Assembly (NCBI GenBank): GCA_036172245.1
Contig: JAYWIR010000013.1
Span: 4,340,001 to 4,404,000 of the forward strand
Length of the DNA: 64,000 nt
DNA from: Raillietiella orientalis
Lineage: Eukaryota
Reading direction: 5' to 3'
Shown here: in pieces, positions 1 through 64,000 of the stretch
Numbering within the stretch: the stretch's first letter is position 1
How the letters are laid out: every line of letters starts with the position of its first letter
Made by a program: the position numbers and the translations under genes
Notes under the pieces: generated by a model
Told to the model about the DNA's origin: nothing
Databases searched by the model: none
The model's input: only the letters and a program-made list of their open reading frames with translations

Positions 1-36
1 ACTTTGAAGTCCTGGGGGGTATCACAAGTTTTGCTT

Positions 37-3000
37 TCAGGGTGGGTTTCCAGATGTTTGGTTCCGGGCGTCGTCTTCAATCCTCTTCAGGATGAATTGG
101 TACGTCCAGGCATGGAGTCATCCACACTTCCTGATGCCGATCTCCCTCTTGATGAGTCCTTGCAGGATCTCCATCGGGGGTGCGGCTCTTCTGGCTTTTC
201 TTATCTTCCAACACCACACAAGTATGACGGTGATGAAGAGAGCAATGGTGGTCCTCACCATGGGATTGTAACAGGGAACATTACCATCTCCCTGGAACAT
301 CCCAGCGAGGATTTCCATCACGGACTTGTTGTTGAGTCCCATGATCCTTTTCAGGATCAGACAGTCGTGTAGCAATGTGGGACACGTCAAGACATGAAGT
401 CTCGTATCGATGTCTCCACATGCCGTGCATTCTTCATCTTCCCGTCTCCGTGTGAGGTGCTTGAGCCTGGACCCGCTCTGGATTCCTCCATGATAAAGCA
501 TCAGGAGGTTGTCCTGGGTGTCCGGCGGAAGGTCACTCCTCCAGAGCGTCGTGACGATCGCCAACAGGTTGATCCTGTCACTCCCGTAGCGATCGGTGGC
601 TTCTTGGAGGGCACTGGTGTCTTGGTCCTGGTCCTTGATAATCTTCCGGAGGTTCATCTTGGTTACCTTAGACCACGCGAAGTCGTTGTGGTTTATCCAC
701 ACTTCGCTGGTCTTATGGGTGAACCTACCTAGCATCATCTCTATATACCGAAGTATACGAGTGTGATGTAGGTATCCCCTCGTCGCCATTCCTGGCTTTT
801 TTGCAGGGTAACTCTGGGCCGCTGGGAGATCCAGCTTCTCGTGTCCGGAGGGACCGGAAGCATCCACGGGATCACCAGGATGGATTCCTCCTGCCAGAGT
901 TCCCTGCTTCTCGGCACGATCTTGATGTTGTGCTTGCGCACCAGCCGTTGCCTTCTCCTCCAGGTTGGGTCTATGGTGTTCCACGGCTCGGCCTAGCAGC
1001 GCAGTCATCAGGCCATTTGAGTTGTTCAACAACAACGCATAGGCCCTATGCTCCGCGTACGGCCAGTCATCCCAGTGAGTAGCGATATCCAGGATGTGTC
1101 GCAAATTTTCATGATTTCCATGGAGTGTGCAAGCGACTTCATCCTGGAACCGCCCTCTTCTCTAGGACGACACAGGGGTTTCAAACGAACTCTAGGGCGA
1201 TAATGCCCCCACAATGTCTTTCTTTGCAGCTTTCCCACTTCTCTCGTGTTGTTTTTCTGCATTCTCGCGAAGGCCGCTCCGAAGAGCACCTTTGGAAGGA
1301 GTACTCCATTCCAGAGGTTGGCCTTTCGCTTCATGCGAAAGTCCAGTCGGGTGTACTTCGCTGCTTCCTTTATCGTTTTCCCCAAGATTTCCGTCCACAG
1401 TAGCTTCGACGCAGAGTTGTCGCTGATGTAGACTCCCAGGTACTTGGCAGTGTCCACCGTTCGGAATCCTCTCCCCGTGAGTACGGAGAGATCCAGGATT
1501 CCGACGGGCAAAAGATGGCTCTTCTGGGCGTTGATCTTCAGGCCCAGTCCTTCCATAAGCGTCATCACATCCAGGAACGCTTGCTGATCCCTCTCTCTCC
1601 TGATGAAAAAGAGGAGGTCGTCGGCGTAGGCGAGATGGGTGAGCTTCTGGTGGTCGATGTTAATCTCACGTAGTCGCCCGCTCTTCTCGATGAAAGAAGA
1701 CAGGGCCTCCATGTAGATAACGAACAGCATCGGACTTGGCGAGTCACCCTGCCGAACTCCTCGTTCCATCCGAATGGCTGCTGTTTCTACCCTGTTGATC
1801 TTGATCCGGAAACGTTGATTCCGGAGGATCATTTCTACGAAGTTGCTGAAGTATTCCGGAAGTCCCAGCTTTTCCAGAATCTTCAGCAGAATCCCGTGAT
1901 CGATGGTGTCGAAGGCTTTCTCCATGTCGGTAAAAGCTAGCACCAGGTTCTCGCCGTCCCTAAGGTATCGGCTAAGTCCCACGGTGGCCTGCGCGCACTT
2001 GACATTGTCCGACATTTGGCGTCCGGGTACCGCACATGTCTGGACAGAAGAAATCAGCCTTGACATAACCTTGCCTAAGCGGTTGGCCCAGATCCTTGCC
2101 AACCACTTGGCATTTGAGTTAAGGATTGAGATGGACCTACATCGGGCTATCCTGGATAGGTCGCCTCCTTTCGGCAACAGTCTCGTCCTGCTCTCGTAGA
2201 AGGACTCCGGCAGTCGTCCTTCTTGTCGGATGCAGAGGGTCAGCTGGTGAAATAAACGGAGGTAGGCGTGCAGGTACCGCTGATAGTGACTGATGGGAAC
2301 ACTGTCAGGGCCTGCCGCCACATCCTTGCGTAATTCCTGAAACGCATTCTTCACCTCTTCCTCGGAGAAATCCTACTCCAATCTCTTCCTTTGGAGGTCG
2401 TCAATCTTCTTTACAAGATGGCTGAGGAAGGTCTTCTGCATGGCCTGACACAGATGTTGTTGCCGGAAGTGTCCTGTGTAATGCCTTTCGAAGGCATCTA
2501 CGATGTCCTCCGACGTGTGTCGGCTGTGATCGCCGTACTGCATATGGAAGATATCTATGGCCAGATTCTTCCTCTCCAGCACGCCGATCTCCCCTTTTAC
2601 ACTATGGAAGACGTACCGACTCTCGTACTGATCGAAGTACTTTGAGAAGGAGCGATCTAGGATGTTCAGCTCCCGATACGCCTCCTGCCTCAGTCTCTTG
2701 TCGCCGAATTGCATATTTGCAAATAAATGGATCCTGTGCTTCAGGCTGTCTCAGTCGGCGACTCTTCGGATCGTAGTGGTCTTCAGAATCGCCTCCAGGA
2801 CCTCCTGATGACAGGGATGGGTCTCGAACCAGGCGGGCATGCTGATGAGCGCCGCCCTGGTGCCTTGCCTCCACCGAGGATTTTCCGTCCTTAGAGAAAA
2901 CCGCACCAACGGGTGATCCGACAACGCGGTGAGCGTGTCGCGAAAACCTTGAATGCGATTCCCTAGTTCGGTGCTGTGAAGGACGTGGTCGATCGGCTTG

Positions 3001-3554
3001 TGGCTAGCTGTTCTTCACAGCAGTCCGAACTCGTCGGACAACCGCCGATATGCCGTCCTTCCTCTGGCGTCCTGGGAATGGATGATTTCATCTAGGATGT
3101 TGAGATCGCCAGCGACGATCACGACGTCCTTGGGCGCGACCTTTTCTCAGAGTGCTGCATGCAGCGCCTGCGCACATCGATGTTTGTACCTGTGTGGCCA
3201 GTACACGCTCACCAGGAAGAGGTGAACGGTAGCGGACCACGCCAGTCGCACGCCGATGATGCGTCCCGGCGAGGGACAGAAAACTTCCAAAATGGTGGGG
3301 GCCAGGTGGTTCTTGATCAAGATCGCCACACCTTCCGTGTTCCGCCGTCCCTCGATGACGACCAGCTGCCCATCGAGGCATCGTTCCATTTGTTGGCTGA
3401 TCTGGAGATCCAGCCTGTGGGTCTCCTGCAGGCACACGACGTCTTGTTGTGCGATGGTCCGCACAATCCTTTTTCTTTTCTCCTGGTCGATCAATCCATT
3501 TACATTCCAGGAGGCGATGTTGATCCTCCTGGCGGTCGATTGGGAAGAGGCCAT
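37..3554 (-). pseudogene. F1 ORF2 (APE endonuclease - RT - Zn finger), disrupted by stops and frameshifts
   Basis: WNVNGL/LQETH (APE); DMEKAFD, GVRQGD, YADD, KYLG (RT); CTACGDIDTRLHVLTC. Confidence 0.92.
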
Positions 3555-3567
3555 AAAAGGGGAAGAC

Positions 3568-4440
3568 CTATTTCTTGGCCTTCCTGAGCTTCTTCTGTCT
3601 GAGAGAGCGTGCTCTTCCAGACAATGAAGAAGCAGCGGGCTTCTCGCTGCCGGCGTCACTCTCCGTCCCGGTGAAGTCGGTCTGATCGGCTTCCTCGGTG
3701 GAGTGCTCGGTTCGTGCGACGAGCTTACGAGGTAATACCTCCAACGCAACCTTGGCGCAGAAGTTTGCCTCCACGTCGAGAAGCTTATCCCCTAGCTTCT
3801 CGCGCTCGGCAGCCTCCACCACCTGATTGATGGTTTCTTGCGCATTGCAGATATTCTGCAGTTGTTGTTCCTGCTGAGCTCCGCTCTGCGCCTCCTCCAC
3901 TTCTTCAGCCAGTTTCTCCACCACTTCGGTGGTCTGCAGGGTCTCCTGCGACACCAGGGTGTGTTCTGGCACCTTCGCCACCTCGCCTTCCTCCGCAACC
4001 TCCATCCTCTCGCCTTCCTCTGCCGCTACTTTCGGGGTAAGTGGGGTTTCCTGCTCCTTGACGAGCATCTTCCTCTTCCCCTTCTTCGCTACCTCTACGT
4101 AACCATCCGCCGAAACCGGAGCGGCCTTCTTCGCCATCCTCTGTTTTATTACCTTCTGAGGTTTCACCACCTCGGTCAACGCCTTTTCCCGCACGGGGGA
4201 CTGGCCACGCATAGTCCGGTAGTTGGCAAACTCCGGACAGCACCACTTCGCATGCCCTGGCTGCTTGCAAAACGAGCACACCTCGGGCATATCGCAGCTG
4301 CGCACCTGGTGTCCCTGCTTCCCACAGCGGAAGCAGCGAGACGTGGGGCAGTCGCCCAAACGATGTCCAAAATTTTTGCAACCTGTGCAGAACACAGGTT
4401 GTTGTCTATAGTTGACGGAGACCTGCTGTGAGTCACCGTC
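3568..4440 (-). pseudogene. F1 ORF1 C-terminal part (gag-like, three CCHC zinc knuckles)
   Basis: CTGCKNFGHRLGDC, CFRCGKQGHQVRSC, CSFCKQPGHAKWCC followed by an E/K-rich tail. Confidence 0.9.
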
Positions 4441-4923
4441 CTTTGCCTTTTTTTCTGTTTGGTAGCTTTCTTAAACGTTTGAGCGTAGGTTAGTTGCAAT
4501 TTAAAAGCGGCTGAACCTTGCCTGTCAGGCGTTTAAAACATAAGAAACGCCGATCCTTTAAAGCGGGCAATAACCTCAGGGTTTCTTTTGCCTTCTTTTC
4601 TGTTTGGTAAACTTCTTAAATATGCTCTTAAATTTTATAGCGAAGGCAATTTAAGGGTCCGTGAAGGGTGTCATTCCAGCGCGTGACGCACTACTGTACG
4701 AACATTTGTTTTTCCAAGGTAATTCGGTGTCGTGCCAGTGCTTGACACTGGCACGACACCCTTCACGGGCTCCTAAACTGCTTTAGCTATACATATTAAG
4801 GAATTTACTAGGCGGAGGAAAAAGCAAAAGAAACCCTGTGTGGCGAGTTATTCACTTTTGTGTCGAATTATCGGCGCTTTTTTATTCCAAAACGCTTCGT
4901 CAAGTGAGACTCAGCTGCTTTTA
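4441..4923. repeat. AT-rich imperfect foldback palindrome (MITE-like) with an internal perfect hairpin
   Basis: Inverted arms CAGGGTTTCTTTTGC 4577-4591/4824-4838 and CCGTGAAGGGTGTC 4659-4672/4755-4768, with degenerate pairing out to about 4502/4923. Perfect 15-bp stem 4726-4740/4746-4760. Direct repeat at about 4441-4475 vs 4586-4620. Confidence 0.75.
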
Positions 4924-4939
4924 TGCGTGAGCTGCGCGC

Positions 4940-5330
4940 TTAGCAGCCACATGGACGCGGACAGCCGTGGTGACATGCGCAAATGCCTCCACAAGAGACC
5001 AGCCGGGAGGGGGTGCCATGCACTTAATGAGGATCGCCGCGAGATGGCCCCCTCCGCATCTGAGAAACGATGAGTGCCAACTTGCCGGCACTCTCAAAGG
5101 AAGAACGGAACGGAGCGTCCTGCTCCGTGATCCCTTCCCGATCCCCCATAAAGGAACAATTTTCCAACTTTTTTTTGTTTTCTCATGTTTTTCCCATCTT
5201 CCGTGCCCTCGCACTGAACCCAAATGGCGAGCGGGAGAGAACTTCCGCACCTGGAGGAACGACTGTCCAGCCAAAATGGTCCGTTTCTTTGCCAAAAGGG
5301 AACGCACGCCCCGGCGCACCCGGGTTGGAA
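4940..5330 (+). mobile_element. Degenerate 3'-terminal LINE fragment (ORF2 tail, 3' UTR, terminal hairpin)
   Basis: HLMRIAARWP resembles the ORF2 C-terminal 'FMRRAARWP'. GTGATCCCTTCCCG also occurs in the 3' UTRs at about 11539 and 36389. A T-tract is followed by the terminal hairpin CGCCCCGG-CGCAC-CCGGGTT at 5307-5326. Confidence 0.75.
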
Positions 5331-6429
5331 ACCCGGAAGAAGAGAGGTCGGAGGCTGCAGGCATTCTGCACCCTTACTGTGCAACGACAAGCGTCTCCGA
5401 CAAGTTCGAAAGTCTCCCCTGCCCCCCCACCTTTCCTTTCCTTCGAAACGGATCGTCTCGTTCGCTCGCGCTTCGAACTCGCGCAGCAAGAGCCGCGGGC
5501 GTCGATGAATCTTCCCTTTCCTCTCCTTTTCCTTTTCGTTCTTCTTCCGCTGGTTTCCGGCAGCGGGACGGATGATCACTTGCTCGTTTGCTGCCTTCAC
5601 TGGACGATGCAGCGACGTTCCCACCCGGTGACGTCATGGCGCGTATCTCGCGCAATAAGAGTCTCGGATCGAGAAACGACAAGGTCGAGGAAAGCGATCG
5701 GTTCGACGAAACGCCTGTCAGCAACACTCCAGCTCCGGAGCGGAAGCCAAGGGTCCCATGGGAAGTAGAAGGAAACGTGTGGAAAGAAGGGGATCGCTGG
5801 TAGTTGACGTCCGTACCACCGTGGAACGGGAACGGAGCGCAGGATGCGTCCCCGATGGCTTTCTCTCTCGGACGAGGACGGCACGTTGCAGTCCGCACGA
5901 AGGCGGTCGCCACCTCCGTATCTCCGCGCCCGCAACTCCAACACATGGCGCCGGCGCGCAGCCACGAAGAAGCAGATGCCACACTGCACCTCCTCACATG
6001 ACGAGAGTGCGCACCCGCGTGCGAAGAGAGTGGCAGCCGCACGTATGCTGGGAAAGTCCGCCGGATGCGGCTATCCGTGAACCCGCAGTTCTTCGAGCAC
6101 ACCGCAGTCCACCACAGCAGCAGCAGGAACGATCGAGCGTCCGGCAAGCGGAACACTTCAAGCACGCGATTTCCTTGAAAAAAAAAGTGTGCGCACACGA
6201 TACTCACGCGGGGAAGGCGGGAGAAGAGGGAGCTTCGGATCAGGGAACCATGTCCGCGATCTTTCACCCCACCCTCCTCACCTTTCCTTCGCTCGTTTCC
6301 CCACACCGGCTTTCCTTTCATCGGGCAAGGAACACTTTCCGACCGTTCCCAGAGGCGCTCGAAGCAGGAACGGAAGACGCGGCACCCGCAGATCCCGCAG
6401 GCACTTTTTGCTCCCGTTTTTCCGGACCG

Positions 6430-7125
6430 TGCCGTTAGGTTCGCCCAGTGGCAATGATCCGCTGCTCGAGCTTGTAATGGCGGCTGGGCAACTCAGGATC
6501 GACTACCCTGGAGGTGGAAACGGGACGTGGTTCTGATGTTGCATTGGGTTATCCATGGCAAGTGGCGCACCCACCTCGTTTCCAGGGAAGTTGCCTCCCC
6601 GAACTGTAGAAGGTGCGGAGCAGTGGAATCACTCCCGCACCTGCTCTTCGACTGTGGGGCCCTCCAAGGATTGTGACGGAGGCTGCCTTCAGCGCTCCTG
6701 AATCAATATGACCGCCATCGACACCATGTGCCGCTTCTTCACGCGCAGCGGCTTCTCGCTAGATGAGGTCATCGCAGCGATCCGTTGCATCCGCGGCATC
6801 GTCATGGCCGGTCACATGCTGAAGTCGCGAGCAGTCTTAACAGAGGCCACCAGGATTGCAGCCTCCAACATGAGGAGGCGGCCAGGTGGATTCAGCTCAG
6901 CAAAGAAGTCAGCAACAAGATCATCAGCATTCAACACCAGTTCTGAAACGATGGAACGGCCGAAGCCAAGACTTCTGTCTCCTTCCCCCTTCTGTCGTCT
7001 TCTTTTTTTGTACTTCTTATCTCCAGTTGTGGTTCTTTCCCTTCCGTTCCGGACTTTCAGTGAGCCCGACCTGCATGTCGGGGAGCCCTCCGCTTAAACT
7101 TCTTTTAACTTTCTCTGGGAACTTA
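6430..7125 (+). mobile_element. F2 LINE 3' fragment (ORF2 Zn-finger region and partial 3' UTR), degenerate
   Basis: RWKRDVVLMLHW...PNCRRCGAVESLPHLLFDC matches 16260-16705; the UTR motif TTCCGGACTTTC..CCGACCTGC.TGTCGGGGA is shared with about 16805-16840. Confidence 0.85.
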
Positions 7126-7128
7126 GTT

Positions 7129-7672
7129 CAGCAGGCTGGGCGACCCGACATGCAGGTCGGGCTCACTGAAAGTCCAGCAGGCTGGGCGACCCGGATTGCC
7201 AGGCCTGCCTCTCGGCCCCAGCTTTAAATTCCGCCAGTCTTCGGACGTCAGGTGTTCGGGTGTAACGACGGGCCTGCAGGTAAGCCCTCTCGTTCCGAAT
7301 ACCTTCACCAAATCCCCTGCGGAGATTTTATTCATCCCTCTACGCCAGGACGCCTCCGGACCAAGACGCCTCTCGGCGCTTGCTCCCGGATGGTGCCCCG
7401 GCAATAGATGAGGAGGAGAGAGTAAGCCTCGATGAGCCTTTCACGACCGGTGAAATTCTCGCCGGTATCAAAAGGCTCAGGAGGCGTAAGGCGCCAGGGG
7501 AGGACGGCTTGCCCGCGGAGTTCTTTCAGTGCTTCGCGGAAGAGCTGGCCCCCCTGGTGCTCGTGTTGACAAGGCTGATCCGAGACGAAGACGATGTTCC
7601 CGCCTCGTTTCGGTCAGCCAGAGTGAGGCTCCTCCCGAAAGGGGGGGACCTCAGGAAATTGAACAACTGCCG
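7129..7672. mobile_element. F3-like ORF2 fragment with an internal inversion (7175-7320 minus, 7318-7672 plus)
   Basis: The minus part encodes GFGEGIRNERAYLQARR...WQSGSPSLL; the plus part continues LRRFYSSLYARTPP...KAPGEDGLPAEF...LLPKGGDLRKLNN. Confidence 0.85.
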
Positions 7673-10600
7673 GTTGTTCTACTTCCGCAGCCGTGCCGAA
7701 GAGGAAGGCTGGCAAGAAGACCGGTTGCCCGAGACGGGTCGCACCTCCGCAGGTGGAGGAGGCCATGTCCTCGGGCACGGAGGAGGAGGCAATGTGCGTC
7801 GCGCCACGCGACCCCTCTCCGATCCGTGTCTCGGAAGCCAGCCCCATGGAAGTCGCTGTGGACGACGTGCTCCCGTGTGAGCAGCCGACCGTCGTCACGG
7901 CCACCAACGAGCCGCCTCCCGCAAGGGAGGAGGCCGCCTCCACCCCACAATAAACGCACCAATGCGTGGGCTCGCCTCCTGCCGCCTCTTGCCCATCACC
8001 TGTTGGAACGTCAACGGGTTGCGCGACGACGGTAAGAGGCGAGACGTAGCCGCCATACTGCGAGACTTCGACCTGGTGCTCCTGCAAGAGACGCACGTTC
8101 TCAAAGCAGAGGAAGTCCAGGAAATCGAAAGAATCGCGGGAGGGCGGCTACTGTGGAGGAACGGAAACGACCGCTCCTGCGGAGTGGCCTTTATGCTGAA
8201 GCCAGCCGTCGACAACGCACTGCGCAGCGTCAGGTTTGACGAGGACGGTCGAGTTGGGCAGCTTGCGTTCAAGTGGTCTGACTCGATCGATTTCGTGGTG
8301 ACGAACCTGTACGCTCCGGTGAGCAGCCACAGGGCCGAGGAACGCACTGCGTTCTTCGAATCCCTGCGGCGAGACTGGTTGGCTGAAGCAAGCGTACGGC
8401 GGGCGCACCTCATCGCGGGCGACTTCAATCTCCGCCTGCTTGCAGGTGCGCCCAGCAGTCGAGCACAACTGCTCAACGAGTTGTGCGCAGCAATGAATGC
8501 GCGCAACTTGTTGGCCGGTGATGCCGGGAGAGATCGGAACATCGATCACATGTTCCTCGACAACCACCTGTGCACGCGGGTGGGAACTCGAGGAACGCTC
8601 CCGGCAGAGCTGTCCGACCATCCACGGCTCGTGCTCGAGTTGCATCCGCGGAATAAGGGCCCTCCCTTGAAAACGTGGCGCCTGCCAGGGGACTGGTTGC
8701 GCCTCGCAGGAGCGGCGGAACATCTACGCGCCTTCCTGCGAGGATTCCATCTTGAGACGCTCGCGGACTGGGACGAAATGAAGTGCTCAGTCCGCGAGTT
8801 TTGCGACCAGTTTCCCCTGGAACGTCTTCCGCCGGGCTTCGGCGATGGGGTCAGGAACGAGCGGGCCTACCTTCAGGCCCGCCGGTATTCCAGGCGTCCC
8901 GACGTCCGTCGCTTGGCGGAATTCAAAGCTGAGGCGGAGAGGCAGGCCTGGCAGTCAGGCTCGGCCTGCTTGCTGGACCATCAGGGCCAAGAACGCTCCA
9001 GCCCAGCTCAGGTAAGCCGCATCGTGCGGGAGTTTTATTCCTCCTTGTACGCGCCACTAACACCGGAGCGCCATTTCGCGCAGCGCCTGCTGCAGGAGGG
9101 CCTCCCCGCGCTCAAGGAGGAGGATCGTTTCAGGTTGGCAGAACCGTTCACGATGGTGGAGGTCGTCTCCGCCATCAACAGGCTGAAGAACAGGAAGGCA
9201 CCAGGGGAGGACGGCCTGCCCGCGGAGTTTTACAAACACTTCGCGCCAGAGCTGGCCCCCCTGGTGCTCAGGTTAAGTACGCTGATCGGCGAACACGGCG
9301 AAGTTCCCGCCTCGTTCCGGTCAGCAAAAGTACGTCTCCTGCCGAAGTCAGGAGACCTACGCAACATTGGCAACTGGCGTCCCATCACAGTAGTGAATGC
9401 GGACGCAAAGTTGTATGCCAAGTTGTGGGCTGAGCGCTTGGGGCGGGTGGCCGCTTCCGTGATCAGTCCGGAGCAGACCTATGCTATTCCCGGACGAAGC
9501 ATGGAGTCAAACCTGCTCCTCGCCAGCACATGGTGGCAGTTGCGACAACGCGTTGCCCAGGAAGGTCAAGGGAGTCTTGCGCTCCCCTCTGACCAGGAAC
9601 ATCGAAGAGAGGGTGGGGGGATTCGGCGGGAGCCTTTGCAGTCGCGGTCGACTTGCACAAAGCATTCGACTGCGTCGACCAGGAACTCCTTTTGGAGCTC
9701 CTCGAACGCATGGGTTTCCCGGCCGTGCTCCAGTCCTACCTGCGCTGCTGCTGGCGCAACGCGTCAATAAATATCGGTTTTAGCGGCCGGCACGTGTACG
9801 GTGTGCCAGTGCGCCGCGGCATCCGGCAGGGTGACAGCCTGAGCCCCTTGCTCTTCAGCATCTACTTCGAGTTGGTGCTGAGGGCATACAGGGTAACTCT
9901 GGCAACCCTGCCGAGCTCGTGTGCCGGCACGCCTACCGTGTCGGCCTATGCAGACGATCTTCTGCTGCTGCTTCCCGGGTCCACCCCGGCGAGTGCACTC
10001 GAGGACTTCTTCGAGTTGCTGCGCCGCGGGACGGGCCTGGAGGTGAACAGGGCGAAGACGTCCATGGTCTTCGTCGGTTCGGCGTGGGCTGGACGGTCGG
10101 ACTGGATCCGCTTGGGGATCCCCACGGGCAGGTGCTTCAAGTACCTCGGTGTACCGTTGGGGGACTTCTGCGCAGCAGAAGCCTGGTCCGAACGTCTCCA
10201 AAAGGCAGCGTTGGCGATCGGTCCGTTCCAAGAAGGCAAGTTCTACTTGCAGGAACGGGCCGCGGTGTGGAACGCGTTTGCGGCTCCCCTCCTTCGCCCC
10301 CTACTTTTTGTTTGCCCCGCCCCTTATTTTATTCGAAAACGAGCAGCGGGCCTCCTGAGGACAGTCCTTTGGGGCAAAGGGAGGTCCCGTGTGAGGCTCA
10401 AAGACTTGTGCGCTCCACGTAAGGACGGTGGACTTGGCGTACTTACGCTGGAGCGCATGGAACAACAACTTAGATTCAGGACTCTCGCCCTTGCGGCGGA
10501 ATTGTGGGACACGCCTTGGTGCGTTCCAGCACGCCTCCTGGCCCAACGAGCCTGCGGAATCGGCGGACTTTTGTCGTTTCTGTCTGCGCGCGTCTGCAGA

Positions 10601-11768
10601 AGACCATACTGTGGCTCTATGCTGCGACGCATCTTTGGTGCGGTTCGGGAGAACGCCTGGATCTCCTGCCTCCCAGGGAACTACTCCGCCTGGTTGCACG
10701 AGTCAGTCTCCACCTGGGAAAAGATCCACGTTCCGGCGGGCACAAGGAACACTTGTATGAAAAGGCACGCCCGCTGGACGCTGCAGGAGATCGTGCAGTC
10801 CCACGACAAGCTTCTGTGGGCCTTGATAACCCCCCTCGCCCCAGTGCTGCCCTTCCTTGTGAATGCCAGGGACAGTAGCGAGCAGGGGAAATGGACCGTG
10901 TCCTGCACTATAGGCGGCAGGGCACAATCGATAAAGGCGTGGACATCTCGGCAGCTAGCTGACGCTGCGACGCCGAGTGTCCCGCCCAACGGAATTGGAC
11001 GCTGGGGCGAGCTACTCGGACTGTCTCCGGAGGAGATGAAGTGGCCCCCAGCGTCCTGGAACAGTGCATCCCTCCCCCTGAAATGGCAGGATGTGGCGTT
11101 GCTTGTGGTACTCTGGGGATTACCATTCAAAGCACGCCTGCACCACACCACCCGGGGGGCTGTGGATCCCAATTGTGACCGGTGTGGGGAAAAAGAAACA
11201 TTCCCCCACCTTCTCCTTGAGTGCAGCGCCCTCCGCCCTTTGTGGGATCGTCTCGCGGCGATCCTGGACTTGCGCGGATGCGGCCCAAAGGACGTTTACA
11301 GGCGCCTCTTCTGTAGTGACGCCTTGTCCCCGCCCGCTAGTGTAGCAGTCCTCTGCTGCATCAGAGGAATAGTGGCGGCTCGGAACGCCACCAGAAGAAG
11401 GCGTCAGCCAACCGGCAACGCCTTACACTGGACTCGCCTTTTCGCGCGCAGTGTCTGCAAGTGGCGCCACTTGGGCGCTGAAAGGACTCAGCTTGTGCGG
11501 ATCCTGAATAGGATCTAGAGGACCTTTCCACGCGCACCGTGATCCCTTCCCGGCCCTCCCACCCCTACAACATTTGTTACCCCCCACATTTGAACTTTTT
11601 GTTTCTTTTTGTTTTTCTTTATTTCCCATCCCCGCGCACCGGAAGGACCTCTCCGGCATGGAGCCGGTAACCAGCAAGCTGTTTTGCAGTGGTGAACCTT
11701 CGAGTTCGCCACGCGACATTTCATGTATTTTTATTTCAAGGAAATAAATGCCCCGGCACATCCGGGTG
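7673..11768 (+). mobile_element. LINE (F4-related), 5'-truncated in ORF1, with complete ORF2 and 3' terminus
   Basis: ORF1 tail to 7953, ORF2 from 7962, T-rich UTR, terminal AATAAA-hairpin 11743-11768. Confidence 0.93.
7962..11518 (+). pseudogene. ORF2 APE-RT-Zn finger with one frameshift near 9600-9650
   Basis: WNVNGL, LQETH, NLYAP, GDFN, SDH; DLHKAFD, GIRQGDSLSP, YADD, KYLG; CDRCGEKETFPHLLLEC. Confidence 0.92.
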
Positions 11769-11772
11769 TGAA

Positions 11773-13136
11773 TTGCGACGGCGCGCGTCACCATGGACGA
11801 CCGGAGGCTCATGCCTTCGCAGATCCTCCTCGGTGACGTCGTCGTCTATCTCCGGTTTGCCGGGCAAACCCCCGCTTGCGGCAACTGCGGGAAGGAGGGC
11901 CACCGTCCGCGGAAGTGCCCAACACGCAGTTGCCGATACTGTAAGCTGCTCGGCCACTCGATTAACGAGTGCGCCGAGCTAAAACGAAAGAGGAGGGCGA
12001 GAAACCTCCCCGCAACATCGCCGTCCGCGCCGACTCCATCCGCCCCGTCGTCGGGGAAGAAATCAGGCGCGAACGAGGATTCTCAGCGGAGAAGTGAAAA
12101 GTCCGCTTGCGCGGGCGATTCTCGGAGCAATGCTACACAAAAACCCGCGCGAAAGGACAAGAAGCTTCTCCAGGCTGCTTTAGTGAAGCCCCGAGCGACC
12201 CAGCCCGCCGATAACATCGGGCAGGCTGCAAAACCACCGCCGCTTCCGTCCGCTCTCGCTCCGGAGCGAAATAGCGGTGGCACGCCCGGGAAGACCACCG
12301 GAGCGTCGAAAAAGGGGTCGCGCGCCCCTTTGCCCGCGACAGGCAAGCCGGCCACGGCGGGCCGAACGCCAGCAAAGGCTGAAAAGCCTCGCGCGACACC
12401 CGAGAATCCCGCCACTGTGCCCGCACCTCCCGGTAAGGAGGTGCAGAAGGCAGACGTGGCGAAGGAGACACTGGCCTCCATCGCCGTATCCGAGGCCTTG
12501 GAAAGGATGCGAAGGACCCTGGAAGCCCTCGCGCCCAACCGGGGCAAACAGGAAGGCGGCGAGGATGGCTGGACCTTCGTCGGGGGAAAGAAGGAGCGCA
12601 AACCGCGCGATCCTTCCCACTTCCCGATCAAAAAGGTAGGCGGGGTGAAGAGGCAACCCCGCGCGCCCAGAAAGGCGCAAGGAAAAGCCTCTGCTGCCGC
12701 CGCGCGCGCCGCCGCAAACACCCGCGGCGAGAGGGGAGCTGCCGAAGCCGTGACCCCGAAAGGGGGATCGGCGACGAAGGCACCCTCTAAGAGTGCTGGA
12801 CCAGCTCCGGGCTGCCAGCAAACAAAGAGGCAGGCGAAACGCCCGCCGCCGCGCGCGCGCAATTCGGACTCCGAGGTGGAGTCCGAGGGCAGCGCTAAGG
12901 CTCGCCAAGCCCCGGTCAAGGCCAGGGCTGCGCGCAAGCCAAAACTTTCCAGGCAAGAGCCTGATGCCGGGAACGGTTCCCGATGCTCCTCGGAGCCCGA
13001 GGCAAAGGTCCTCGACTCCACCGAGCCGGCCGCGAGCGGCGCGGCGGGGACAGGAAGCGCTTGCGCTACCTCATCCGCCGTGCTCCCGGCTGGTGCCTCG
13101 CCGGACGGGGCGAGGAACGCACCTCCATGTCCGTAG
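11773..13136 (+). pseudogene. F2 ORF1, N-terminally truncated (two CCHC knuckles, K/P/A-rich tail)
   Basis: CGNCGKEGHRPRKC, CRYCKLLGHSINEC. Confidence 0.88.
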
Positions 13137-13141
13137 CAGCA

Positions 13142-16100
13142 ATGCGCGGTGTTGCTTTTTCCCGTCGCGTCCGAGTGGCCTGTTGGAACGCCAACGGGCT
13201 GCAGGACAACGAGAAGAGGCGATTGGTTGCCAACGTCTTGCGCGATTTCGATCTGGCCCTGCTGCAGGAGATTCACGCACTCTCCGAGCAGCAAGCGGCC
13301 GATCTGCAAGTTCGAGCAGGCGGGACGCTCCATTGGAGGTCAGGCTCCCAGAATACCTGCGGAGTCGCATTCCTTGTCCGGGGCAGGGTGGCGGGAGCGG
13401 TGCGGAGCGTTTGTTTCGACGAGGAAGGTCGTGTGGGCCAACTTGTTCTCAAGTGGTCCGAATCGATCAACCTTGTCGTCACGAACGTGTACGCGCCGAG
13501 CGGCTCCGCGCGTCACACCGAGAAACTGGAGTTTTTCGAGAGACTGCGCGACCGCTGGCTCAGCAACTCCGGCCCCGACGTGGCTCACCTCGTAGCCGGG
13601 GACTTCAACGTCCACGCGCTATCGGAGGAGTCTCACCGTCGCCGGGAGAAACGGCTGGTGAACGAGGTGTGCGCGTCGGTGCACGCCTCGAATTTGCTGG
13701 CCGACGATCCCGGAATGCGTGCTTTGCCGGACCATGTGTTCCTCGACGATCACCTGCATTGTCGGGTGGGTCGGAGAGGTCCCGTGCCGTCCGAGCTTTC
13801 CGACCACTACAGGCTGGAGTTTGAGCTACTCCCGCCTGGCAAGGGCCCTCCGACGCACGTCTGGAGGTTGCCGGCCGACTGGTTGAGAAATCCGGTGGCT
13901 GCGGAGCACCTCCGCCAGCATCTCCGGACCTTTGCCGTTCGAGAGCTCGTGGACTGGGACGATCTGAAAAGATCGGTCCGCGAGTTCTGCAGCCGGTTCC
14001 CCTTGCACCTGCTTCCCCGTGGCTTCGGGGAAGGCGTGGCCAACAGCAGAGAGTTTCTGCAGGCCCGCCAATTCTTTCGATGCCCGGACGTCCGGTACCT
14101 TGCGGAGTACAAGGCCAAGGCCGAGCGCCAGGTCTGGCAGTCAGGAGCAGCTTGTCAGCTCGACGACCAGGGCTTGGAGTGCTCGGGCGCGGCCGAAGTT
14201 CGCCGCCTCCTAAAGCGCTATTACTCCTTGTTGTACGCTAGGGAGCCGACGGAACGCAGTCTCTCGGAGCTGCTTCTGCCGGCGGATTCCCCGGCGGTCG
14301 ACGAGGAGGAACGCGCCACTCTTGACTTGCCCTTCACGGCGGAAGAAGTGTCTACCGCCATAGCGGGCCTCAAGAAGCGCAAGGCGCCAGGTGAGGAAGG
14401 TCTGCCTGCGGAGTTCTTCCAGTGCTTCGCGGCGGAACTCATCCCCCTGGTGCTGAGGCTTTCTGCGCTGATGCGAGAGACAGGCAATGTCCCGGCCTCG
14501 TTTCGCTCAGCAAGGGTGCGTCTGTTGCCGAAAGGCGGAGACATGCGCCATTTAAGCAATTGGCGTCCCATCACCTTGGTGAATGCGGACGTCAAGTTGT
14601 TCTCCAGGCTGTGGGTCGCGCGCCTGGGCAGGATCGCTGGATCCGTGGTAAGTCCGGAGCAGTCTTACGCTGGTCCCGGGCGGTCCATGGAGGCGAACCT
14701 GTTCTTCGCGCGCACGTGGCTCGAGCTGCAACGCTGCGTGGCGCACGACAGCCAGGCAACCGCGTCTGCGGCTGCCGAGGCTAGGCGTCGCTGCATTCGG
14801 CCTGGGGAAGCGCCGGGTGCCTTGGCGGTCGCGGTCGATCTCCGCAAGGCGTTCGATTGTGTAAATCAGGATCTCCTGCTGGAGCTCCTGGAACGCCTCG
14901 GTCTCCCGGTGCACCTCGTGGCGTATCTGCGCGCTTGCTGGCGCCACGCGCTCATTTCCATCTCTTTTAGCGGCTGCCACGTGTACGGCGTGCCGGTGCG
15001 GAGGGGCATCAGGTAGGGCGACAGCTTAAGCCCGTTGCTCTTCAGCATCTTCTTTGAGTTGGTGCTGAGGGCGTACAGGCTGACGCTGGCCAACCTGCCG
15101 AACTCTTGTCCAGGAACGCCGTCCGTGGCAACCTATGCTGACGACCTGCTCCTCCTCTTACCCATGACCACCCCGGCATCCAGTCTCGAGGATTTCTTCG
15201 AGCTGATTCGCCGGGGAGCGGGCATGAGCGTAAACCGGAGCAAGAGCGTGGTCGTACCTATTGGTGCGGCGTGGGAGGGGCAGTCCGACTGGATCCGCCT
15301 GGGGATCCCGACCGCTTCCTCCGTGCAATATCTGGGCGTTCCGCTGGGGAACATCAGCCCAGTGGAAGTGTGGTCGGACTGCCTTCGGAAGGCTTCGAAT
15401 GCCCTGAGCCCGTTCCACCATGGCAGGTTCGTCTTGCCGGAGCGGGCCACGATATGGAACACCTTCGTTGCCGCTCTCTTGCGCCCCCTGCTTTTTGTTT
15501 GCCCGCCCCCCTACTCGGCCAAGCTCCAGGCGCACAGCCTGTTGAGGAACGCTCTGTGGGGACCTGCGAGGTCCAGGATCCGCCTCAAAGACTTGGCGGC
15601 TCCGCGTCGGGATGCTGGCTTAGGCATCCTGACGCTGGAGAGAATCGAGCTGCAGGTGCAGCTTCGGATGTTGGCCCTGTGCGCCAACCTTTGGTCCACT
15701 CCGTGGTGCGCTCCCGCGCGCCTGCTTCTGCGGCGCTGCACAGGCAGCGATAAACTTCTGTCGCTGCGGCCGCACACGGAGCGCGCCACGAGAAGCTTCG
15801 GTTCCCCCTTGAAACCGCTGTATCGGCTCCTGGAAGCCCAGGAATGGATCTCCTGCCGCCCAACGAACTTTGAAGCCTGGCGGCAGGAACCGTTATATGG
15901 CTGGGCAAAGCACCAGGATGTTTCCCTCCTGGAACTCCGTTGCGCTCACCTCTCCCCGTACTGCACGGTGGATGAGGTGTGCAACAGCCAGGAGAAGTGG
16001 ACCCGCCTGGCCGTCACCCCCTTCGAAGACGCACTGTCAGCCCTCAGGGCAAGAGATGACAGTTGCGAACCGGCGAGATGGGAGGTCGCCTGCACCATCG

Positions 16101-16705
16101 CAGGAACAACGCGACCTATTGGCGGCTGGAAGACTTGCGAGCTGGCGGACGCCGCCACACCTCGCCACGTTCCGAAGGGACTCCTTCGGTGGAGCGAACA
16201 CTTGAGTGTGCCCCTTGAAGAACTTGTGGTTCCTCCCTTGTGTCTGAACACTTCTGTGTTCCCCCTTTCGTGGAAGCAGGATGTGATGATGCTGGTGCAT
16301 TGGGGTTTTCACTCCAGCCAGCGCACGAACCTTGTTTCCGGGGGAGTCGTCTCCCCAAACTGTAAGCGGTGCGGGGAAGTGGAAACGCTCCCGCACCTGC
16401 TCCTGGACTGCGGTGCCCTTCTAGGACTCTGGCGGAGGCTGGCCTCAGCTCTCCTGCACCAGGGGGACACCGCGAGGGAGTTGATGCGCCGCTTCTTCAC
16501 GCCAGGCGGCCTGTCATTGGGTACTGTCGTTGCAACCGTGTGTTGCACCCGCGCCATCGACAAGGCCCACCGAGAGTTGGAGAAGCTGGCCATCCTTCGT
16601 CAGCCCACCGGATTAGCCAGCGCAAACATGTCGTCGGCTGCCCAGTGTACCCATCTGCCACAGGGCGTAAGGAGAGAGATCGCCGGCATCCATCGCCGGT
16701 TTTGA
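13142..16705 (+). pseudogene. F2 ORF2 with a single in-frame TAG at 15014-15016
   Basis: APE motifs, DLRKAFD, RRGIR*GDSLSP (CAG->TAG), YADD, CKRCGEVETLPHLLLDC. Confidence 0.93.
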
Positions 16706-16933
16706 AAGGAAGGAACGGATTTACCAAAGACCCCTGTCCCCTGCCCTCCATATTTTTCTTTTATTTTTTTATATAGTAGTGTGTTTGTGGTCCCTTCCCT
16801 CCCCTTCCGGACTTTCGGCACACCGACCTGCGTGTCGGGGATCCCACCCCCTTCGTCTCTTGTTTTCCCCTTTGTCCGGGAACCCTGTTCCCGGATAGTT
16901 TATAATAAACGCCCCAACGCACCCGGGTGACAA

Positions 16934-17393
16934 CCAGCCGCCCCCCTGCGATCCTCTCGATCTCCTGGGAGTTCTCCCCGGTGATCACGTGGATCTCCTG
17001 CAGGAGTGCCAGGTCGAAGTCACGCAGGGTGGAGGTCGTGCTACGTCTGTTGCCGTCGTCACGCATCCCGTTCACGTTACAGCAGTCCACGCGTAATTGA
17101 CGGCGACAGGCGAGCTCAGGTGTTATTACTGGGTAAGTAGCAATGGGGATCCCGCCACCTGGTCGGGCGGGACGGATAGAGGAATGGAATCACCGCGCAC
17201 CAGTTCTCCCACCTCCATGGGGGCCGATTCCTCAGCGGATCGCAACGGTTGAAGGGAGCATGCTTAACGCACCTGCTTCCCCTCTTCCATGGGGGCCGAT
17301 TCCTCGACTGCGTTGGACGACAGGGGGTAGCGGTTCTCAGCTGTCTGCTCCCCCTCTTTCATGACCATCTTCTCCGCAGGCTCCACCGGTGGT
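16934..17393 (-). mobile_element. F3 fragment: ORF1 end and APE N-terminus
   Basis: PMEEG repeats, then NVNGMRDDGNRR...LALLQEIH...IAGGRL; bounded on both sides by 3' termini of other elements. Confidence 0.85.
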
Positions 17394-17396
17394 CTA

Positions 17397-20300
17397 CACC
17401 CGGGTACGCCCGAGGCGTTTATTTTTAAAAAACTCTACATCCGCGGTACAAGGCCCCGCTCACGGCCATATGCACTGGACCTGCCGGGACGCCGGGACGC
17501 AGCCCAGCGTAGCGTTCCTCAGCAGCGAAAGGGGATGGGGATAAAACAAAAATAAAAATAAAAAATAAACAGACAAAAAGAAGTTGGAGGACAGGGAAGG
17601 GATCACTGAAAGCTGTGAAAAGGGCCCATCCGTTGAAGGAAGCCTTCAAGGTCCGTCCGTATATTCCCCAGCTGGGGCCATCCGGCAGCTCTCCGCATGA
17701 AGCGTTGGGCGTATGGGATGACATCCCTCGCGTGTGGACCCACTCCTTCGTTATTGGCGTCGCTCCATGCCGCCACGATGCCACGGACACAGCACAAGGC
17801 TGCGATGGCTGCGGCTGGCTGCAGTGCGTCCTTCACGAAGAGGGGCCGAAGAACGTCTCTGGGGGTGGTGCACGTAGGGAGCCCGAGGGTCGCCCCTAAC
17901 CGTTCCCAAAGGGGTCGGATGGCAACACAGTCCACAATAAGGTGGGAGAGCGATTCCCGCTCTCTGCACCTGACACACTCAGGATCCACATCTCCCTTTG
18001 TCCAGTGGAAGCGGCGTGCGTTGAAGGGTAAACCCCAGTGCAGCAGTAGCAACGCCGACTCTTGCCACTTAAGGGACAGGATCCTGGATTCCTTCAGTAC
18101 ACGGGCCATTTCAGCACATCCGTAGGGATGGCGAGCAGCTCGCCCCATCTCATCAATTTACGCGGCTGGACGCTCCGGGTCGTGGCGTCCGCCAGTTCTC
18201 TTATGGTCCAGCCGCTTAACATCTTCTCCCTGCCTGCGATCTGGCAGGTGACTTGCCACCTCGGCTTCTGGCAATCCTGAAGCGCCCTCAGGAGGTAGGG
18301 TATCGCCGTAGCAAGGGGGGTCGTCAACGCCCACCTGCGACTCCGGGGAAATTCCAGTATTTCCCGCAGGGCGCGGTTCATATTGTTTCCACTCCTCCGG
18401 TTCTGCTTAGCCCATGTGCCAGCAGACTCCTCCAACCAGGCGGAGGAGTTGGCGGGGCCACAAACCATCCAACCGTTCGTATTCGCCAGGGTTGCTATGC
18501 GTCCAAGCATAAGGCCGCATCTTTGGATCTTCCGGCCAGGGCACAGAAGCAACGACGCGAGTCCTTCGCATCGGGACACACGCCTGGCGAGGAGGCGGGC
18601 CGGAACGCACCAAGGGGTGCTCCACATCTTCGCTGCGATGGCGAGGGTACGCCACCGCAGCTGGATTTCCACGCGCTCCAGCGTTAGGAGGCCAAAGCGG
18701 CCGTCCCGTCGCGGAGCGCACAAGTCCTTCAGAGGGACTCGGGGCCTTCCCTTGCCTTAAAGGGCTATGCGGAGGAGGTCCTTTGTCCTCTTTTTGCATT
18801 CTCTGGGGGCGGTGCAAACAAAAAGCAAGAAGCGGAGGATGGGGTCCGCAAAAGCGTTCCAAACCGCGGCCCGTTCCGGCAAGTGAAACTTGCCTTCCAG
18901 GAACGGGCCGATCGCCGTCTCAACTTTTTGAACACAGCTGGACCACGCTTCCGCAGGGGAGTGGTCACCCAACGGCACACCAAGGTACTTGAGGCACCTC
19001 GCCGTGGGGATCCCCAGATGGACCCATTCCTGCTGCCCTGCCCACGCCGCACCTACTGGCACCACCGACGACTTCGCCCTGTTGACCTGCAGTCCGGTCC
19101 CACGGCTGAGCAGATCGAAGAAGTCTCCGACCGCCTTCGCCGGGGTGGACATAGGTAACAGGAGCAGAAGGTCGTCGGCATAGGCTGCTACGGCGGGCGT
19201 GCCGGGACACCAGCTCGGCAAGGAGGCTAAAGTCACCCTGTAGGCTCTCAGCACGAACTCAAAGTAGGTGCTGAAGAGCAGGGGACTGAGGCTATCTCCC
19301 TGTCTGATGCCCCGCCGCACCGGCACGCCATACACCTTCTGACAACTGAAAAAGATGGAGATAATGGCATTCCGCCAGCAAGAGCGCAAGTAGGTAATCA
19401 AGGAGGGTGGGAAGCCCATGCGACCCAGGAGCTCCAACGAAAGCCCCTGTTCAACACAGTCGAACGCCTTATGGAGATCGACTGCGAGCGCTAAGGCCCC
19501 CTTCCCCGCCCGGGATTCCATTCCCTGCCCTGCTGGCGGCCCCAAAGTGGGGTTGCCGATTTTTCCTTTCCCTTCCTTTTGACACCTCTGCGCGTGCATC
19601 CACGTGCTCGCGAAGAAGAGGTTGGCATCCATACTTCGCCCGGGAACAGCATATGTCTGCTCCGGGCTAATTATGGATTCTGCCACCTGCCCCAGACGCG
19701 AAGCCCATAGCCCGGCAACCTACTTGGCGTCCGTATTCACAGTCGTGATCGGACGCCAGTTGTTCAAATTCCTAAGGTCTCCCCCTTTCGGAAGGAGCCT
19801 CACTCTGGCTGACCGAAACGAGGCGGGAACATCGCCTTCGTCTCGGATCAGCCTTGTCAGCTGAAGTTGCAGGGGTGCCAGCTCTTCCGCGAAGCTCTGA
19901 TGGAACTCCGCGGGCAAGCCGTCTTCCCCTGGAGCTTTCCGCCTCTTGAGCCTTTTGATACCGGGGAGAATTTCGCCGGTGGTAAAAGGCTCATCGAGGC
20001 TTAAGGACTCCTCCTCCCCTATTGCCGCGGCACCATCCGGAAGCAAGAGCCGAGAGGCATCTTGATCCGGGGGCGCCCTGGTGTAAAGGGAGGAATGATA
20101 ACTTCGCACGAGATGCCGTACCGACGCCGGGGACGAACATTTCCGGCCCTGGTCGTCCAGCAAGCTGGCCGACCCGGATTGGCAGGCTTGGCGTTCGGCC
20201 CCGGCGCGGTACTCGGCCAGGCGACGAACATTAGGGGTTCGCTCGCACCTACGGGCCTGAAAATAGGCCCGATTTTTGCGAGGACCCTCGCCGAATCCGA

Positions 20301-20711
20301 AGGGCAGGCGGTCCAGGGGGAACTGCTCGCAGAACTTCCGGAGCGAGGCCTTGAGAAGGTCCCAATCCGTGAGACTCTGGAGCGTGACGTTTCTCAGGAA
20401 TTCGCGAAGGTGTTCCTTCGCACCTGAGAGTCGCATCCAGTCTTCCGGCAGACGCCATTCCCTGGATGGCGGTCCCTTGTCGCGAGGCCGCATCTCGAAA
20501 ATTAACCGGGGATGGTCCGACAACGTTGACGCAACCCTCCCTCGTTTGCCGACCCGTGAACACAGGTCAGCGTCGAGGAAGACGTGGTCGATGCTGCGGA
20601 CCATTCCTCTCTCACACGCAAACAAGTTGCGCGCACGCATGGCGGCGCACAACTCGTTCATCGCGTTCACTTGTGTTTCCGGCTCACCTGTTAGCAGGCG
20701 GAGATTGAAAT
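17397..20711 (-). mobile_element. F3 LINE 3' part (ORF2 from GDFN to end, 3' UTR, terminal hairpin)
   Basis: FNLRLL...SDH...DLHKAFD...YADD...CVRCRERESLSHLIVDC; terminal motif 17397-17423; continues the fragment at 26618-28934 across a nested insertion. Confidence 0.93.
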
Positions 20712-21024
20712 TTATCACCCGGTCACGCCGGGGCGTTTATTAATAATAATAAACTGGTCAGGGACAATGTCCCCAACCAAGAGAACGATAGAGAACATAG
20801 AAAAATTACCGGCACGCAGGCCTGGTAAACAAACCGCTCGCAGCGTGGGGGGAATGAGGGGAAACAAACAAAAATCAAAAACTGGAGGGAAGGGTAACGG
20901 GTTTTTGGTTAGGCTCCGTACTCACGGGGATTTATACGATGAGCACCTAAAATGTTCCGGAGCCTATGGGGACGCGGGTGTAAAAAGAAAATACAAATTT
21001 AGTTTATGGAGGGTAGGGCAATGA

Positions 21025-24000
21025 TCACCGGGTTGGCCGCTGATGAGAATGTGTAAACCGGCGGTGTATTGCGGCGAGATTCCTCTTTGTCTCCTCTGTC
21101 AAATGAGGCCATCTAGCGGATGCAACCATGTAGAAGGATGCTTTGCTGATTACCTCTTTGTGCTGTCCGTTGATTACCAACGCCTGGCGGACGGAAACTA
21201 TCGCGCGTATGCAACCGATGGTTGCAATCCTTGCGCTTAGTGAAAGCCCGCTCGGCGTGAAGAATCGTCGCAGCAAGTCTCTTGCGGTGTCCACGGGATG
21301 CAATAGTGCTGTTGCCAGCCTACGCCACAGTCTTTGTAGGACACCGCAGTCCAGAAGTAGTTGCGGAATCGACTCCGTCGATCCGCACCGAACGCAGTTC
21401 GCAGACGCAAGTCCCCCGGAGTCACGATGCCAACGCTCGTTGCACTGAAAACCCCAGTGAACGAAAAGCAGCACGACTTGTTTCCAAGCAAGGGGGAGCA
21501 GCGAACTGTCCATACACTGTGGAGGGACTACAAGTTCTTCGGGGGTGACAGCAAGTTCTTCTGCCCACCGGAGGAGTCCCTTTGCAGTAACACGAGGAGT
21601 GGCGGCGTCCGCCAACTCACTTGTCTTCCAGGTGCCAAGGAGTTTGGTTCTTCCCGCTATCGTGCAGGAAACCTCCCCCCTCGCCGGTTGGTAACTGTCG
21701 TTTCTTGCCCTGAGGGCAGACAGCGCTGCGGCAAGAGGCGTGGCAGCCAGGGTAGAAAACTTCACCTCGTCCTGCAGTACTTTTTCCAAGGATCGTGGAA
21801 AAAATTGACGCAGGATCGAAGATCTTCAGGGCGTATTCCTTGGAACGCCGCCCAGGATTCAACAGACTCCTGCCGCCAAGCTTCAAAGTTCATTGGGCGG
21901 CAGGAGATCCACGAGTGTGCTTCCAGAAGTGCGGTCAACTGCCGCAATGGAAAACCGAAACCCCGCTTCCTGTATTGAGTGCCCGGCAAAAGCGAGAGAA
22001 ATCCTCCGCTGCCGGCGCATCTCCGCAGGAGAATGCGAGCTGGCACACACAGGGGGGATGGCCATAGCTGGGCACACAGTGCCAGCAGTCGGAACTGCAC
22101 CTGCAGTCCGATTCGCTCCATTGTCAGGATACCCAAACCAGCATCCCGACGCGGAGCTGACAAATCTTTAAGGCGGATCCTGGATCTCGCCGGACCCCAG
22201 AGAGCGTTCCTGAGCAGGCGCTTAGCCCGCTGTTTTGCCGCATAGGAGGGGTCCAAAACAAAAAACAGGATACGGAGGAGGGGGGCCACAAAGGTGTTCC
22301 AAATAGTCGCCCGTTCCTGCAAGGTAAACTTGCCGTTAAAGAACGGGCTGATGGCCAACTCTGCTTTCTGAAGACAGTCCGCCCACGCTTCGGCTGCGCC
22401 GAAAGCGCCCAACGGAACGCCAAGGTACTTAAAGTACCCGCCCGTGGGGATCCCAAGGCGGATCCAGTCGGACTGCCCCTCCCACGACGTACCCACAGGA
22501 ACGACCACGCTCTTCTCTCTGTTCACGCTCACGCCCAATCCCCGACGAATCAGGTCGAAGAAATCCTCGACACTGGACGCCGGGGTGGACATGGGGAGCA
22601 GAAGAAGCAGGTCATCAGCGTAGGCGGCCACGGCAGGCGTTCCCGGGCAGGAGCTTGGCAAGTGAGACAGCGTCAGCCTGTATGCTCTTAGCACCAACTC
22701 AAAGAAGATGCTGAAGAGCAACGGGCTTAAGCTGTCGCCCTGTCGGATGGTCCTACGAACGGGAATACCATACACGCGGCAGCCGCTAAAAGTGATGCAG
22801 GTTAGCGCGTGGCGCCAGCACGCGCGCAAATACAGCAGGAGTTGCGCCGGGAACCCAAGGCGTTCCATATGCTCCAAAAGCAGCTTCTGGTTTACGCAGT
22901 CGAACGCCTTGTGGAGATCGACCGCGACCGCCAAGGAACCTGGCGTTTCCTCCTGCCGTCGGCGCCTGTTCTTTTTGCCTGCGGCAGTGACTTTCGCAGC
23001 TTCCTGGCTTTGCTGCGCCACAACTTCCTGCAGCTGCATCCATGTACGCGCGAAAAGGATGTTCGCCTCCATGGATCGTCCCGGAACCGCGTAGGTTTGT
23101 TCCGGTCTCACCACAGATTCCGCGATTCTTCCTAACCGCGCGACCCACAGCTTGGAAAACAACTTGACGTCCGAGTTCACCAAGGTGATCGGACGCCAGT
23201 TGTTAAGTTGACGCAAGTCTCCGCCTTTCGGCAGGAGACGCACCTGCGCTGAGCGGAAGGAATCCGGGACATTCCCGGATTCACTCATCAGCGTCGCGAG
23301 TTTCAGCATCAAGGGAATGAGCTCCACTGCAAAGCACTGATAAAACTCTGCAGGGAGCCCATCCTCGCCTGGCGCCTTTCTTCTCTTCAGCCCAGCGATG
23401 GCGGACGAAAATTCATCCGCCGTGAAGGGCTCGTCGAGACGTTCGCGTTCCTCCTCGCCGACAACACGAGCATCCTGAGACATGAGTATCTCAGAAAGAA
23501 TATCCTCCGTCGGGGATTCCGCGTAGAGCGAGGAGTAGTAGCGTCTCACAATGCGGCGTACTTCGGCTGGGGCCGAACATTCCTGGCCCTTGTCGTCCAA
23601 CAGGCATGCTGCTCCGGACTGCCAGACCTGGCGCTCGGCCCTCGCCTTGTACTCTGCGAGGCGCCCGACATCCGCGCGTCTCGAAAACGTGCGGGCCTGC
23701 AGAAAGTCTCTACTGTTGGCCACGCCCTCTCCGAAACCGCGTGGAAGCCGGTGCAAGGGGAATTGGCAACAGAACTCGCGGACAGATCTTTTGAGATCGT
23801 CCCAGTCCGCAAGTTCTTGAATGGCAAAGCCCCGGAGGTATCCACGTAGATGCTCCGCAGCCTCCGGTTGGCTAAGCCAATCCGCTTGCATCCTCCAGCT
23901 TTGCAACGGAGGCCCCCTGCCTGCCGGAAGGATCTCAAACTCCAACCTGTGGTGGTCAGAAAGCTCAGTCAACAATCTTCCTCTCCTACCCACACGCGAA

Positions 24001-24617
24001 TGCAGGTTTTCATCGAGGAAAACGTGATCGAGCGATCTTTCCATTCCAGGTTCGCTGACCATCAAGTTGGCGGCGTGCACGGACGCGCACATCTCGATGG
24101 GCAGCGCGCGCTCCCTCGGGCGGCTCCAATCGTGGGAGAGCAGGCGGACGTTGAAGTCCCCAGCGACGAGGTGCGCCACTTGGAAGCCGGAGTTGTTGAG
24201 CCACTGGCTCTGCACCTCACCAAAGAAAGCTACTCTTTCTTCGAGGTAGCGAGAGCCACTCGGCGCGTAGACGTTCGTAACGACGAGATCGATGGACTCG
24301 GACCACTTGATGAAAAGCTGGCCTATCCGTCCGTTGTCATCAAAACGAACACTACGCACCGCTTCCGCCATTTTTCCTCTTACGAGGAACGCGACGCTGC
24401 ACGTGTGTGCGCCGCCGCACCGCCAATGTAGCGTTCCGCCTGCGCGCTCCTCGATTTCGGCTGCCTGCTCGTCGGAGATTACGTGAATCTCCTGCAGCAG
24501 CGCGAGGTCGAAGGGGCGCAGGGCGTTGGCTACTAATCGCCTCTTCTCGTCGTTCTGCAGTCCGTTCACGTTCCAACACGTTACGGACAGACGACGAGAA
24601 GACGCGATTCCCCGCAT
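21025..24617 (-). pseudogene. F2 ORF2 with one frameshift near 21780
   Basis: 951-aa and 254-aa ORFs with APE, RT (YADD) and CVRCGSTESIPQLLLDC. Confidence 0.93.
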
Positions 24618-26539
24618 TACTGCTGGGAAGGTGGCAGCTTTTTGCTCGCTTTATCCGACGAGCATACGGCGAGCAGCACGACTGGCTGGAGGGGACGGTC
24701 GCCACCGTCCTCTGTCGTGCTGCATGCATGTAATGCCTCCACGCCAGGCTCAACCCCGTCGGGTTTCGTGGAGACTTCGCGTTGCTTCGCGGCGAGCGTT
24801 GCCTGGCTGCCTACTTTTGATCGGCGCGCACACGCTTCCGAACGAGTTGTCCTCGTCTCGGTGATCGGAACGGCATCCATTTCGGAGTCCGACCGGCGCA
24901 TGTTCGATCGGGTTTCGGCCTTCCACGAAGCAGTGACAGGTTCTGCTGGATTGACAGCTGTCCTGTTTTCGTTTTCAGTCACCAGAGCATCGCTTTTGGT
25001 GACGGCTGCTTTCCCGGCGCGCGCGTTTTCAGCGTGCTCACGCGCAGTTGCACGAGGGACCTTTGCTGAAGTCTTCTTTACTTCATTACGGTTCCTCACT
25101 TCGCGTGGCGCCGTAAATGGAGATTGTGCTCCATTGCCATCTTTGAATCCATCCGCGTCTTTGGACGGAAGCACTCTGGATGGCTTCGACACGCTCGTCA
25201 TGGACGCTGCCTTCGGAAGGGCTTTTAATCCCTTCGTTGGCATGGCATCCGCGCCAGTCGAGAGCTTGCTCTCCGACTGCGACGGCGTGAGATTTTTCTC
25301 CGCTTTCGCGGTGTTGGATCGCGACGCGGATTTTTGTTTGCCGACTTTCGAAGTCGACACGGCACAACCCTTCTTACCCGATTTGGGCTTCTCAGCCACT
25401 GCAGGAGGTGAAGGAATGGATCTGACGGTACTGGAAGTGTCCTTACCGCCGTTGTCCATTGGCGTCCCCGCCGGTTGCTCGAACTCCGAGAGAGCCGGGC
25501 GTGCTTGGAAAGGACAGCTATTGCGCCTAGGGGGACTTACCATTGCCCCGGATTCCCCGCACCCTTTCTTTTGCGGCTCCCCTGCCGCGAGAGGGGGTGC
25601 GCAGGGCTTCGCGTGCGAGGTTTCCTGCTGCTTTGGGGCGACATTCCGCCTCGCGTTTTTACCGAATTTCTGCCGTGGGGTCTCCAGGTTTTTCGCAGAT
25701 TTTTTCTTTTTATCCGCGCTCTGTTTTTTAAAATGGAGCTCCGCGGCTGCCTTTTTTCGCAAAAGATCCGGGCAATTTTTCAATTGATGCCCGGATAGTT
25801 TGCAATAACGGCATTTTCCAGAGGGGCATTTATCCAAACAATGCCCCTCCTTCCCGCATTGCTCGCACGTTCTTACTTTGCCCGCGAACCACAGGTGAAC
25901 GACCGTGTCTTTCACCTGTAGTTTCGTGTGCAGCAGACGGCGGTCCGGCATTGTAAGCCGGACTCCAGCGACTCCGCTGTGTATGGACGGGAAGTCCTTG
26001 AGGTTGCTACGCACCCTTCACAGCGCATGGACCGAGGCGAATTTCGCCAACGCGTTTCGAATATCAATATCGGAGATTTCCGACTCGATGTCGAAAATCT
26101 CCGCCACAAATGAATCGTCCATGGCGGCCGGGAAGACCTTCTGCCCACGGATCGACAACGGGTGGCGCAGCAAGCGTTGCAGAAGTGCAGCGTCTTTGCA
26201 ACGCACCTTGAAATATCCCATGTCTTTTACGGGCATAATGGCGAGAAGGTCCTCCTCCCGCACGCCAACAAGGGTCAGTTCATCGTTGAACTGATTCCCG
26301 TCGCGCGCAGAAAGAAAACCACTCACCTTATATCGGAGAGCAGGTCTATAGCCTTGGGCTACGTATGCCCGCAACTCCGACTCGTCGAGTGGTTTCCCTT
26401 TGACGGCTGCTGTGGCAGCAACGTCAGCAAAACTCCTCTCCATTGGCGAGAAAGACGAAGTGGAGGCGGCCGTAGGTTCCGCGATTGCAGATCCGGATGC
26501 CGTTCCTCCAACTTCAGTAGCTTCAAGTTGGGTCGACAT
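24617..26539 (-). pseudogene. F2 ORF1 (RRM-like, two CCHC knuckles) with an in-frame TGA at 26018-26020
   Basis: PALRYKV, SVHAL*R (W in other copies), CEQCGKEGHCLDKC, CRYCKLSGHQLKNC. Confidence 0.9.
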
Positions 26540-26600
26540 CGTCGTCAAAATGTACGACGCCAAGATGAAGCGGATGAAAGCACGGAGACGAGAGCGAAGA

Positions 26601-26617
26601 AAAACACGTCCGCACTC
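26601..26617 (-). promoter_or_regulatory. Representative conserved 5'-terminal motif GGACGTGTTTT (putative internal promoter or start element; 6 copies)
   Basis: Lies 6 nt inside the TSD-defined 5' end here and at an equivalent position in five other copies. Confidence 0.55.
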
Positions 26618-28934
26618 GATTGAAATCTCCCGCTATCAGGTGAGCCTTCCGCACGCTCGTGTTCGCCAGCCAGTCGCGCTTCAGGGATTCAAGCAGCCTG
26701 GTACGGTTGCTGTATCCCTTTTGACCGGTGGGGGCGTACACATTCGTGACGATCAGATCGATCGAGTCGGACCAGCCGAGAGTCAGCTGACCGACCCGAC
26801 CGTCGTCATCGAAGCGCACGCCCTTCACGGCAGAGTCGATGGCCGGCTTCACGAAGAACGCGACCCCGCAGGTGTTGCGGATGCCGCATTGCCAGTACAG
26901 CCGACCCCCCGCGATCGTCTCGATCTCCTGGACGTCTGCCGCGGTGATCACGTGGATCTCCTGCAACAGGGCCAGGTCGAACTCCCGCAGGGTTTCGGCT
27001 GTATCTCGCCTGTTACCGTCGTCGCGCAGCCCGTTGACATTCCAACAGGCCGCGCGAATCCGACGGCGACTGGCGAGCCCAGGTGTTACTCCTGGGAAGA
27101 TGGCAGTGCGGCGTCCGCCACCTGCTGGGGCGGGACGCTAGGTGGAGGAGGGGGGTCAGGTGCTGAAGGCACCTGGTTCCCCTCCTCCATCGGTGCCGGC
27201 GCGTCGGCCGGATCACCCGCAGGTGGAGTCGCGCCTACCTGTTCGCCCTCCTCCATGGGGGCGGGCTGTTCAGGGTCGGCGCCTGCAGGGGGGACTTCAC
27301 CCCCCTGTTCACCCTCCTCCATGGGGGTGGCCGCCTCGACGGCTTCCGAGCGTGGGAATTCCTCCTCCGAATTTCCCACGCTGGCGACGGCTTCCGTCTT
27401 CTCCTCCTCGCTGGTGGAGGGGAGGCGCCTCCTGGGCTTCTGGGACTTGCGTCCCGACTTCCTGGGGGGTGCCTCCGAGGAGGAGGATGTGCTTCCGGCC
27501 CCCAGGTCTAACTCACCTTTGGGGGCCTTCCTTGCCGGAGCCGGCCTTCGCACGGCCTTGCGCGAGGGGTTCTCACGCTCGGCCAGCGTGACCGCGAGCT
27601 CCTCCGCCGCCTGCGCGAACGCGGCGTCCGCGGCTTCGACCGCCGCTATGTCGCGCGGCTCACCCTCTGTGTAAACAGAGGGTTCGCCGTCGCGAGCCTC
27701 GGGCGCAGCGGAAACGGCAAGGGGAGGATCGACGCTCCGGGTGGCAATCTCGGGAACGACGATTCGTTCGAGTGCCACCGTGCACTCGCGCAGAGTTTTC
27801 GAGCGCGGACCGGGTTTTTTCGGCTTACCGGCCGTCTTGCGCTCTTTGCTCTCCGCGGGTGGGAGTTTCCTCGGCTTTCTGGCCTCTACAAGCTGCCATC
27901 CCTCTTCGCCTTCCACCGTTTCAGAAGGTTTATCCTCCGGCTTACGCGCCGGAGGTTGAGGTGTTGGCAGCTTGTGCTGGCCCTTTTCTACTTTAGGTCT
28001 AGAAACCTTTGAAGCACGTTTCCCCTGCGCTTTTTTCGCGGCAGGGGGAACCGGGGTGGGGCGTTTGGGACACACGCGCCGAACGTGGCCCCGCTCCCCG
28101 CACAAATGGCATTGTATATTGGGACACCCTTTACGTAGGTGTCCCACGGTATCACAATGCCCGCAATACCGGGGCTTCCCTACATACCACAGGTCGACGT
28201 TTTCTTGCGCCACCTGTAGTTTGTGGGGAAGCCCACAATTCTCCCTTACGGTGACCCGCGCTGCAGCCTGCCCACCAAAAAGGCTATCGAAGCCGTCGAA
28301 AATGGAGGGTTTCGGCCACAGTGCGTGCACCTCACCGTACTTTCTCAATTCCTCACCAACCGCTGACCGCGTCATGCGGCTGGTGATGCCAGTCATGTGG
28401 ACCACCACGGAGCGGTCCATGGATACTGGCAGGATCTTGCGGCCGCCTACGTTCAGCGGCGCATGGATTAGGCGGTGAGCCAAGGTGACATCTTTGCAGA
28501 CCACCTCGACCCGCTGCCCGCCGCTGAGGACGGAGAGGCCGTCCAGATCCTTCTCTGTAACATTCGCGTCCTTCAACGCTTTGCTGAAGGCGCGCGCTGT
28601 CCGGCCGTCGAACAAGTTGCCTACCTGGTAGACAAGCGATGGCTTGTACCCGGAGGCCTTGTATGCGGCCATCTCCGCCATGGCGTCTGCGCTGGACGCG
28701 GCCACCATGGCGCTCCATGTCCTCGGCGTGGCCGGGGATGATTCCGGGGCGGCTGCCCCTGCTCCAGTAGGCTGTGGGGGCGAACTAGCCTCCCCCACTC
28801 CAACCTCCATCGCGGTGTCCTCTGGCGTCGTGGCCATTGGACACCGACGATGTACACAAAACACCACACAGAAGAAAGCGCTTTCCTACTACCCTTTGAG
28901 GAGTGAAGGAAAAACACGTCCTCCAACTGATCGC
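26618..28934 (-). mobile_element. F3 LINE 5' part (5' UTR, ORF1, APE up to GDFN)
   Basis: 5' motif at 28911-28921; the APE frame breaks at LIAGDFN and resumes at 20711. Confidence 0.93.
27086..28837 (-). CDS. F3 ORF1 protein, open frame (RRM-like, two CCHC knuckles, acidic repeat tail)
   Basis: Uninterrupted ORF; CGHCDTVGHLRKGC, CHLCGERGHVRRVC; three PMEEG repeats. Confidence 0.88.
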   Translation of the reverse strand: MATTPEDTAMEVGVGEASSPPQPTGAGAAAPESSPATPRTWSAMVAASSADAMAEMAAYKASGYKPSLVYQVGNLFDGRTARAFSKALKDANVTEKDLDGLSVLSGGQRVEVVCKDVTLAHRLIHAPLNVGGRKILPVSMDRSVVVHMTGITSRMTRSAVGEELRKYGEVHALWPKPSIFDGFDSLFGGQAAARVTVRENCGLPHKLQVAQENVDLWYVGKPRYCGHCDTVGHLRKGCPNIQCHLCGERGHVRRVCPKRPTPVPPAAKKAQGKRASKVSRPKVEKGQHKLPTPQPPARKPEDKPSETVEGEEGWQLVEARKPRKLPPAESKERKTAGKPKKPGPRSKTLRECTVALERIVVPEIATRSVDPPLAVSAAPEARDGEPSVYTEGEPRDIAAVEAADAAFAQAAEELAVTLAERENPSRKAVRRPAPARKAPKGELDLGAGSTSSSSEAPPRKSGRKSQKPRRRLPSTSEEEKTEAVASVGNSEEEFPRSEAVEAATPMEEGEQGGEVPPAGADPEQPAPMEEGEQVGATPPAGDPADAPAPMEEGNQVPSAPDPPPPPSVPPQQVADAALPSSQE

Positions 28935-30327
28935 GGAGGGTTCTGGCTGCAACGAAGCTACCAGCTCCTCCGCGGCTCGCGCGAAGGCTACGTCATCGAT
29001 GGTGGTGTCGATGACGGACGCCGCCGCCGGCTCGCTCCCCTCGCTGTTGACAGTGTCAACAGAGGGGAGGTCGTCGGTAGCGGCGAGTTCTTTCCGGCAG
29101 CGTTCGGTAACATCGAGAACGCGTTCGACAACGACGCTGCACTCTTTAATTATCGCGATACCCTGCTCTTTCTTCTTCTGTTGGTAGGCGATTTTCTTTT
29201 CCATCCTCCTCTCCTTCTTTGATTTTTTGGCTGTTGCCACTTGCCACTCAGTCTCCTGGCCGGCTCCCTCAACTTTTTCGGCGTTGGTCGCCGGGGTCTC
29301 GGGTGCGGCCTGGGTCTTGGGCGCGGGTGGCACAGACCTCGCGGCAGCTTTCGCCGCCAGCCTTTTCTGCAGAAGTCGGGCGCGTTTTTTAAGGTTTCTC
29401 TTGGAAACCACCCGCACTGCTGCTTTTGGGCACACCTCCCTCGTGTGGCCCATTGTGCCGCATACTTGGCACTGCACATTGGGACACCTCTTTTTGAGGT
29501 GGCCCGACGTATTGCAGAAGCCACAGTATTTCGGCTTCCCCACATACCAGAGGTCGACGGTTTCGCCTTCGAGCACCAGTTTGTGCGGAAGAGTGCTCCC
29601 TTCCCGAACGGTCACGCGCGCAGCAGTGAGGCCGTGTTGCAGCCCCGTGTATTCCTCGAAAGGACTAACTTTCGTCCACTGCGCGTGGACCGTTCCGTAT
29701 TCCTCCAACGCGGCGCGAACCTGTTCCTTGCGCATCCGCGTGGTAACACCTAACAGGTGGACCACCATGCTGCGGTCCGCCGTAATAGGGAGCAGCCTGT
29801 GCGTCCCCATCACCACGGGTGTTTTAAGCAGTCGTTGGGCCAGCTCTGCTTGTTTGCAGATGACTTCAACGTACTGATTCCCGCTGCGGATGGTCATAGC
29901 GCTGAGCTCCTCCTCTTTCACATCGAGAGCGCGCATGCCCTTCGAGAAGGCGCGCGCGCTCTCTAAAGAATATAAATTGCCTACCTTGTAGAACAATAAG
30001 AGGTTGTACCCCTCCTCTACATAGGCCGACAATTCCGCCGCGGCTGCAGGCGATGGCGCCGACACAACGGCGCTCCACGCCCGCGCTGCAGCGGGGACCG
30101 ATTCTGTGGGGGCGGATGCCCCCACCTCCATCGCCTCCAGGGGCGACGTTGCCGCCGCCCCCTGGCTCTCTATCGCCTCTGGGGGCGGCGTTGCCGCTGC
30201 CCCCTGGCCATCCCTGGTGGTCGCGTCAGGCATCGCTGCCTGATCGACCACCGAACCACACGACGCTTGCACTGGGGGAGACTTCCTGGCACGAGGATCA
30301 CCGAGAAAACACGTCCACCCTGGAGCA
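28935..30327 (-). mobile_element. F4 LINE 5' part (5' UTR and ORF1 30233-28935, interrupted)
   Basis: 5' motif 30306-30316; CGFCNTSGHLKKRC, CQVCGTMGHTREVC; ORF1 breaks at ASLQPEPS. Confidence 0.9.
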
Positions 30328-32433
30328 CGCAAGGCGTTCGACTGTGTTGACCAGGGGCTTTTTTTGGAGCTCCTGGGTCGCATGGGTTTCCCACCCTCCT
30401 TGATTACCTACCTGCGCTCTTGCTGGCGGAATGCGATTATCTCCATCTCTTTCAGTAGTCAGAAGGTGTATGGCGTAACGGTGCGGCGGGGCATCAGGCA
30501 GGGAGATAGCCTCAGTCCCTTGCTCTTCAGCACCTACTTTGAGTTGGTGCTGAGAGCCTTCAGGGTGACTTTGGCCTCCTTGCCGAGCTCGTGTCCCGGC
30601 ACGCCCGCCGTAGCAGCGTACGCCGACGATCTTCTGCTCTTGTTGCCAATGTCCACCCCGGCAAAGGCGGTCGGAGACTTCTTCGATCTGCTCAGCCGTG
30701 GGACCGGACTGCAGGTCAACAGGGCGAAGTCGTCGCTGGTGCCAGTAGGTGCGGCGTGGGCAGGGCAGCAGGAATGGTTCCGTCTGGGGATCCCCACGGC
30801 GAGGTGCCTCAAGTACCTTGGTGTGCCGTTGGGTGACTACTCCCCTGCAAAAGCGTGGTCCAGCTGTCTGCAAAATGTTGAGACGGCGATCGGCCCGTTC
30901 CTGGAAGGCAAGTTTCACTTGCCGGAACGGGCCGCGGTTTGGAACGCCTCCGCGGCCCCCATCCTCCGCCCCTTGCTTTTTGTTTGCCCCGCCCCCAGAG
31001 AATGCAAAAAGAGGACAAAGGACCTCCTCCGCATAGCCCTTTGGGGCAAGGGGAGGTCCCGAGTCCCTCTGAAGGACTTGTGCGCTCCGCGTCGGGACGG
31101 CGGCCTTGGCCTCCTGACGCTGGAGCGCGTATAAATCCAGCTGTGGTGGCGAACCCTCGCCATCGCAGCGAAAATGTGGAGCACCCCTTGGTGCGTTCCG
31201 GCCCGCCTTCTCGCCAGGCGTGTGTCCCGATGCGAAGGACTCGCGTCGTTTTTTCTGTGCCCTGGACGGAAGATCCGAAGATGCGGCCTGATGCTCGGAC
31301 GCATAGCAACCCTGGCGAAGACGAACGGTTGGATGGTTTGTGGCCCCGCCAACTCCTCCGCCTGGTTGGAGGAGTCTGCTGGCACATGGGCTAAGCAGAA
31401 CCGGAGGAGTGAAAACCATATGAACTGCCTGCGAATCGGCCCATACGCCAACCGCACCCTGCGGGAAATACTGGAATTTCCCCGGAGTCGCAGGTGGGCG
31501 TTGACGACCCCCCTTGCTACGGCGATGCCCTACCTCCTGAGGGCGCTTCAGGATCGCCAGAAGCCGAGGTGGCAAGTCACCTGCCAGATCGCAGGCAGGG
31601 AGAAGATTTTAAGCGGCTGGACCACAGGAGAACTGGCGGACGCCACGACCTCGAGCGTCCAGCCGCGTGGACTGATGAGATGGGGCGAGCTGCTCGCCAT
31701 CCCTACGGATGTGCTGAAGTGGCTTCCGGTACTGAAGGAATCCAGGATCCTGTCCCTTAAGTGGCAAGAGTCGGCGTTGCTACTGCTGCACTGGGGTTTA
31801 CCCTGGAACGCACGCCGCTTCCACTGGACCAGGGGAGCTGTGGATCCTGAGTGTGTCAGGTGCGGAGAGCGGGAATCGCTCTCCCACCTTATTGTGGACT
31901 GTGCTGCCATCCGACCCCTCTGGGAACGGTTCGGGGCGACCCTCGGGCTCCCTACGGGCAGCACTCCCAGAGACGTTCTTCGGTCCCTCTTCGTGAAGGA
32001 CGCACTGCAGCCAGCCGCAGCCCTTGCAGCCTTGTGCTGTGTCCGTGGCATTGTGGCGGCATGGAGCGACGCCAATAACGAAGGAGTGGGTCCATACGCG
32101 AGGGATGTCATCCCATACGCCCAACGCTTCATGCGGAGAGCTGCCCGATGGCCCCAACTGGGGAATATACGGACGGAGCTCGAGGGCTTCCTTCAAAGGA
32201 TGGACCCTCCTCACAGCGTTTATTGATCCCATCCCTGCCCTCCAACTTCTTTTTGTCTGGTTATTTTTTTTTTTCTTTTTGTTTTATCCCTATCCCCCTT
32301 CGCTGCTGAGGAACGCTACGCTGGGCTGCGTCCCGGCGTCCTGGCAGGTCCAGTGGGTATGGCCGTGAGCGGGGCCTTGTACCGCGGATGTAAAGTTTTA
32401 CCAATAAACGCCCCGGGCGTACCCGGGTGTAAA
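30328..32433 (+). mobile_element. F3 LINE 3' part (from RT KAFD to 3' terminus); inverted near-copy of 17397-19480
   Basis: Nearly identical translated sequence and UTR; stop at 31132-31134; terminal motif 32403-32429. Confidence 0.93.
32403..32429 (+). terminator. Representative LINE 3'-terminal signal: AATAAA plus GC stem-loop (10 copies in the window)
   Basis: AATAAACGCCCCGGGCGTACCCGGGTG; found at every intact F2/F3/F4 3' end. Confidence 0.75.
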
Positions 32434-35400
32434 CCTCCAAGGCTGGCAAGAAAGCAGTGAGTCGTCCGGCCTCCACCGAGGAGTCGGTAACTTCCGACCC
32501 CGAAGCGCAGGCCTGAAACCAAGTTTCCATCTCCGAGGCACCCCGCCGGAAGGCTGAAAGGAAGTCCAGCAATCCCCGGAAAACCCCTCTCCAGGTCGAA
32601 GGCGTGGAGATCACTTCCGACTGCGAGGGTGCCATGAGCGTGGGAGAATCCCGGGAATCGTCACCCGAGAGACCACCACGCACAGACACGGAGGAGATGG
32701 AGGGGGTTGAAGCCGGAAAGGTACCCAAGGTGCCTGAGGAGGCTGAAACCCTAATAGTCATCTCACCCGCCTCGGAAGAGGGGGGTTCCCCCACACCGTC
32801 ATCTTCCCGGCAGTAATGCCGCGAATCTCCTCCCGCCGTCGTCTGCGAATCGCCGTTTGGAACGTGAACGGCATGACAGACGCCGGCAAGAGACGAGACA
32901 TGGCCGCCATTCTAGGATCGTTCGACCTTGTGCTGCTGCAGGAGATCCATGTGATCTCTGCAGAACAAGCGCAGGAGATCGAACGCATCTACGGAGGGCG
33001 GCTGTGGTATCGGTGTGGAACATCGAGAAGCTGTGGTGTCGCCTACCTGCTTCGGCCCGCCATCGAGGCCGCCGCCCGTGGAGTTCGGTTCGACGATCAC
33101 GGTCGTGTCGGCCAGCTGACTCTCAGCTGGTCCGACTCGATCGACCTGATCGTTACGAACGTGTACGCACCGAGCGGCAAGGACCTGATGAACAGGAGGG
33201 CGAGGAAAGAGTTTTTCCTTGCCCTCCGGCGAGACTGGCTGACCGAAGCAGGCGTGCGGAATGCCCATCTGGTTGCAGGCGATTTCAACGTTCGCCTGAA
33301 ACCAGATGAGCAGAATCCCGAGCGTGACCTGGTCAACGAGGTGTGCATGGCGGTGCACACCTGTAATCTGTTGGCCAGTGCACCGGGGATGGAAGACAGC
33401 ATTGACCACGTGTTTCTTGACGAGCACCTGTGCCCTCGCGTGGGCAGGCGCGGCAAGTTACCGTGCGAGCTGTCCGACCATCGCCCGCTAGTCCTCGAGA
33501 TCCATCCGCGCGACAGGGCCCCCCCCTCGTCAGCGTGGCGTCTCCCAGGGGACTGGCTGAAGCTCCCGGACGCGGCGGAACATCTCCGCACGTTCATACG
33601 GAGCTTCAGTCTGCGGACACTCCAGGATTGGGACCGCTTCAAGCGGTCGGTCCAGGAGTTCTGCGACCAGTTCCCTCTGCACCGCCTACCTGCGGGATTT
33701 GGGGACGGGATACGTAACGAACGAGCCTATCTGCAGGCTCGCCGTTACGCCAGGACCCCCGACATCCACAGGCTGGTGGAATACAAAGCGGGAGCCGAGA
33801 GGCAAGCCTGGCAGTCAGGATCGGCCAGCTTGCTGGACGATCAGGGCCAGGAGCATTCGGCACCCGCTCAGATCCGCGGTCTGCTGCGGCGTTTTTACTC
33901 CTCCCTGTACGCAAGAACGCCTCCCGAGCGGGATTTCTCACGAATCCTGCTTCCGGAAGGCGCTCCAGCGATCGGATAGGAGGAGAGAATATCCCTCGAC
34001 GAGTCTTTCACGATGGGCGAGATCATCTCGGCCATCGGAAAGCTCAAGAGGCGAAAGGCTCCAGGGGAGGACGGCCTGTCCGCGGAGTTTTATCAAACTT
34101 TCGCGGCTGAGCTAACCCCCCTGGTACATCAACTCACCTTGCTGATACGCGAGACAGGTGACGTTCCCGCCTCGTTTCGTTCGGCAAAGGTGCGGCTTCT
34201 CCCTAAGGGAGGAGATCTGAGGAGCATGAACAACTGGCGTCCCATCACAATAGTGAATGCGGATGCCAAGCTGATAGCTAAGGTTTGGGCTGAGCGTTTG
34301 GGACGGGTTGCAAACGCCTTCATCAGCCCGGAACAGACGTATGCTGTTCCGGGGCGAAGCATGGAGGCGAACCTGTTCCACGCTTCCACCTGGCTAGAGC
34401 TCCAACACGAAAGGGGCTTGATGCGCACCGGGAATTCCGGTGAGTCCGTCAGTCATGCGACGGATGGTCGGATGGGGGAGGGAGCACTTGCGGTCCCTGT
34501 CGACTTGCGTAAAGCATTCGACAGCGTCGACCAGAATCTCCTGCTGGAGCTTTTGGAACGCTTGGGCTTCCCGGCCTCATTATTGGCCTATCTGCGCTCT
34601 AGCTGGCGCGATGCGCTAATCAATGTTACTTTCAGCGGGCATACTGTGCACGGCGTGCCGGTGCGACGTGGAATCCGGCAAGGAGACAGCCTGAGCCCCT
34701 TGCTCTTCAGTACCTACTTTGAGTTGGTACTGAAAGCGTTCAGGGAAACTCTGGCGCACCTGCCACATGAATGCGCCGGCACGCCTGCGGTTTCAGCATA
34801 TGCGGACGACCTCCTGCTACTGCTCCCTATGTCCACCCCGGCTTCGGCGGTCGAGAAGTTCTTCGACCTGCTGAATCGAGGAACCGGGCTTACGGTGAAC
34901 AGGGCGAAGTCGTCCGTGATGCCAGTTGGTGCGGAGTGGGCAGGGCAGCAGGACTGGGTCCGTTTGGGGATCCCCACGGTGAGGTGCTTCAAGTACCTTG
35001 GTGTGCCGTTGGGGCACTACTCCCCTGCGGAAGCGTGGTCCGGCTGCCTTCAAAAAGTAGAGACGGCTATCGGCCCGTTCCGAGGCGGCAGGTTTTTCCT
35101 GCCTGAACGGGCCGCGGTTTCAAACATGTTCGCGGCTCCTCTTCTCCGTTCCCTGCTGTTTGTTTGCCCCCCCACAGAGAGGATCAAAAAGCGGACGAAG
35201 GACCTCCTCCGTATTGCCCTTTGGGGCAACGGGAGGCCCCGAGTCCGCCTGAAGGACTTGTGCGCTCCGCGTCGGGACGGTGGTCTCGGCCTCCTGACAT
35301 TGGAGCGGCTGGAGCTGCAGCTCCAGTTCCGGATTTTGGCACTTGTGCCGGAGTTGTGGTGCACATGTTGGTGCGTCCCTGCACGTCTCCTCCTTCAGCA

Positions 35401-36610
35401 AGCTACCGGCAAGACGGGACTTACGTCGTTTCTTGCACTTCATCGAAGCCGCATCAACCGATGTGGGCTTCAGCTACGGAGGGTGGCTGCGCTGGCTAGG
35501 AAAAATCAAGGATGGATCACCTGTCTCCCCGCGAACGGTAGTGCCTGGTTGCAGGAAACCGTTCGTACGTGGGGACAGTTCGGCATGCAACCCTCCCATC
35601 AGGAACGAAAGTTCCTGTTTGGGTGTTACAGAAGTTGCACGCTCCGTGAGATCCTGGAGGATCCTAAGAAGAGAGCGTGGTCAGGAAGAACCCCCCTCGC
35701 TGCTGCGCTGGACTCCCTAGTGGAACATCAGGACAGCGATGTTGCGGCGAAGTGGGAGGTTACAATAAAAATCTCCGGGAAGGAGAAGAAGCAGAGAGAG
35801 TGGAAGACGGGCCAGCTAACTGATGCTGCGACCCCGAGTACGCCTCCTAATGGACTTCTGCGCTGGGGAGCGCTGCTGGATGTTCCGATTGAACATCTGA
35901 AGTGGCCCCCGTTTCTTATGAACACTTCCATCCTCCTTCTAAAATGGCAAGAGTCGGCATTCCTGTTGCAGCACTGGGGACTCCCCTGCAACGCCCGTCG
36001 ACACCACTGGACCTGGGGAGCGGTGGATCCCAATTGTGTAAGGTGCAGGGAACGGGAGTCCCTCCCCCACCTCCTAGTGGATTGTGTTGCCCTTCGGCCC
36101 CTTTGGTTCCGCTTTGCCGCGGCGATCGGTATCCCTGGCAGCAACCCCAGGGACGCACTAAAAGCCTTCTTCGTTGCCGACGCCCTGCGGCCAGCGTCCT
36201 CGATAGCAGCCTTGTGCTGCCTTCGTGGGATCGTGGAGCACGGCGACGGGAGGACCTAGCGATCAGGAAGCCATCCAGTGCGCCTCCGAATTCCTGAGGA
36301 GGGCGTCGCGATGGCCCCACCTGGATGTTCACAACAAACAAGAGCTTGCCAGCATCCTGAGAGGTATGATGCGGCCCCAGCAGCAACAGTGATCCCTTCC
36401 CGTTCCCTCCCACCCTTTGTTTTTTTTTTGTTTAGTTTTTTTGTTTTTCCCCTTTCCCCTGCTGCCTTGGTGGACCGTACCGGTCTAGAAACCGGTGAAT
36501 TGGCAGGCGCCGTGGTTCTTAGCTTCTGGCTGGAGCATTGCCACAGCCATTAATAATTTGTTTACAAAGTTTATTTTTTTTAAAAACGACCCGGAGAAAT
36601 CCGGGTGAAA
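32434..36610 (+). mobile_element. F4 LINE 3' part (ORF1 tail, ORF2 32816 to about 36392 with a stop at 33977 and a late frameshift, 3' terminus)
   Basis: TAATG junction 32814-32818; APE, YADD, CVRCRERESLPHLLVDC; terminal hairpin 36587-36607. Confidence 0.93.
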
Positions 36611-38165
36611 ATCGAATGCTTTCCTCAAGTCGATTGCGACCGCAAGGGCTCCCTCCCCCACCCGACCATCCAACCCCTTGCCGGCGCACGCACCGGAATT
36701 CCGGCGGCGCACCAAGCTTCTTCCATGTTGGAGCTCTAGCCAGGTGGAAGCGTGGAACAGGTTCGCCTCCATGCTTCGCCTGGGAACGGCATATGTCTGT
36801 TCCGGGCTGATGAAGGTGTTGGCAACCCGTCCCAACCTCTCTGCCCAAACCTTAGCCAGCAGCTTGGCGTCCGCATTCACTATTCTGATGAGACGCCAGT
36901 TGTTCATGCTCCTGAGGTCTCCTCCCTTAGGGAGGAGCCGCACCTTTGCCGAACGAAACGAGGCGGGAACGTCACCTGTCTCGCGTATCAGCAAGGTGAG
37001 TTGCTGTACCAGGGGGGTAAGCTCAGCCGCGAAAGTTTGGTAAAACTCCGCGGGCAGACCGTCCTTCCCTGGAGCCTTGCGCCTCTTGAGCTTTCCGATG
37101 CCCGAGAGGATCTCGTCCATCGTGAAAGGCTCGTCGAGGGTCTCTCTCTGCTCCTCCCCGATCGCTGGAGCGCCTTCCGGAAGCAGGAGTCGTGAGACGT
37201 TCCTCTCCGGAGGTGTCCTGGCATACAGGGAGGAGTAGTAACTCCGCAGCAGGCCGCGGATTTGGGCGGGTGCCGAGTGCTCCTGGCCCTGATCGTCCAG
37301 CAAGCTGGCCGATCCGGACTGCCAGGCTTGCCTCTCGGCTTCGGCTCTGTATTCCGCCAGCCTGCGGATGTCGGGGGTCCTGGCGTAACGACGAGCCTGC
37401 AGGTAGGCTTGTTTGTTACGGACCCCGTCACCAAATCCCGCTGGTAGGCGGTGCAGAGGGAACTGGTCGCAGAACTCCTGGACCGACCGCTTGAAGCGGT
37501 CCCAATCCTGGAGTGTCCGTAGCCTGAAACTCCGTAAGAACGTGCGCAGATGTTCCGCAGCGTCCGGGAGCTTCAGCCTGTCCCCTGGGAGACGACACGC
37601 TGACGAGGGGGGGCCTCTGTCGCGCGGATGGATCTCGAGGACTAGCGGGCGATGGTCGGACAGCTCGCACGGTAACTTGCCGCGCCTGCCCACGCGAGGG
37701 CACAGGTGATCGTCAAGAAACACGTGGTCAATGCTGTCTCCCATCCCCGGTATCCTGGCCAACAAATCACAGGTGTGCACCGCCATGCACACCTCGTTGA
37801 CCAGGTCACGCTCGGGATTCTGCCCATCTGGTTTCAGGCGAACGTTGAAATCGCCTGCAACCAGATGGGCATTCCGCACTCCTGCTTCGGTCAGCCAGTC
37901 TCGGCGGAGGGCAAGGAAGAACTCTTTTCTCGCCCTCCTGGTCATCAGGTCCGCACCGCTCGGTGCGTACACGTTCGTCACGATCAGATCGATCGAGTCG
38001 GACCACCTGAGAGTCAGCTGGCCGACACGACCGTGATCGTCGAACCGCACGCCCCGAGCCGCGGCATCGACGGCTGGCCGAAGCAGGTAGGCGACACCGC
38101 AACTTTTCGCTCTCCCACACCTGTACCATAGCCGCCCTCCGGAGATCCGTTCGATCTCTTGCGCT
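36611..38165 (-). mobile_element. F4 internal ORF2 fragment (APE to RT KAFD); inverted near-copy of about 32970-34520
   Basis: The 521-aa ORF is nearly identical to the translation of 32816-34520. Confidence 0.92.
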
Positions 38166-41100
38166 CGTACAGTGCAGACGTGTTTCCGCGTTTATCCGCG
38201 CCAACGATCGGGCAACTGTGTGCCTGCGGTTTTGCTCGCACTTGTGTGTTCCTGTGCAATCTGCCAAGTAGCATAGTGCAACTTGGCCAGTACACAGGAT
38301 AGTGTGGAGGAGCAAGCCACTGGATGCACTTCAGCTGCACTTGAAGCGGCCGCATCCTCCGTAATGGTTTCCTCGCCCCCGGTGCGGAGTTACGCCGCCG
38401 TTACCTCACAAAAACCAGGACCCTGCGATGCGGAGTTCCAGGCATATGTGTCATCAGGATACATGCCTGCACTCCGTTATAAGGTCAGTGGGCCACTTAA
38501 CGGGAGAATCGGTCGTGAGCTCAATGATGAGCTCGTCCGGATAGGCGTTCGCGAGGAGGAACTCCTTGCCATAATGCCTGCTGGCTGGATGGAATATACG
38601 AAGATTCGGTGCAAGAACGCAGCACTTGTGCAGCGCCTTCTCCGTACGCCGTTGACCATCAATGGCAAGGAAGTCCTACCTACCGCGATGGACGACTCTT
38701 TTTTCGTTCAATTGTGCGACATCGAACCGGAAATCTCCGACCGCGATGTCGTAATTGTGCTGGCGAAGTTAACCACCGTGCACGCTCTGTGGAGGAGGCC
38801 AAATCCTCTTAAGGATTTTCCCTCTGACCACATTGGACAAGCCTCCGCGCGGATAACCGTAGCGAACAGGCGTGTTGTGCCTGAGCAGCTGCAGGTGAAC
38901 GGCACGGTCGTTCACCTGTGGTTCATAGGCCAGACTCGCGCGTGAGAGCAGTGTGGCAAGGAGGGGCACCGAATTAAAGAGTGCCCCTCTCCAAGATGCC
39001 GCTATTGCAAAGATTCCGGGCACGAAATCAAAAAGTGCCCAATACTTGCAAGAAAAAGAGCCGCAGCGGAAATTCGTCGGGTTCAAGAGACCACTGCACG
39101 AAAAGCCGCAGCGGCAAATAAAAAACGCCGTCCGCAAAAACTCGAAAAAAACCACGAGCGATCCGGGGATAAAAAGAAAGCATCCCCGCGCGCAACGCCC
39201 CGAAAGGGGAAAGTCACGGCGGGGCAGCCAATTAAAAAGGGGCGCGAGGGTTTTACGCGTGCCGTGCCTTCCCTCTCTGCCGAACTCGCAGGCACCTTTC
39301 CGAGCCTGGAACCAGGAAATCTCCGTAACACCGTGGAGGGAAAGGTAGGAAAACAGGAAGATCGCAACAGTGCGAAGACTTCTTGCCCCGTTCCGTTGTC
39401 CCTTCGGAGTTCCGGACAGCCCCACTGCAGCGCAGGCCCCACTACAAAGGCTACGAAAGCCGTAAAAAGCAGCGTCGCGACGAGCAAAAGCACGCTGCAT
39501 GCAGTCGCCCCATCACCGACTCGGCGGGAGAGGAGCAATCTCCCGACTGTCAAGAAGGTGACTCCGTTGCCGTTTTTTGAAGGCGTAGCGAAAGCAACGC
39601 CCCCAGAGAACGCAGCGAAAATCCCGGAGGTTTCCGCAACTACTGTCGCGGAAGCCTCCAAAAATCGCGAAGGCGAATGGAAGGTTGTGGAGAGGAGGAA
39701 AGAAAAATCTCCAAAAAAAGCTCCGCAACCTCCATCCCTGAGCTCTTCCAAAGGAAAAAGCAGTCGCGGGAATACGAAAACACGCGCGGCTTGTGACTCT
39801 TCCAAGGAAAAAGCCAGCGCCTTCAACGCGTGCAAGTCCGCTTCTGTGACCGCCGAGAAGACCATTCCGGTGCAATCGGACGGATGCACGCGCACGTCGA
39901 TCGTGCGAGCATCAGACTCCGCAAAGGAGTCCGATAACGCAGCTGAACGACGCGTAACTCGCGCGGGAGCGAGCGCCCGCAGGGCTGAAGCCCTCAGGCG
40001 TGACACACTCGCCGCGGAACGGCGAGTGCTCACCCCGGAACCCACAGGTTCTGCACCCGGGGAGGAGCACCCGATTACGTGCAGCACAGTTGAGGCCGGT
40101 GGCGACCGCGCCCTGCAGCCCGTCGTGCTGCTTACTGCCCGCTCGCCGGGTGAGGCGAGCACCACGGCCTCGCTTTCCCAGCCGTGATGAGGGCAATCGC
40201 ATCTTCTCGTCGTGTTGCCGTAACGTCTTGGAACGTCAACGGGCTCCAATACGAGGAGAAGAGGCGACTAGTGGCTGACGCTCTGCGCGCCTTCGACTCG
40301 ACGCTACTGCACGAGATTCACAGCATCTCCGGAGAGCAGGCTGCCGAAATCGAACGGCGCGCGGGCGGAACGCTACTTTATAGGTGCGGCGTTGCACGTA
40401 CGTGCGGCGTCGCTTTCCTCGTGCGAGGAACTTTTGCGGGAGCGGTGCGCAGCGTTCGTTTCGACACGGAAGACCGAGTGGGACAGCTTGTACTCAAGTG
40501 GTCCGACTCGATCGACCTTGTCGTAACCAACGTGTACGCGCCGAGCGGTGCTGGACGATAGGCCGAAAGGATTGAGTTCTTCGGTACCCTTCAAAGCAAG
40601 TGGCTCACTCGATCTCACCCTACTGTGGCCCATCTCATTGCGGGGGACTTTAACGTCCACCTGCTTTCCGAGAATAGATCCCACAAAAGGGAAAAGTTGC
40701 TAGCGGAAGAGATGTGCCCGTCCGAGCACGCGTGCAACTTGTTCGCTAGCGACCCTGTTATGGCAGCAACGCCGGACAACGTATACCTTGATGAACACCT
40801 GCTCTGTCGAGTGGGTCGGTGAGGTCCCGTGCCGTCCGTGCTTTCAGACCACAACAGGCTCGTGTTCGAGTTGCTCCCGTCAGGCAATGGGCCTCCAAAC
40901 TGTTTTTGGAGGATGCCGGCAGACTAACTAAGTCACCCGGAGGCGGCTGAGCATCTTCGCCAGTACCTCCTCGGCTTTGCCATAAGTGAGCTCGAGGACT
41001 GGGACGATCTGAAAAGATCGGTCCGCGAGTTCTGCTGCCGGTTTCCCTTGCACCAGCTTCCGCGCGGCTTCGGAGAGGGCGTAGCCAACAGCAGAGATTT

Positions 41101-44100
41101 TCTGCAGGCCCGCTCCTTTTCCAGGCGCGCGGACGTTGGTCGATTATCCGAGTACAAAGCCAAGGCCGAGCGCCAAGTCTGGCAGTCAGGGGCGACAGTT
41201 CTGCTCGACGACCAGGACCGGGAATGCTCGGCTCCAGCCGACGTGCGACGGATAGTGAGGCGCTATGACTCTTCTCTGTATGCAGAGGCACCGACGGAAC
41301 GCAGCCTCTCCCGGCTGCTTCTGCCGATTGATGCACCTGTTGTACACGAGAGGGAACGCGCGCGTCTTGATGAGGCCTTCACGGCAGAGGAAATTTCCTC
41401 GGCCATCTCGGGGCTCAAGAAACGAAAAGTGCCAGGCGAAGATGGACTCCCCACAGAATTCTTTCACTGTTTTGCGGCGGAGCTCATCCCCCTGGTTCTT
41501 CAACTCTCGTCGCTGATGCGAGACGCGGGCGATATCCCCGCCTCGTTTCGCTCAGCGAAGGTGCGTCTACTGCCGAAAGGCGGAGATTTGCGCCAACTGA
41601 CCAACTGGCCTCCGATCACATTAGTGAATTCGGACGTCAAGTTGTTCTGGAAACTTTGGGTGGCGCGGATGGGTAGGATCGCGGAATCCTTGGTAAGTCC
41701 GGAGCATACGTACGCTGTTCCTGGGCGGTCCATGGACGCGAATCTCTTGTTCATCCGCACATGGCTGCAATTGCAGCATCGTGTGGCGGTGGATCGTCGT
41801 GCGGAAGCGACGCCTTCGATCTCTCACCGACGGAGGCGCGGGACGCAAAGGGAGACACCGGGAGCCTTGGCGGTTGCAGTCGATCTGCACAAAGCTTTCG
41901 ATTACGTGAACCAAAAGCTTCTTCTTGAGCTTTTGGAACGTCTGGGTCTTCCGGCATCCCTGTTGGCGTACTTGCGCTCCTGCTGGCGCCACGCGATTAC
42001 ATCCATTGTTTTCAGTGGCTGTGGCGTGTACGGCGTGCCGGTACGACGAGGAATTAGGCAGGGTGACAGCTTAAGCCCGCTACTCTTCAGCATCTATTTT
42101 GAATTGGTGCTGGAGGCTTACAGGCTGACGCTAGCCAACCTGCCGAGCTCCTGTCCAGTCACGCCGGCCGTGGCAGCCTATGCCAACGACCTGCTTCTTC
42201 TGTTGCCCATGTCCACCCCGGCGACATCGCTTGAAGACTTCTTTGAGTTGATTCGTCGCGGTGCGGGCGTGAGCGTTAACAGGAGTAAGTGTATGGTTGT
42301 TCCGGTGGGTGCGACGTGGGAGGGGCAGTCCTACTGGACCAACTTGGAGATCCGCACGGGCAGGTACCTCAGGTACCTTGGCGTGCCGTTGGGCGACTTC
42401 TGCATCTCAGAAGCGTGGTCGGGCTGCCTTCGGAAGGCAGAGCGTGCACTTGGCTCGTTTTCAGGAGGCGAGTTCGTCTTGCCGGAACGGGCCTGTATCT
42501 GGAACACCTTCGTTGCCCCCCTCCTCCGGCCCCTGTTTTTTGTTTGTCCACCCCCCCAGGAAGTCAAAGTCTGGGCGCAGCGCCTTCTACGCAAAGCGTT
42601 GTGGGGCGCTGCAAGATCCCGTGTTAGACTTAAAGACTTGGTGGCGCCGCGTCAGGATGCAGGCTTGGGCATCCTCGACTTAAACAGCAAAGAACTGCAG
42701 GTGCAGTTTCGCATGCTGCGGCTCTGTGCCAAGCTGTGGTGTACGCCGTGGTGCTGACCCGCACGCCTTATACTGAGGCGCTGCACGGGAAGCGAGGGAC
42801 TGCTTTCGTTGCCACCCCACTTTCGGCACACCAGAATAGGGTTTGGCTTCCCGCTGAGGCAGCTGTCCTCACTGCTGGAAGCCCAAAGCTGGATCTCCTG
42901 CCGCCCCATGAACATTAATGCATGGCGACAGGAATCTTTTTCATCGTGGGCAGCTTCCGAAGGAACGCGCCCGCAAGATCTTCGACGCCTGCGACTTCTC
43001 CTCAGTCATCAAATGGACGAAGTCATGGAGGACAAGAAGTTGTCGGATTGTCTGGCCGCCACACGACTCGCCGCAGCGCTGTCTGCCCTGAGGGCAAGCA
43101 ACGACGGTTGCCTACCGGCGGAATGGGAGTTCTCCTGCAAAATAGCGGGAGTCAGTAAGTTCCTCGGCAGCTGGACGACAAAGGAGCTGGTGCAAGCCGC
43201 CACACCTCGGAATCGGGCGAAGGGACTGCTTCGGTGGAGCGAACATTTAAGTGTGCCCCCCGGAGAGATAGTGGTTCCCCCCGTTTGTTTGGACAGCTCC
43301 GTGTTCCCCCTTAAGTGGAAACAAGATGTGCTGCTCTTTTTACATTGTGCATTTCACTGTAATAGGCAGCGAAGCATCGTATCCGGGGGAGCTGCTTTGC
43401 CAAACTGTTTAAGGTGCGGAGAGATCGAGTCTTTTCCGCACCTTTTGCTGGACTGCGGTGACCTCCGGGAACTGTGGCGAAGGCTCACTTCGGCCATCAT
43501 GCCACAAGGAGGCACTGCCATTGATGTGCTGCGGCGCTTCTTCAGCAGAAATGGACTTTCGGTTGGCGCGATTGTCGCAACCATGTGTTGCGTTCGCGCC
43601 ATCGTGAAGGCCCGCTACGCCCAGGAGTTGTCATCGCAGCGAAGGGAGGCTCACCTGCTTGCAACTCAATTCATTTAGGAGGCTTCAAGGTGGTCTCATC
43701 TTCGTGACAAGGTGAATGAGGACATCACCGGCATACATCTCCGGTTTACAGACCTTTGAGAACGGCGTATTCCGGTAACCCCTGCGACCTCTCGCCCACC
43801 CTTACCCCGTCCCCGTTCGCTTGGTGAAATTTCCAGTGCCCATGCTTTTATCCTCGTGTCTTCCAGAGCGATCCCCAAGACCCTTATCCCGTCCTCCTTA
43901 TTCATTGTTGTTATTTTATTTTGGTTTCTTTGTGTTCCCCGCCCCCCCACACCGTTCGCAAAACTGTTACTCTGGCCTACGTGCCAGCAATATTCTCTTC
44001 ATTCTTGTTCAGTCGTCGATTGGGAGTTTGGTTCCCAACTGGTTTATTTTATATAATTGTTTTTTGTTTATATTATATGGAATAAACGCCCCGGCGTTGC

Positions 44101-44110
44101 GAAGTGAGAA
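38166..44110 (+). mobile_element. Full-length degenerate F2 LINE (ORF1 about 38283-40187; ORF2 40187 to about 43759)
   Basis: 5' motif CAGACGTGTTT 38175-38185; TGATG junction 40185-40189; RT motif YAND; several stops; 3' motif 44081-44106. Confidence 0.93.
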
Positions 44111-45975
44111 ATCTCCCGGGCTTGATCTGCGGAGATCACGTGGATCTCCTGCAGCAGCACCAGGTCGAAGGATTTCAGGGTGGCGGCCACGTCACGCTTC
44201 TTGCCGTTGTTGCTTAGCCCGTTGACGTTCCAGCAGGCGATCAGCAGACGACGACAGGAGGCGATTCCCAACTTTATTGCTGGGAAGGTGGCGTTGCAGC
44301 ACCTGCCGCGGGCAGGTGTTGAAGATGTTAATGAAGACGGAAGCCTCTTCAGGCACCTAGGGCACCTGTACGGCCTCCACCCCCTCCATCATTTCAGTGC
44401 CGGAGCGTGGGATTCTCTCGGGCGACAGTCCCGGGAGTTTCCCACGCTCATCGCACCCTCGCTGCCGGAATCCATCTCTTCCCCTTCGTCGGGGGAGACG
44501 ATCTTCCTGGGCTTTGTGGACTTTCGTCCAGCCTTTTTGCGGGGTGCGCTGGAGATGGAAGCTGTGCTTCCTCCCTCCACCTCAAGGTCGGAAGTGGGGG
44601 ACTCCTGAGGGGAGGCCGGACGCCTGACGGCCTTCTTGTCAGCCTTGCGGGAGGCCGGCTGCAACGAGGCAGCCAGTTCCTCCGCGGCGCGCTCGAAGGC
44701 GACGTCATCGAGCGTGGGCTCGATGACGGACGCCGCCGCCTCGCTCCCCTCTTTGTTGACTTTGTCAACGGAGGATTGAGCAGGGGCAGCAGCGAGTTCT
44801 TTAGAGCCGCATTCGTGGATGGCGGGAATCCGCTCTACGACAACGCGGCAGCTTTTGGTTTTTACGTGGCGCGGAGCGGTTTCGCTTCGTTTCGCCTCTT
44901 TCTTTCTTTTCTCAAGGAAGTTTTTCTTGGGGTCGACTTTCTGTTACCCCGACTGTTGACCCTCGACCTAGAACTTTTCGGCGTTTTTCGCCGGGGTCTC
45001 GGGGCTGACCTTCACCTTGGTGGCGAAAGTGACCTCCTTAGCAGCAGCACGAGCTGTTAGCTTCTTTCATTTTTTAGCCGTGCGCTTTCTCGCGTTTTTT
45101 GCGGACACGACGCGGACTGTGTTTTATGGGCACACCAGACGGGTGTGCCCCGCTTGTTTGCATTGCTGGCACTGCACGCTCGGACACTTCATTTTAATGT
45201 GACCTAAGCTGCTGCAGCAACCGCAGGACTTGGGTTTCCCCACGTACCACACGTCCACGGATTCAACGTTGACGGTGAGTTTGTGGGGAAACTCACATCC
45301 CTCGCGAACCGTCACTCGCGCTGCACCCAGGCCGCCAAGCACCCCGTCGTATTCAACAAAAGGAGTAGGCTTACCCCATAGCGCGTGGACAGTAGCAAAT
45401 TTTTCTAATTCGTTCCGGACGGCCTCCTTCGTCATTCGGAACGTGATACCGGTCAGGTAAATGATCACCGACCGGTCTTCAGTAATTGGGAGAAGCCTCC
45501 GTCTGCCCATGATTACGGGGATTCGCAGAAGTCTCTGCGCAAGAGTTGCCTCCTTGCAGATGACTTCAACAAATTGACCCCCGCTTCTGACGGACATTCC
45601 CAGAAGCTCCTCTTTTTGTACGCCGAGAACGCGCATCGCCTGCGAGAAGGCGCTCGCGTTTTCGGGAGAATATAGACCGCCTACCTTATATAGAAGGGGT
45701 GGGTTATACCCCTCCTCCAGGTAAGCGCGCATCTCCGCCATAGCCGCTGGCGTAGGTGCCGCAGCCACGGCGTTCCAAGCCCTGGAAAGGGCCGGGTGCT
45801 CATTCATGCTGACGGAAGCCCCCACTTCCGAGTCCTCCGGCAATGGGGTCATCGCTTCGGGATCCTCACCGGTGGTTGTATCAGGCGTGGCTACCTAATC
45901 CTTTACCTACACCACGCAAAAGCACGAATGCAAACGAAACTCAGGAGAAGCGAAAAGGCACGTCCGTTCGACGCT
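44111..45975 (-). mobile_element. F4-like LINE 5' part (5' UTR, disrupted ORF1, APE N-terminus)
   Basis: 5' motif 45959-45965; PPLLYKVG, CQQCKQAGHTRLVC; WNVNGL...LQEIHVISADQAREI. Confidence 0.9.
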
Positions 45976-48725
45976 TCAGATCTTAAAAGACTGGGACCTG
46001 TTTAAGGACTTGGTCAGGGAGTTCTGCGGACAATTCTTCCTGGACCGCCTGCCCCCTGGGTGTGGCGAGGGTCCTTGCAACCATCGGGTCTATTTACACT
46101 CCCGTCGGTACGAGAAAACCCCTAACGACCTTCACCTAGCCGAGTACCGCGCCGAAGCCGAACGCCAAGCATTGCAATCCGGGTCGTCCAGTTGCTTCGC
46201 GGCAGAGTTGGCACTCCTGGTACTTTAGTTGACAAGGCTCATCCGATACAAAGGCGACGTTTCCGCCTCGTTTCGGTCAGCCAGAGTGATGCTGCTCATT
46301 CAGGGAGGAGACTTGAGAACACTGAACAATTCGCCTTCGGTCACAATTGTGAAAACCTACGCCAAGCTGATTGCTGGACTGTGGGCTTCGCGTCTAGGAC
46401 AGGTGGCAGACTCCATAATTAGCCCGCAGCAGACAGACGCTGTTCCCGAGCGGAGTATCGATGCCAACCTGTTCTTCGCGAGCGCATGGTTTTATGTGCA
46501 AAAATGTCACCATGAAACCGCGACAAGGATTGCCAGCCCCACTTTGGAACAGCCAGCTGAGCTGGGAACGCATACCGAGGCGAGAAAGGGGGCCGTAGCG
46601 ATCGCAGTCGATCTTCACAAGGCGTTCGACTGCGTGGACCAGGAGCTACTGCTGGTGCTCCTGGGTCGCATGGGCTTCCTATCCTTTCTTCTCTCCTAAC
46701 TGCGCTCTTGCTGGCGAAACGAGCAACTCAACGTCTCCTTAAGCTGACAAACAACGTATGGCATGCCGGTGCGGCGGGGCATACGGCAGGTTGATAGCCT
46801 CAGTCCTCTGCTTTTTAGAACCTACATTGAGTTGGTACTGAGAGCGTACATGGGGACTATGGCTGCCCTGCCCAGCTCGTGCGCCGGCACGCCCGCCGTT
46901 GCAGCATACGCCGACGATCTTCTGCTGATGTTGCCCATGTCCGCTCCGTGAGCCGCAGTCGAGGACTTCTTCGACCTCCCAAGCCGTGGGACTGGATTGC
47001 GGGTAAACAAGGCGAAGTCGTCGGTGGTACCGGTGTGGGCGACGTGGGCTGAACGGACTGACTGGATCCGCTTAAAGATCCCCTCGTCCAGATGCCTGAA
47101 GTAACTGGGTGTCATGTTGGGGGATTTCTGCTTTGCAGAAGCATGATCAGGTCGTCTCCAAAAGGTAGAGTTGGCAATCGGCCCGTTCTTGGAAGACAAG
47201 TCCCTTCAACCAGAAAGGGCAGCGGTGTAAAACGCGTTCGCGGCTCCCATCCTCCGCCCCCTGCTTTTTGTTTGCCCCGTTCGCCATGGGTTGAATAAAA
47301 GGACCAAAGACCTTCTCCGCATCGCCCTCTGGGTCAGCGAAAGGTTACGTGTGCCTCTAAAGGACTAATGTGCTCCGCGTCGGGAAGGCGGTCTTGGCCT
47401 TCTGACGCTGGAGCGTTTGGACATGCAGCTGCGATGGCGCACCCTAGCCATTGCAGCAAAGACATGGAACACCGCTTCTTGCGATCCGGCCAACATCTTC
47501 GCCAGCCGTGTATCCAGGACGCAAGGACTCGCGTCTTTTTCTCTGTGCCTCGGCCGGAAGGTCAGGAGATGCGGCCTTCTCCTTAATCACATGGAGGCTC
47601 TGGTGAGGGAAAATGGCTGGACGGTATGCAGCATTGCCAACTCCCTCGCTTGGCTGGAAAAATCAGTTGGGACGCGGGAGAAGTTGGACCAACCTACCGG
47701 ACATGACTGGAACCACCTGCGATTAGGCCCCAAGGCCTGCTGCATTCTACTGACCACCATGGAGTGTCCCGGCAGGAGCACGTGGGCGGAGACCACCCCT
47801 TTAGCTTCGACGCTGCCCTTCTTACGAAGGGCTCTAACCAGCGGCCGGACAACAAAGTGGCAAGTCTCCTGCCGAATTGCAGGCAGAGAAAACAAGATGA
47901 GCGGTTGGACCATGGGAGAACTGGCAGATGCCACGACCCGAGTGCCCTCCCCTGTGGACTTCAAAGAGGGGGCGAGCTGCTCGGCATCCTGACGGATGAC
48001 CTGAAGTGGCCCCCAGTATTACTCGGATCCAGGCTTCTTCCCCTGAAGTGGTAGGAAACGGCGCTGCTGCTGTTGCACTGGGGTCTACCCTGCAACGCGC
48101 ACCGCTTCCACTGGACACGGGGAAGTGTAAGGCCTGAGTGTGCCAGGTGTGGGGAGCGGGAATCGCTCCCCCACCTTCTCGTTGACTGTGCTGTCTTCCG
48201 ATTCCTATGGGAACGGTTCGGGACGACCCTCGGTCTCCCAATGGGCAGCGCGCTCAGAGAAGTTCTTCAGTTTTTCTTCGTGCGGCACGCCTTGCAGCCC
48301 GTAGCAGCCCTTGCAGCGCTCTGCTGGATCCGATTCATCGTGGCGGCGTGGAGCGATACTCGCGACGTGGGAGTGGATGCCAGCGAGAGGGATGTCATCC
48401 CGTATGCGGTCTGCTTCATGCGGAGAGCTGCGAGATGACCCCAACTGGGAAGCATGAGGATGGACCACAAGTGTGTCCTGCTAAAGATGGACCCTCCTAT
48501 CAATGGATTGTGATCCCTTCTCCTCTCTTCAAACTTTTTTCTGTTTTCGTTTATCTTTATTTTTATTTTTGTTTTCTCCCCCATCCCCCTCTACTGCCGA
48601 GGAGCGTCTTGCCGAGCTGCGTCCCGGCGTCCCGGCACGACCGGTGTTCTGTGGCCTTAATTGGGACCGTATACAACGTTGCTGTAGAGTTTTCAAATAA
48701 GCGCCTTGAAGGTTCCCGGGTGTCA
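45976..48725 (+). mobile_element. Degenerate F3 LINE 3' part with an internal deletion
   Basis: DLHKAFD, YADD, CARCGERESLPHLLVDC; many stops; degenerate terminal motif 48696-48722. Confidence 0.9.
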
Positions 48726-51437
48726 ACCATAAACCCGGAGGGAAGGCAGCCCAGGGGATACTCCTCACAGAACTCGCGAGAGCGAATGCTTGAATGCGTC
48801 TCAATCCTCGAGATTCGGGAGGTTGACGCCTCTCAGGAATTGGCGGAGATGATCCGGCGCACCTGGGAGCCTGGTCCAATCCCCTGGTAGACTCCACGCC
48901 CTGGATGGTGGTCCTTCATGGCGCGGCCAGACATATAACATCAGACGGAAATGGTCGAACAGCGTCGACGAGAGCCTTCCTCGTTTACCGATTCGAGTAC
49001 ACAGGTCTTGGTCGAGGAATACGTTGTCGATGCTGTCCTCCATTTCCGAGTGTCCCTCCATCAAGTTGCGCGCGCGCATGCCGGAGCACAACTCGATCGG
49101 CACGCTCTTTTGCGTGCAGCACGCACCTGAGAGCAGGCGGAGGTTAAAGTTCCCTGCTATCAGGTGGGCCTTGCGCACTTCTGCATCTGTCAGCCTGTCA
49201 CGCTTCAGTTACTGGAAGAACTGAGTTCTTTCCGCGTACCCCTTGCTGCCGCTCGGAGCATACACATTGGTAACGATGAGATCGATCGTGCCGGACCAGC
49301 ATAGAATCATCTGTCCAACACGACCGTGGTCATAGAAGCATATGTTCCTCACGGAGGCGTCGACAGCTGGCTTCAGGAAGAACGCGACACCACGGGAGTT
49401 GCGTTCGCCGCATCGCCAATACAACCGACCTCCTGTGATCCTTTCGATTTCCTCGACGTCTCTTCCAGTGATCAAGTGGATCTCCTGCAGAAGCGCCAGG
49501 TCGAACTCCCGCATGGTGTCGGCTGTATCTCGCCTGTTGCCGTCGTCGCGCAGCCCGTTGACATTCCAACAGGCCACGCATTTCCGACGGCGACAGGCGA
49601 GCTCAGGGGTTAATCCTAAGAACGTGGCAGCGTGGCTCCCGCTACCTTATCGGGCGGGACGGAAGGAGGAGGGGGTGCATCGCGCGCCGCTTCTTCCTCC
49701 TCAATGGAGGCCGATTCGGATACAGGCCTCATCGCGGTTAGGAGGCAGGTATCTCCTACCTGCGCTTCCTCCTCCATGAGGTCCAGTTCGCCAGCTAAGA
49801 CGGTCGGTGGGAGGGGGAGGTTTTTACCTACCTGTTCCCCCTCCTCCATTGGGGTTTACAGCTGTTGGGTCGCGGGTAGTGGAATATTCCCCCCCCTTTT
49901 CTCACGCTGCCGGCTTCCCCCCCGTCTGCCGGCTCGTCCCCATCCTCATTCTTTGTCGGGAGTCGCTTCCTGGGATTCTTGGACTTGCGTTCCTTCTTCT
50001 TTGGAGGCGCCTTTGCAGAGGAGGACTCACTACCGGCATCCCGATCAGTATCTCCTTCTTCAGGTGCCTTCATCGCGACCGGTCTTCTCAAGGCTTTTCG
50101 CGCCGGGATCTCGTGGCCGACAAGTTCAGCCTCGAGCTCTTCCACCGCCTGCTTAAAGGCGACGTCCACGATTACGAACAGCGCGTCGTAAGGCTCCTTC
50201 TCTGTTTTCATAGAGGGTTCTCTTTTGGAAGTCGCGGCTTCCACGCAAACGAGGAGGGGGATATCTCCCCCGGTGGTGAACTCTAAGGCCTCCACGCGCT
50301 CCAAAGTGATTGAGCTTTCGAAGAAAAGTGCGCAGCGCTCTCTCCTATTTAGAAGTTTGGCCTCTGTTTCCGCTTTCGTTTCTTCCGTTTTCTTGGCTTT
50401 CTTTTGCTTCACCGTCCGCCAGCCTTCCTCATCAGCGCCGTCGGGAGTTTTCTCGACCGACGATTGCTGAGAGGGTTCGGGGTCTGGCTTCTGGCTACGC
50501 GTGGATGTAGCCTCCTTCGGCCTCGACGTTTTTTCCGCGCGTATTCTTTGAGCTTTTTTTAAAGCGAGGCGAGCCAGAGTTACGCGCTTTAGGCACAATT
50601 TCCGGAGGTGGCCCTTCTCTCCGCATGAGAAACACTTGATGTATGGGCATCGTTTTTTCCGGTGCCCTGTCGCATCGCAGTGTCCGCAGTGCATAAGTTT
50701 CTTCACGTACCAGACATCGACCTTTCCGTTGGCGACGTCTAGCTTGTGAGGTAACCCACCGTTTTCATGCACGGTTACACGCGCTGCGGCCATGCCACTA
50801 CACAGCCTTCCATAGGATTGTAAGACGTTAGGCTTGCTCCAGAGCGCGTGAACCGTGCCAAACTTGCTAAGTTCCTCCTGCACGCCGGTTTCCCACATGC
50901 TGAGGGTTACTCCCGAAAGATGTCCCCCGCAAGTCTTGCATCCTTACAAGTCAACTCCACCCGCTGACCACCGCTTAACACTGAAAGACCTTTTAACTCT
51001 TCTTCTTTAACATTAAGCCGCTGCAACTCCCTCTTGAAGTTGCGAGCGGTATTTCCAAGGAAGATATTGCCTACCTCATAGATGAGGGACGGCTTGTTCC
51101 CTTGTTCTTTATAGGCTGTTTGTTCGACCATGGAAGCAGCGGATGGTGCTGCAGCCACGGCGCTCCAGGTTCTCGTCGCTGGCGACGATGGCTCCGAGGA
51201 CACGCTTGAACCCTTTTTCAAGGGGACCGATGCCCTCGCCTGGTGGGGGCGATCGTCTTCACCACTATGGGCTGGGGAGAGGAACTAGCCTCTTCTACTC
51301 CAATCTCCATCGCGGTGTCCGCTGGCATTTCTGCCATGGGACACCGACGATGCGCCACACACTCTAACAAACGAGAGGAAATGAAAAAAACTTCCCAAGC
51401 TGAAGCGGTTAGAGTGCAGGAAAAGCACGTCCGCACA
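48726..51437 (-). mobile_element. Degenerate F3 LINE 5' part (5' UTR, ORF1, APE)
   Basis: 5' motif 51426-51432; PSLIYEVG, CGHCDATGHRKKRC, CFSCGEKGHLRKLC; WNVNGL...LQEIH. Confidence 0.9.
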
Positions 51438-52500
51438 GTTCGACGAGGAAGATCGTGTAAGCCAACTAGTCCTCAAGTTGTCCGAATCGATCGACCTTGT
51501 CGTAAAGAACATCTACGCGCCGAGCGGCGGTCGGCATTACGCCCAGCGAATCGCATTTCTGGGTAGCCTGCGCAGCCGCTGACTCTTCGACTCCGTCCCC
51601 AACGTGGCGCACCTCCTTGCAGGAGACTTCAACGTCCACCTGCTAACAGTGGAGAGATGCCGCTTGAGGAAGAAGAAACTGGTGAGAAATGTATGCGCGT
51701 GCGTGCGCGTGCAAAACTTGCTTGCTGGTGAGCCCGGAATGGAGAGATGCCCGGACCATGCGTTTCTTGATGAACACCAGCTCTCACGAGTAGGTCGGAG
51801 AAAGCGCCTGCTGTCCGAGATTTTAGATCATCCGAGACTGGAGTTAGAGATCCTCCCTCCTGGCAAAGGGTCTCCGATGAATGTATGGAGGTTGCCGGCC
51901 GACTGGATTAGCAATTCATAGGCGGCGGAGCATTTTCGCCAGCATTTCCGGGGCTTCTCCATCCGTGAACTCGAGAACTGGGACGATCTGAGAAGATCGA
52001 TCCGCGAGTTCTGCTGCCGGTTTCCCTTGCACCTGCTTCCCTGCGGCTTCGCAGAGGGTGTCGCGAACAGCAGATCCTTTCTGAAGGCACGTACCTTCTA
52101 CCGATGCCCGGACATCCGGCGCCTGGCGGAGGACAAGTCCAGGGCCGAGTGCCAGGTTTGGCAGTCTGGAGCGGCCTGTCTGCTCGATGACGCTGGCCAG
52201 GAATGCTCGGCTGCAGCCGACTTGCACCGCGTAATTATGCGCTACTACTCCTCGATGTACGCGGAGGAGCCCACGGAACGCAGTCTCTCCGAGCAGCTTC
52301 TTCCGACGGGTAACCCTGCTATCGACGAGGAGGAACGCGCCAGATTAGATTGGCCTTTCACGGCGAAAGAAGTATCTTCCGCCATAGCGGGCCTGAAAAG
52401 GCGTAAGGCGCCAGAGGAGGATGGCTTGCTCGCGGAGTTCTTTCAGTGCTTCGCGGCGGAGCTCGTCCTCCTGGTGCTCAGCCTTTGCGCGCTGATGCGG
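51438..52500 (+). mobile_element. F2 internal ORF2 fragment (APE C-half to RT N-terminus)
   Basis: HLLAGDFNV...GFAEGVANSR...KAPEEDGLLAEFFQCF. Confidence 0.88.
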
Positions 52501-55500
52501 TTTGAACCCGGTTGCGCCGGGACGTTTATTTGTAAAAACAAACCACAATCTTGAAGGGAAATTCATCCCTTCAAGATAGAAGAAACGCCCATACATAAAG
52601 TTCAGCCCGGGAGTATCACCGGCAAGCAGGCCGCCTTCGAAAAGAAAGAAACGGAGGGAGAGGGGTACAAAATAAACAAAACATGAGTGAACAAACAAAG
52701 AAACAGTGGAGGGTGGGGTGACGGATCTTTGCCATTAAACGTTCCTCATCTTCTTAGAAGCGCTGTCTTCCGATGGCGACTTCCCTGGAGACTTTTCTGG
52801 GCAGATGAGGCCACCTGACAGCTACCTTCATAAGGTTCGGGGCTATCCTGGCGGCGACCATTCGCTGCGAGCTTCCTTGTAACTTACGGAGGGCCGTTAC
52901 GATGGCGCGTATGCAACAGATTGTTGCGATCACAGCGCCTTTATCCAATCCGTCTTCACTGATGGAGCGTAGCAGCAGGTCGATGACAGTGTCCTGAGGA
53001 CGACGAAGTGCCGAAGCAAGTCTCCGCCATAACTCCCGCAAGTCACTCCACTCAAGGAGCAGGTGCGTAAGCGATTCTATCGCCGCCGCACCTAAAGCAG
53101 TTCGGGGAGACGACTTCTCCTGTAACCAAGTTTCTGCGCTTATTGCACTGAATCCCCAGTGCAGAAAAAGAAGAACATCCTGTTTCCATCGAAGCTGGAA
53201 CACGGAGCTGTCCACACACAAGAAAGGGACCACAAGATCTTCGGGGAGTAATCCAAGAACCTCACTCCAACGAAGAAGTCCCTTTGCCAGGTAACGAGGA
53301 GTGGCAGCGTCTACCAACACGCTCGTTCTGCAGCCGCTCAGCAGTCTTCCCACTCCGGCAATGCTGCAAAAAAACTCCCACCTTGCCGGTTGGCTACTGT
53401 CGTTGTTTGCCCTGAGAGCAGACAGCGCTGCGGCGATGTGTGAGACGACTATCCGGGAACAAAGCAACCAGTCCTGTAGGATCACTCCTAGCGGTTTGCG
53501 TGAAAGGCCCTGTAAGGGTCGCAGTTTCTCTGGGCGCACATCCAAAGTGGACGTCAAGTGCTTCAGAGCTTCCTGCTGCCAAGCATTCCAATTGGAGGGG
53601 CGGCAGGAAATCCAGGAATGGGCTAGCAGCAACGAGAACAAATGCCTCAGTGGATAGCCAAATCGAGTTCTCCGGCGAAGGTTGCGCGGCAGCAACGAAA
53701 GCAATCCTGCACTGCCGACACATCGCTGGAGAATATGGCGAGCCGGAGCACACCAGTGACTAGACCACAATTTCCCATATAGGGATAGAAGCCGGAACTG
53801 CACTTGCAGTCCAATCTCCTGGATGGTCAGGATGCCGAGGCCTGCGTCCTGGCATGACGCCACCAAATCTTTGAGTCGAACCCTGGATCGCGCAGCGCCC
53901 CACAAGACCTTACGTAGGAGACGCTGCGCCCGGAGTTTAACCACATAGGGAGGCGGGCAAACAAAAAATAAGGGGCAAAGAAGGGGGGCAAGGAAAGTGT
54001 TTCATATGCACGCCCTTTCCGACAAGACGAACTTGCCTTCCAGGAACGGGCCTAGAGCCATCTCTGCCTTTTGAAGACAGGCCGACCACGATTCAGACTA
54101 GCAGAAGTCGCTTAACGGAACGCCAAGGTACTTGAAGTACCTGACCGTGAGGATCCCCAAGCAGATAGAGTCGGCCTGCCCTTTTCACGACGCACCCACC
54201 GGCACCACGGAGAACCTCTCCCTGTTAACGCTAATGCCCTCTCCACGACGGATCAGCTCGAAGAAGTCTTCGAACGAGTCCGTCGGAGTGGACATGGGTA
54301 ACAGAAGCAGATGGTCGTTGGCGTATGCTGCCGCGGACGAAGTGCACGGAGAGGCGCTGGGAAGGACGACCAGCGTCAGCCTGTATGCTTTCAGCACCAA
54401 CTCAAAGTAGATGCTTAAGAGCAACGGGCTTAAACTGTCGCCCTGTCTTATGCCTCTGCGCAAGGCCACGCCGCACGCGTGGGAGCCACTGAAATGCAAG
54501 TTGATAAGCGCGTGGCGCCAGCAGGAGCGCAAGTACAAGAGAAGTTGGTTCGGAAGGCTAAGACGCTTAAGGAGCTCCAAGAAAATTCCTGGTCGACGCA
54601 GTCGAATGCTTTACGCAAATCCACTGCTACTGCCAAAGCTCATGGCGTTTCTCCCGTCCGCCCGCACTGGGGCTCGCAGTCGGCAGAAGGTGTAGCCGCT
54701 GTGCGGCTGACCGCCGCAACGTGCTCTTGCAGCTGCCACCAGGTGCGCTACAAAAGAAGGTTTGCATGCATGAATCTAACCGGTACAGCGTAAGACTGCT
54801 GCGGGCTTACCACGGACTCCCGACTTTCCTTGGTCGTATGACACAGCTTGAAAAACAACTTGACGTCCGTATTCACTAACGTGATCGGACGTCAGTTGTT
54901 GAGTTGGAACAGATATCCTCCTTTCAGAAGGAGACGCACTCTCGCTGAGCGGAAGGAAGAAGTGACATCGCCCGTCAACCTCATCAGCGTCGAAAGTCTG
55001 AGCACCATTGGGGCGAGTTACGCAGCGAAGCTCTGATAGAGCTCCGCGGGTAGCCCGTCCTCACCTGGCGTCTTCCGTTTCTTGCGTCCTGCGTTGGCGG
55101 AAGAAAGTTCCTCCAACGAGAAGGGCTCGTGAAGTCGGGAGCGTTCCTCCTTGCCGATGCCTTGTGCACCCCGTAGCAGAAGCAGTTCCGAGAGGATTCT
55201 CTCCGTCAGATATTTGGCGTAGAGTAAAGAGAAGTGACGCCTTAGTGTTCGCAGTACTTCGGAAGGAGCCGAGCATTCCCGGCCCTGGTCGTCGTGCAGA
55301 ATAGCCGCTCCAGACTGCCAGACTTGGCGCTCGGCCCTGGTCTTGTACACTGCGAGGTGCCGGACTTCAGCACGTCTAGACAAGTTGCAGTCATGCATAA
55401 ATTCTCTGCTATTGGCCACGCCTTCTTCAAAACCGCGCGTTTGGAGGTGCATAGGAAACCGGTCTCAAAACTCGCGAGCCGATCTTTGGAGATGGTCACA

Positions 55501-57058
55501 GTCTGCGAGCTGCCGGATGGCGAAGCCGCGAAGGAACTGGCAAAGATGCTCCGCTGCATACGGACGACTGAGCCAATCCGCCGGCAGCCTCCAAACATTG
55601 TTCGGAGGTCCCTTGCCGGGCAGGAGTAGCTCGAACTCCGTCTTATCATGGTCCTATAAAGTGGACGACAACCTGCCTCTTCTTCCCACTCGTGAGAGTA
55701 GGTGTTAATGAAGGTAGACGTGATCCACGCACCTTTGCAGTCCAGGCTCGCTGGCTTCTAAGTTACGCGCGTGCATTGACGCGCATGCCTCTTCCACCCG
55801 CGACCGTTCCTCCAGGGACGTCGTCTCGTTGAAAAGCAGGTGGACGTTGAAGTCCCCTGCGACGAGATGTACCACTCTGTCTCCGAAGTTCCTGAGGCAT
55901 TGCCTCTCGAGCACGTCAAGGAACTTGATTCTTTCGGCGCGCCGATGAAAGCCGCTCGGCGCGTAGACGTTCGTCAGGACAAGGTCGATTGAATCTGACC
56001 ACTTGAGTACAAGCTGGCCTAATCGCTCTTCCTGGTCGAATGGAACGCTGCGCACTGCTCCCTCCATCCTACTCTTAACGAGAAACCCGACTCCTCACGA
56101 TTGTGCATAACCTTCTCGCCAGTACAGGGTGCCACCCGCGCGCTGTTTAATTTAGGCAAGCTCCGCGTCGGAGATGTAATGCATCTCCTGAAGGATCGGC
56201 AAGTCGAAATTTCGCAGGGTGTCTTACACGCCGCGCCTCTTTCCGTCCCTGCGAAGCCCGTTGACGTTTCTAAAGGCTACGCTGAACCGACGAACAGAGG
56301 CGACTTCCTGCATTAGGGCTGGCAATGTGAGCACAGGTGTGTCGCCTGGTCCAGCGAGTGGTCACGAGACAGAACGGCAGAACTTGGAGAGTGGACATCT
56401 CCATTCGAAGTTGCCCTGCTTGTTGCCGGTAGCTCAGAGGTGAGGTCCATCCCCTCCTCTTTGCTCCCCGGCAGCAGATCCTCTTCGGCAACTACGCTCT
56501 TGCGGGTATTCGGGAGGCGATTGCGAGGTTTCGGGCGGGTTTCGCGCTGTGAGCTCATTGTGTCGGACTCTGGATCAGAATCCGACAGTCGAGCGCTTTC
56601 CAGGCGCCGCTTCAGTTTCCCTGAATTTGAGAAATCATTTGCTGCCTGTTTTTTAGCGCTTTCTGCTACTGCGACTAAGACTTTCGTCCTTTTAGCTGCA
56701 GCAGCCGTTTCTTGCTCCATCCGCGAGAAGACGACTGCACAGGAAGAAAGGATCGCAATCTTTTTCTGGGATGGTTTCGCGGGTCTCTTCCGCCCACTCA
56801 CCTTCACGCAGAGCTGTGAGTACCTTGACGGTTTCTTTTTAATAACCTCTCTCACCAGTATCCAGCCGTCTTCCTTCGCGTCGCAGTTACGTTTGCCCTC
56901 CTGAGATGGCACTGCGTCCGCGGAAGTAAGAGGCGCTGCTTTGGCTGCCTCTTGAAGTGCTGCCTCCACGCAGGCGTAAGCGACTCCCTTAGCGATCGCG
57001 AGAGCCTTGCGCGCGGGCGGTATCGCCGCCGCTGAACGAAAGGAAGGCGTATCATTGC
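52501..57058 (-). mobile_element. Degenerate F2 LINE (ORF1 tail, ORF2 56313-52754, 3' terminus)
   Basis: TAATG junction 56311-56315; DLRKAFD, YAND; terminal motif 52505-52530. Confidence 0.9.
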
Positions 57059-57150
57059 TAGTTTAAAACTATACCCAATACCCCGCCAAGGCAGTGTTTA
57101 AAACCACTGCCAAGCCAATTTCTGAGTGCCCTGAGAGGGCAAGTGTTTGA

Positions 57151-58956
57151 GTGAAAGCCAGTGTGGAAAGAGTGCAACCGGGGACCATCAGCAGCAGCAG
57201 CAGCAGCGCCGAGAAGTCCACGGTGGAAGTCCTGCAGTCGTCCCGAGCAGCCGGAACAGCTGCCAGGATGCAGGCATCTGGAGTTGGAGGAGTGGTGAGG
57301 CCATCGTCTTCCATGGAAGCCATGGAGGTAACGTGCGGCAACGGCGAGGTGGCGGCAGGCATGCCGAGGATCGCGCCCGCGGCGGGCTTTGCTGCGCCGT
57401 CGGCGGCGATGCCGAGGGTGCCGCCCGCGGCGGTAACGGGGGCAACGTCGAGGTTTGCGCCCGCGGCGGTGGCGTCCCAGGCGGGACCCGCGGGCGTCCA
57501 CGCGGTGCAGGGAGCGACGTCATCTTGTTCGGCTGCGGCGTCGCAGCCCTTTTCTTATGCGTCGGTGGCGGCTGGACAGGCGAGTGTCCACCCAACTAGG
57601 AAATTTGGTAAGCCGCTTAGCGGGAAAGTTCTAGAAGTGAACCGACCAATAGTCGAAATAGGCCCCAGCGTGAAGCCCATTATCTTCAAGACGGGGCTAA
57701 TAAAATTTAATAACATCAGGGAGGTCTATTTGTCCCTCGACAAGACGGACATAGACTTTGATCGCATTCAGGAAATCATTCCATCGAACAACGGGTTCAC
57801 AGTCTTTACAGACTGTGAAAACATTAGAGAGCGATTGATCCAGAAGGGGATCAATATACAAGGACGGATGGTTTGTGGTATTGGCGAGATGCCATACACA
57901 ACCGTCTTTTTAAACGGCATCTCCATCCGCACACCGCAACTAGCGGTGTGGAATTACTTGGAGCAGTTTGGGGAAGTTCTGGACCTCGATTTCCAGAACT
58001 TCTCTGGAAACATATTTTCTGGCGACATGATCGCCAAGATGAAGTTGAGGGAGGGAGCGGTGATCCCTGGATTGGCCGTTATTGACGAACAATCCCAGGG
58101 AGTGAATGTGCGTTACCGGCAACAACCGGTATTCTGCACCGGGTGCAAGCAGTTCGGCCACAGGGCCGGCGCTTGCCCAACGTGTCGTTGTTTCTGCTGC
58201 GGCAAAGTAGGACATCAAGTCCGAAACTGCCCCCAGCCGGAGGTGTGCCCCTTCTGCAAGAAACACGGACATGCGAAATGGAGCTGTCCGGAGTTTGAAA
58301 ACTGCAGAAGGATTCGAGGTCTCTCTCCCGTGAGAGAGAGAAACATCAAGGAGGCCGAACAGCCTCAGAAGGCAGGAAGGCCGAAGAAGGTGAAAGAAGC
58401 CGTCCCGGTGTCGGCGGACGGCTTCATAGAAGTGGGAAAGAAGGGAAAGAGGAGGATGCTCGTCAAGGAGCAAGTAACTCCTCAAATCCTGGAAGCAGAA
58501 GAGCAGGAAGGCGAGAAGATGGAGGTAGCGCAGGAAGGCGCGAAAGAAGAGAGACAGGAAGCCACTAAAGTGTTGCAGGAGGCTCTGCAGACCACGGAGG
58601 AGTTGGCAACACTGGCGGAGGAGATCATGGAGGTGCAGAGCTGTCCTCAGCAAGAGAAAATCTTGCAGAAGATCTGCACTGCACAAGAGAACATCAACCA
58701 GGTTGTGGAGGTCGCTGAACGCGAGAAGTTAGAGGAACAGCTTCTCGACGTGAAGGCGAACTTCTGCGCCAAGGTCGAGATAGAGGCGCTATCTCGAAAA
58801 TTGATCGCGCAGGCGGAACACTCTACGGAGGAGGTGGAAATTACCGATCTCACAGGTACGGAGAGTGACGCCGGCAGCGAGAAGCCCGCTGCTTCTTCAT
58901 TGTGTGGAAGAGCACGCTCTCTCAGACAGAAGAAGCTCAGGAAGGCCAAAAAATAG
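57151..58956 (+). CDS. F1 ORF1 protein, open frame (RRM-like, three CCHC knuckles); true start probably a downstream ATG (about 57268 or later)
   Basis: TTVFLNGI...LEQFGEVLD (RRM-like); CTGCKQFGHRAGAC, CFCCGKVGHQVRNC, CPFCKKHGHAKWSC. Confidence 0.88.
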   Translation: MKASVERVQPGTISSSSSSAEKSTVEVLQSSRAAGTAARMQASGVGGVVRPSSSMEAMEVTCGNGEVAAGMPRIAPAAGFAAPSAAMPRVPPAAVTGATSRFAPAAVASQAGPAGVHAVQGATSSCSAAASQPFSYASVAAGQASVHPTRKFGKPLSGKVLEVNRPIVEIGPSVKPIIFKTGLIKFNNIREVYLSLDKTDIDFDRIQEIIPSNNGFTVFTDCENIRERLIQKGINIQGRMVCGIGEMPYTTVFLNGISIRTPQLAVWNYLEQFGEVLDLDFQNFSGNIFSGDMIAKMKLREGAVIPGLAVIDEQSQGVNVRYRQQPVFCTGCKQFGHRAGACPTCRCFCCGKVGHQVRNCPQPEVCPFCKKHGHAKWSCPEFENCRRIRGLSPVRERNIKEAEQPQKAGRPKKVKEAVPVSADGFIEVGKKGKRRMLVKEQVTPQILEAEEQEGEKMEVAQEGAKEERQEATKVLQEALQTTEELATLAEEIMEVQSCPQQEKILQKICTAQENINQVVEVAEREKLEEQLLDVKANFCAKVEIEALSRKLIAQAEHSTEEVEITDLTGTESDAGSEKPAASSLCGRARSLRQKKLRKAKK

Positions 58957-58969
58957 GTCTTCCCCTTTT

Positions 58970-61900
58970 ATGGCCTCTTCCCTATCGACCGCCAGGAGGA
59001 TGAACATCGCCTTCTGGAACGTAAACGGTGTGGTCGACCAGGGAAAAAGAAGAAGGATTGTGCGGACCATCGCACAACAAGACATCGTGTGCCTGCAGGA
59101 GACCCCCAGGATGGGTTTCGAGATCAACCAGCGAATGGAACGGTGATTCAACGGGCAGATGTTCGTCAGCGAAGGAGAACGGAACACGAAGGGTGTGGCG
59201 GTGCTAATAAAGAACCACTTAGCCCCTACTATTCTGGAATTGTTCTGTCCCCAACCCGGACGAACCATCAGCGTGCGACTGGCCTGGTCCGCAACTGTTC
59301 ACCTTATCCTGGTGAACGTGTACGGGCCGCACAGGGTAAAACATCGTTGTGCGGAGGCGCTGCATGCAGCACTTCGGCAAAAGGTCGCCCCTAAGGACGT
59401 CGTGATTGTTGCTGGCGATCTCAACATCTTGGATGAGATCATTCATTCAGAAGACGTCAGAGGAGGGACGGCGTATCGACGGCTATCCGACGGGTTCGGA
59501 CTGGTCTGGCGAACAGCAAGCCACAAGACGATCGATCACGTCCTGCACAGCACCGAACTTGGGAACCGCATCCAGGGGTTTCGCGACACTAAGACTACGG
59601 TGTCCGATCACCCCCTGGTGCGGTTTTCCCTAAGAACGGAGAATCCTCGGCGGAAGCAAGGCACCAGGGCGGCGCTCATCAGCATGCCCGCCTGGTTTGA
59701 AACCCATTCCTGACTTCAGGCTGTCCTGGAGGCGATTCTGAGGGCAACAACAATCCGAAGAGTCGCCGACTGGGACAGCCTGAAACACAGGATACATCTG
59801 TTTGCGAACATGCAGTTCGGGGATAGGCGTTGAGGCAAGAGGCGTACCGGGAGCTGAACATCCAAGATCGCTCCCTCTCAAAGTACTTCGATCAGTACGA
59901 GAGTCGGTACGTCCTCAACAACATAAAAGGGAAAGTCGGCGTGCTGGAGAAGAGAAATCTGGCAACAGATATCTTCTGCATCCAGTACGACGGCCAAAAG
60001 CGACAGTCGTCTGAGGACATCGTGGATGCCTTTCACAGGCATTACACGAAACACTTCAGGCGACAACAGCTGTGTCGCTCTAGTCAACAGGCCTTCTTGA
60101 GCTATCTCGAGAAGAGGACCGACGACCTCCAGCGGAACAGAATGAAGGAGGAGTTCTCCAAAAAAGAGGTGAAGGCTGCGTTTGGGCAACTTCGCAAGGA
60201 CGTGGCAGCGAACCCTGACAGTGTACCCATCACGCACTATCAGCGGTACCTGCACGCCTACCTGCGCTTGTTCCACCAGTTGACCCTCTGCATCCGGGAA
60301 GAAGGCAGACTACCTCAGTCCTTCTACGAGAGTCGGATGAGATTGCTGCCGAAAGGAGGCGACTCTACCCAGATCGCTTAATGGAGGCCAATCTCGATCC
60401 TAAACTCCAATGCCAAGTGGTTGGCGAAGATCTGGTCCAACCGCTTAGGCAAGGTCATGTCGAGGCTGATCTCTCCGGTCCAGACATGTGCAGTCCCAGG
60501 ACGACACATGTCGGACAATGTCAAGTGTGCCCAGGCCACTGTTGGACTCAGTCGATACGTCGACGAGAACCTGGTGCTGGTGTTCACTGACATGGAGAAG
60601 GCCTTCGACTCCATCGACCACGGGATGCTGCTGAAGGTTCTGGAGAAGCTAGGGCTTCCGGAACACTTCAGCAGCTTCGTGAGGGCGGTACTCCAGAACC
60701 AGTACTGCCGGATCAAGATCAACGGCCAGGAGACGGCAGCAATCAGGATGGAACGAGGAGTCCGACAGGGCGACTCGCTAAGTCCGATGCTGTTCGTCAT
60801 CTATCTGGAGGCGTTGTCGTCCTTTATCGAGAAGAGCGGACGACTAAGCGGGATTACCATCGATAGCCAGCGTCTTACCCATCTGGCATACGCCGATGAT
60901 CTACTCTTCTTCATCAAGGGAGAGAAAAATTAGCGTGCGTTTCTGGATGTGGTGGACCTGATGGAACAGGGCTTGGGCTTAAAAATCAATTCCCAGAAGA
61001 GCCAGCTTTTGCCCGTTGGAATCCTGAACCTCTACACTCTAACGGGTAGTGAATTCCGTACGGTGGACACGGCCAAGTACCTGGGAGTCTACATCGGCGA
61101 CGGCTCTGCGTCGAAGCTGCTGTTGAAGGAAATCCTGGTCAAAACGGCCAAGGAAGCAGCCAAGTACACCCGAACGGACCTTGGGATGAAGCGAAAGGCC
61201 AACATATGGAACGGAGTACTCCTTCCAAAAGTGCTCTTCGGGGCGGCCTTCGCGAGGATGAACAAGGACACTACTAGGGAGTTCGACAAGCTGCAAAGAA
61301 AAACACTCTGGGGCCACTATCGCCCAAGAGTAAGACTGAAACCCCTGTGTCGTCCCAGGGAAGAAGGCGGTTCCGGGATAAAGTCGCTTGCACATTCCAT
61401 GGAAATCATGGATACGCGACACATCCTGGACATTGCCACTCACTGGGATGACTGGCCGTATGCGGCGCACAGGGCCTACGCGTTGTTGCTTAACAACTCG
61501 AAAGGCCTGATGACTGCGCTGCTAGGCAAAGTAGGGGAATGGATAACAATCGATCCGACCTGGAGGAGGAAGCAACGGCTGGTGCGGAAGCACCAAATCA
61601 AGATCGTGCCGCGAAGCAGGGAACTCTGGCAGGACGAGTCCTTCCTGGTGATCCCTTGGATGCTTCCTGTCCCGCCGGACACGAAAAGCTGGATCTACCA
61701 GCGGTGCAGAGTTACCCTACTGCAAATCCAGGAGTGGAGGCGAGGAGGCTACCTACATCAAACTCGTATACTTCGGTATACAGAGATGATGTTAGGAAGG
61801 TTTACCCACAGGACCCGCGAAGTGTGGTTCAACCACAACGACTTCGCATGGTCGAGGGTAACCAGAACAAACCTCCGAAGGCTTATCCAAGAAAACGACC

Positions 61901-62487
61901 GTGACACCAGTGCCTTCCAGGAAGCCACCGAACGCTACGGGGGTGAACGGTTCAACCTGTTAGCGATCGGCACGACGCTGTGGAGGAGTGACCTTCCGTC
62001 GGGCACCCAGGATGACCTCCTGATGTTTTATCACGGAGGAATCCAGAGTGGGTCCCGATTGCAGCACTTCACAGGAAGACGGGAAGACCGAGACTGCGCA
62101 GCATGTGGAGACGACGACACGAGACTTCACGTCTTGACGTGTCCCACACTGCTGCATGACTGGCTGATCCTGAAAAGGATCATAATACTTACCAACAAGT
62201 CCGTTATGGAGATCCTCGCCGGGATGTTTCATGGGGGTGGTAATGTTCCCTGTTACAATCCCATGGTGAGGACGACCATAGCCCCCTTCATCACCGCCAT
62301 ACTTGTGCGGTGGTGGAAAATGAGGAAAGCCAGAAGAGCCGCACCACCGATGGAGATCCTACAAGGGCTCTTGAAGAGGGAAATCGGCATCAGGAACTGC
62401 GGGAATATCCACGCCTGGACGTACCGATTCATCCTGAAGAGGATCCAGGACGACGCCCGGGACCATCCAGCTGGAATTCCCCCCTGA
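58970..62487 (+). pseudogene. F1 ORF2 APE-RT-Zn finger with several stops and frameshifts
   Basis: FWNVNG, AGDLN, SDH, DMEKAFD, YADD, KYLG, CAACGDDDTRLHVLTC. Confidence 0.92.
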
Positions 62488-62621
62488 AAAGCAGAACTCT
62501 AGTGCAACCCAAGGATACTTAAGTGCAAAATGTTTGTATTGAGTGAATGAGGGTGCGAATGTAAATATTGTATTTTTATAGAAAAATAAACTTATCCCAC
62601 CCCTTGCGGGACTTGGGGAAA

Positions 62622-64000
62622 CTTGGCGATCGTGAGAGGCGCTGCCTCTTGCAGATTGGAGAATTCGCTCGTGGCCTTTGCGACCGCTGGGGCGCTGCTG
62701 TAAAGGTTGTACTCTCCTTAGCGGTTTCTTCCATGGCCGCAGTAAGCGCTGCGTCCGCGAGCGAGGTTTGCGAGTTTTTCGGCTGTTTCTTCGCGGTACT
62801 CGGCGTTTGGAGCACCTTGGCCGCTGTAGGTTTAGCCGGCACGGAGTTCTTTGCCCGCGGGCGCGATTTTCTTGTATCGGGCGAGCGACCACATTCCTGG
62901 CCACTAGCCGAGGCCTTGATAGTAGGCTTTGCGGTCGCGATGCCGACAGTGGGAGGCTTCTTCCCCTTCGGCGCACTCTTTCTTGCATTGGAAAATTCGC
63001 TGCGAGGTCTCGGTGAGATCTCGCATTGCTCGCGAGCTTCTCTCGTCTCGGTAGCCTAAGGCTACGCCGGGACGCGTTTTTTCATGTTTTGCTCCCCAAT
63101 TTTGTGGAGGGGAGAAGGAGTTTTCTGCTCATGCGCGCTCACGGTTTTTGCAACGCTCTCCGAAGTTTCGAGGTTTTTTTTCTCTCTATTCGCGGCGTTT
63201 ATTTCGCAATGCGTTACGCGCTTCGATCTTGCGCTTTTCGTTTTTCAAAAGGAGCTCCGAACGCGTCTCTTTTGTGTGCCCGGGCTCGTGGCAGTAACGG
63301 CAAGCGGCCGAGGGACACTTCGTAAGGCAGTGTCCCTCCTGCCCGCATTCCGCGCACGCAAGCGTTTGCCCCGCAAACCACAGGCAGGGACGGTCATTCC
63401 ATCCACCCGCAGTCGCGCGGGCATTGCGCAGCGATCCGCCATCATCACGCGCACCTGCACGAGCCCGCTGTGATGGTCTTCGAAACCCTCACCAGGGTTT
63501 GGCAACCTCCAAAGCGCGTGAACGGAGGCGAATTTTTCAAGGACCTCCACGACCTGGCGGTCCGAAAAACCCTTGCTCACTTCACTCAGCCGGACAACGA
63601 ACGACTGATCTGATGTGGTGGGGAGTATTTCCTGCCCACGAATGAGCAGCGGCGTGTGCAGCAAACGCGGCGTAATGAGAGCGTTTTTAGTGGACACCTC
63701 CCAGTAGCCGCACCCACTCTTGGGAATGAGGGACTCCAGCTGGACTCTCTGAACTCCAATCCGTTGGAGTTCCTGACCTAACTCGCGCCCAACCCGCTCA
63801 GGCGTAAGGACACTTACCTTATACCTGAGTGCAGGCGTGTAGGCATTTGCTACATACGCCTGCAGCTCAAGGCTGTCGGGCGAAGTTCTTATTGTAGCCG
63901 CGAGGGCAGCTACCTGGGCAAACTTCCTCGACGGCGGCGAGGACAGTGGCTCGTTGCTAGCAGCCGAAACCACCATCTCAGGAGCAGGTGACGTTCCCTT
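62622..64000 (-). mobile_element. F2 LINE 5' part (disrupted ORF1); runs off the window
   Basis: YTPALRYKV...FASVHALWRLPNP, homologous to 26539-25900 and 38283-38945. Confidence 0.88.

Follow-up and report, generated by a model that had tools for sequence, protein, structure and literature searches.

The 64-kb stretch of DNA analysed here (the window) is a LINE nest, ordinary in kind though described here in detail. About 97% of it was identified as non-LTR retrotransposon sequence by tblastn searches in which the ORF1 and ORF2 frames of the window itself served as queries, and we think it probable that the block is a long-lived LINE sink, filled by nested arrivals through passive retention or because its chromatin is attractive. 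The tblastn searches mapped about 20 LINE pieces, 11 on the plus strand and 9 on the minus strand, of which 8 cover at least 1000 ORF2 residues; the GC content of the elements was 56-64%. The LINE share follows from the three non-LINE stretches (4441-4934, 5332-6511 and a 137-nt U4 copy), which sum to about 1.8 kb. The pieces were mapped as follows.

1-4440, minus strand: C1, a family C LINE, 5'-truncated in ORF1 (tblastn, Pfam); AP-endonuclease and RT in ORF2, 4 in-frame stops; 3' UTR interrupted by the window start.
4441-4934, no strand: unclassified piece with an imperfect palindrome at 4577-4838 (blastn) and no Pfam match; 4442-4475 recurs at 4587-4620 (blastn).
4935-5331, plus strand: el3, a main-clade LINE of which the 3' part is present, comprising the extreme C-terminus of ORF2, the 3' UTR and a hairpin tail; start coordinate approximate.
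5332-6511, no strand: non-LINE DNA (blastn/tblastx and Pfam), with no blastn or tblastx similarity elsewhere within the window and no Pfam match.
6512-7165, plus strand: el5, ORF2 C-terminus and 3' UTR (tblastn), without a canonical tail, its end disrupted by a local inverted duplication (7050-7082 versus 7145-7176).
7166-7316, minus strand: el6, short ORF2 fragment, residues 314-366.
7312-7672, plus strand: el7g, short ORF2 fragment, residues 380-497, arranged head to head with el6 (7166-7672).
7673-11772, plus strand: el8, clade II LINE; ORF1 tail, full ORF2 (0 stops, 1 frame change), hairpin tail.
11773-16933, plus strand: el9, clade I LINE, 5'-truncated in ORF1; full ORF2 with 1 stop; its tail adjoins el10 at ORF2 residue 86.
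16934-17392, minus strand: el10, ORF1 tail and ORF2 residues 12-86; probably one element with el14, split by el11/13.
17393-20711, minus strand: el11, clade II, 3' half of el11/13, ORF2 residue 179 to the 3' tail.
20711-26617, minus strand: el12, full-length clade I LINE; 5' motif, ORF1, ORF2 (a 962-aa frame, with the C-terminus in another frame), hairpin tail.
26618-28925, minus strand: el13, 5' half of el11/13; 5' end, ORF1 (599 aa), ORF2 residues 12-181.
28926-30325, minus strand: el14, with an intact 5' end and ORF1 mostly present; its head adjoins the truncated head of el15.
30326-32433, plus strand: el15, clade II, ORF2 residue 587 to the hairpin tail, which adjoins the truncated start of el16.
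32434-36611, plus strand: el16, ORF1 tail, full 1169-aa ORF2 with 1 in-frame stop, and a hairpin tail that adjoins el17 at residue 612.
36612-38170, minus strand: el17, ORF2 residues 68-612.
38171-44111, plus strand: el18, full-length clade I LINE with 4 stops and a degenerate hairpin; its tail adjoins el19 near residue 81.
44112-45965, minus strand: el19, complete 5' end, ORF1, ORF2 residues 20-81.
45966-48726, plus strand: el20, which begins at ORF2 residue 275 and runs to the tail, and has 8 stops and an internal deletion; its tail adjoins el21 near residue 316.
48727-51437, minus strand: el21, complete 5' end, ORF1, ORF2 residues 12-316.
51438-52500, plus strand: el22, clade I, ORF2 residues 112-467, cut by the el23 tail.
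52501-57002, minus strand: el23, 3' part; ORF1 tail, full ORF2, hairpin tail; with 13 ORF2 stops, the most decayed element in the window.
57003-57139, plus strand: full-length U4 snRNA copy (Rfam RF00015, 65.7 bits, model positions 1-138 of 138).
57140-62621, plus strand: C2, family C LINE; ORF1 (601 aa), ORF2 (4 stops), tail AATAAA...GGGGAAA.
62622-64000, minus strand: el23, 5' part; ORF1 region, continuing past the window end.

Every stop-to-stop frame of at least 110 aa in the window (n = 250) was searched against Pfam. Matches were obtained for 24 frames, all to RVT_1, Exo_endo_phos, Exo_endo_phos_2, zf-RVT or zf-CCHC, and no integrase, transposase or host domain was detected among the 250, in line with the first-pass annotation, which had reported no LTR element, transposase or clear host gene. 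An Rfam search of the window returned the single U4 snRNA, and TRF found no satellite or telomere repeat in it. The absence of other transposon classes from the 64 kb could reflect real targeting or a genome poor in other transposons.

Only four pairs of pieces reached 80% nucleotide identity in self-blastn: C1/C2 (81%), el11/el15 (93%), el7g/el11 (87%) and el16/el17 (91%). With identity below 80% taken as the family boundary, the larger pieces therefore represent at least 13 families, so that the earlier count of at least four was a safe lower bound; amino-acid identity resolves three deep clades among them (I, II and C). The possibility that el19 and el17 are one element was rejected, since el19 is only about 75% identical to el16 and is thus separate from el17. 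Related copies gave dN/dS values of 0.17-0.70 (7 comparisons, 3 related pairs), and el7g and el11 differ over 119 codons by 20 synonymous and 21 non-synonymous codon differences. These values indicate that related copies are separate lineages that evolved while active.

The initial description of a multi-family, L1/Tx1-like nest was borne out. AP-endonuclease, RT and zf-RVT were located in ORF2, with a CCHC-containing ORF1 upstream, and Exo_endo_phos preceded RVT_1 in el8, el9 and el12 and likewise, across stop-split frames, in C1 and el16. Among solved structures only (phmmer versus PDB), human L1 ORF2p was the closest relative (E 2.8e-44), with R2 proteins at E 2.5e-14 or weaker. Of the features of the APE-type L1 superfamily, we observed the endonuclease-RT order of ORF2, an RT nearest to L1 and, clearly for el12 and U4-C2, target-site duplications; a poly(A) or A-rich tail was absent. 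Identity to named relatives was 31% or less, and the searches for relatives returned no Zepp or ZeppL protein. In a quick LG+G4 tree of 40 rows, the window's elements formed their own branch (SH-aLRT 100), apart from a single fish group labelled Tx1, a label that is the source's automatic name; the three clades thus appear, in this tree, as a single private branch within the L1 superfamily. The window documents a branch of this superfamily whose elements end in a hairpin lacking poly(A) and for which public protein sets contain hardly any relatives.

Compared with human and other mammalian LINE-1, the elements share the domain order, 9-15 bp target-site duplications, 5' truncation and snRNA chimeras, but lack a poly(A) tail and a T-rich nick site to pair with it, carry CCHC knuckles in ORF1 and coexist as many lineages. 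The ORF2 layout with its zf-RVT region, and a 3' end set by the element's own sequence and not by poly(A), recall Tx1-clade LINEs. However, unlike the site-specific members of that clade, the elements have scattered insertion points and no single target: the 10 LINE-internal junctions lie at differing ORF1 and ORF2 positions (ORF2 residues ~81, 86, 180, 316, 467 and 612; ORF1 four times) and on both strands, which led us to reject a Tx1-type specific target.

The window contains 11 complete 3' ends, and LINE sequence adjoins 10 of them. The first reading had singled out the end at 5326 as the sole exception, and this was confirmed: the tail of el3 (last A at 5331) adjoins the non-LINE DNA at 5332-6511. 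From these contacts a self- or chromatin-targeted system had been proposed, a proposal that the window does not support, because in a block that is 97% LINE chance alone gives 10.7 of 11, and because insertion points scattered across both ORFs and both strands leave sequence-specific self-targeting unsupported. The tails consist of AATAAA, followed by a CCCGG/CCGGG hairpin and 2-4 A. None of the 11 ends has the poly(A) tail that Zepp carries (longest A-run 4), a lack on which the first reading was silent. The hairpin motif occurs 7 times in the window (0.96 expected), and a 5-bp stem was predicted in 7 of the 11 folded tails; the stems are invariant, so covariation gives no support for an RNA structure. 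At all 11 junctions the flank begins with two pyrimidines, a rule derived from the same 11 junctions that it describes.

For three nested insertions, both target halves were found in the window, and two of these carry target-site duplications, of 9 and 15 bp. Within el11/13, el12 is flanked by the 9-bp duplication ATTTCAATC (20703-20711 and 26618-26626), and an X1 contig shows el11/13 uninterrupted, that is, the empty site of el12 (loose end at 26618). The el11/13 element lies in turn within el10/14, both target halves of which were identified by tblastn. The third insertion is that of U4 and C2 in el23, with target halves on both sides. The U4 copy is joined directly to the 5' end of C2, and a 15-bp duplication (56988-57002 and 62622-62636, 13 of 15 bases alike) flanks the two jointly. 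This is a chimeric retrocopy, and it implies that the LINE enzyme does join two templates.

The pieces also differ in age. Disabling changes per 100 ORF2 residues ranged from 0-0.09 (el8, el9, el12, el16 and el17) to 1.1-1.2 (el20 and el23), and the inserted element was less decayed than its host element in both clear cases. Simple nesting did not account for every junction. The missing target half was not found at the position expected from simple nesting at four antisense junctions (el9/el10, el16/el17, el18/el19 and el20/el21), and events beyond nesting are needed for four head-to-head junctions (about 30325, 38170, 45965 and 51437) and two tail-to-truncated-head junctions (11772 and 32433).

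In the LINE sink that we favour, one host-specific branch of the L1 superfamily would have repeatedly entered a gene-free block by endonuclease nicking and target-primed reverse transcription, many copies landing in earlier arrivals. We infer that the LINE RNA ends about 25-27 nt past its own AATAAA, in the hairpin and 2-4 A, and that copying begins there; such a mode would be 'stringent', the enzyme recognising the 3' end of the element itself, and poly(A) would not be needed. The nick would follow a weak preference only, for two pyrimidines opening the flank, with no specific site within LINEs. The LINE-only state would then arise because insertions are tolerated and kept in gene-free, probably low-recombination chromatin, or because the chromatin attracts LINEs; mutual sequence recognition among the elements would not be its cause.

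A possible but rather doubtful alternative is that centromeric chromatin is the only place where the families insert, and that the block is a centromere, or part of one, as for Zepp and ZeppL-1. Nested L1 clusters are described for Zepp (Coccomyxa/Chlorella) and ZeppL-1_cRei (Chlamydomonas) in PMC8226300, PMC3446292 and PMC11005252, which bear out what the first-pass annotation had said of these elements, and L1-built blocks of this kind mark centromeres in some green algae (PMC8226300, PMC11005252). By these descriptions the window is similar in that L1-superfamily LINEs nest in their own kind, in GC-rich, LINE-only blocks of tens of kb; its own 64 kb showed neither a gene nor another transposon, and the GC content of its elements resembles the 61% given for Zepp (PMC3446292). 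In contrast, the clusters are described as made of one or two families, mostly as 3' ends, whereas the window has at least 13 families in three clades and several full-length or near-full-length copies, and its tails without poly(A) also speak against this reading. Moreover, the window sequence carries nothing on chromosome position, and the sole run containing this sequence gave 1.48 Gb of contigs, a volume that points to a large genome or to a mixed sample; in either setting LINE nests would call for no special explanation. If there were one such block per chromosome, LINE-built centromeres would be known from a further host and in a form made of many families, and the system would allow one to ask how LINEs find centromeric chromatin. 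We consider it improbable that the block is a centromere, or another chromatin domain sought out by LINEs, outside green algae, built not by a single family but by over a dozen coexisting lineages of the private L1 branch, with poly(A)-free copying from the hairpin tail and frequent two-template joins; the array would then grow by LINEs landing in recent arrivals, and the U4 chimera and the head-to-head arms would both be two-template joins.

We give little credence to tail-directed self-insertion, in which a new copy enters through a nick at the junction where a resident copy's 3' tail ends, and another LINE RNA serves as template for priming by the second DNA end (twin priming in trans). Its repeated product would be an inverted, 3'-truncated but 5'-complete arm beside a sense arm with a tail, a geometry seen four times consecutively (el10/14 with el15, el17 with el18, el19 with el20 and el21 with el22); the tail-to-head junctions at 11772 and 32433 and the two templates of the chimera fit as well, and four lost target halves would no longer be required. 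However, the youngest units should lie to the right, yet decay peaks there (0.56-1.2 lesions per 100 aa in el20-el23, against 0.09 or less in el8, el9 and el16). In at least two units the arms come from different clades (el17/el18, about 54% amino-acid identity; el21/el22, 38%), neither a duplication nor microhomology was demonstrable at the unit joints, and three insertions sit in element interiors, not in tails. That similar LINE repeats were misjoined in assembly is very improbable. The X1 contigs are short, and 113 of 146 aligned only 95-99% alike, which leaves most joints without independent support; but divergence among the copies is too high for collapse (most pairs below 80% nucleotide identity), target-site duplications match at two insertions, split elements resume in register in their second halves, and the single empty-site contig agrees with the el12 insertion. 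A HeT-A/TART-type telomeric array was rejected, and the argument already made against it from mixed orientation stands (11 plus, 9 minus), joined by the lack of a telomere repeat in TRF.

The U4-C2 copy resembles the mammalian U6 snRNA/L1 and the Magnaporthe chimeric retrogenes as these are described in PMC4476161 and PMC2104539: the 3' end of a small RNA is fused to a LINE, and the full-length small RNA and the LINE lie inside one target-site duplication. Compared with the mammalian U6/L1 chimeras described there, the snRNA is U4 and the LINE part appears full-length, not a 3' stub. With this copy the window supplies a clean case of an snRNA-LINE chimera from a host that is neither a mammal nor a fungus.

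The long stop-to-stop frames of the window encode two kinds of protein: an ORF2-type protein with an AP-endonuclease at its N-terminus, a reverse transcriptase and a zf-RVT region, and, upstream of it, an ORF1-type protein carrying CCHC knuckles. All 250 stop-to-stop frames of at least 110 aa were scanned against Pfam; 24 of them matched RVT_1, Exo_endo_phos, Exo_endo_phos_2, zf-RVT or zf-CCHC, and no other Pfam family was found among the 250. A tblastn search of the window with its own frames delimited about 20 LINE pieces (11 on the plus strand, 9 on the minus strand), numbered here from left to right, and just three stretches proved to be free of LINE sequence:

4441-4934: unclassified piece of 0.5 kb, partly palindromic, adjoining the truncated head (5' end) of C1
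5332-6511: 1.2 kb, the sole sizeable non-LINE DNA, no Pfam match
57003-57139: U4 snRNA copy

LINE sequence thus makes up about 97% of the window. Within the 0.5-kb piece, an imperfect palindrome spans 4577-4838, and 34 nt are directly repeated (4442-4475 and 4587-4620, 88% identical). Similarity between the 1.2-kb stretch and the rest of the window was sought and none was found; this stretch may be a leftover of the original host sequence. The Rfam scan of the window returned a single match, the U4 snRNA, and TRF detected neither a satellite nor a telomere repeat in the window, only two short repeats within ORF1. The ORF1 of el14 carries, towards its N-terminus, two copies of a 42-bp unit with 87% matches (30126-30208). 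GC content is 53-65%. TpA is depleted in the window (observed/expected 0.53) and CpG is not (0.98), so that CpG, taken as a mark of methylated heterochromatin, gives no signal in either direction.

The first-pass annotation had described nearly the whole window as LINE sequence from at least four families, a description that was borne out and can now be sharpened. Since just four pairs reached 80% identity in a self-blastn of the window, the larger pieces fall into 13 families by this rule. Compared by amino-acid identity along a shared ORF2 coordinate, which is also used for the residue numbers below, the elements fell into three deep clades:

clade I: el9, el12, el18, el22, el23, el5
clade II: el8, el16/17, el11/13/15/7g, el20, el10, el21
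family C: C1 and C2, with 20-35% amino-acid identity to the other window elements

Among solved chains, human LINE-1 ORF2p is the nearest (E 2.8e-44), R2 proteins scoring 2.5e-14 or weaker. When 5.8 billion proteins were searched through a word index, P0001 was the one close relative to emerge (57% identity), the remaining matches being at most 31% identical. With HMMER, 34,393 matches at E up to 0.001 were obtained among 1.84 billion cluster representatives, of which just two were close, P0001 and P0257 (69% over 106 aa), both of metagenome origin. The turtle protein P0173 was rejected as a close relative despite its high score: it is made of repeated RT pieces at 31-39% identity. A protein-pattern scan of metagenomes found no relatives, a metagenome scan with the tail motif gave two chance matches, both without LINE homology, and a search for a dinoflagellate spliced-leader relic gave 0 matches. 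In a quick LG+G4 tree, built by a short search with no outgroup and no Zepp row, family C and the main clade shared a single branch (SH-aLRT 100), separate from a Tx1-labelled fish group, plant L1s and vertebrate L1s; P0001 fell within the main clade. The 40 rows of this tree were 11 pieces of the window and 29 proteins picked from the databases for name or high score. Seven comparisons of three related pairs gave dN/dS values of 0.17-0.70, and over 119 codons el7g and el11 show 20 synonymous codon differences and 21 non-synonymous ones. Because the related copies differ mostly at synonymous sites, the families diverged while active.

Three insertions have both halves of their target present:

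20711-26617: el12, splits el11/13 (one element, el11 being its 3' half and el13 its 5' half) at ORF2 residue 180; duplication ATTTCAATC
57003-62621: U4-C2, splits the el23 ORF1 tail; 15-bp duplication, 13 of 15 bases alike
el11/13: splits el10/14 (probably also one element) within ORF1; duplication not clear-cut

The uninterrupted form of the el12 site was found in one contig of X1, a sequencing run whose contigs were compared with the window. Of two further runs, X2 yielded no contig matching the window and X3 matched in 31-mers only; no RNA run containing the sequence was listed. The order of nesting agrees with decay: el12 carries 0.09 disabling changes per 100 aa as against 0.41 in its target el11, and C2 carries 0.47 as against 1.2 in el23. 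None of the window's copies retains two intact frames. Codon reassignment was ruled out as the origin of the in-frame stops; these number 44, comprise all three codons and are aligned with many different residues, which argues for decay rather than a variant genetic code.

In the second of these insertions, a U4 snRNA copy of full length (57003-57139) is joined through its 3' end to what appears to be the 5' end of C2. As a single 15-bp target-site duplication encloses U4 and C2 together (56988-62636), we interpret the unit as a chimeric retrocopy produced by a template jump, and not as a U4 gene. U4 may or may not be a fixed part of family C, whose only other copy in the window, C1, is 5'-truncated.

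We then considered the ends of the elements. None of the tails (3' ends) in the window carries poly(A). The main-clade tail reads AATAAA-YG-CCCCGG-(4-6 nt)-CCGGG-TG-N-A(2-4), and that of family C consists of AATAAA, 24 nt including a small GC hairpin, and AAA. The hairpin pattern occurs 7 times in the window versus 0.96 expected in shuffles, and a 5-bp stem was predicted in 7 of 11 folded tails; since the stems never vary, they provide no covariation support for an RNA structure. The distance from AATAAA to the tail end is about 25-27 nt in both LINE clades, from which we infer that the element RNA would be cleaved at its own polyadenylation signal, with copying beginning right where the A tail starts. 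On the same grounds, the host poly(A) signal is probably AAUAAA, unlike the UGUAA of chlorophyte algae. The starts of full-length copies have in common the motif AGTGCRGACGTGTTT, with two exact matches, two with 2 mismatches and two further 5' ends recognized by eye. A common 5' truncation point of el8 and el16 found no support in the alignment. At 11/11 tails the flank opens with two pyrimidines, a rule drawn from these same 11 junctions.

LINE sequence adjoins 10 of the 11 tails. This count says nothing on targeting: with LINE sequence making up 97% of the block, chance alone would give 10.7. The insertion points lie in ORF1 (four) and ORF2 (six, all at different residues), in both orientations, and the closest two, those of el9 and el18, are separated by 27 nt on the target coordinate; given this scatter, no sequence-specific self-targeting was seen among the insertion points of the window. 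In an X1 contig, another family C tail lies antisense against the ORF1 linker of an element resembling el18 (position 39525), a site of the kind that C2 occupies in el23 (62622-62636). The two family C flanks look alike by eye at about 14/19 positions with two gaps, which may hint at a preferred target of family C.

The window had been proposed to be a self- or chromatin-targeted nest comparable to Zepp and a candidate centromere or heterochromatin block. Zepp clusters are nested, Coccomyxa has one cluster per chromosome, and ZeppL-1 marks the centromeres of Chlamydomonas (PMC8226300, PMC3446292, PMC11005252). The window resembles Zepp clusters in its LINE-only nested make-up and high GC, but differs in family number, copy length and tails. 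X1, the one run in which the window sequence was found, amounts to 13.4 million contig records totalling 1.48 Gb, and of the 146 contigs matched to the window, 113 are just 95-99% alike. These figures suggest either that the genome is large or that the sample is mixed, with additional copies present; in a genome of this kind, a LINE nest would call for no special explanation. The proposed interpretation is partly supported: the LINE nest, here of a private L1 branch, stands; self-targeting finds no support in the scattered insertion points or the tail count, and centromere identity is at most a candidate reading, nothing in the window marking a position on the chromosome.

Several joints are at odds with simple nesting. 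Four plus-strand elements have their tails against the interior of a minus-strand element, and the other joints are head to head or tail to head:

el9 tail: against el10 residue 86
el16 tail: against el17 residue 612
el18 tail: against el19 residue ~81
el20 tail: against el21 residue ~316
~30325, 38170, 45965 and 51437: head-to-head joints, minus-strand 5' end against the truncated plus-strand head of another family
11772 and 32433: tail against the truncated head of the next plus-strand element

The second halves of el10, el17, el19 and el21 were not found at the place that nesting predicts. Instead, the minus-strand pieces each extend as far as a 5' end, complete or almost complete, that adjoins the truncated head of the next plus-strand element, and those at the four head-to-head joints all lack 3' parts. 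That el17 and el19 are halves of one element split by el18 was rejected, as el17 is 91% identical to el16 and el19 about 75%, and the candidate duplication is mismatched at 3/10 bases. Re-use of a regenerated nick site at the tail-to-head joints was likewise discarded, no duplication being present between the tail and the next element. Insertion at the tail junction of a resident copy, with the second DNA end priming on another LINE RNA, accounts for the joint geometry; it would however place the youngest units to the right, the side on which decay is actually greatest, and in at least two units the arms come from different clades. Insertion-linked loss of target DNA, two-template events or later rearrangement are possible origins of the odd joints. 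Separately, the el5 3' UTR is tail-less and ends in a short inverted self-duplicate (7050-7082 against 7145-7176). A direct repeat of 19 nt, part of the next fragment, flanks this duplicate (7130-7148 and 7177-7195), and the joint (7050-7195) looks like the product of template switching.

Follow-up and report, generated by a model that had tools for sequence, protein, structure and literature searches.

LINEs of the L1 group in the genome of Raillietiella orientalis were found to end without a poly(A) tail, a short and nearly fixed distance past a conserved cassette that consists of AATAAA and a palindrome (CCCGG-loop-CCGGGT). The initial annotation had taken this cassette for a signal recognized by the reverse transcriptase (RT) or used in 3' processing. 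This is still the best inference and is strengthened by the constant distance of the end, while the covariation and cross-mobilization invoked alongside it are unsupported.

The 3' cassette in the window and in the genome

A degenerate form of the motif gave 2,811 exact matches genome-wide, and the reversed pattern used as a control gave none. In the window (the whole 64,000-nt stretch of contig JAYWIR010000013.1 analyzed here), 11 matches were obtained with two mismatches allowed, against 2.9 expected, and none of 100 shuffles reached 11. The reported lack of poly(A) was borne out, with only three of the 2,811 matches having at least seven A's within 7 nt of the motif.

All ten 3'-end strings listed in the initial annotation were found where it had placed them. 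Nine are true LINE 3' ends, which represent seven families and lie 252-414 nt beyond an ORF2 C-terminal match; the site at 5307 is a look-alike. It was rejected as a 3' end or tiny insertion: AATAAA is missing, no LINE UTR or ORF2 lies upstream, the site is inside another repeat, and a 75%-identical copy elsewhere aligns straight across it without keeping the motif. Among the true ends, the upstream UTRs indeed differ between families, at nearly random identity (mean 0.51, 0.44 when shuffled, versus 0.72 for the motif), and the terminal 30 nt are kept.

On the plus strand, the end at 11743..11772 (AATAAA, loop CACAT, tail GTGAA) adjoins ORF1 of another LINE in the same orientation. The end at 16904..16933 (plus) has a damaged stem (CCCCAA) and the tail GACAA, and its element lies antisense at about endonuclease codon 86 of another LINE, the preferred site of its family. 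The end at 36581..36611 (plus), with a decayed hexamer (TAAAAA), two private changes in the hairpin and the tail GAAAA, belongs to an antisense insertion at the codons for 'AFD' in the RT of another LINE; that at 44081..44110 (plus), with a decayed 3' arm and the tail GAGAA, belongs to an element antisense within the endonuclease codons of another LINE. A 6-bp stem variant with the loop CGTA and the tail GTAGA occurs at 17393..17423 (minus). The end at 32403..32433 (plus, tail GTAAA) and the decayed end at 48696..48726 (plus, tail GTCAA) are from the same family, and the UTRs of these three are 73-92% alike. The remaining ends, 52501..52530 (loop CGCAA, tail TCAAA) and 20712..20741 (loop CGTGA, tail GATAA), are on the minus strand. 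The latter closes a full-length element of about 5.9 kb (20712..26617, minus), in which a shared 5' motif, GGACGTGTTT, starts after 6 nt and which is flanked by the 9-bp duplication ATTTCAATC at 26626-26618 and 20711-20703. Its ORF2 (21765..24650, minus), encoding an APE endonuclease and a reverse transcriptase, is open for 962 aa, and the C-terminal portion lies in a different frame.

The window also carries a tenth real end, at 62585..62622 (plus), which is absent from the initial annotation and belongs to a sister lineage with about 27% ORF2 identity to the main lineage. The full-length sister-lineage LINE (57003..62622, plus) has a whole U4 snRNA head (57003-57139, Rfam) and a 14-bp duplication with two mismatches (56989-57002 and 62623-62636). 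It ends in AATAAA and a different hairpin closing in TGGGG, followed by 4 nt (AAAC), an overhang identical in length to that of the main lineage. This end motif has 363 matches genome-wide, and one of about 363 ends carries at least seven A's. The Rfam scan of the window returned U4 alone, with no histone-type or other 3' element; the histone stem-loop consensus expected of a histone-mRNA-type 3' end was unmatched there, and AATAAA is conserved instead.

Further examination covered a sample of 172 ends, about 6% of those in the genome and enriched for LINE-dense regions; 165 are LINE ends and the other seven are unrelated singletons. Of 24 UTR clusters, 20 have an intact majority stem, and the remaining four have just two members each. 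Loops differ in sequence and measure 4-6 nt, and one family has gained an extra G-C pair. The sharing of the motif across families is explained by common descent. Only two close proteins were found elsewhere (62% and 65%). The motif occurred in none of 80 metagenome loci (20-42% identical), but as only nine of these extend to an ORF2 stop, they are of little weight.

Element ends, duplications and targets

Both marks of TPRT that were tested, target-site duplications and 5' truncation, are present, with 39 duplications validated among the 172 sampled ends (9-18 bp, mostly 12-14). A target-site nature of the motif was ruled out by its position, after ORF2 and the UTR and before the duplication. 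With a boundary-neutral seed, the two copies of the duplication agreed in 3 of 23 cases at offset 3, in 10 at offset 4 and in 19-21 at offsets 5-7. The element thus ends about 5 nt past CCGGGT, usually as GNNAA, which is 4 nt past the predicted stem base; of the two basal pairs there, one is disrupted in 11 and the other in 4 of 44 sequences. The hairpin had been said to be followed by three to five mostly-A bases; the tail is instead a near-constant 5 nt with usually just two A's, and among 2,066 intact cores it reads NNNAA in 1,787 and NNNA plus a non-A base in 201. Of the 39 validated cases, 24 have A as the fifth base, and the terminal A's are element-derived because the target base at that position is non-A in 20 of these 24. 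In the family ending in GGCAT, the final T equals the target base in nine of 11 cases; therefore the end is constant only to about 1 nt.

The first duplication base is C in 18, T in 10, A in 10 and G in one of the 39 validated cases, and no duplication starts with AA, so L1-type priming on a T-tract with poly(A) is not used. A single copy (L106) ends in GT plus A15, and the 5' copy of its 12-bp duplication is free of any A-run. No RNA-templated mark, in the form of excess mismatch at the first duplication bases, was seen in a low-power test (26 and 27 of 31, versus 24-30 elsewhere).

In this sample enriched for LINE-dense regions, members of three families share a downstream site (10/21, 5/7 and 5/6); the figures are 3/18 and 2/12 in two other families and zero in six. 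In three families one target type makes up more than 20% of flanks, the level that defines target preference in the Tx1 clade (PMC4494074). The first three to four duplication bases are family-typical, and only seven of 13,533 between-family pairs share a site. No sign of the proposed cross-mobilization was seen, and the 172 sampled ends include no SINE-like family.

How the 3' end may be set

We hold it about evenly probable that the element RNA receives its poly(A) tail at a canonical signal and that ORF2p, bound to the hairpin, begins cDNA a set distance away, skipping the tail. The Pol II transcript would be cleaved and polyadenylated just past the hairpin via a UGUA / U-rich / AAUAAA signal; TGTA is present within 60 nt upstream of 88 of the 172 ends (18 of 172 in the control interval), and the 20 nt preceding AATAAA are 46% T in the same sample. 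ORF2p would recognize the hairpin by sequence and shape and use it as a ruler. Synthesis of cDNA would start on the nicked target only one or two A's into the tail, without primer-template pairing, and each family's endonuclease would pick its own short non-T-tract target, often a set site in a sibling LINE. The A15 of L106, next to an A-free 5' duplication copy, is expected if the template was polyadenylated; against this, L106 is the one copy that speaks for a poly(A) template, and slippage of a short A-run could account for it. Human L1 ORF2p likewise engages a template stem-loop, and unpairing it leads to heterogeneous TPRT products (PMC10830416). In human L1, a long run of poly(A) separates the stem-loop from the active site, so the geometry here must differ.

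A more specific proposal, which we put forward tentatively, is that an L1-group RT devoid of poly(A) recognition and T-tract priming docks on the 5-7-bp hairpin and makes cDNA from 4 nt past the stem on any primer, partnered by an endonuclease that lacks the usual minor-groove hairpin and chooses sites specific to its family in sibling LINEs. If true, a 30-nt cassette would be enough to turn any RNA into a precisely ended template. The ruler, if real, would also offer a compact means of inserting RNA-templated sequence with a precise end and no tail.

The sharp end and the almost complete lack of A tails would also fit an RNA that itself ends at +5, its tail removed or trimmed to the protein-bound hairpin in the way of histone mRNA or small RNAs. 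The RT would then start at the free 3' end, R2-like, and the hairpin would protect, not measure. Primer pairing would be unnecessary, and one sister-lineage subfamily has a terminal C where the target has T in three paired cases. This explanation appears unlikely to us: both lineages conserve a complete canonical poly(A) signal, the A-run of L106 is missing from its target, and no histone-type or other 3' element was matched in Rfam.

In R1Bm and R2, the read-through flank pairs with the target primer. A read-through transcript could similarly fix both the 3' end and the family target here, if the parent's downstream flank paired at a homologous site with the primer left by nicking. The element has no downstream U/GU element of its own, families return to homologous sites (10/21, 5/7 and 5/6, versus 7/13,533 between-family pairs), and their first three to four duplication bases are typical, but endonuclease preference accounts for the targets equally well. 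Moreover, the first duplication base of the largest family, which would pair with the primer end, varies (ACAA 5, CCAG 4, ACAG 3, TCAA 2), many copies lie in unrelated sequence with an unchanged end, and the A-run of L106 immediately follows the tail. We regard this mechanism as quite improbable.

The covariation claimed for the stem was not recovered by pair counts on the 172 ends, by a structure-pair count and RNAalifold on a 48-row alignment, or in genome-wide patterns. At least as high a score was reached by 481 of 500 shuffles, no core pair shows two-sided change, and RNAalifold returned no consensus structure for the 48 rows. Forty C-G to T-A swaps were rejected as covariation and assigned to CpG decay by matched controls (compensatory 32 and 15; non-compensatory 35 and 27); double CpG transitions genome-wide are compensatory in 47 and non-compensatory in 62 cases (p 0.18). 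The innermost-pair swap occurs 12 times. The supposed G-C to A-U swap at 36587 dissolves within its family, in which five of seven members have the loop CGAAAT, i.e., an unpaired C.U, and the A is private to the 36587 copy. Folding z-scores of single ends are weak (below -2 in 2 of 11, and in 0 of 6 of a second set). Since covariation is absent, the predicted RNA hairpin is argued for by complementarity and position only, and its stem sequence is invariant. That the palindrome is only part of the signal for 3' processing or termination, or binds a protein as DNA, and that the RT takes no notice of it and has some other reason to start where the body meets the poly(A), would suit this invariance, the lack of an RNAalifold structure and the constant spacing to the fused AATAAA. 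It is very unlikely, however, given that the spacer ranges from 4 to 6 nt and one family has gained a pair, that the sister lineage has an equal overhang on another sequence, and that the skipping of the tail is left unexplained.

Known systems and element class

Calling such an end unusual for the clade was an overstatement, as 3' hairpins that are conserved, and ends that lack repeats, have been reported before for L1 of plants and algae (PMC3472496). In the monocot 1a (LINE1-1_ZM) families, the terminal ~45 nt are conserved (divergence 0.144 versus 0.570 overall) and form a hairpin that was read as stringent recognition (Ohshima 2012, PMC3472496); a 3' repeat is lacking from five of 15 L1 families in green algae and from nine of 233 in flowering plants (PMC3472496). 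The likeness is a conserved terminal hairpin across L1-clade families. The monocot stem covaries and SINEs share the tail, whereas the present LINEs, from an animal host, have an invariant stem and a fixed, tail-less end, and no SINE was seen among 172 ends. Whether ancestral L1-group elements read a particular 3' structure or just poly(A) has so far been debated on the basis of plants and algae (PMC3472496); R. orientalis supplies a natural example from an animal, in which thousands of sharply ended copies occur together with an intact ORF2 and two hairpin versions that are independent of each other. Annotation of LINEs by their tails would overlook ends of this kind.

In UnaL2 (L2), SART1 (R1) and the I factor, the RT is thought or has been shown to read a conserved 3' stem-loop, but these elements belong to other clades and end in tandem repeats (TGTAA, TAA) or poly(A) of variable length, not in a fixed 5-nt tail (PMC3747384). 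With respect to stringent LINEs, a 3' end capable of forming a stem-loop and conserved across families is present here, and compensatory stem changes are absent. Tx1-clade elements such as crocodilian Tx1-Mar occupy fixed sites in other transposons, often antisense (Kojima 2015, PMC4494074), and some families have U1 or U2 snRNA heads; the SINEU partners there have poly(A) tails (PMC4494074). An animal host, L1-group affinity, a preference for fixed sites in transposons and snRNA heads are shared, but here the targets are LINEs of the same radiation and the head is a whole U4. In the literature searched, mostly open-access and outside Repbase, neither ends of this type nor a LINE with a U4 head were described.

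Membership in the L1 group was upheld by Exo_endo_phos and RVT_1 (Pfam), with zf-RVT in one copy and no RNase H match. The residues of the C-terminal zinc knuckle are conserved (C1071/C1074/H1082/C1087). Within the PDB, which covers few LINE clades, L1 scored above R2 by sequence (E 3e-44 versus 2e-14) and by fold search with the ORF2 model (1e-44 versus 3e-19), and the predicted ORF2 structure matches L1 ORF2p along its whole length (PDB 8uw3). Domain order and fold agree with the human protein, in which a template stem-loop also helps to set the TPRT start; human L1, however, is set apart by its binding of a long poly(A) tract, its nicking at TTTT/A sites and the A tails that it leaves (PMC10830416). 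The endonuclease here lacks the segment that forms L1's minor-groove hairpin, and the mammalian-type marks are absent: a poly(A) tail (A-run in 3 of 2,811) and a TTTT/A target with duplications starting in an A-run (0 of 39 start with AA). A quick RT tree without labelled Tx1 references placed the elements of this genome on their own long branch, and the names of the nearest proteins pointed to no clade. The elements form an isolated, target-preferring, probably Tx1-like radiation of the L1 group and are nested in each other.

Human L1 ORF1 has no CCHC knuckles, and ORF1 of the Tx1 clade combines RRM-like domains with CCHC knuckles. In the present elements, ORF1 contains three CCHC motifs, and the nearest Atlas clusters are zf-CCHC / ZCCHC3-like RBD (score 0.94).

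Extent and signal context of the terminal cassette

The initial annotation had listed ten LINE 3' ends in the window, all lacking poly(A) and sharing AATAAA, a CCCGG-loop-CCGGGT stem-loop and a short tail (about 30 nt together), and these motif strings are indeed present as written. The motif is real, and is both larger and sharper than first reported. Across the 210-Mb assembly it has 2,811 matches (0 in the control), with an intact stem-loop core in 2,066, and at least seven A's follow in only three of the 2,811, which bears out the description of the ends as poly(A)-less. When ends were located from the ORF2 C-terminus, with the motif left out of account, 44 of 54 reached a match score of ≥28.5 within 650 nt and 52 of the 54 control stretches stayed at ≤20.5, in a test whose C1 tiles had been picked for motif density. 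Of the 172 ends sampled, 131 are preceded by ORF2, 34 have a UTR in common with such an end, and seven are unrelated singletons. Of the ten sites listed, nine proved to be true ends, representing seven families. The site at 5307 is not an end, as nothing LINE-like lies upstream and a homologous repeat aligns across it without the motif. The stretch at 4900-6500 is a repeat of low copy number whose start is ORF-like; it bears no relation to the sampled LINEs and is partially matched at 14 further places in the genome.

A host Hsc70 shares 87-90% identity with proteins of arthropods, molluscs and annelids, which points to an invertebrate host; in such animals the canonical poly(A) signal is AAUAAA. 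TGTA occurs no more than 60 nt upstream in 88 of the 172 ends, compared with 18 in the upstream and 12 in the downstream control, and the 20 nt preceding AATAAA are 46% T. The elements end 24-25 nt past the hexamer, at a distance where cleavage usually occurs. In the rotifer element Hebe, as described in the available part of PMC2861651, the same hexamer is followed by an ordinary poly(A) of 5-25 nt, whereas such a tract is missing from these LINE ends. For plants and algae, published work already describes a terminal hairpin conserved across L1-clade families and, separately, L1 families that lack a 3' repeat altogether (available parts of PMC3472496, PMC3747384 and PMC5135761). In the literature covered, no account was found of an animal L1/Tx1 radiation that combines a poly(A) signal with an invariant hairpin and a fixed 5-nt end; Repbase, most subscription papers and supplements lie outside that scope and may contain such cases.

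Element boundaries and target sites

Target-site duplications place the element end about 5 nt after CCGGGT. In a first search, seeded at offsets 8-16 (nt counted after CCGGGT), 23 of 38 candidates passed the boundary check, and the two duplication copies agree at offset 3 in 3, at offset 4 in 10, and at offsets 5, 6 and 7 in 19, 20 and 21 of these 23. A second search, which presupposed the range of offsets, yielded 31 cases; the union of both held 39, with one tandem pair dropped. In these 39, the copies begin to match exactly at offset 3 in one case, at 4 in nine, at 5 in 16 and at 6-8 in 13, the late starts being due to mismatches. Duplication lengths are 9-18 bp, mostly 12-14. The tail of the 2,066 cores reads NNNAA in 1,787 and NNNA plus a non-A base in 201. 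In the 24 cases with A as the fifth base, the target has a non-A base in 20, and this A is therefore the element's own; in the 11 with T, the target also has T in nine, so that the family concerned may end one base earlier. Among the three copies followed by at least seven A's, L106 has GT plus A15, the 5' copy of its duplication having no A-run, and L104 has about one extra A.

L1 targets a poly(T)-A junction, which is read by the hairpin loop of its endonuclease, and deletion of this loop nearly abolishes nicking (available part of PMC1950540), whereas none of the 39 duplications in the main lineage (the LINEs with the CCCGG/CCGGG hairpin) begins with AA. In the main-lineage endonuclease, 43 residues separate two catalytic aspartates, where most of 76 other rows have about 61, and there is no T/W...SRLD segment of the kind that forms a DNA minor-groove hairpin in the L1, Tx1L and R1 endonucleases; the predicted model also shows no hairpin there. 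Examples of this endonuclease are found at 23901-24605 (minus strand) of the window and L088:9101-9829 (minus strand).

The window consists of LINEs inserted into one another, and eight of the ten ends in the window adjoin coding sequence of another LINE, the other two adjoining repeated DNA. A homologous downstream site is common to 10 of 21, 5 of 7 and 5 of 6 members in three families and to fewer or none in six others, and is found in 7 of 13,533 pairs between families. The hosts of shared sites are often too diverged for duplication, although one pair or more did arise in that way. This target preference is Tx1-like, judging from the available part of PMC4494074. The cross-mobilisation between families that had been proposed is not shown by these data.

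The hairpin and its possible role in initiating reverse transcription

The covariation originally claimed for the stem is absent by pair counts, shuffles, RNAalifold and genome-wide CpG double changes. CCCGG/CCGGG is the majority stem in 20 of 24 UTR clusters, the remaining four having two members each, and two-sided changes occupy 2 of 860 core cells. In a 48-row alignment, no core pair changes on both sides, RNAalifold returned no structure, and 481 of 500 shuffles reached the observed pair score. Double CpG transitions genome-wide are compensatory in 32 + 15 and non-compensatory in 35 + 27 cases (p 0.18). The supposed G-C to A-U swap at 36587 is a private one-sided change, since this copy belongs to a family (ORF2 end 89-90% identical) with the loop CGAAAT in five of seven members. 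An invariant stem is neither proof nor disproof of an RNA hairpin; the variable 4-6 nt loops and an extra G-C pair in one family are compatible with one. Both CpG sites of the stem decay through transitions genome-wide, often jointly in one copy, which suggests methylation of these repeats in the host.

These LINEs have a conserved cassette, a fixed tail-less end, non-A priming sites and a canonical signal context. There is about an even chance, in our estimate, that the element RNA would be polyadenylated, that ORF2p would bind the hairpin and that the cDNA start would be fixed by distance from it, all three together. The I factor and R1Bm are reportedly mechanistic precedents. Human L1 provides one for a stem-loop defining the start of TPRT (available part of PMC10830416). 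Element RNA might instead be trimmed back to the hairpin, which we consider rather unlikely; pairing of a read-through transcript with the flank appears improbable, and we give still less credence to a hairpin with no part in reverse transcription.

Relatives and the U4-headed sister lineage

ORF2 contains an APE endonuclease and RT, with a zinc knuckle at the C-terminus. An intact copy modelled with AlphaFold (mean pLDDT 81.6) is matched over its whole length by human L1 ORF2p in a fold search (E 1e-44), with R2 ranking behind. Three CCHC knuckles are present in ORF1, which resembles ZCCHC3-like proteins. Only two proteins among 1.8 billion representatives exceed 60% identity, all others having 38% or less, and the lineage is isolated in this respect. 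In a quick tree of 53 rows, with long branches flagged and labelled Tx1 absent, the main families and one of the two close proteins form one clade (support 100), to which a second lineage of the same genome is sister (support 92). An unbroken 1,203-codon ORF2 at L088:6278-9886 (minus strand), in a copy of about 5.7 kb with a 12-bp duplication, shows recent activity of its family. Full-length main-lineage elements have a common 5' motif, GGACGTG(T/C)TTT, a few bases from the element start (26611, 28921, 30316 and 51432, minus strand, and about 17 other places), which resembles a downstream promoter element; an initiator to match it would have to lie within the target DNA.

The sister-lineage element (57003-62622) is about 27% identical to the main families in ORF2. 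Its 3' end consists of AATAAA, another hairpin that closes in TGGGG, and four further bases, after which the duplication follows. This 3' motif has 363 matches genome-wide, one of them with at least seven A's. Folded models of both lineages leave four unpaired bases at the end, those of the main lineage depending on two weakly kept basal pairs; this predicted retention of layout despite a changed hairpin sequence is the only structure-level support.

The sister-lineage LINE carries a whole U4 snRNA as its 5' head, at 57003-57139 (plus strand) and at loci L035-L064. From 42 scored U4 matches, 30 were fetched, and each is followed by a LINE of this lineage (29 by ORF1, one by ORF2), with no stand-alone U4 gene among the 30. 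Differences between the heads reach about 20%, and U4 and LINE lie together inside one pair of duplications in the window copy and in 6 of 10 paired loci. U1 and U2 heads are known for Tx1 (available part of PMC4494074), and our literature search found no description of a U4-headed LINE. Seventeen of the 30 copies occupy one and the same site, in antisense orientation, within the ORF1 of a different LINE family (56989-57002 in the window; L038-L062), which may reflect either repeated targeting or carriage inside the host element.
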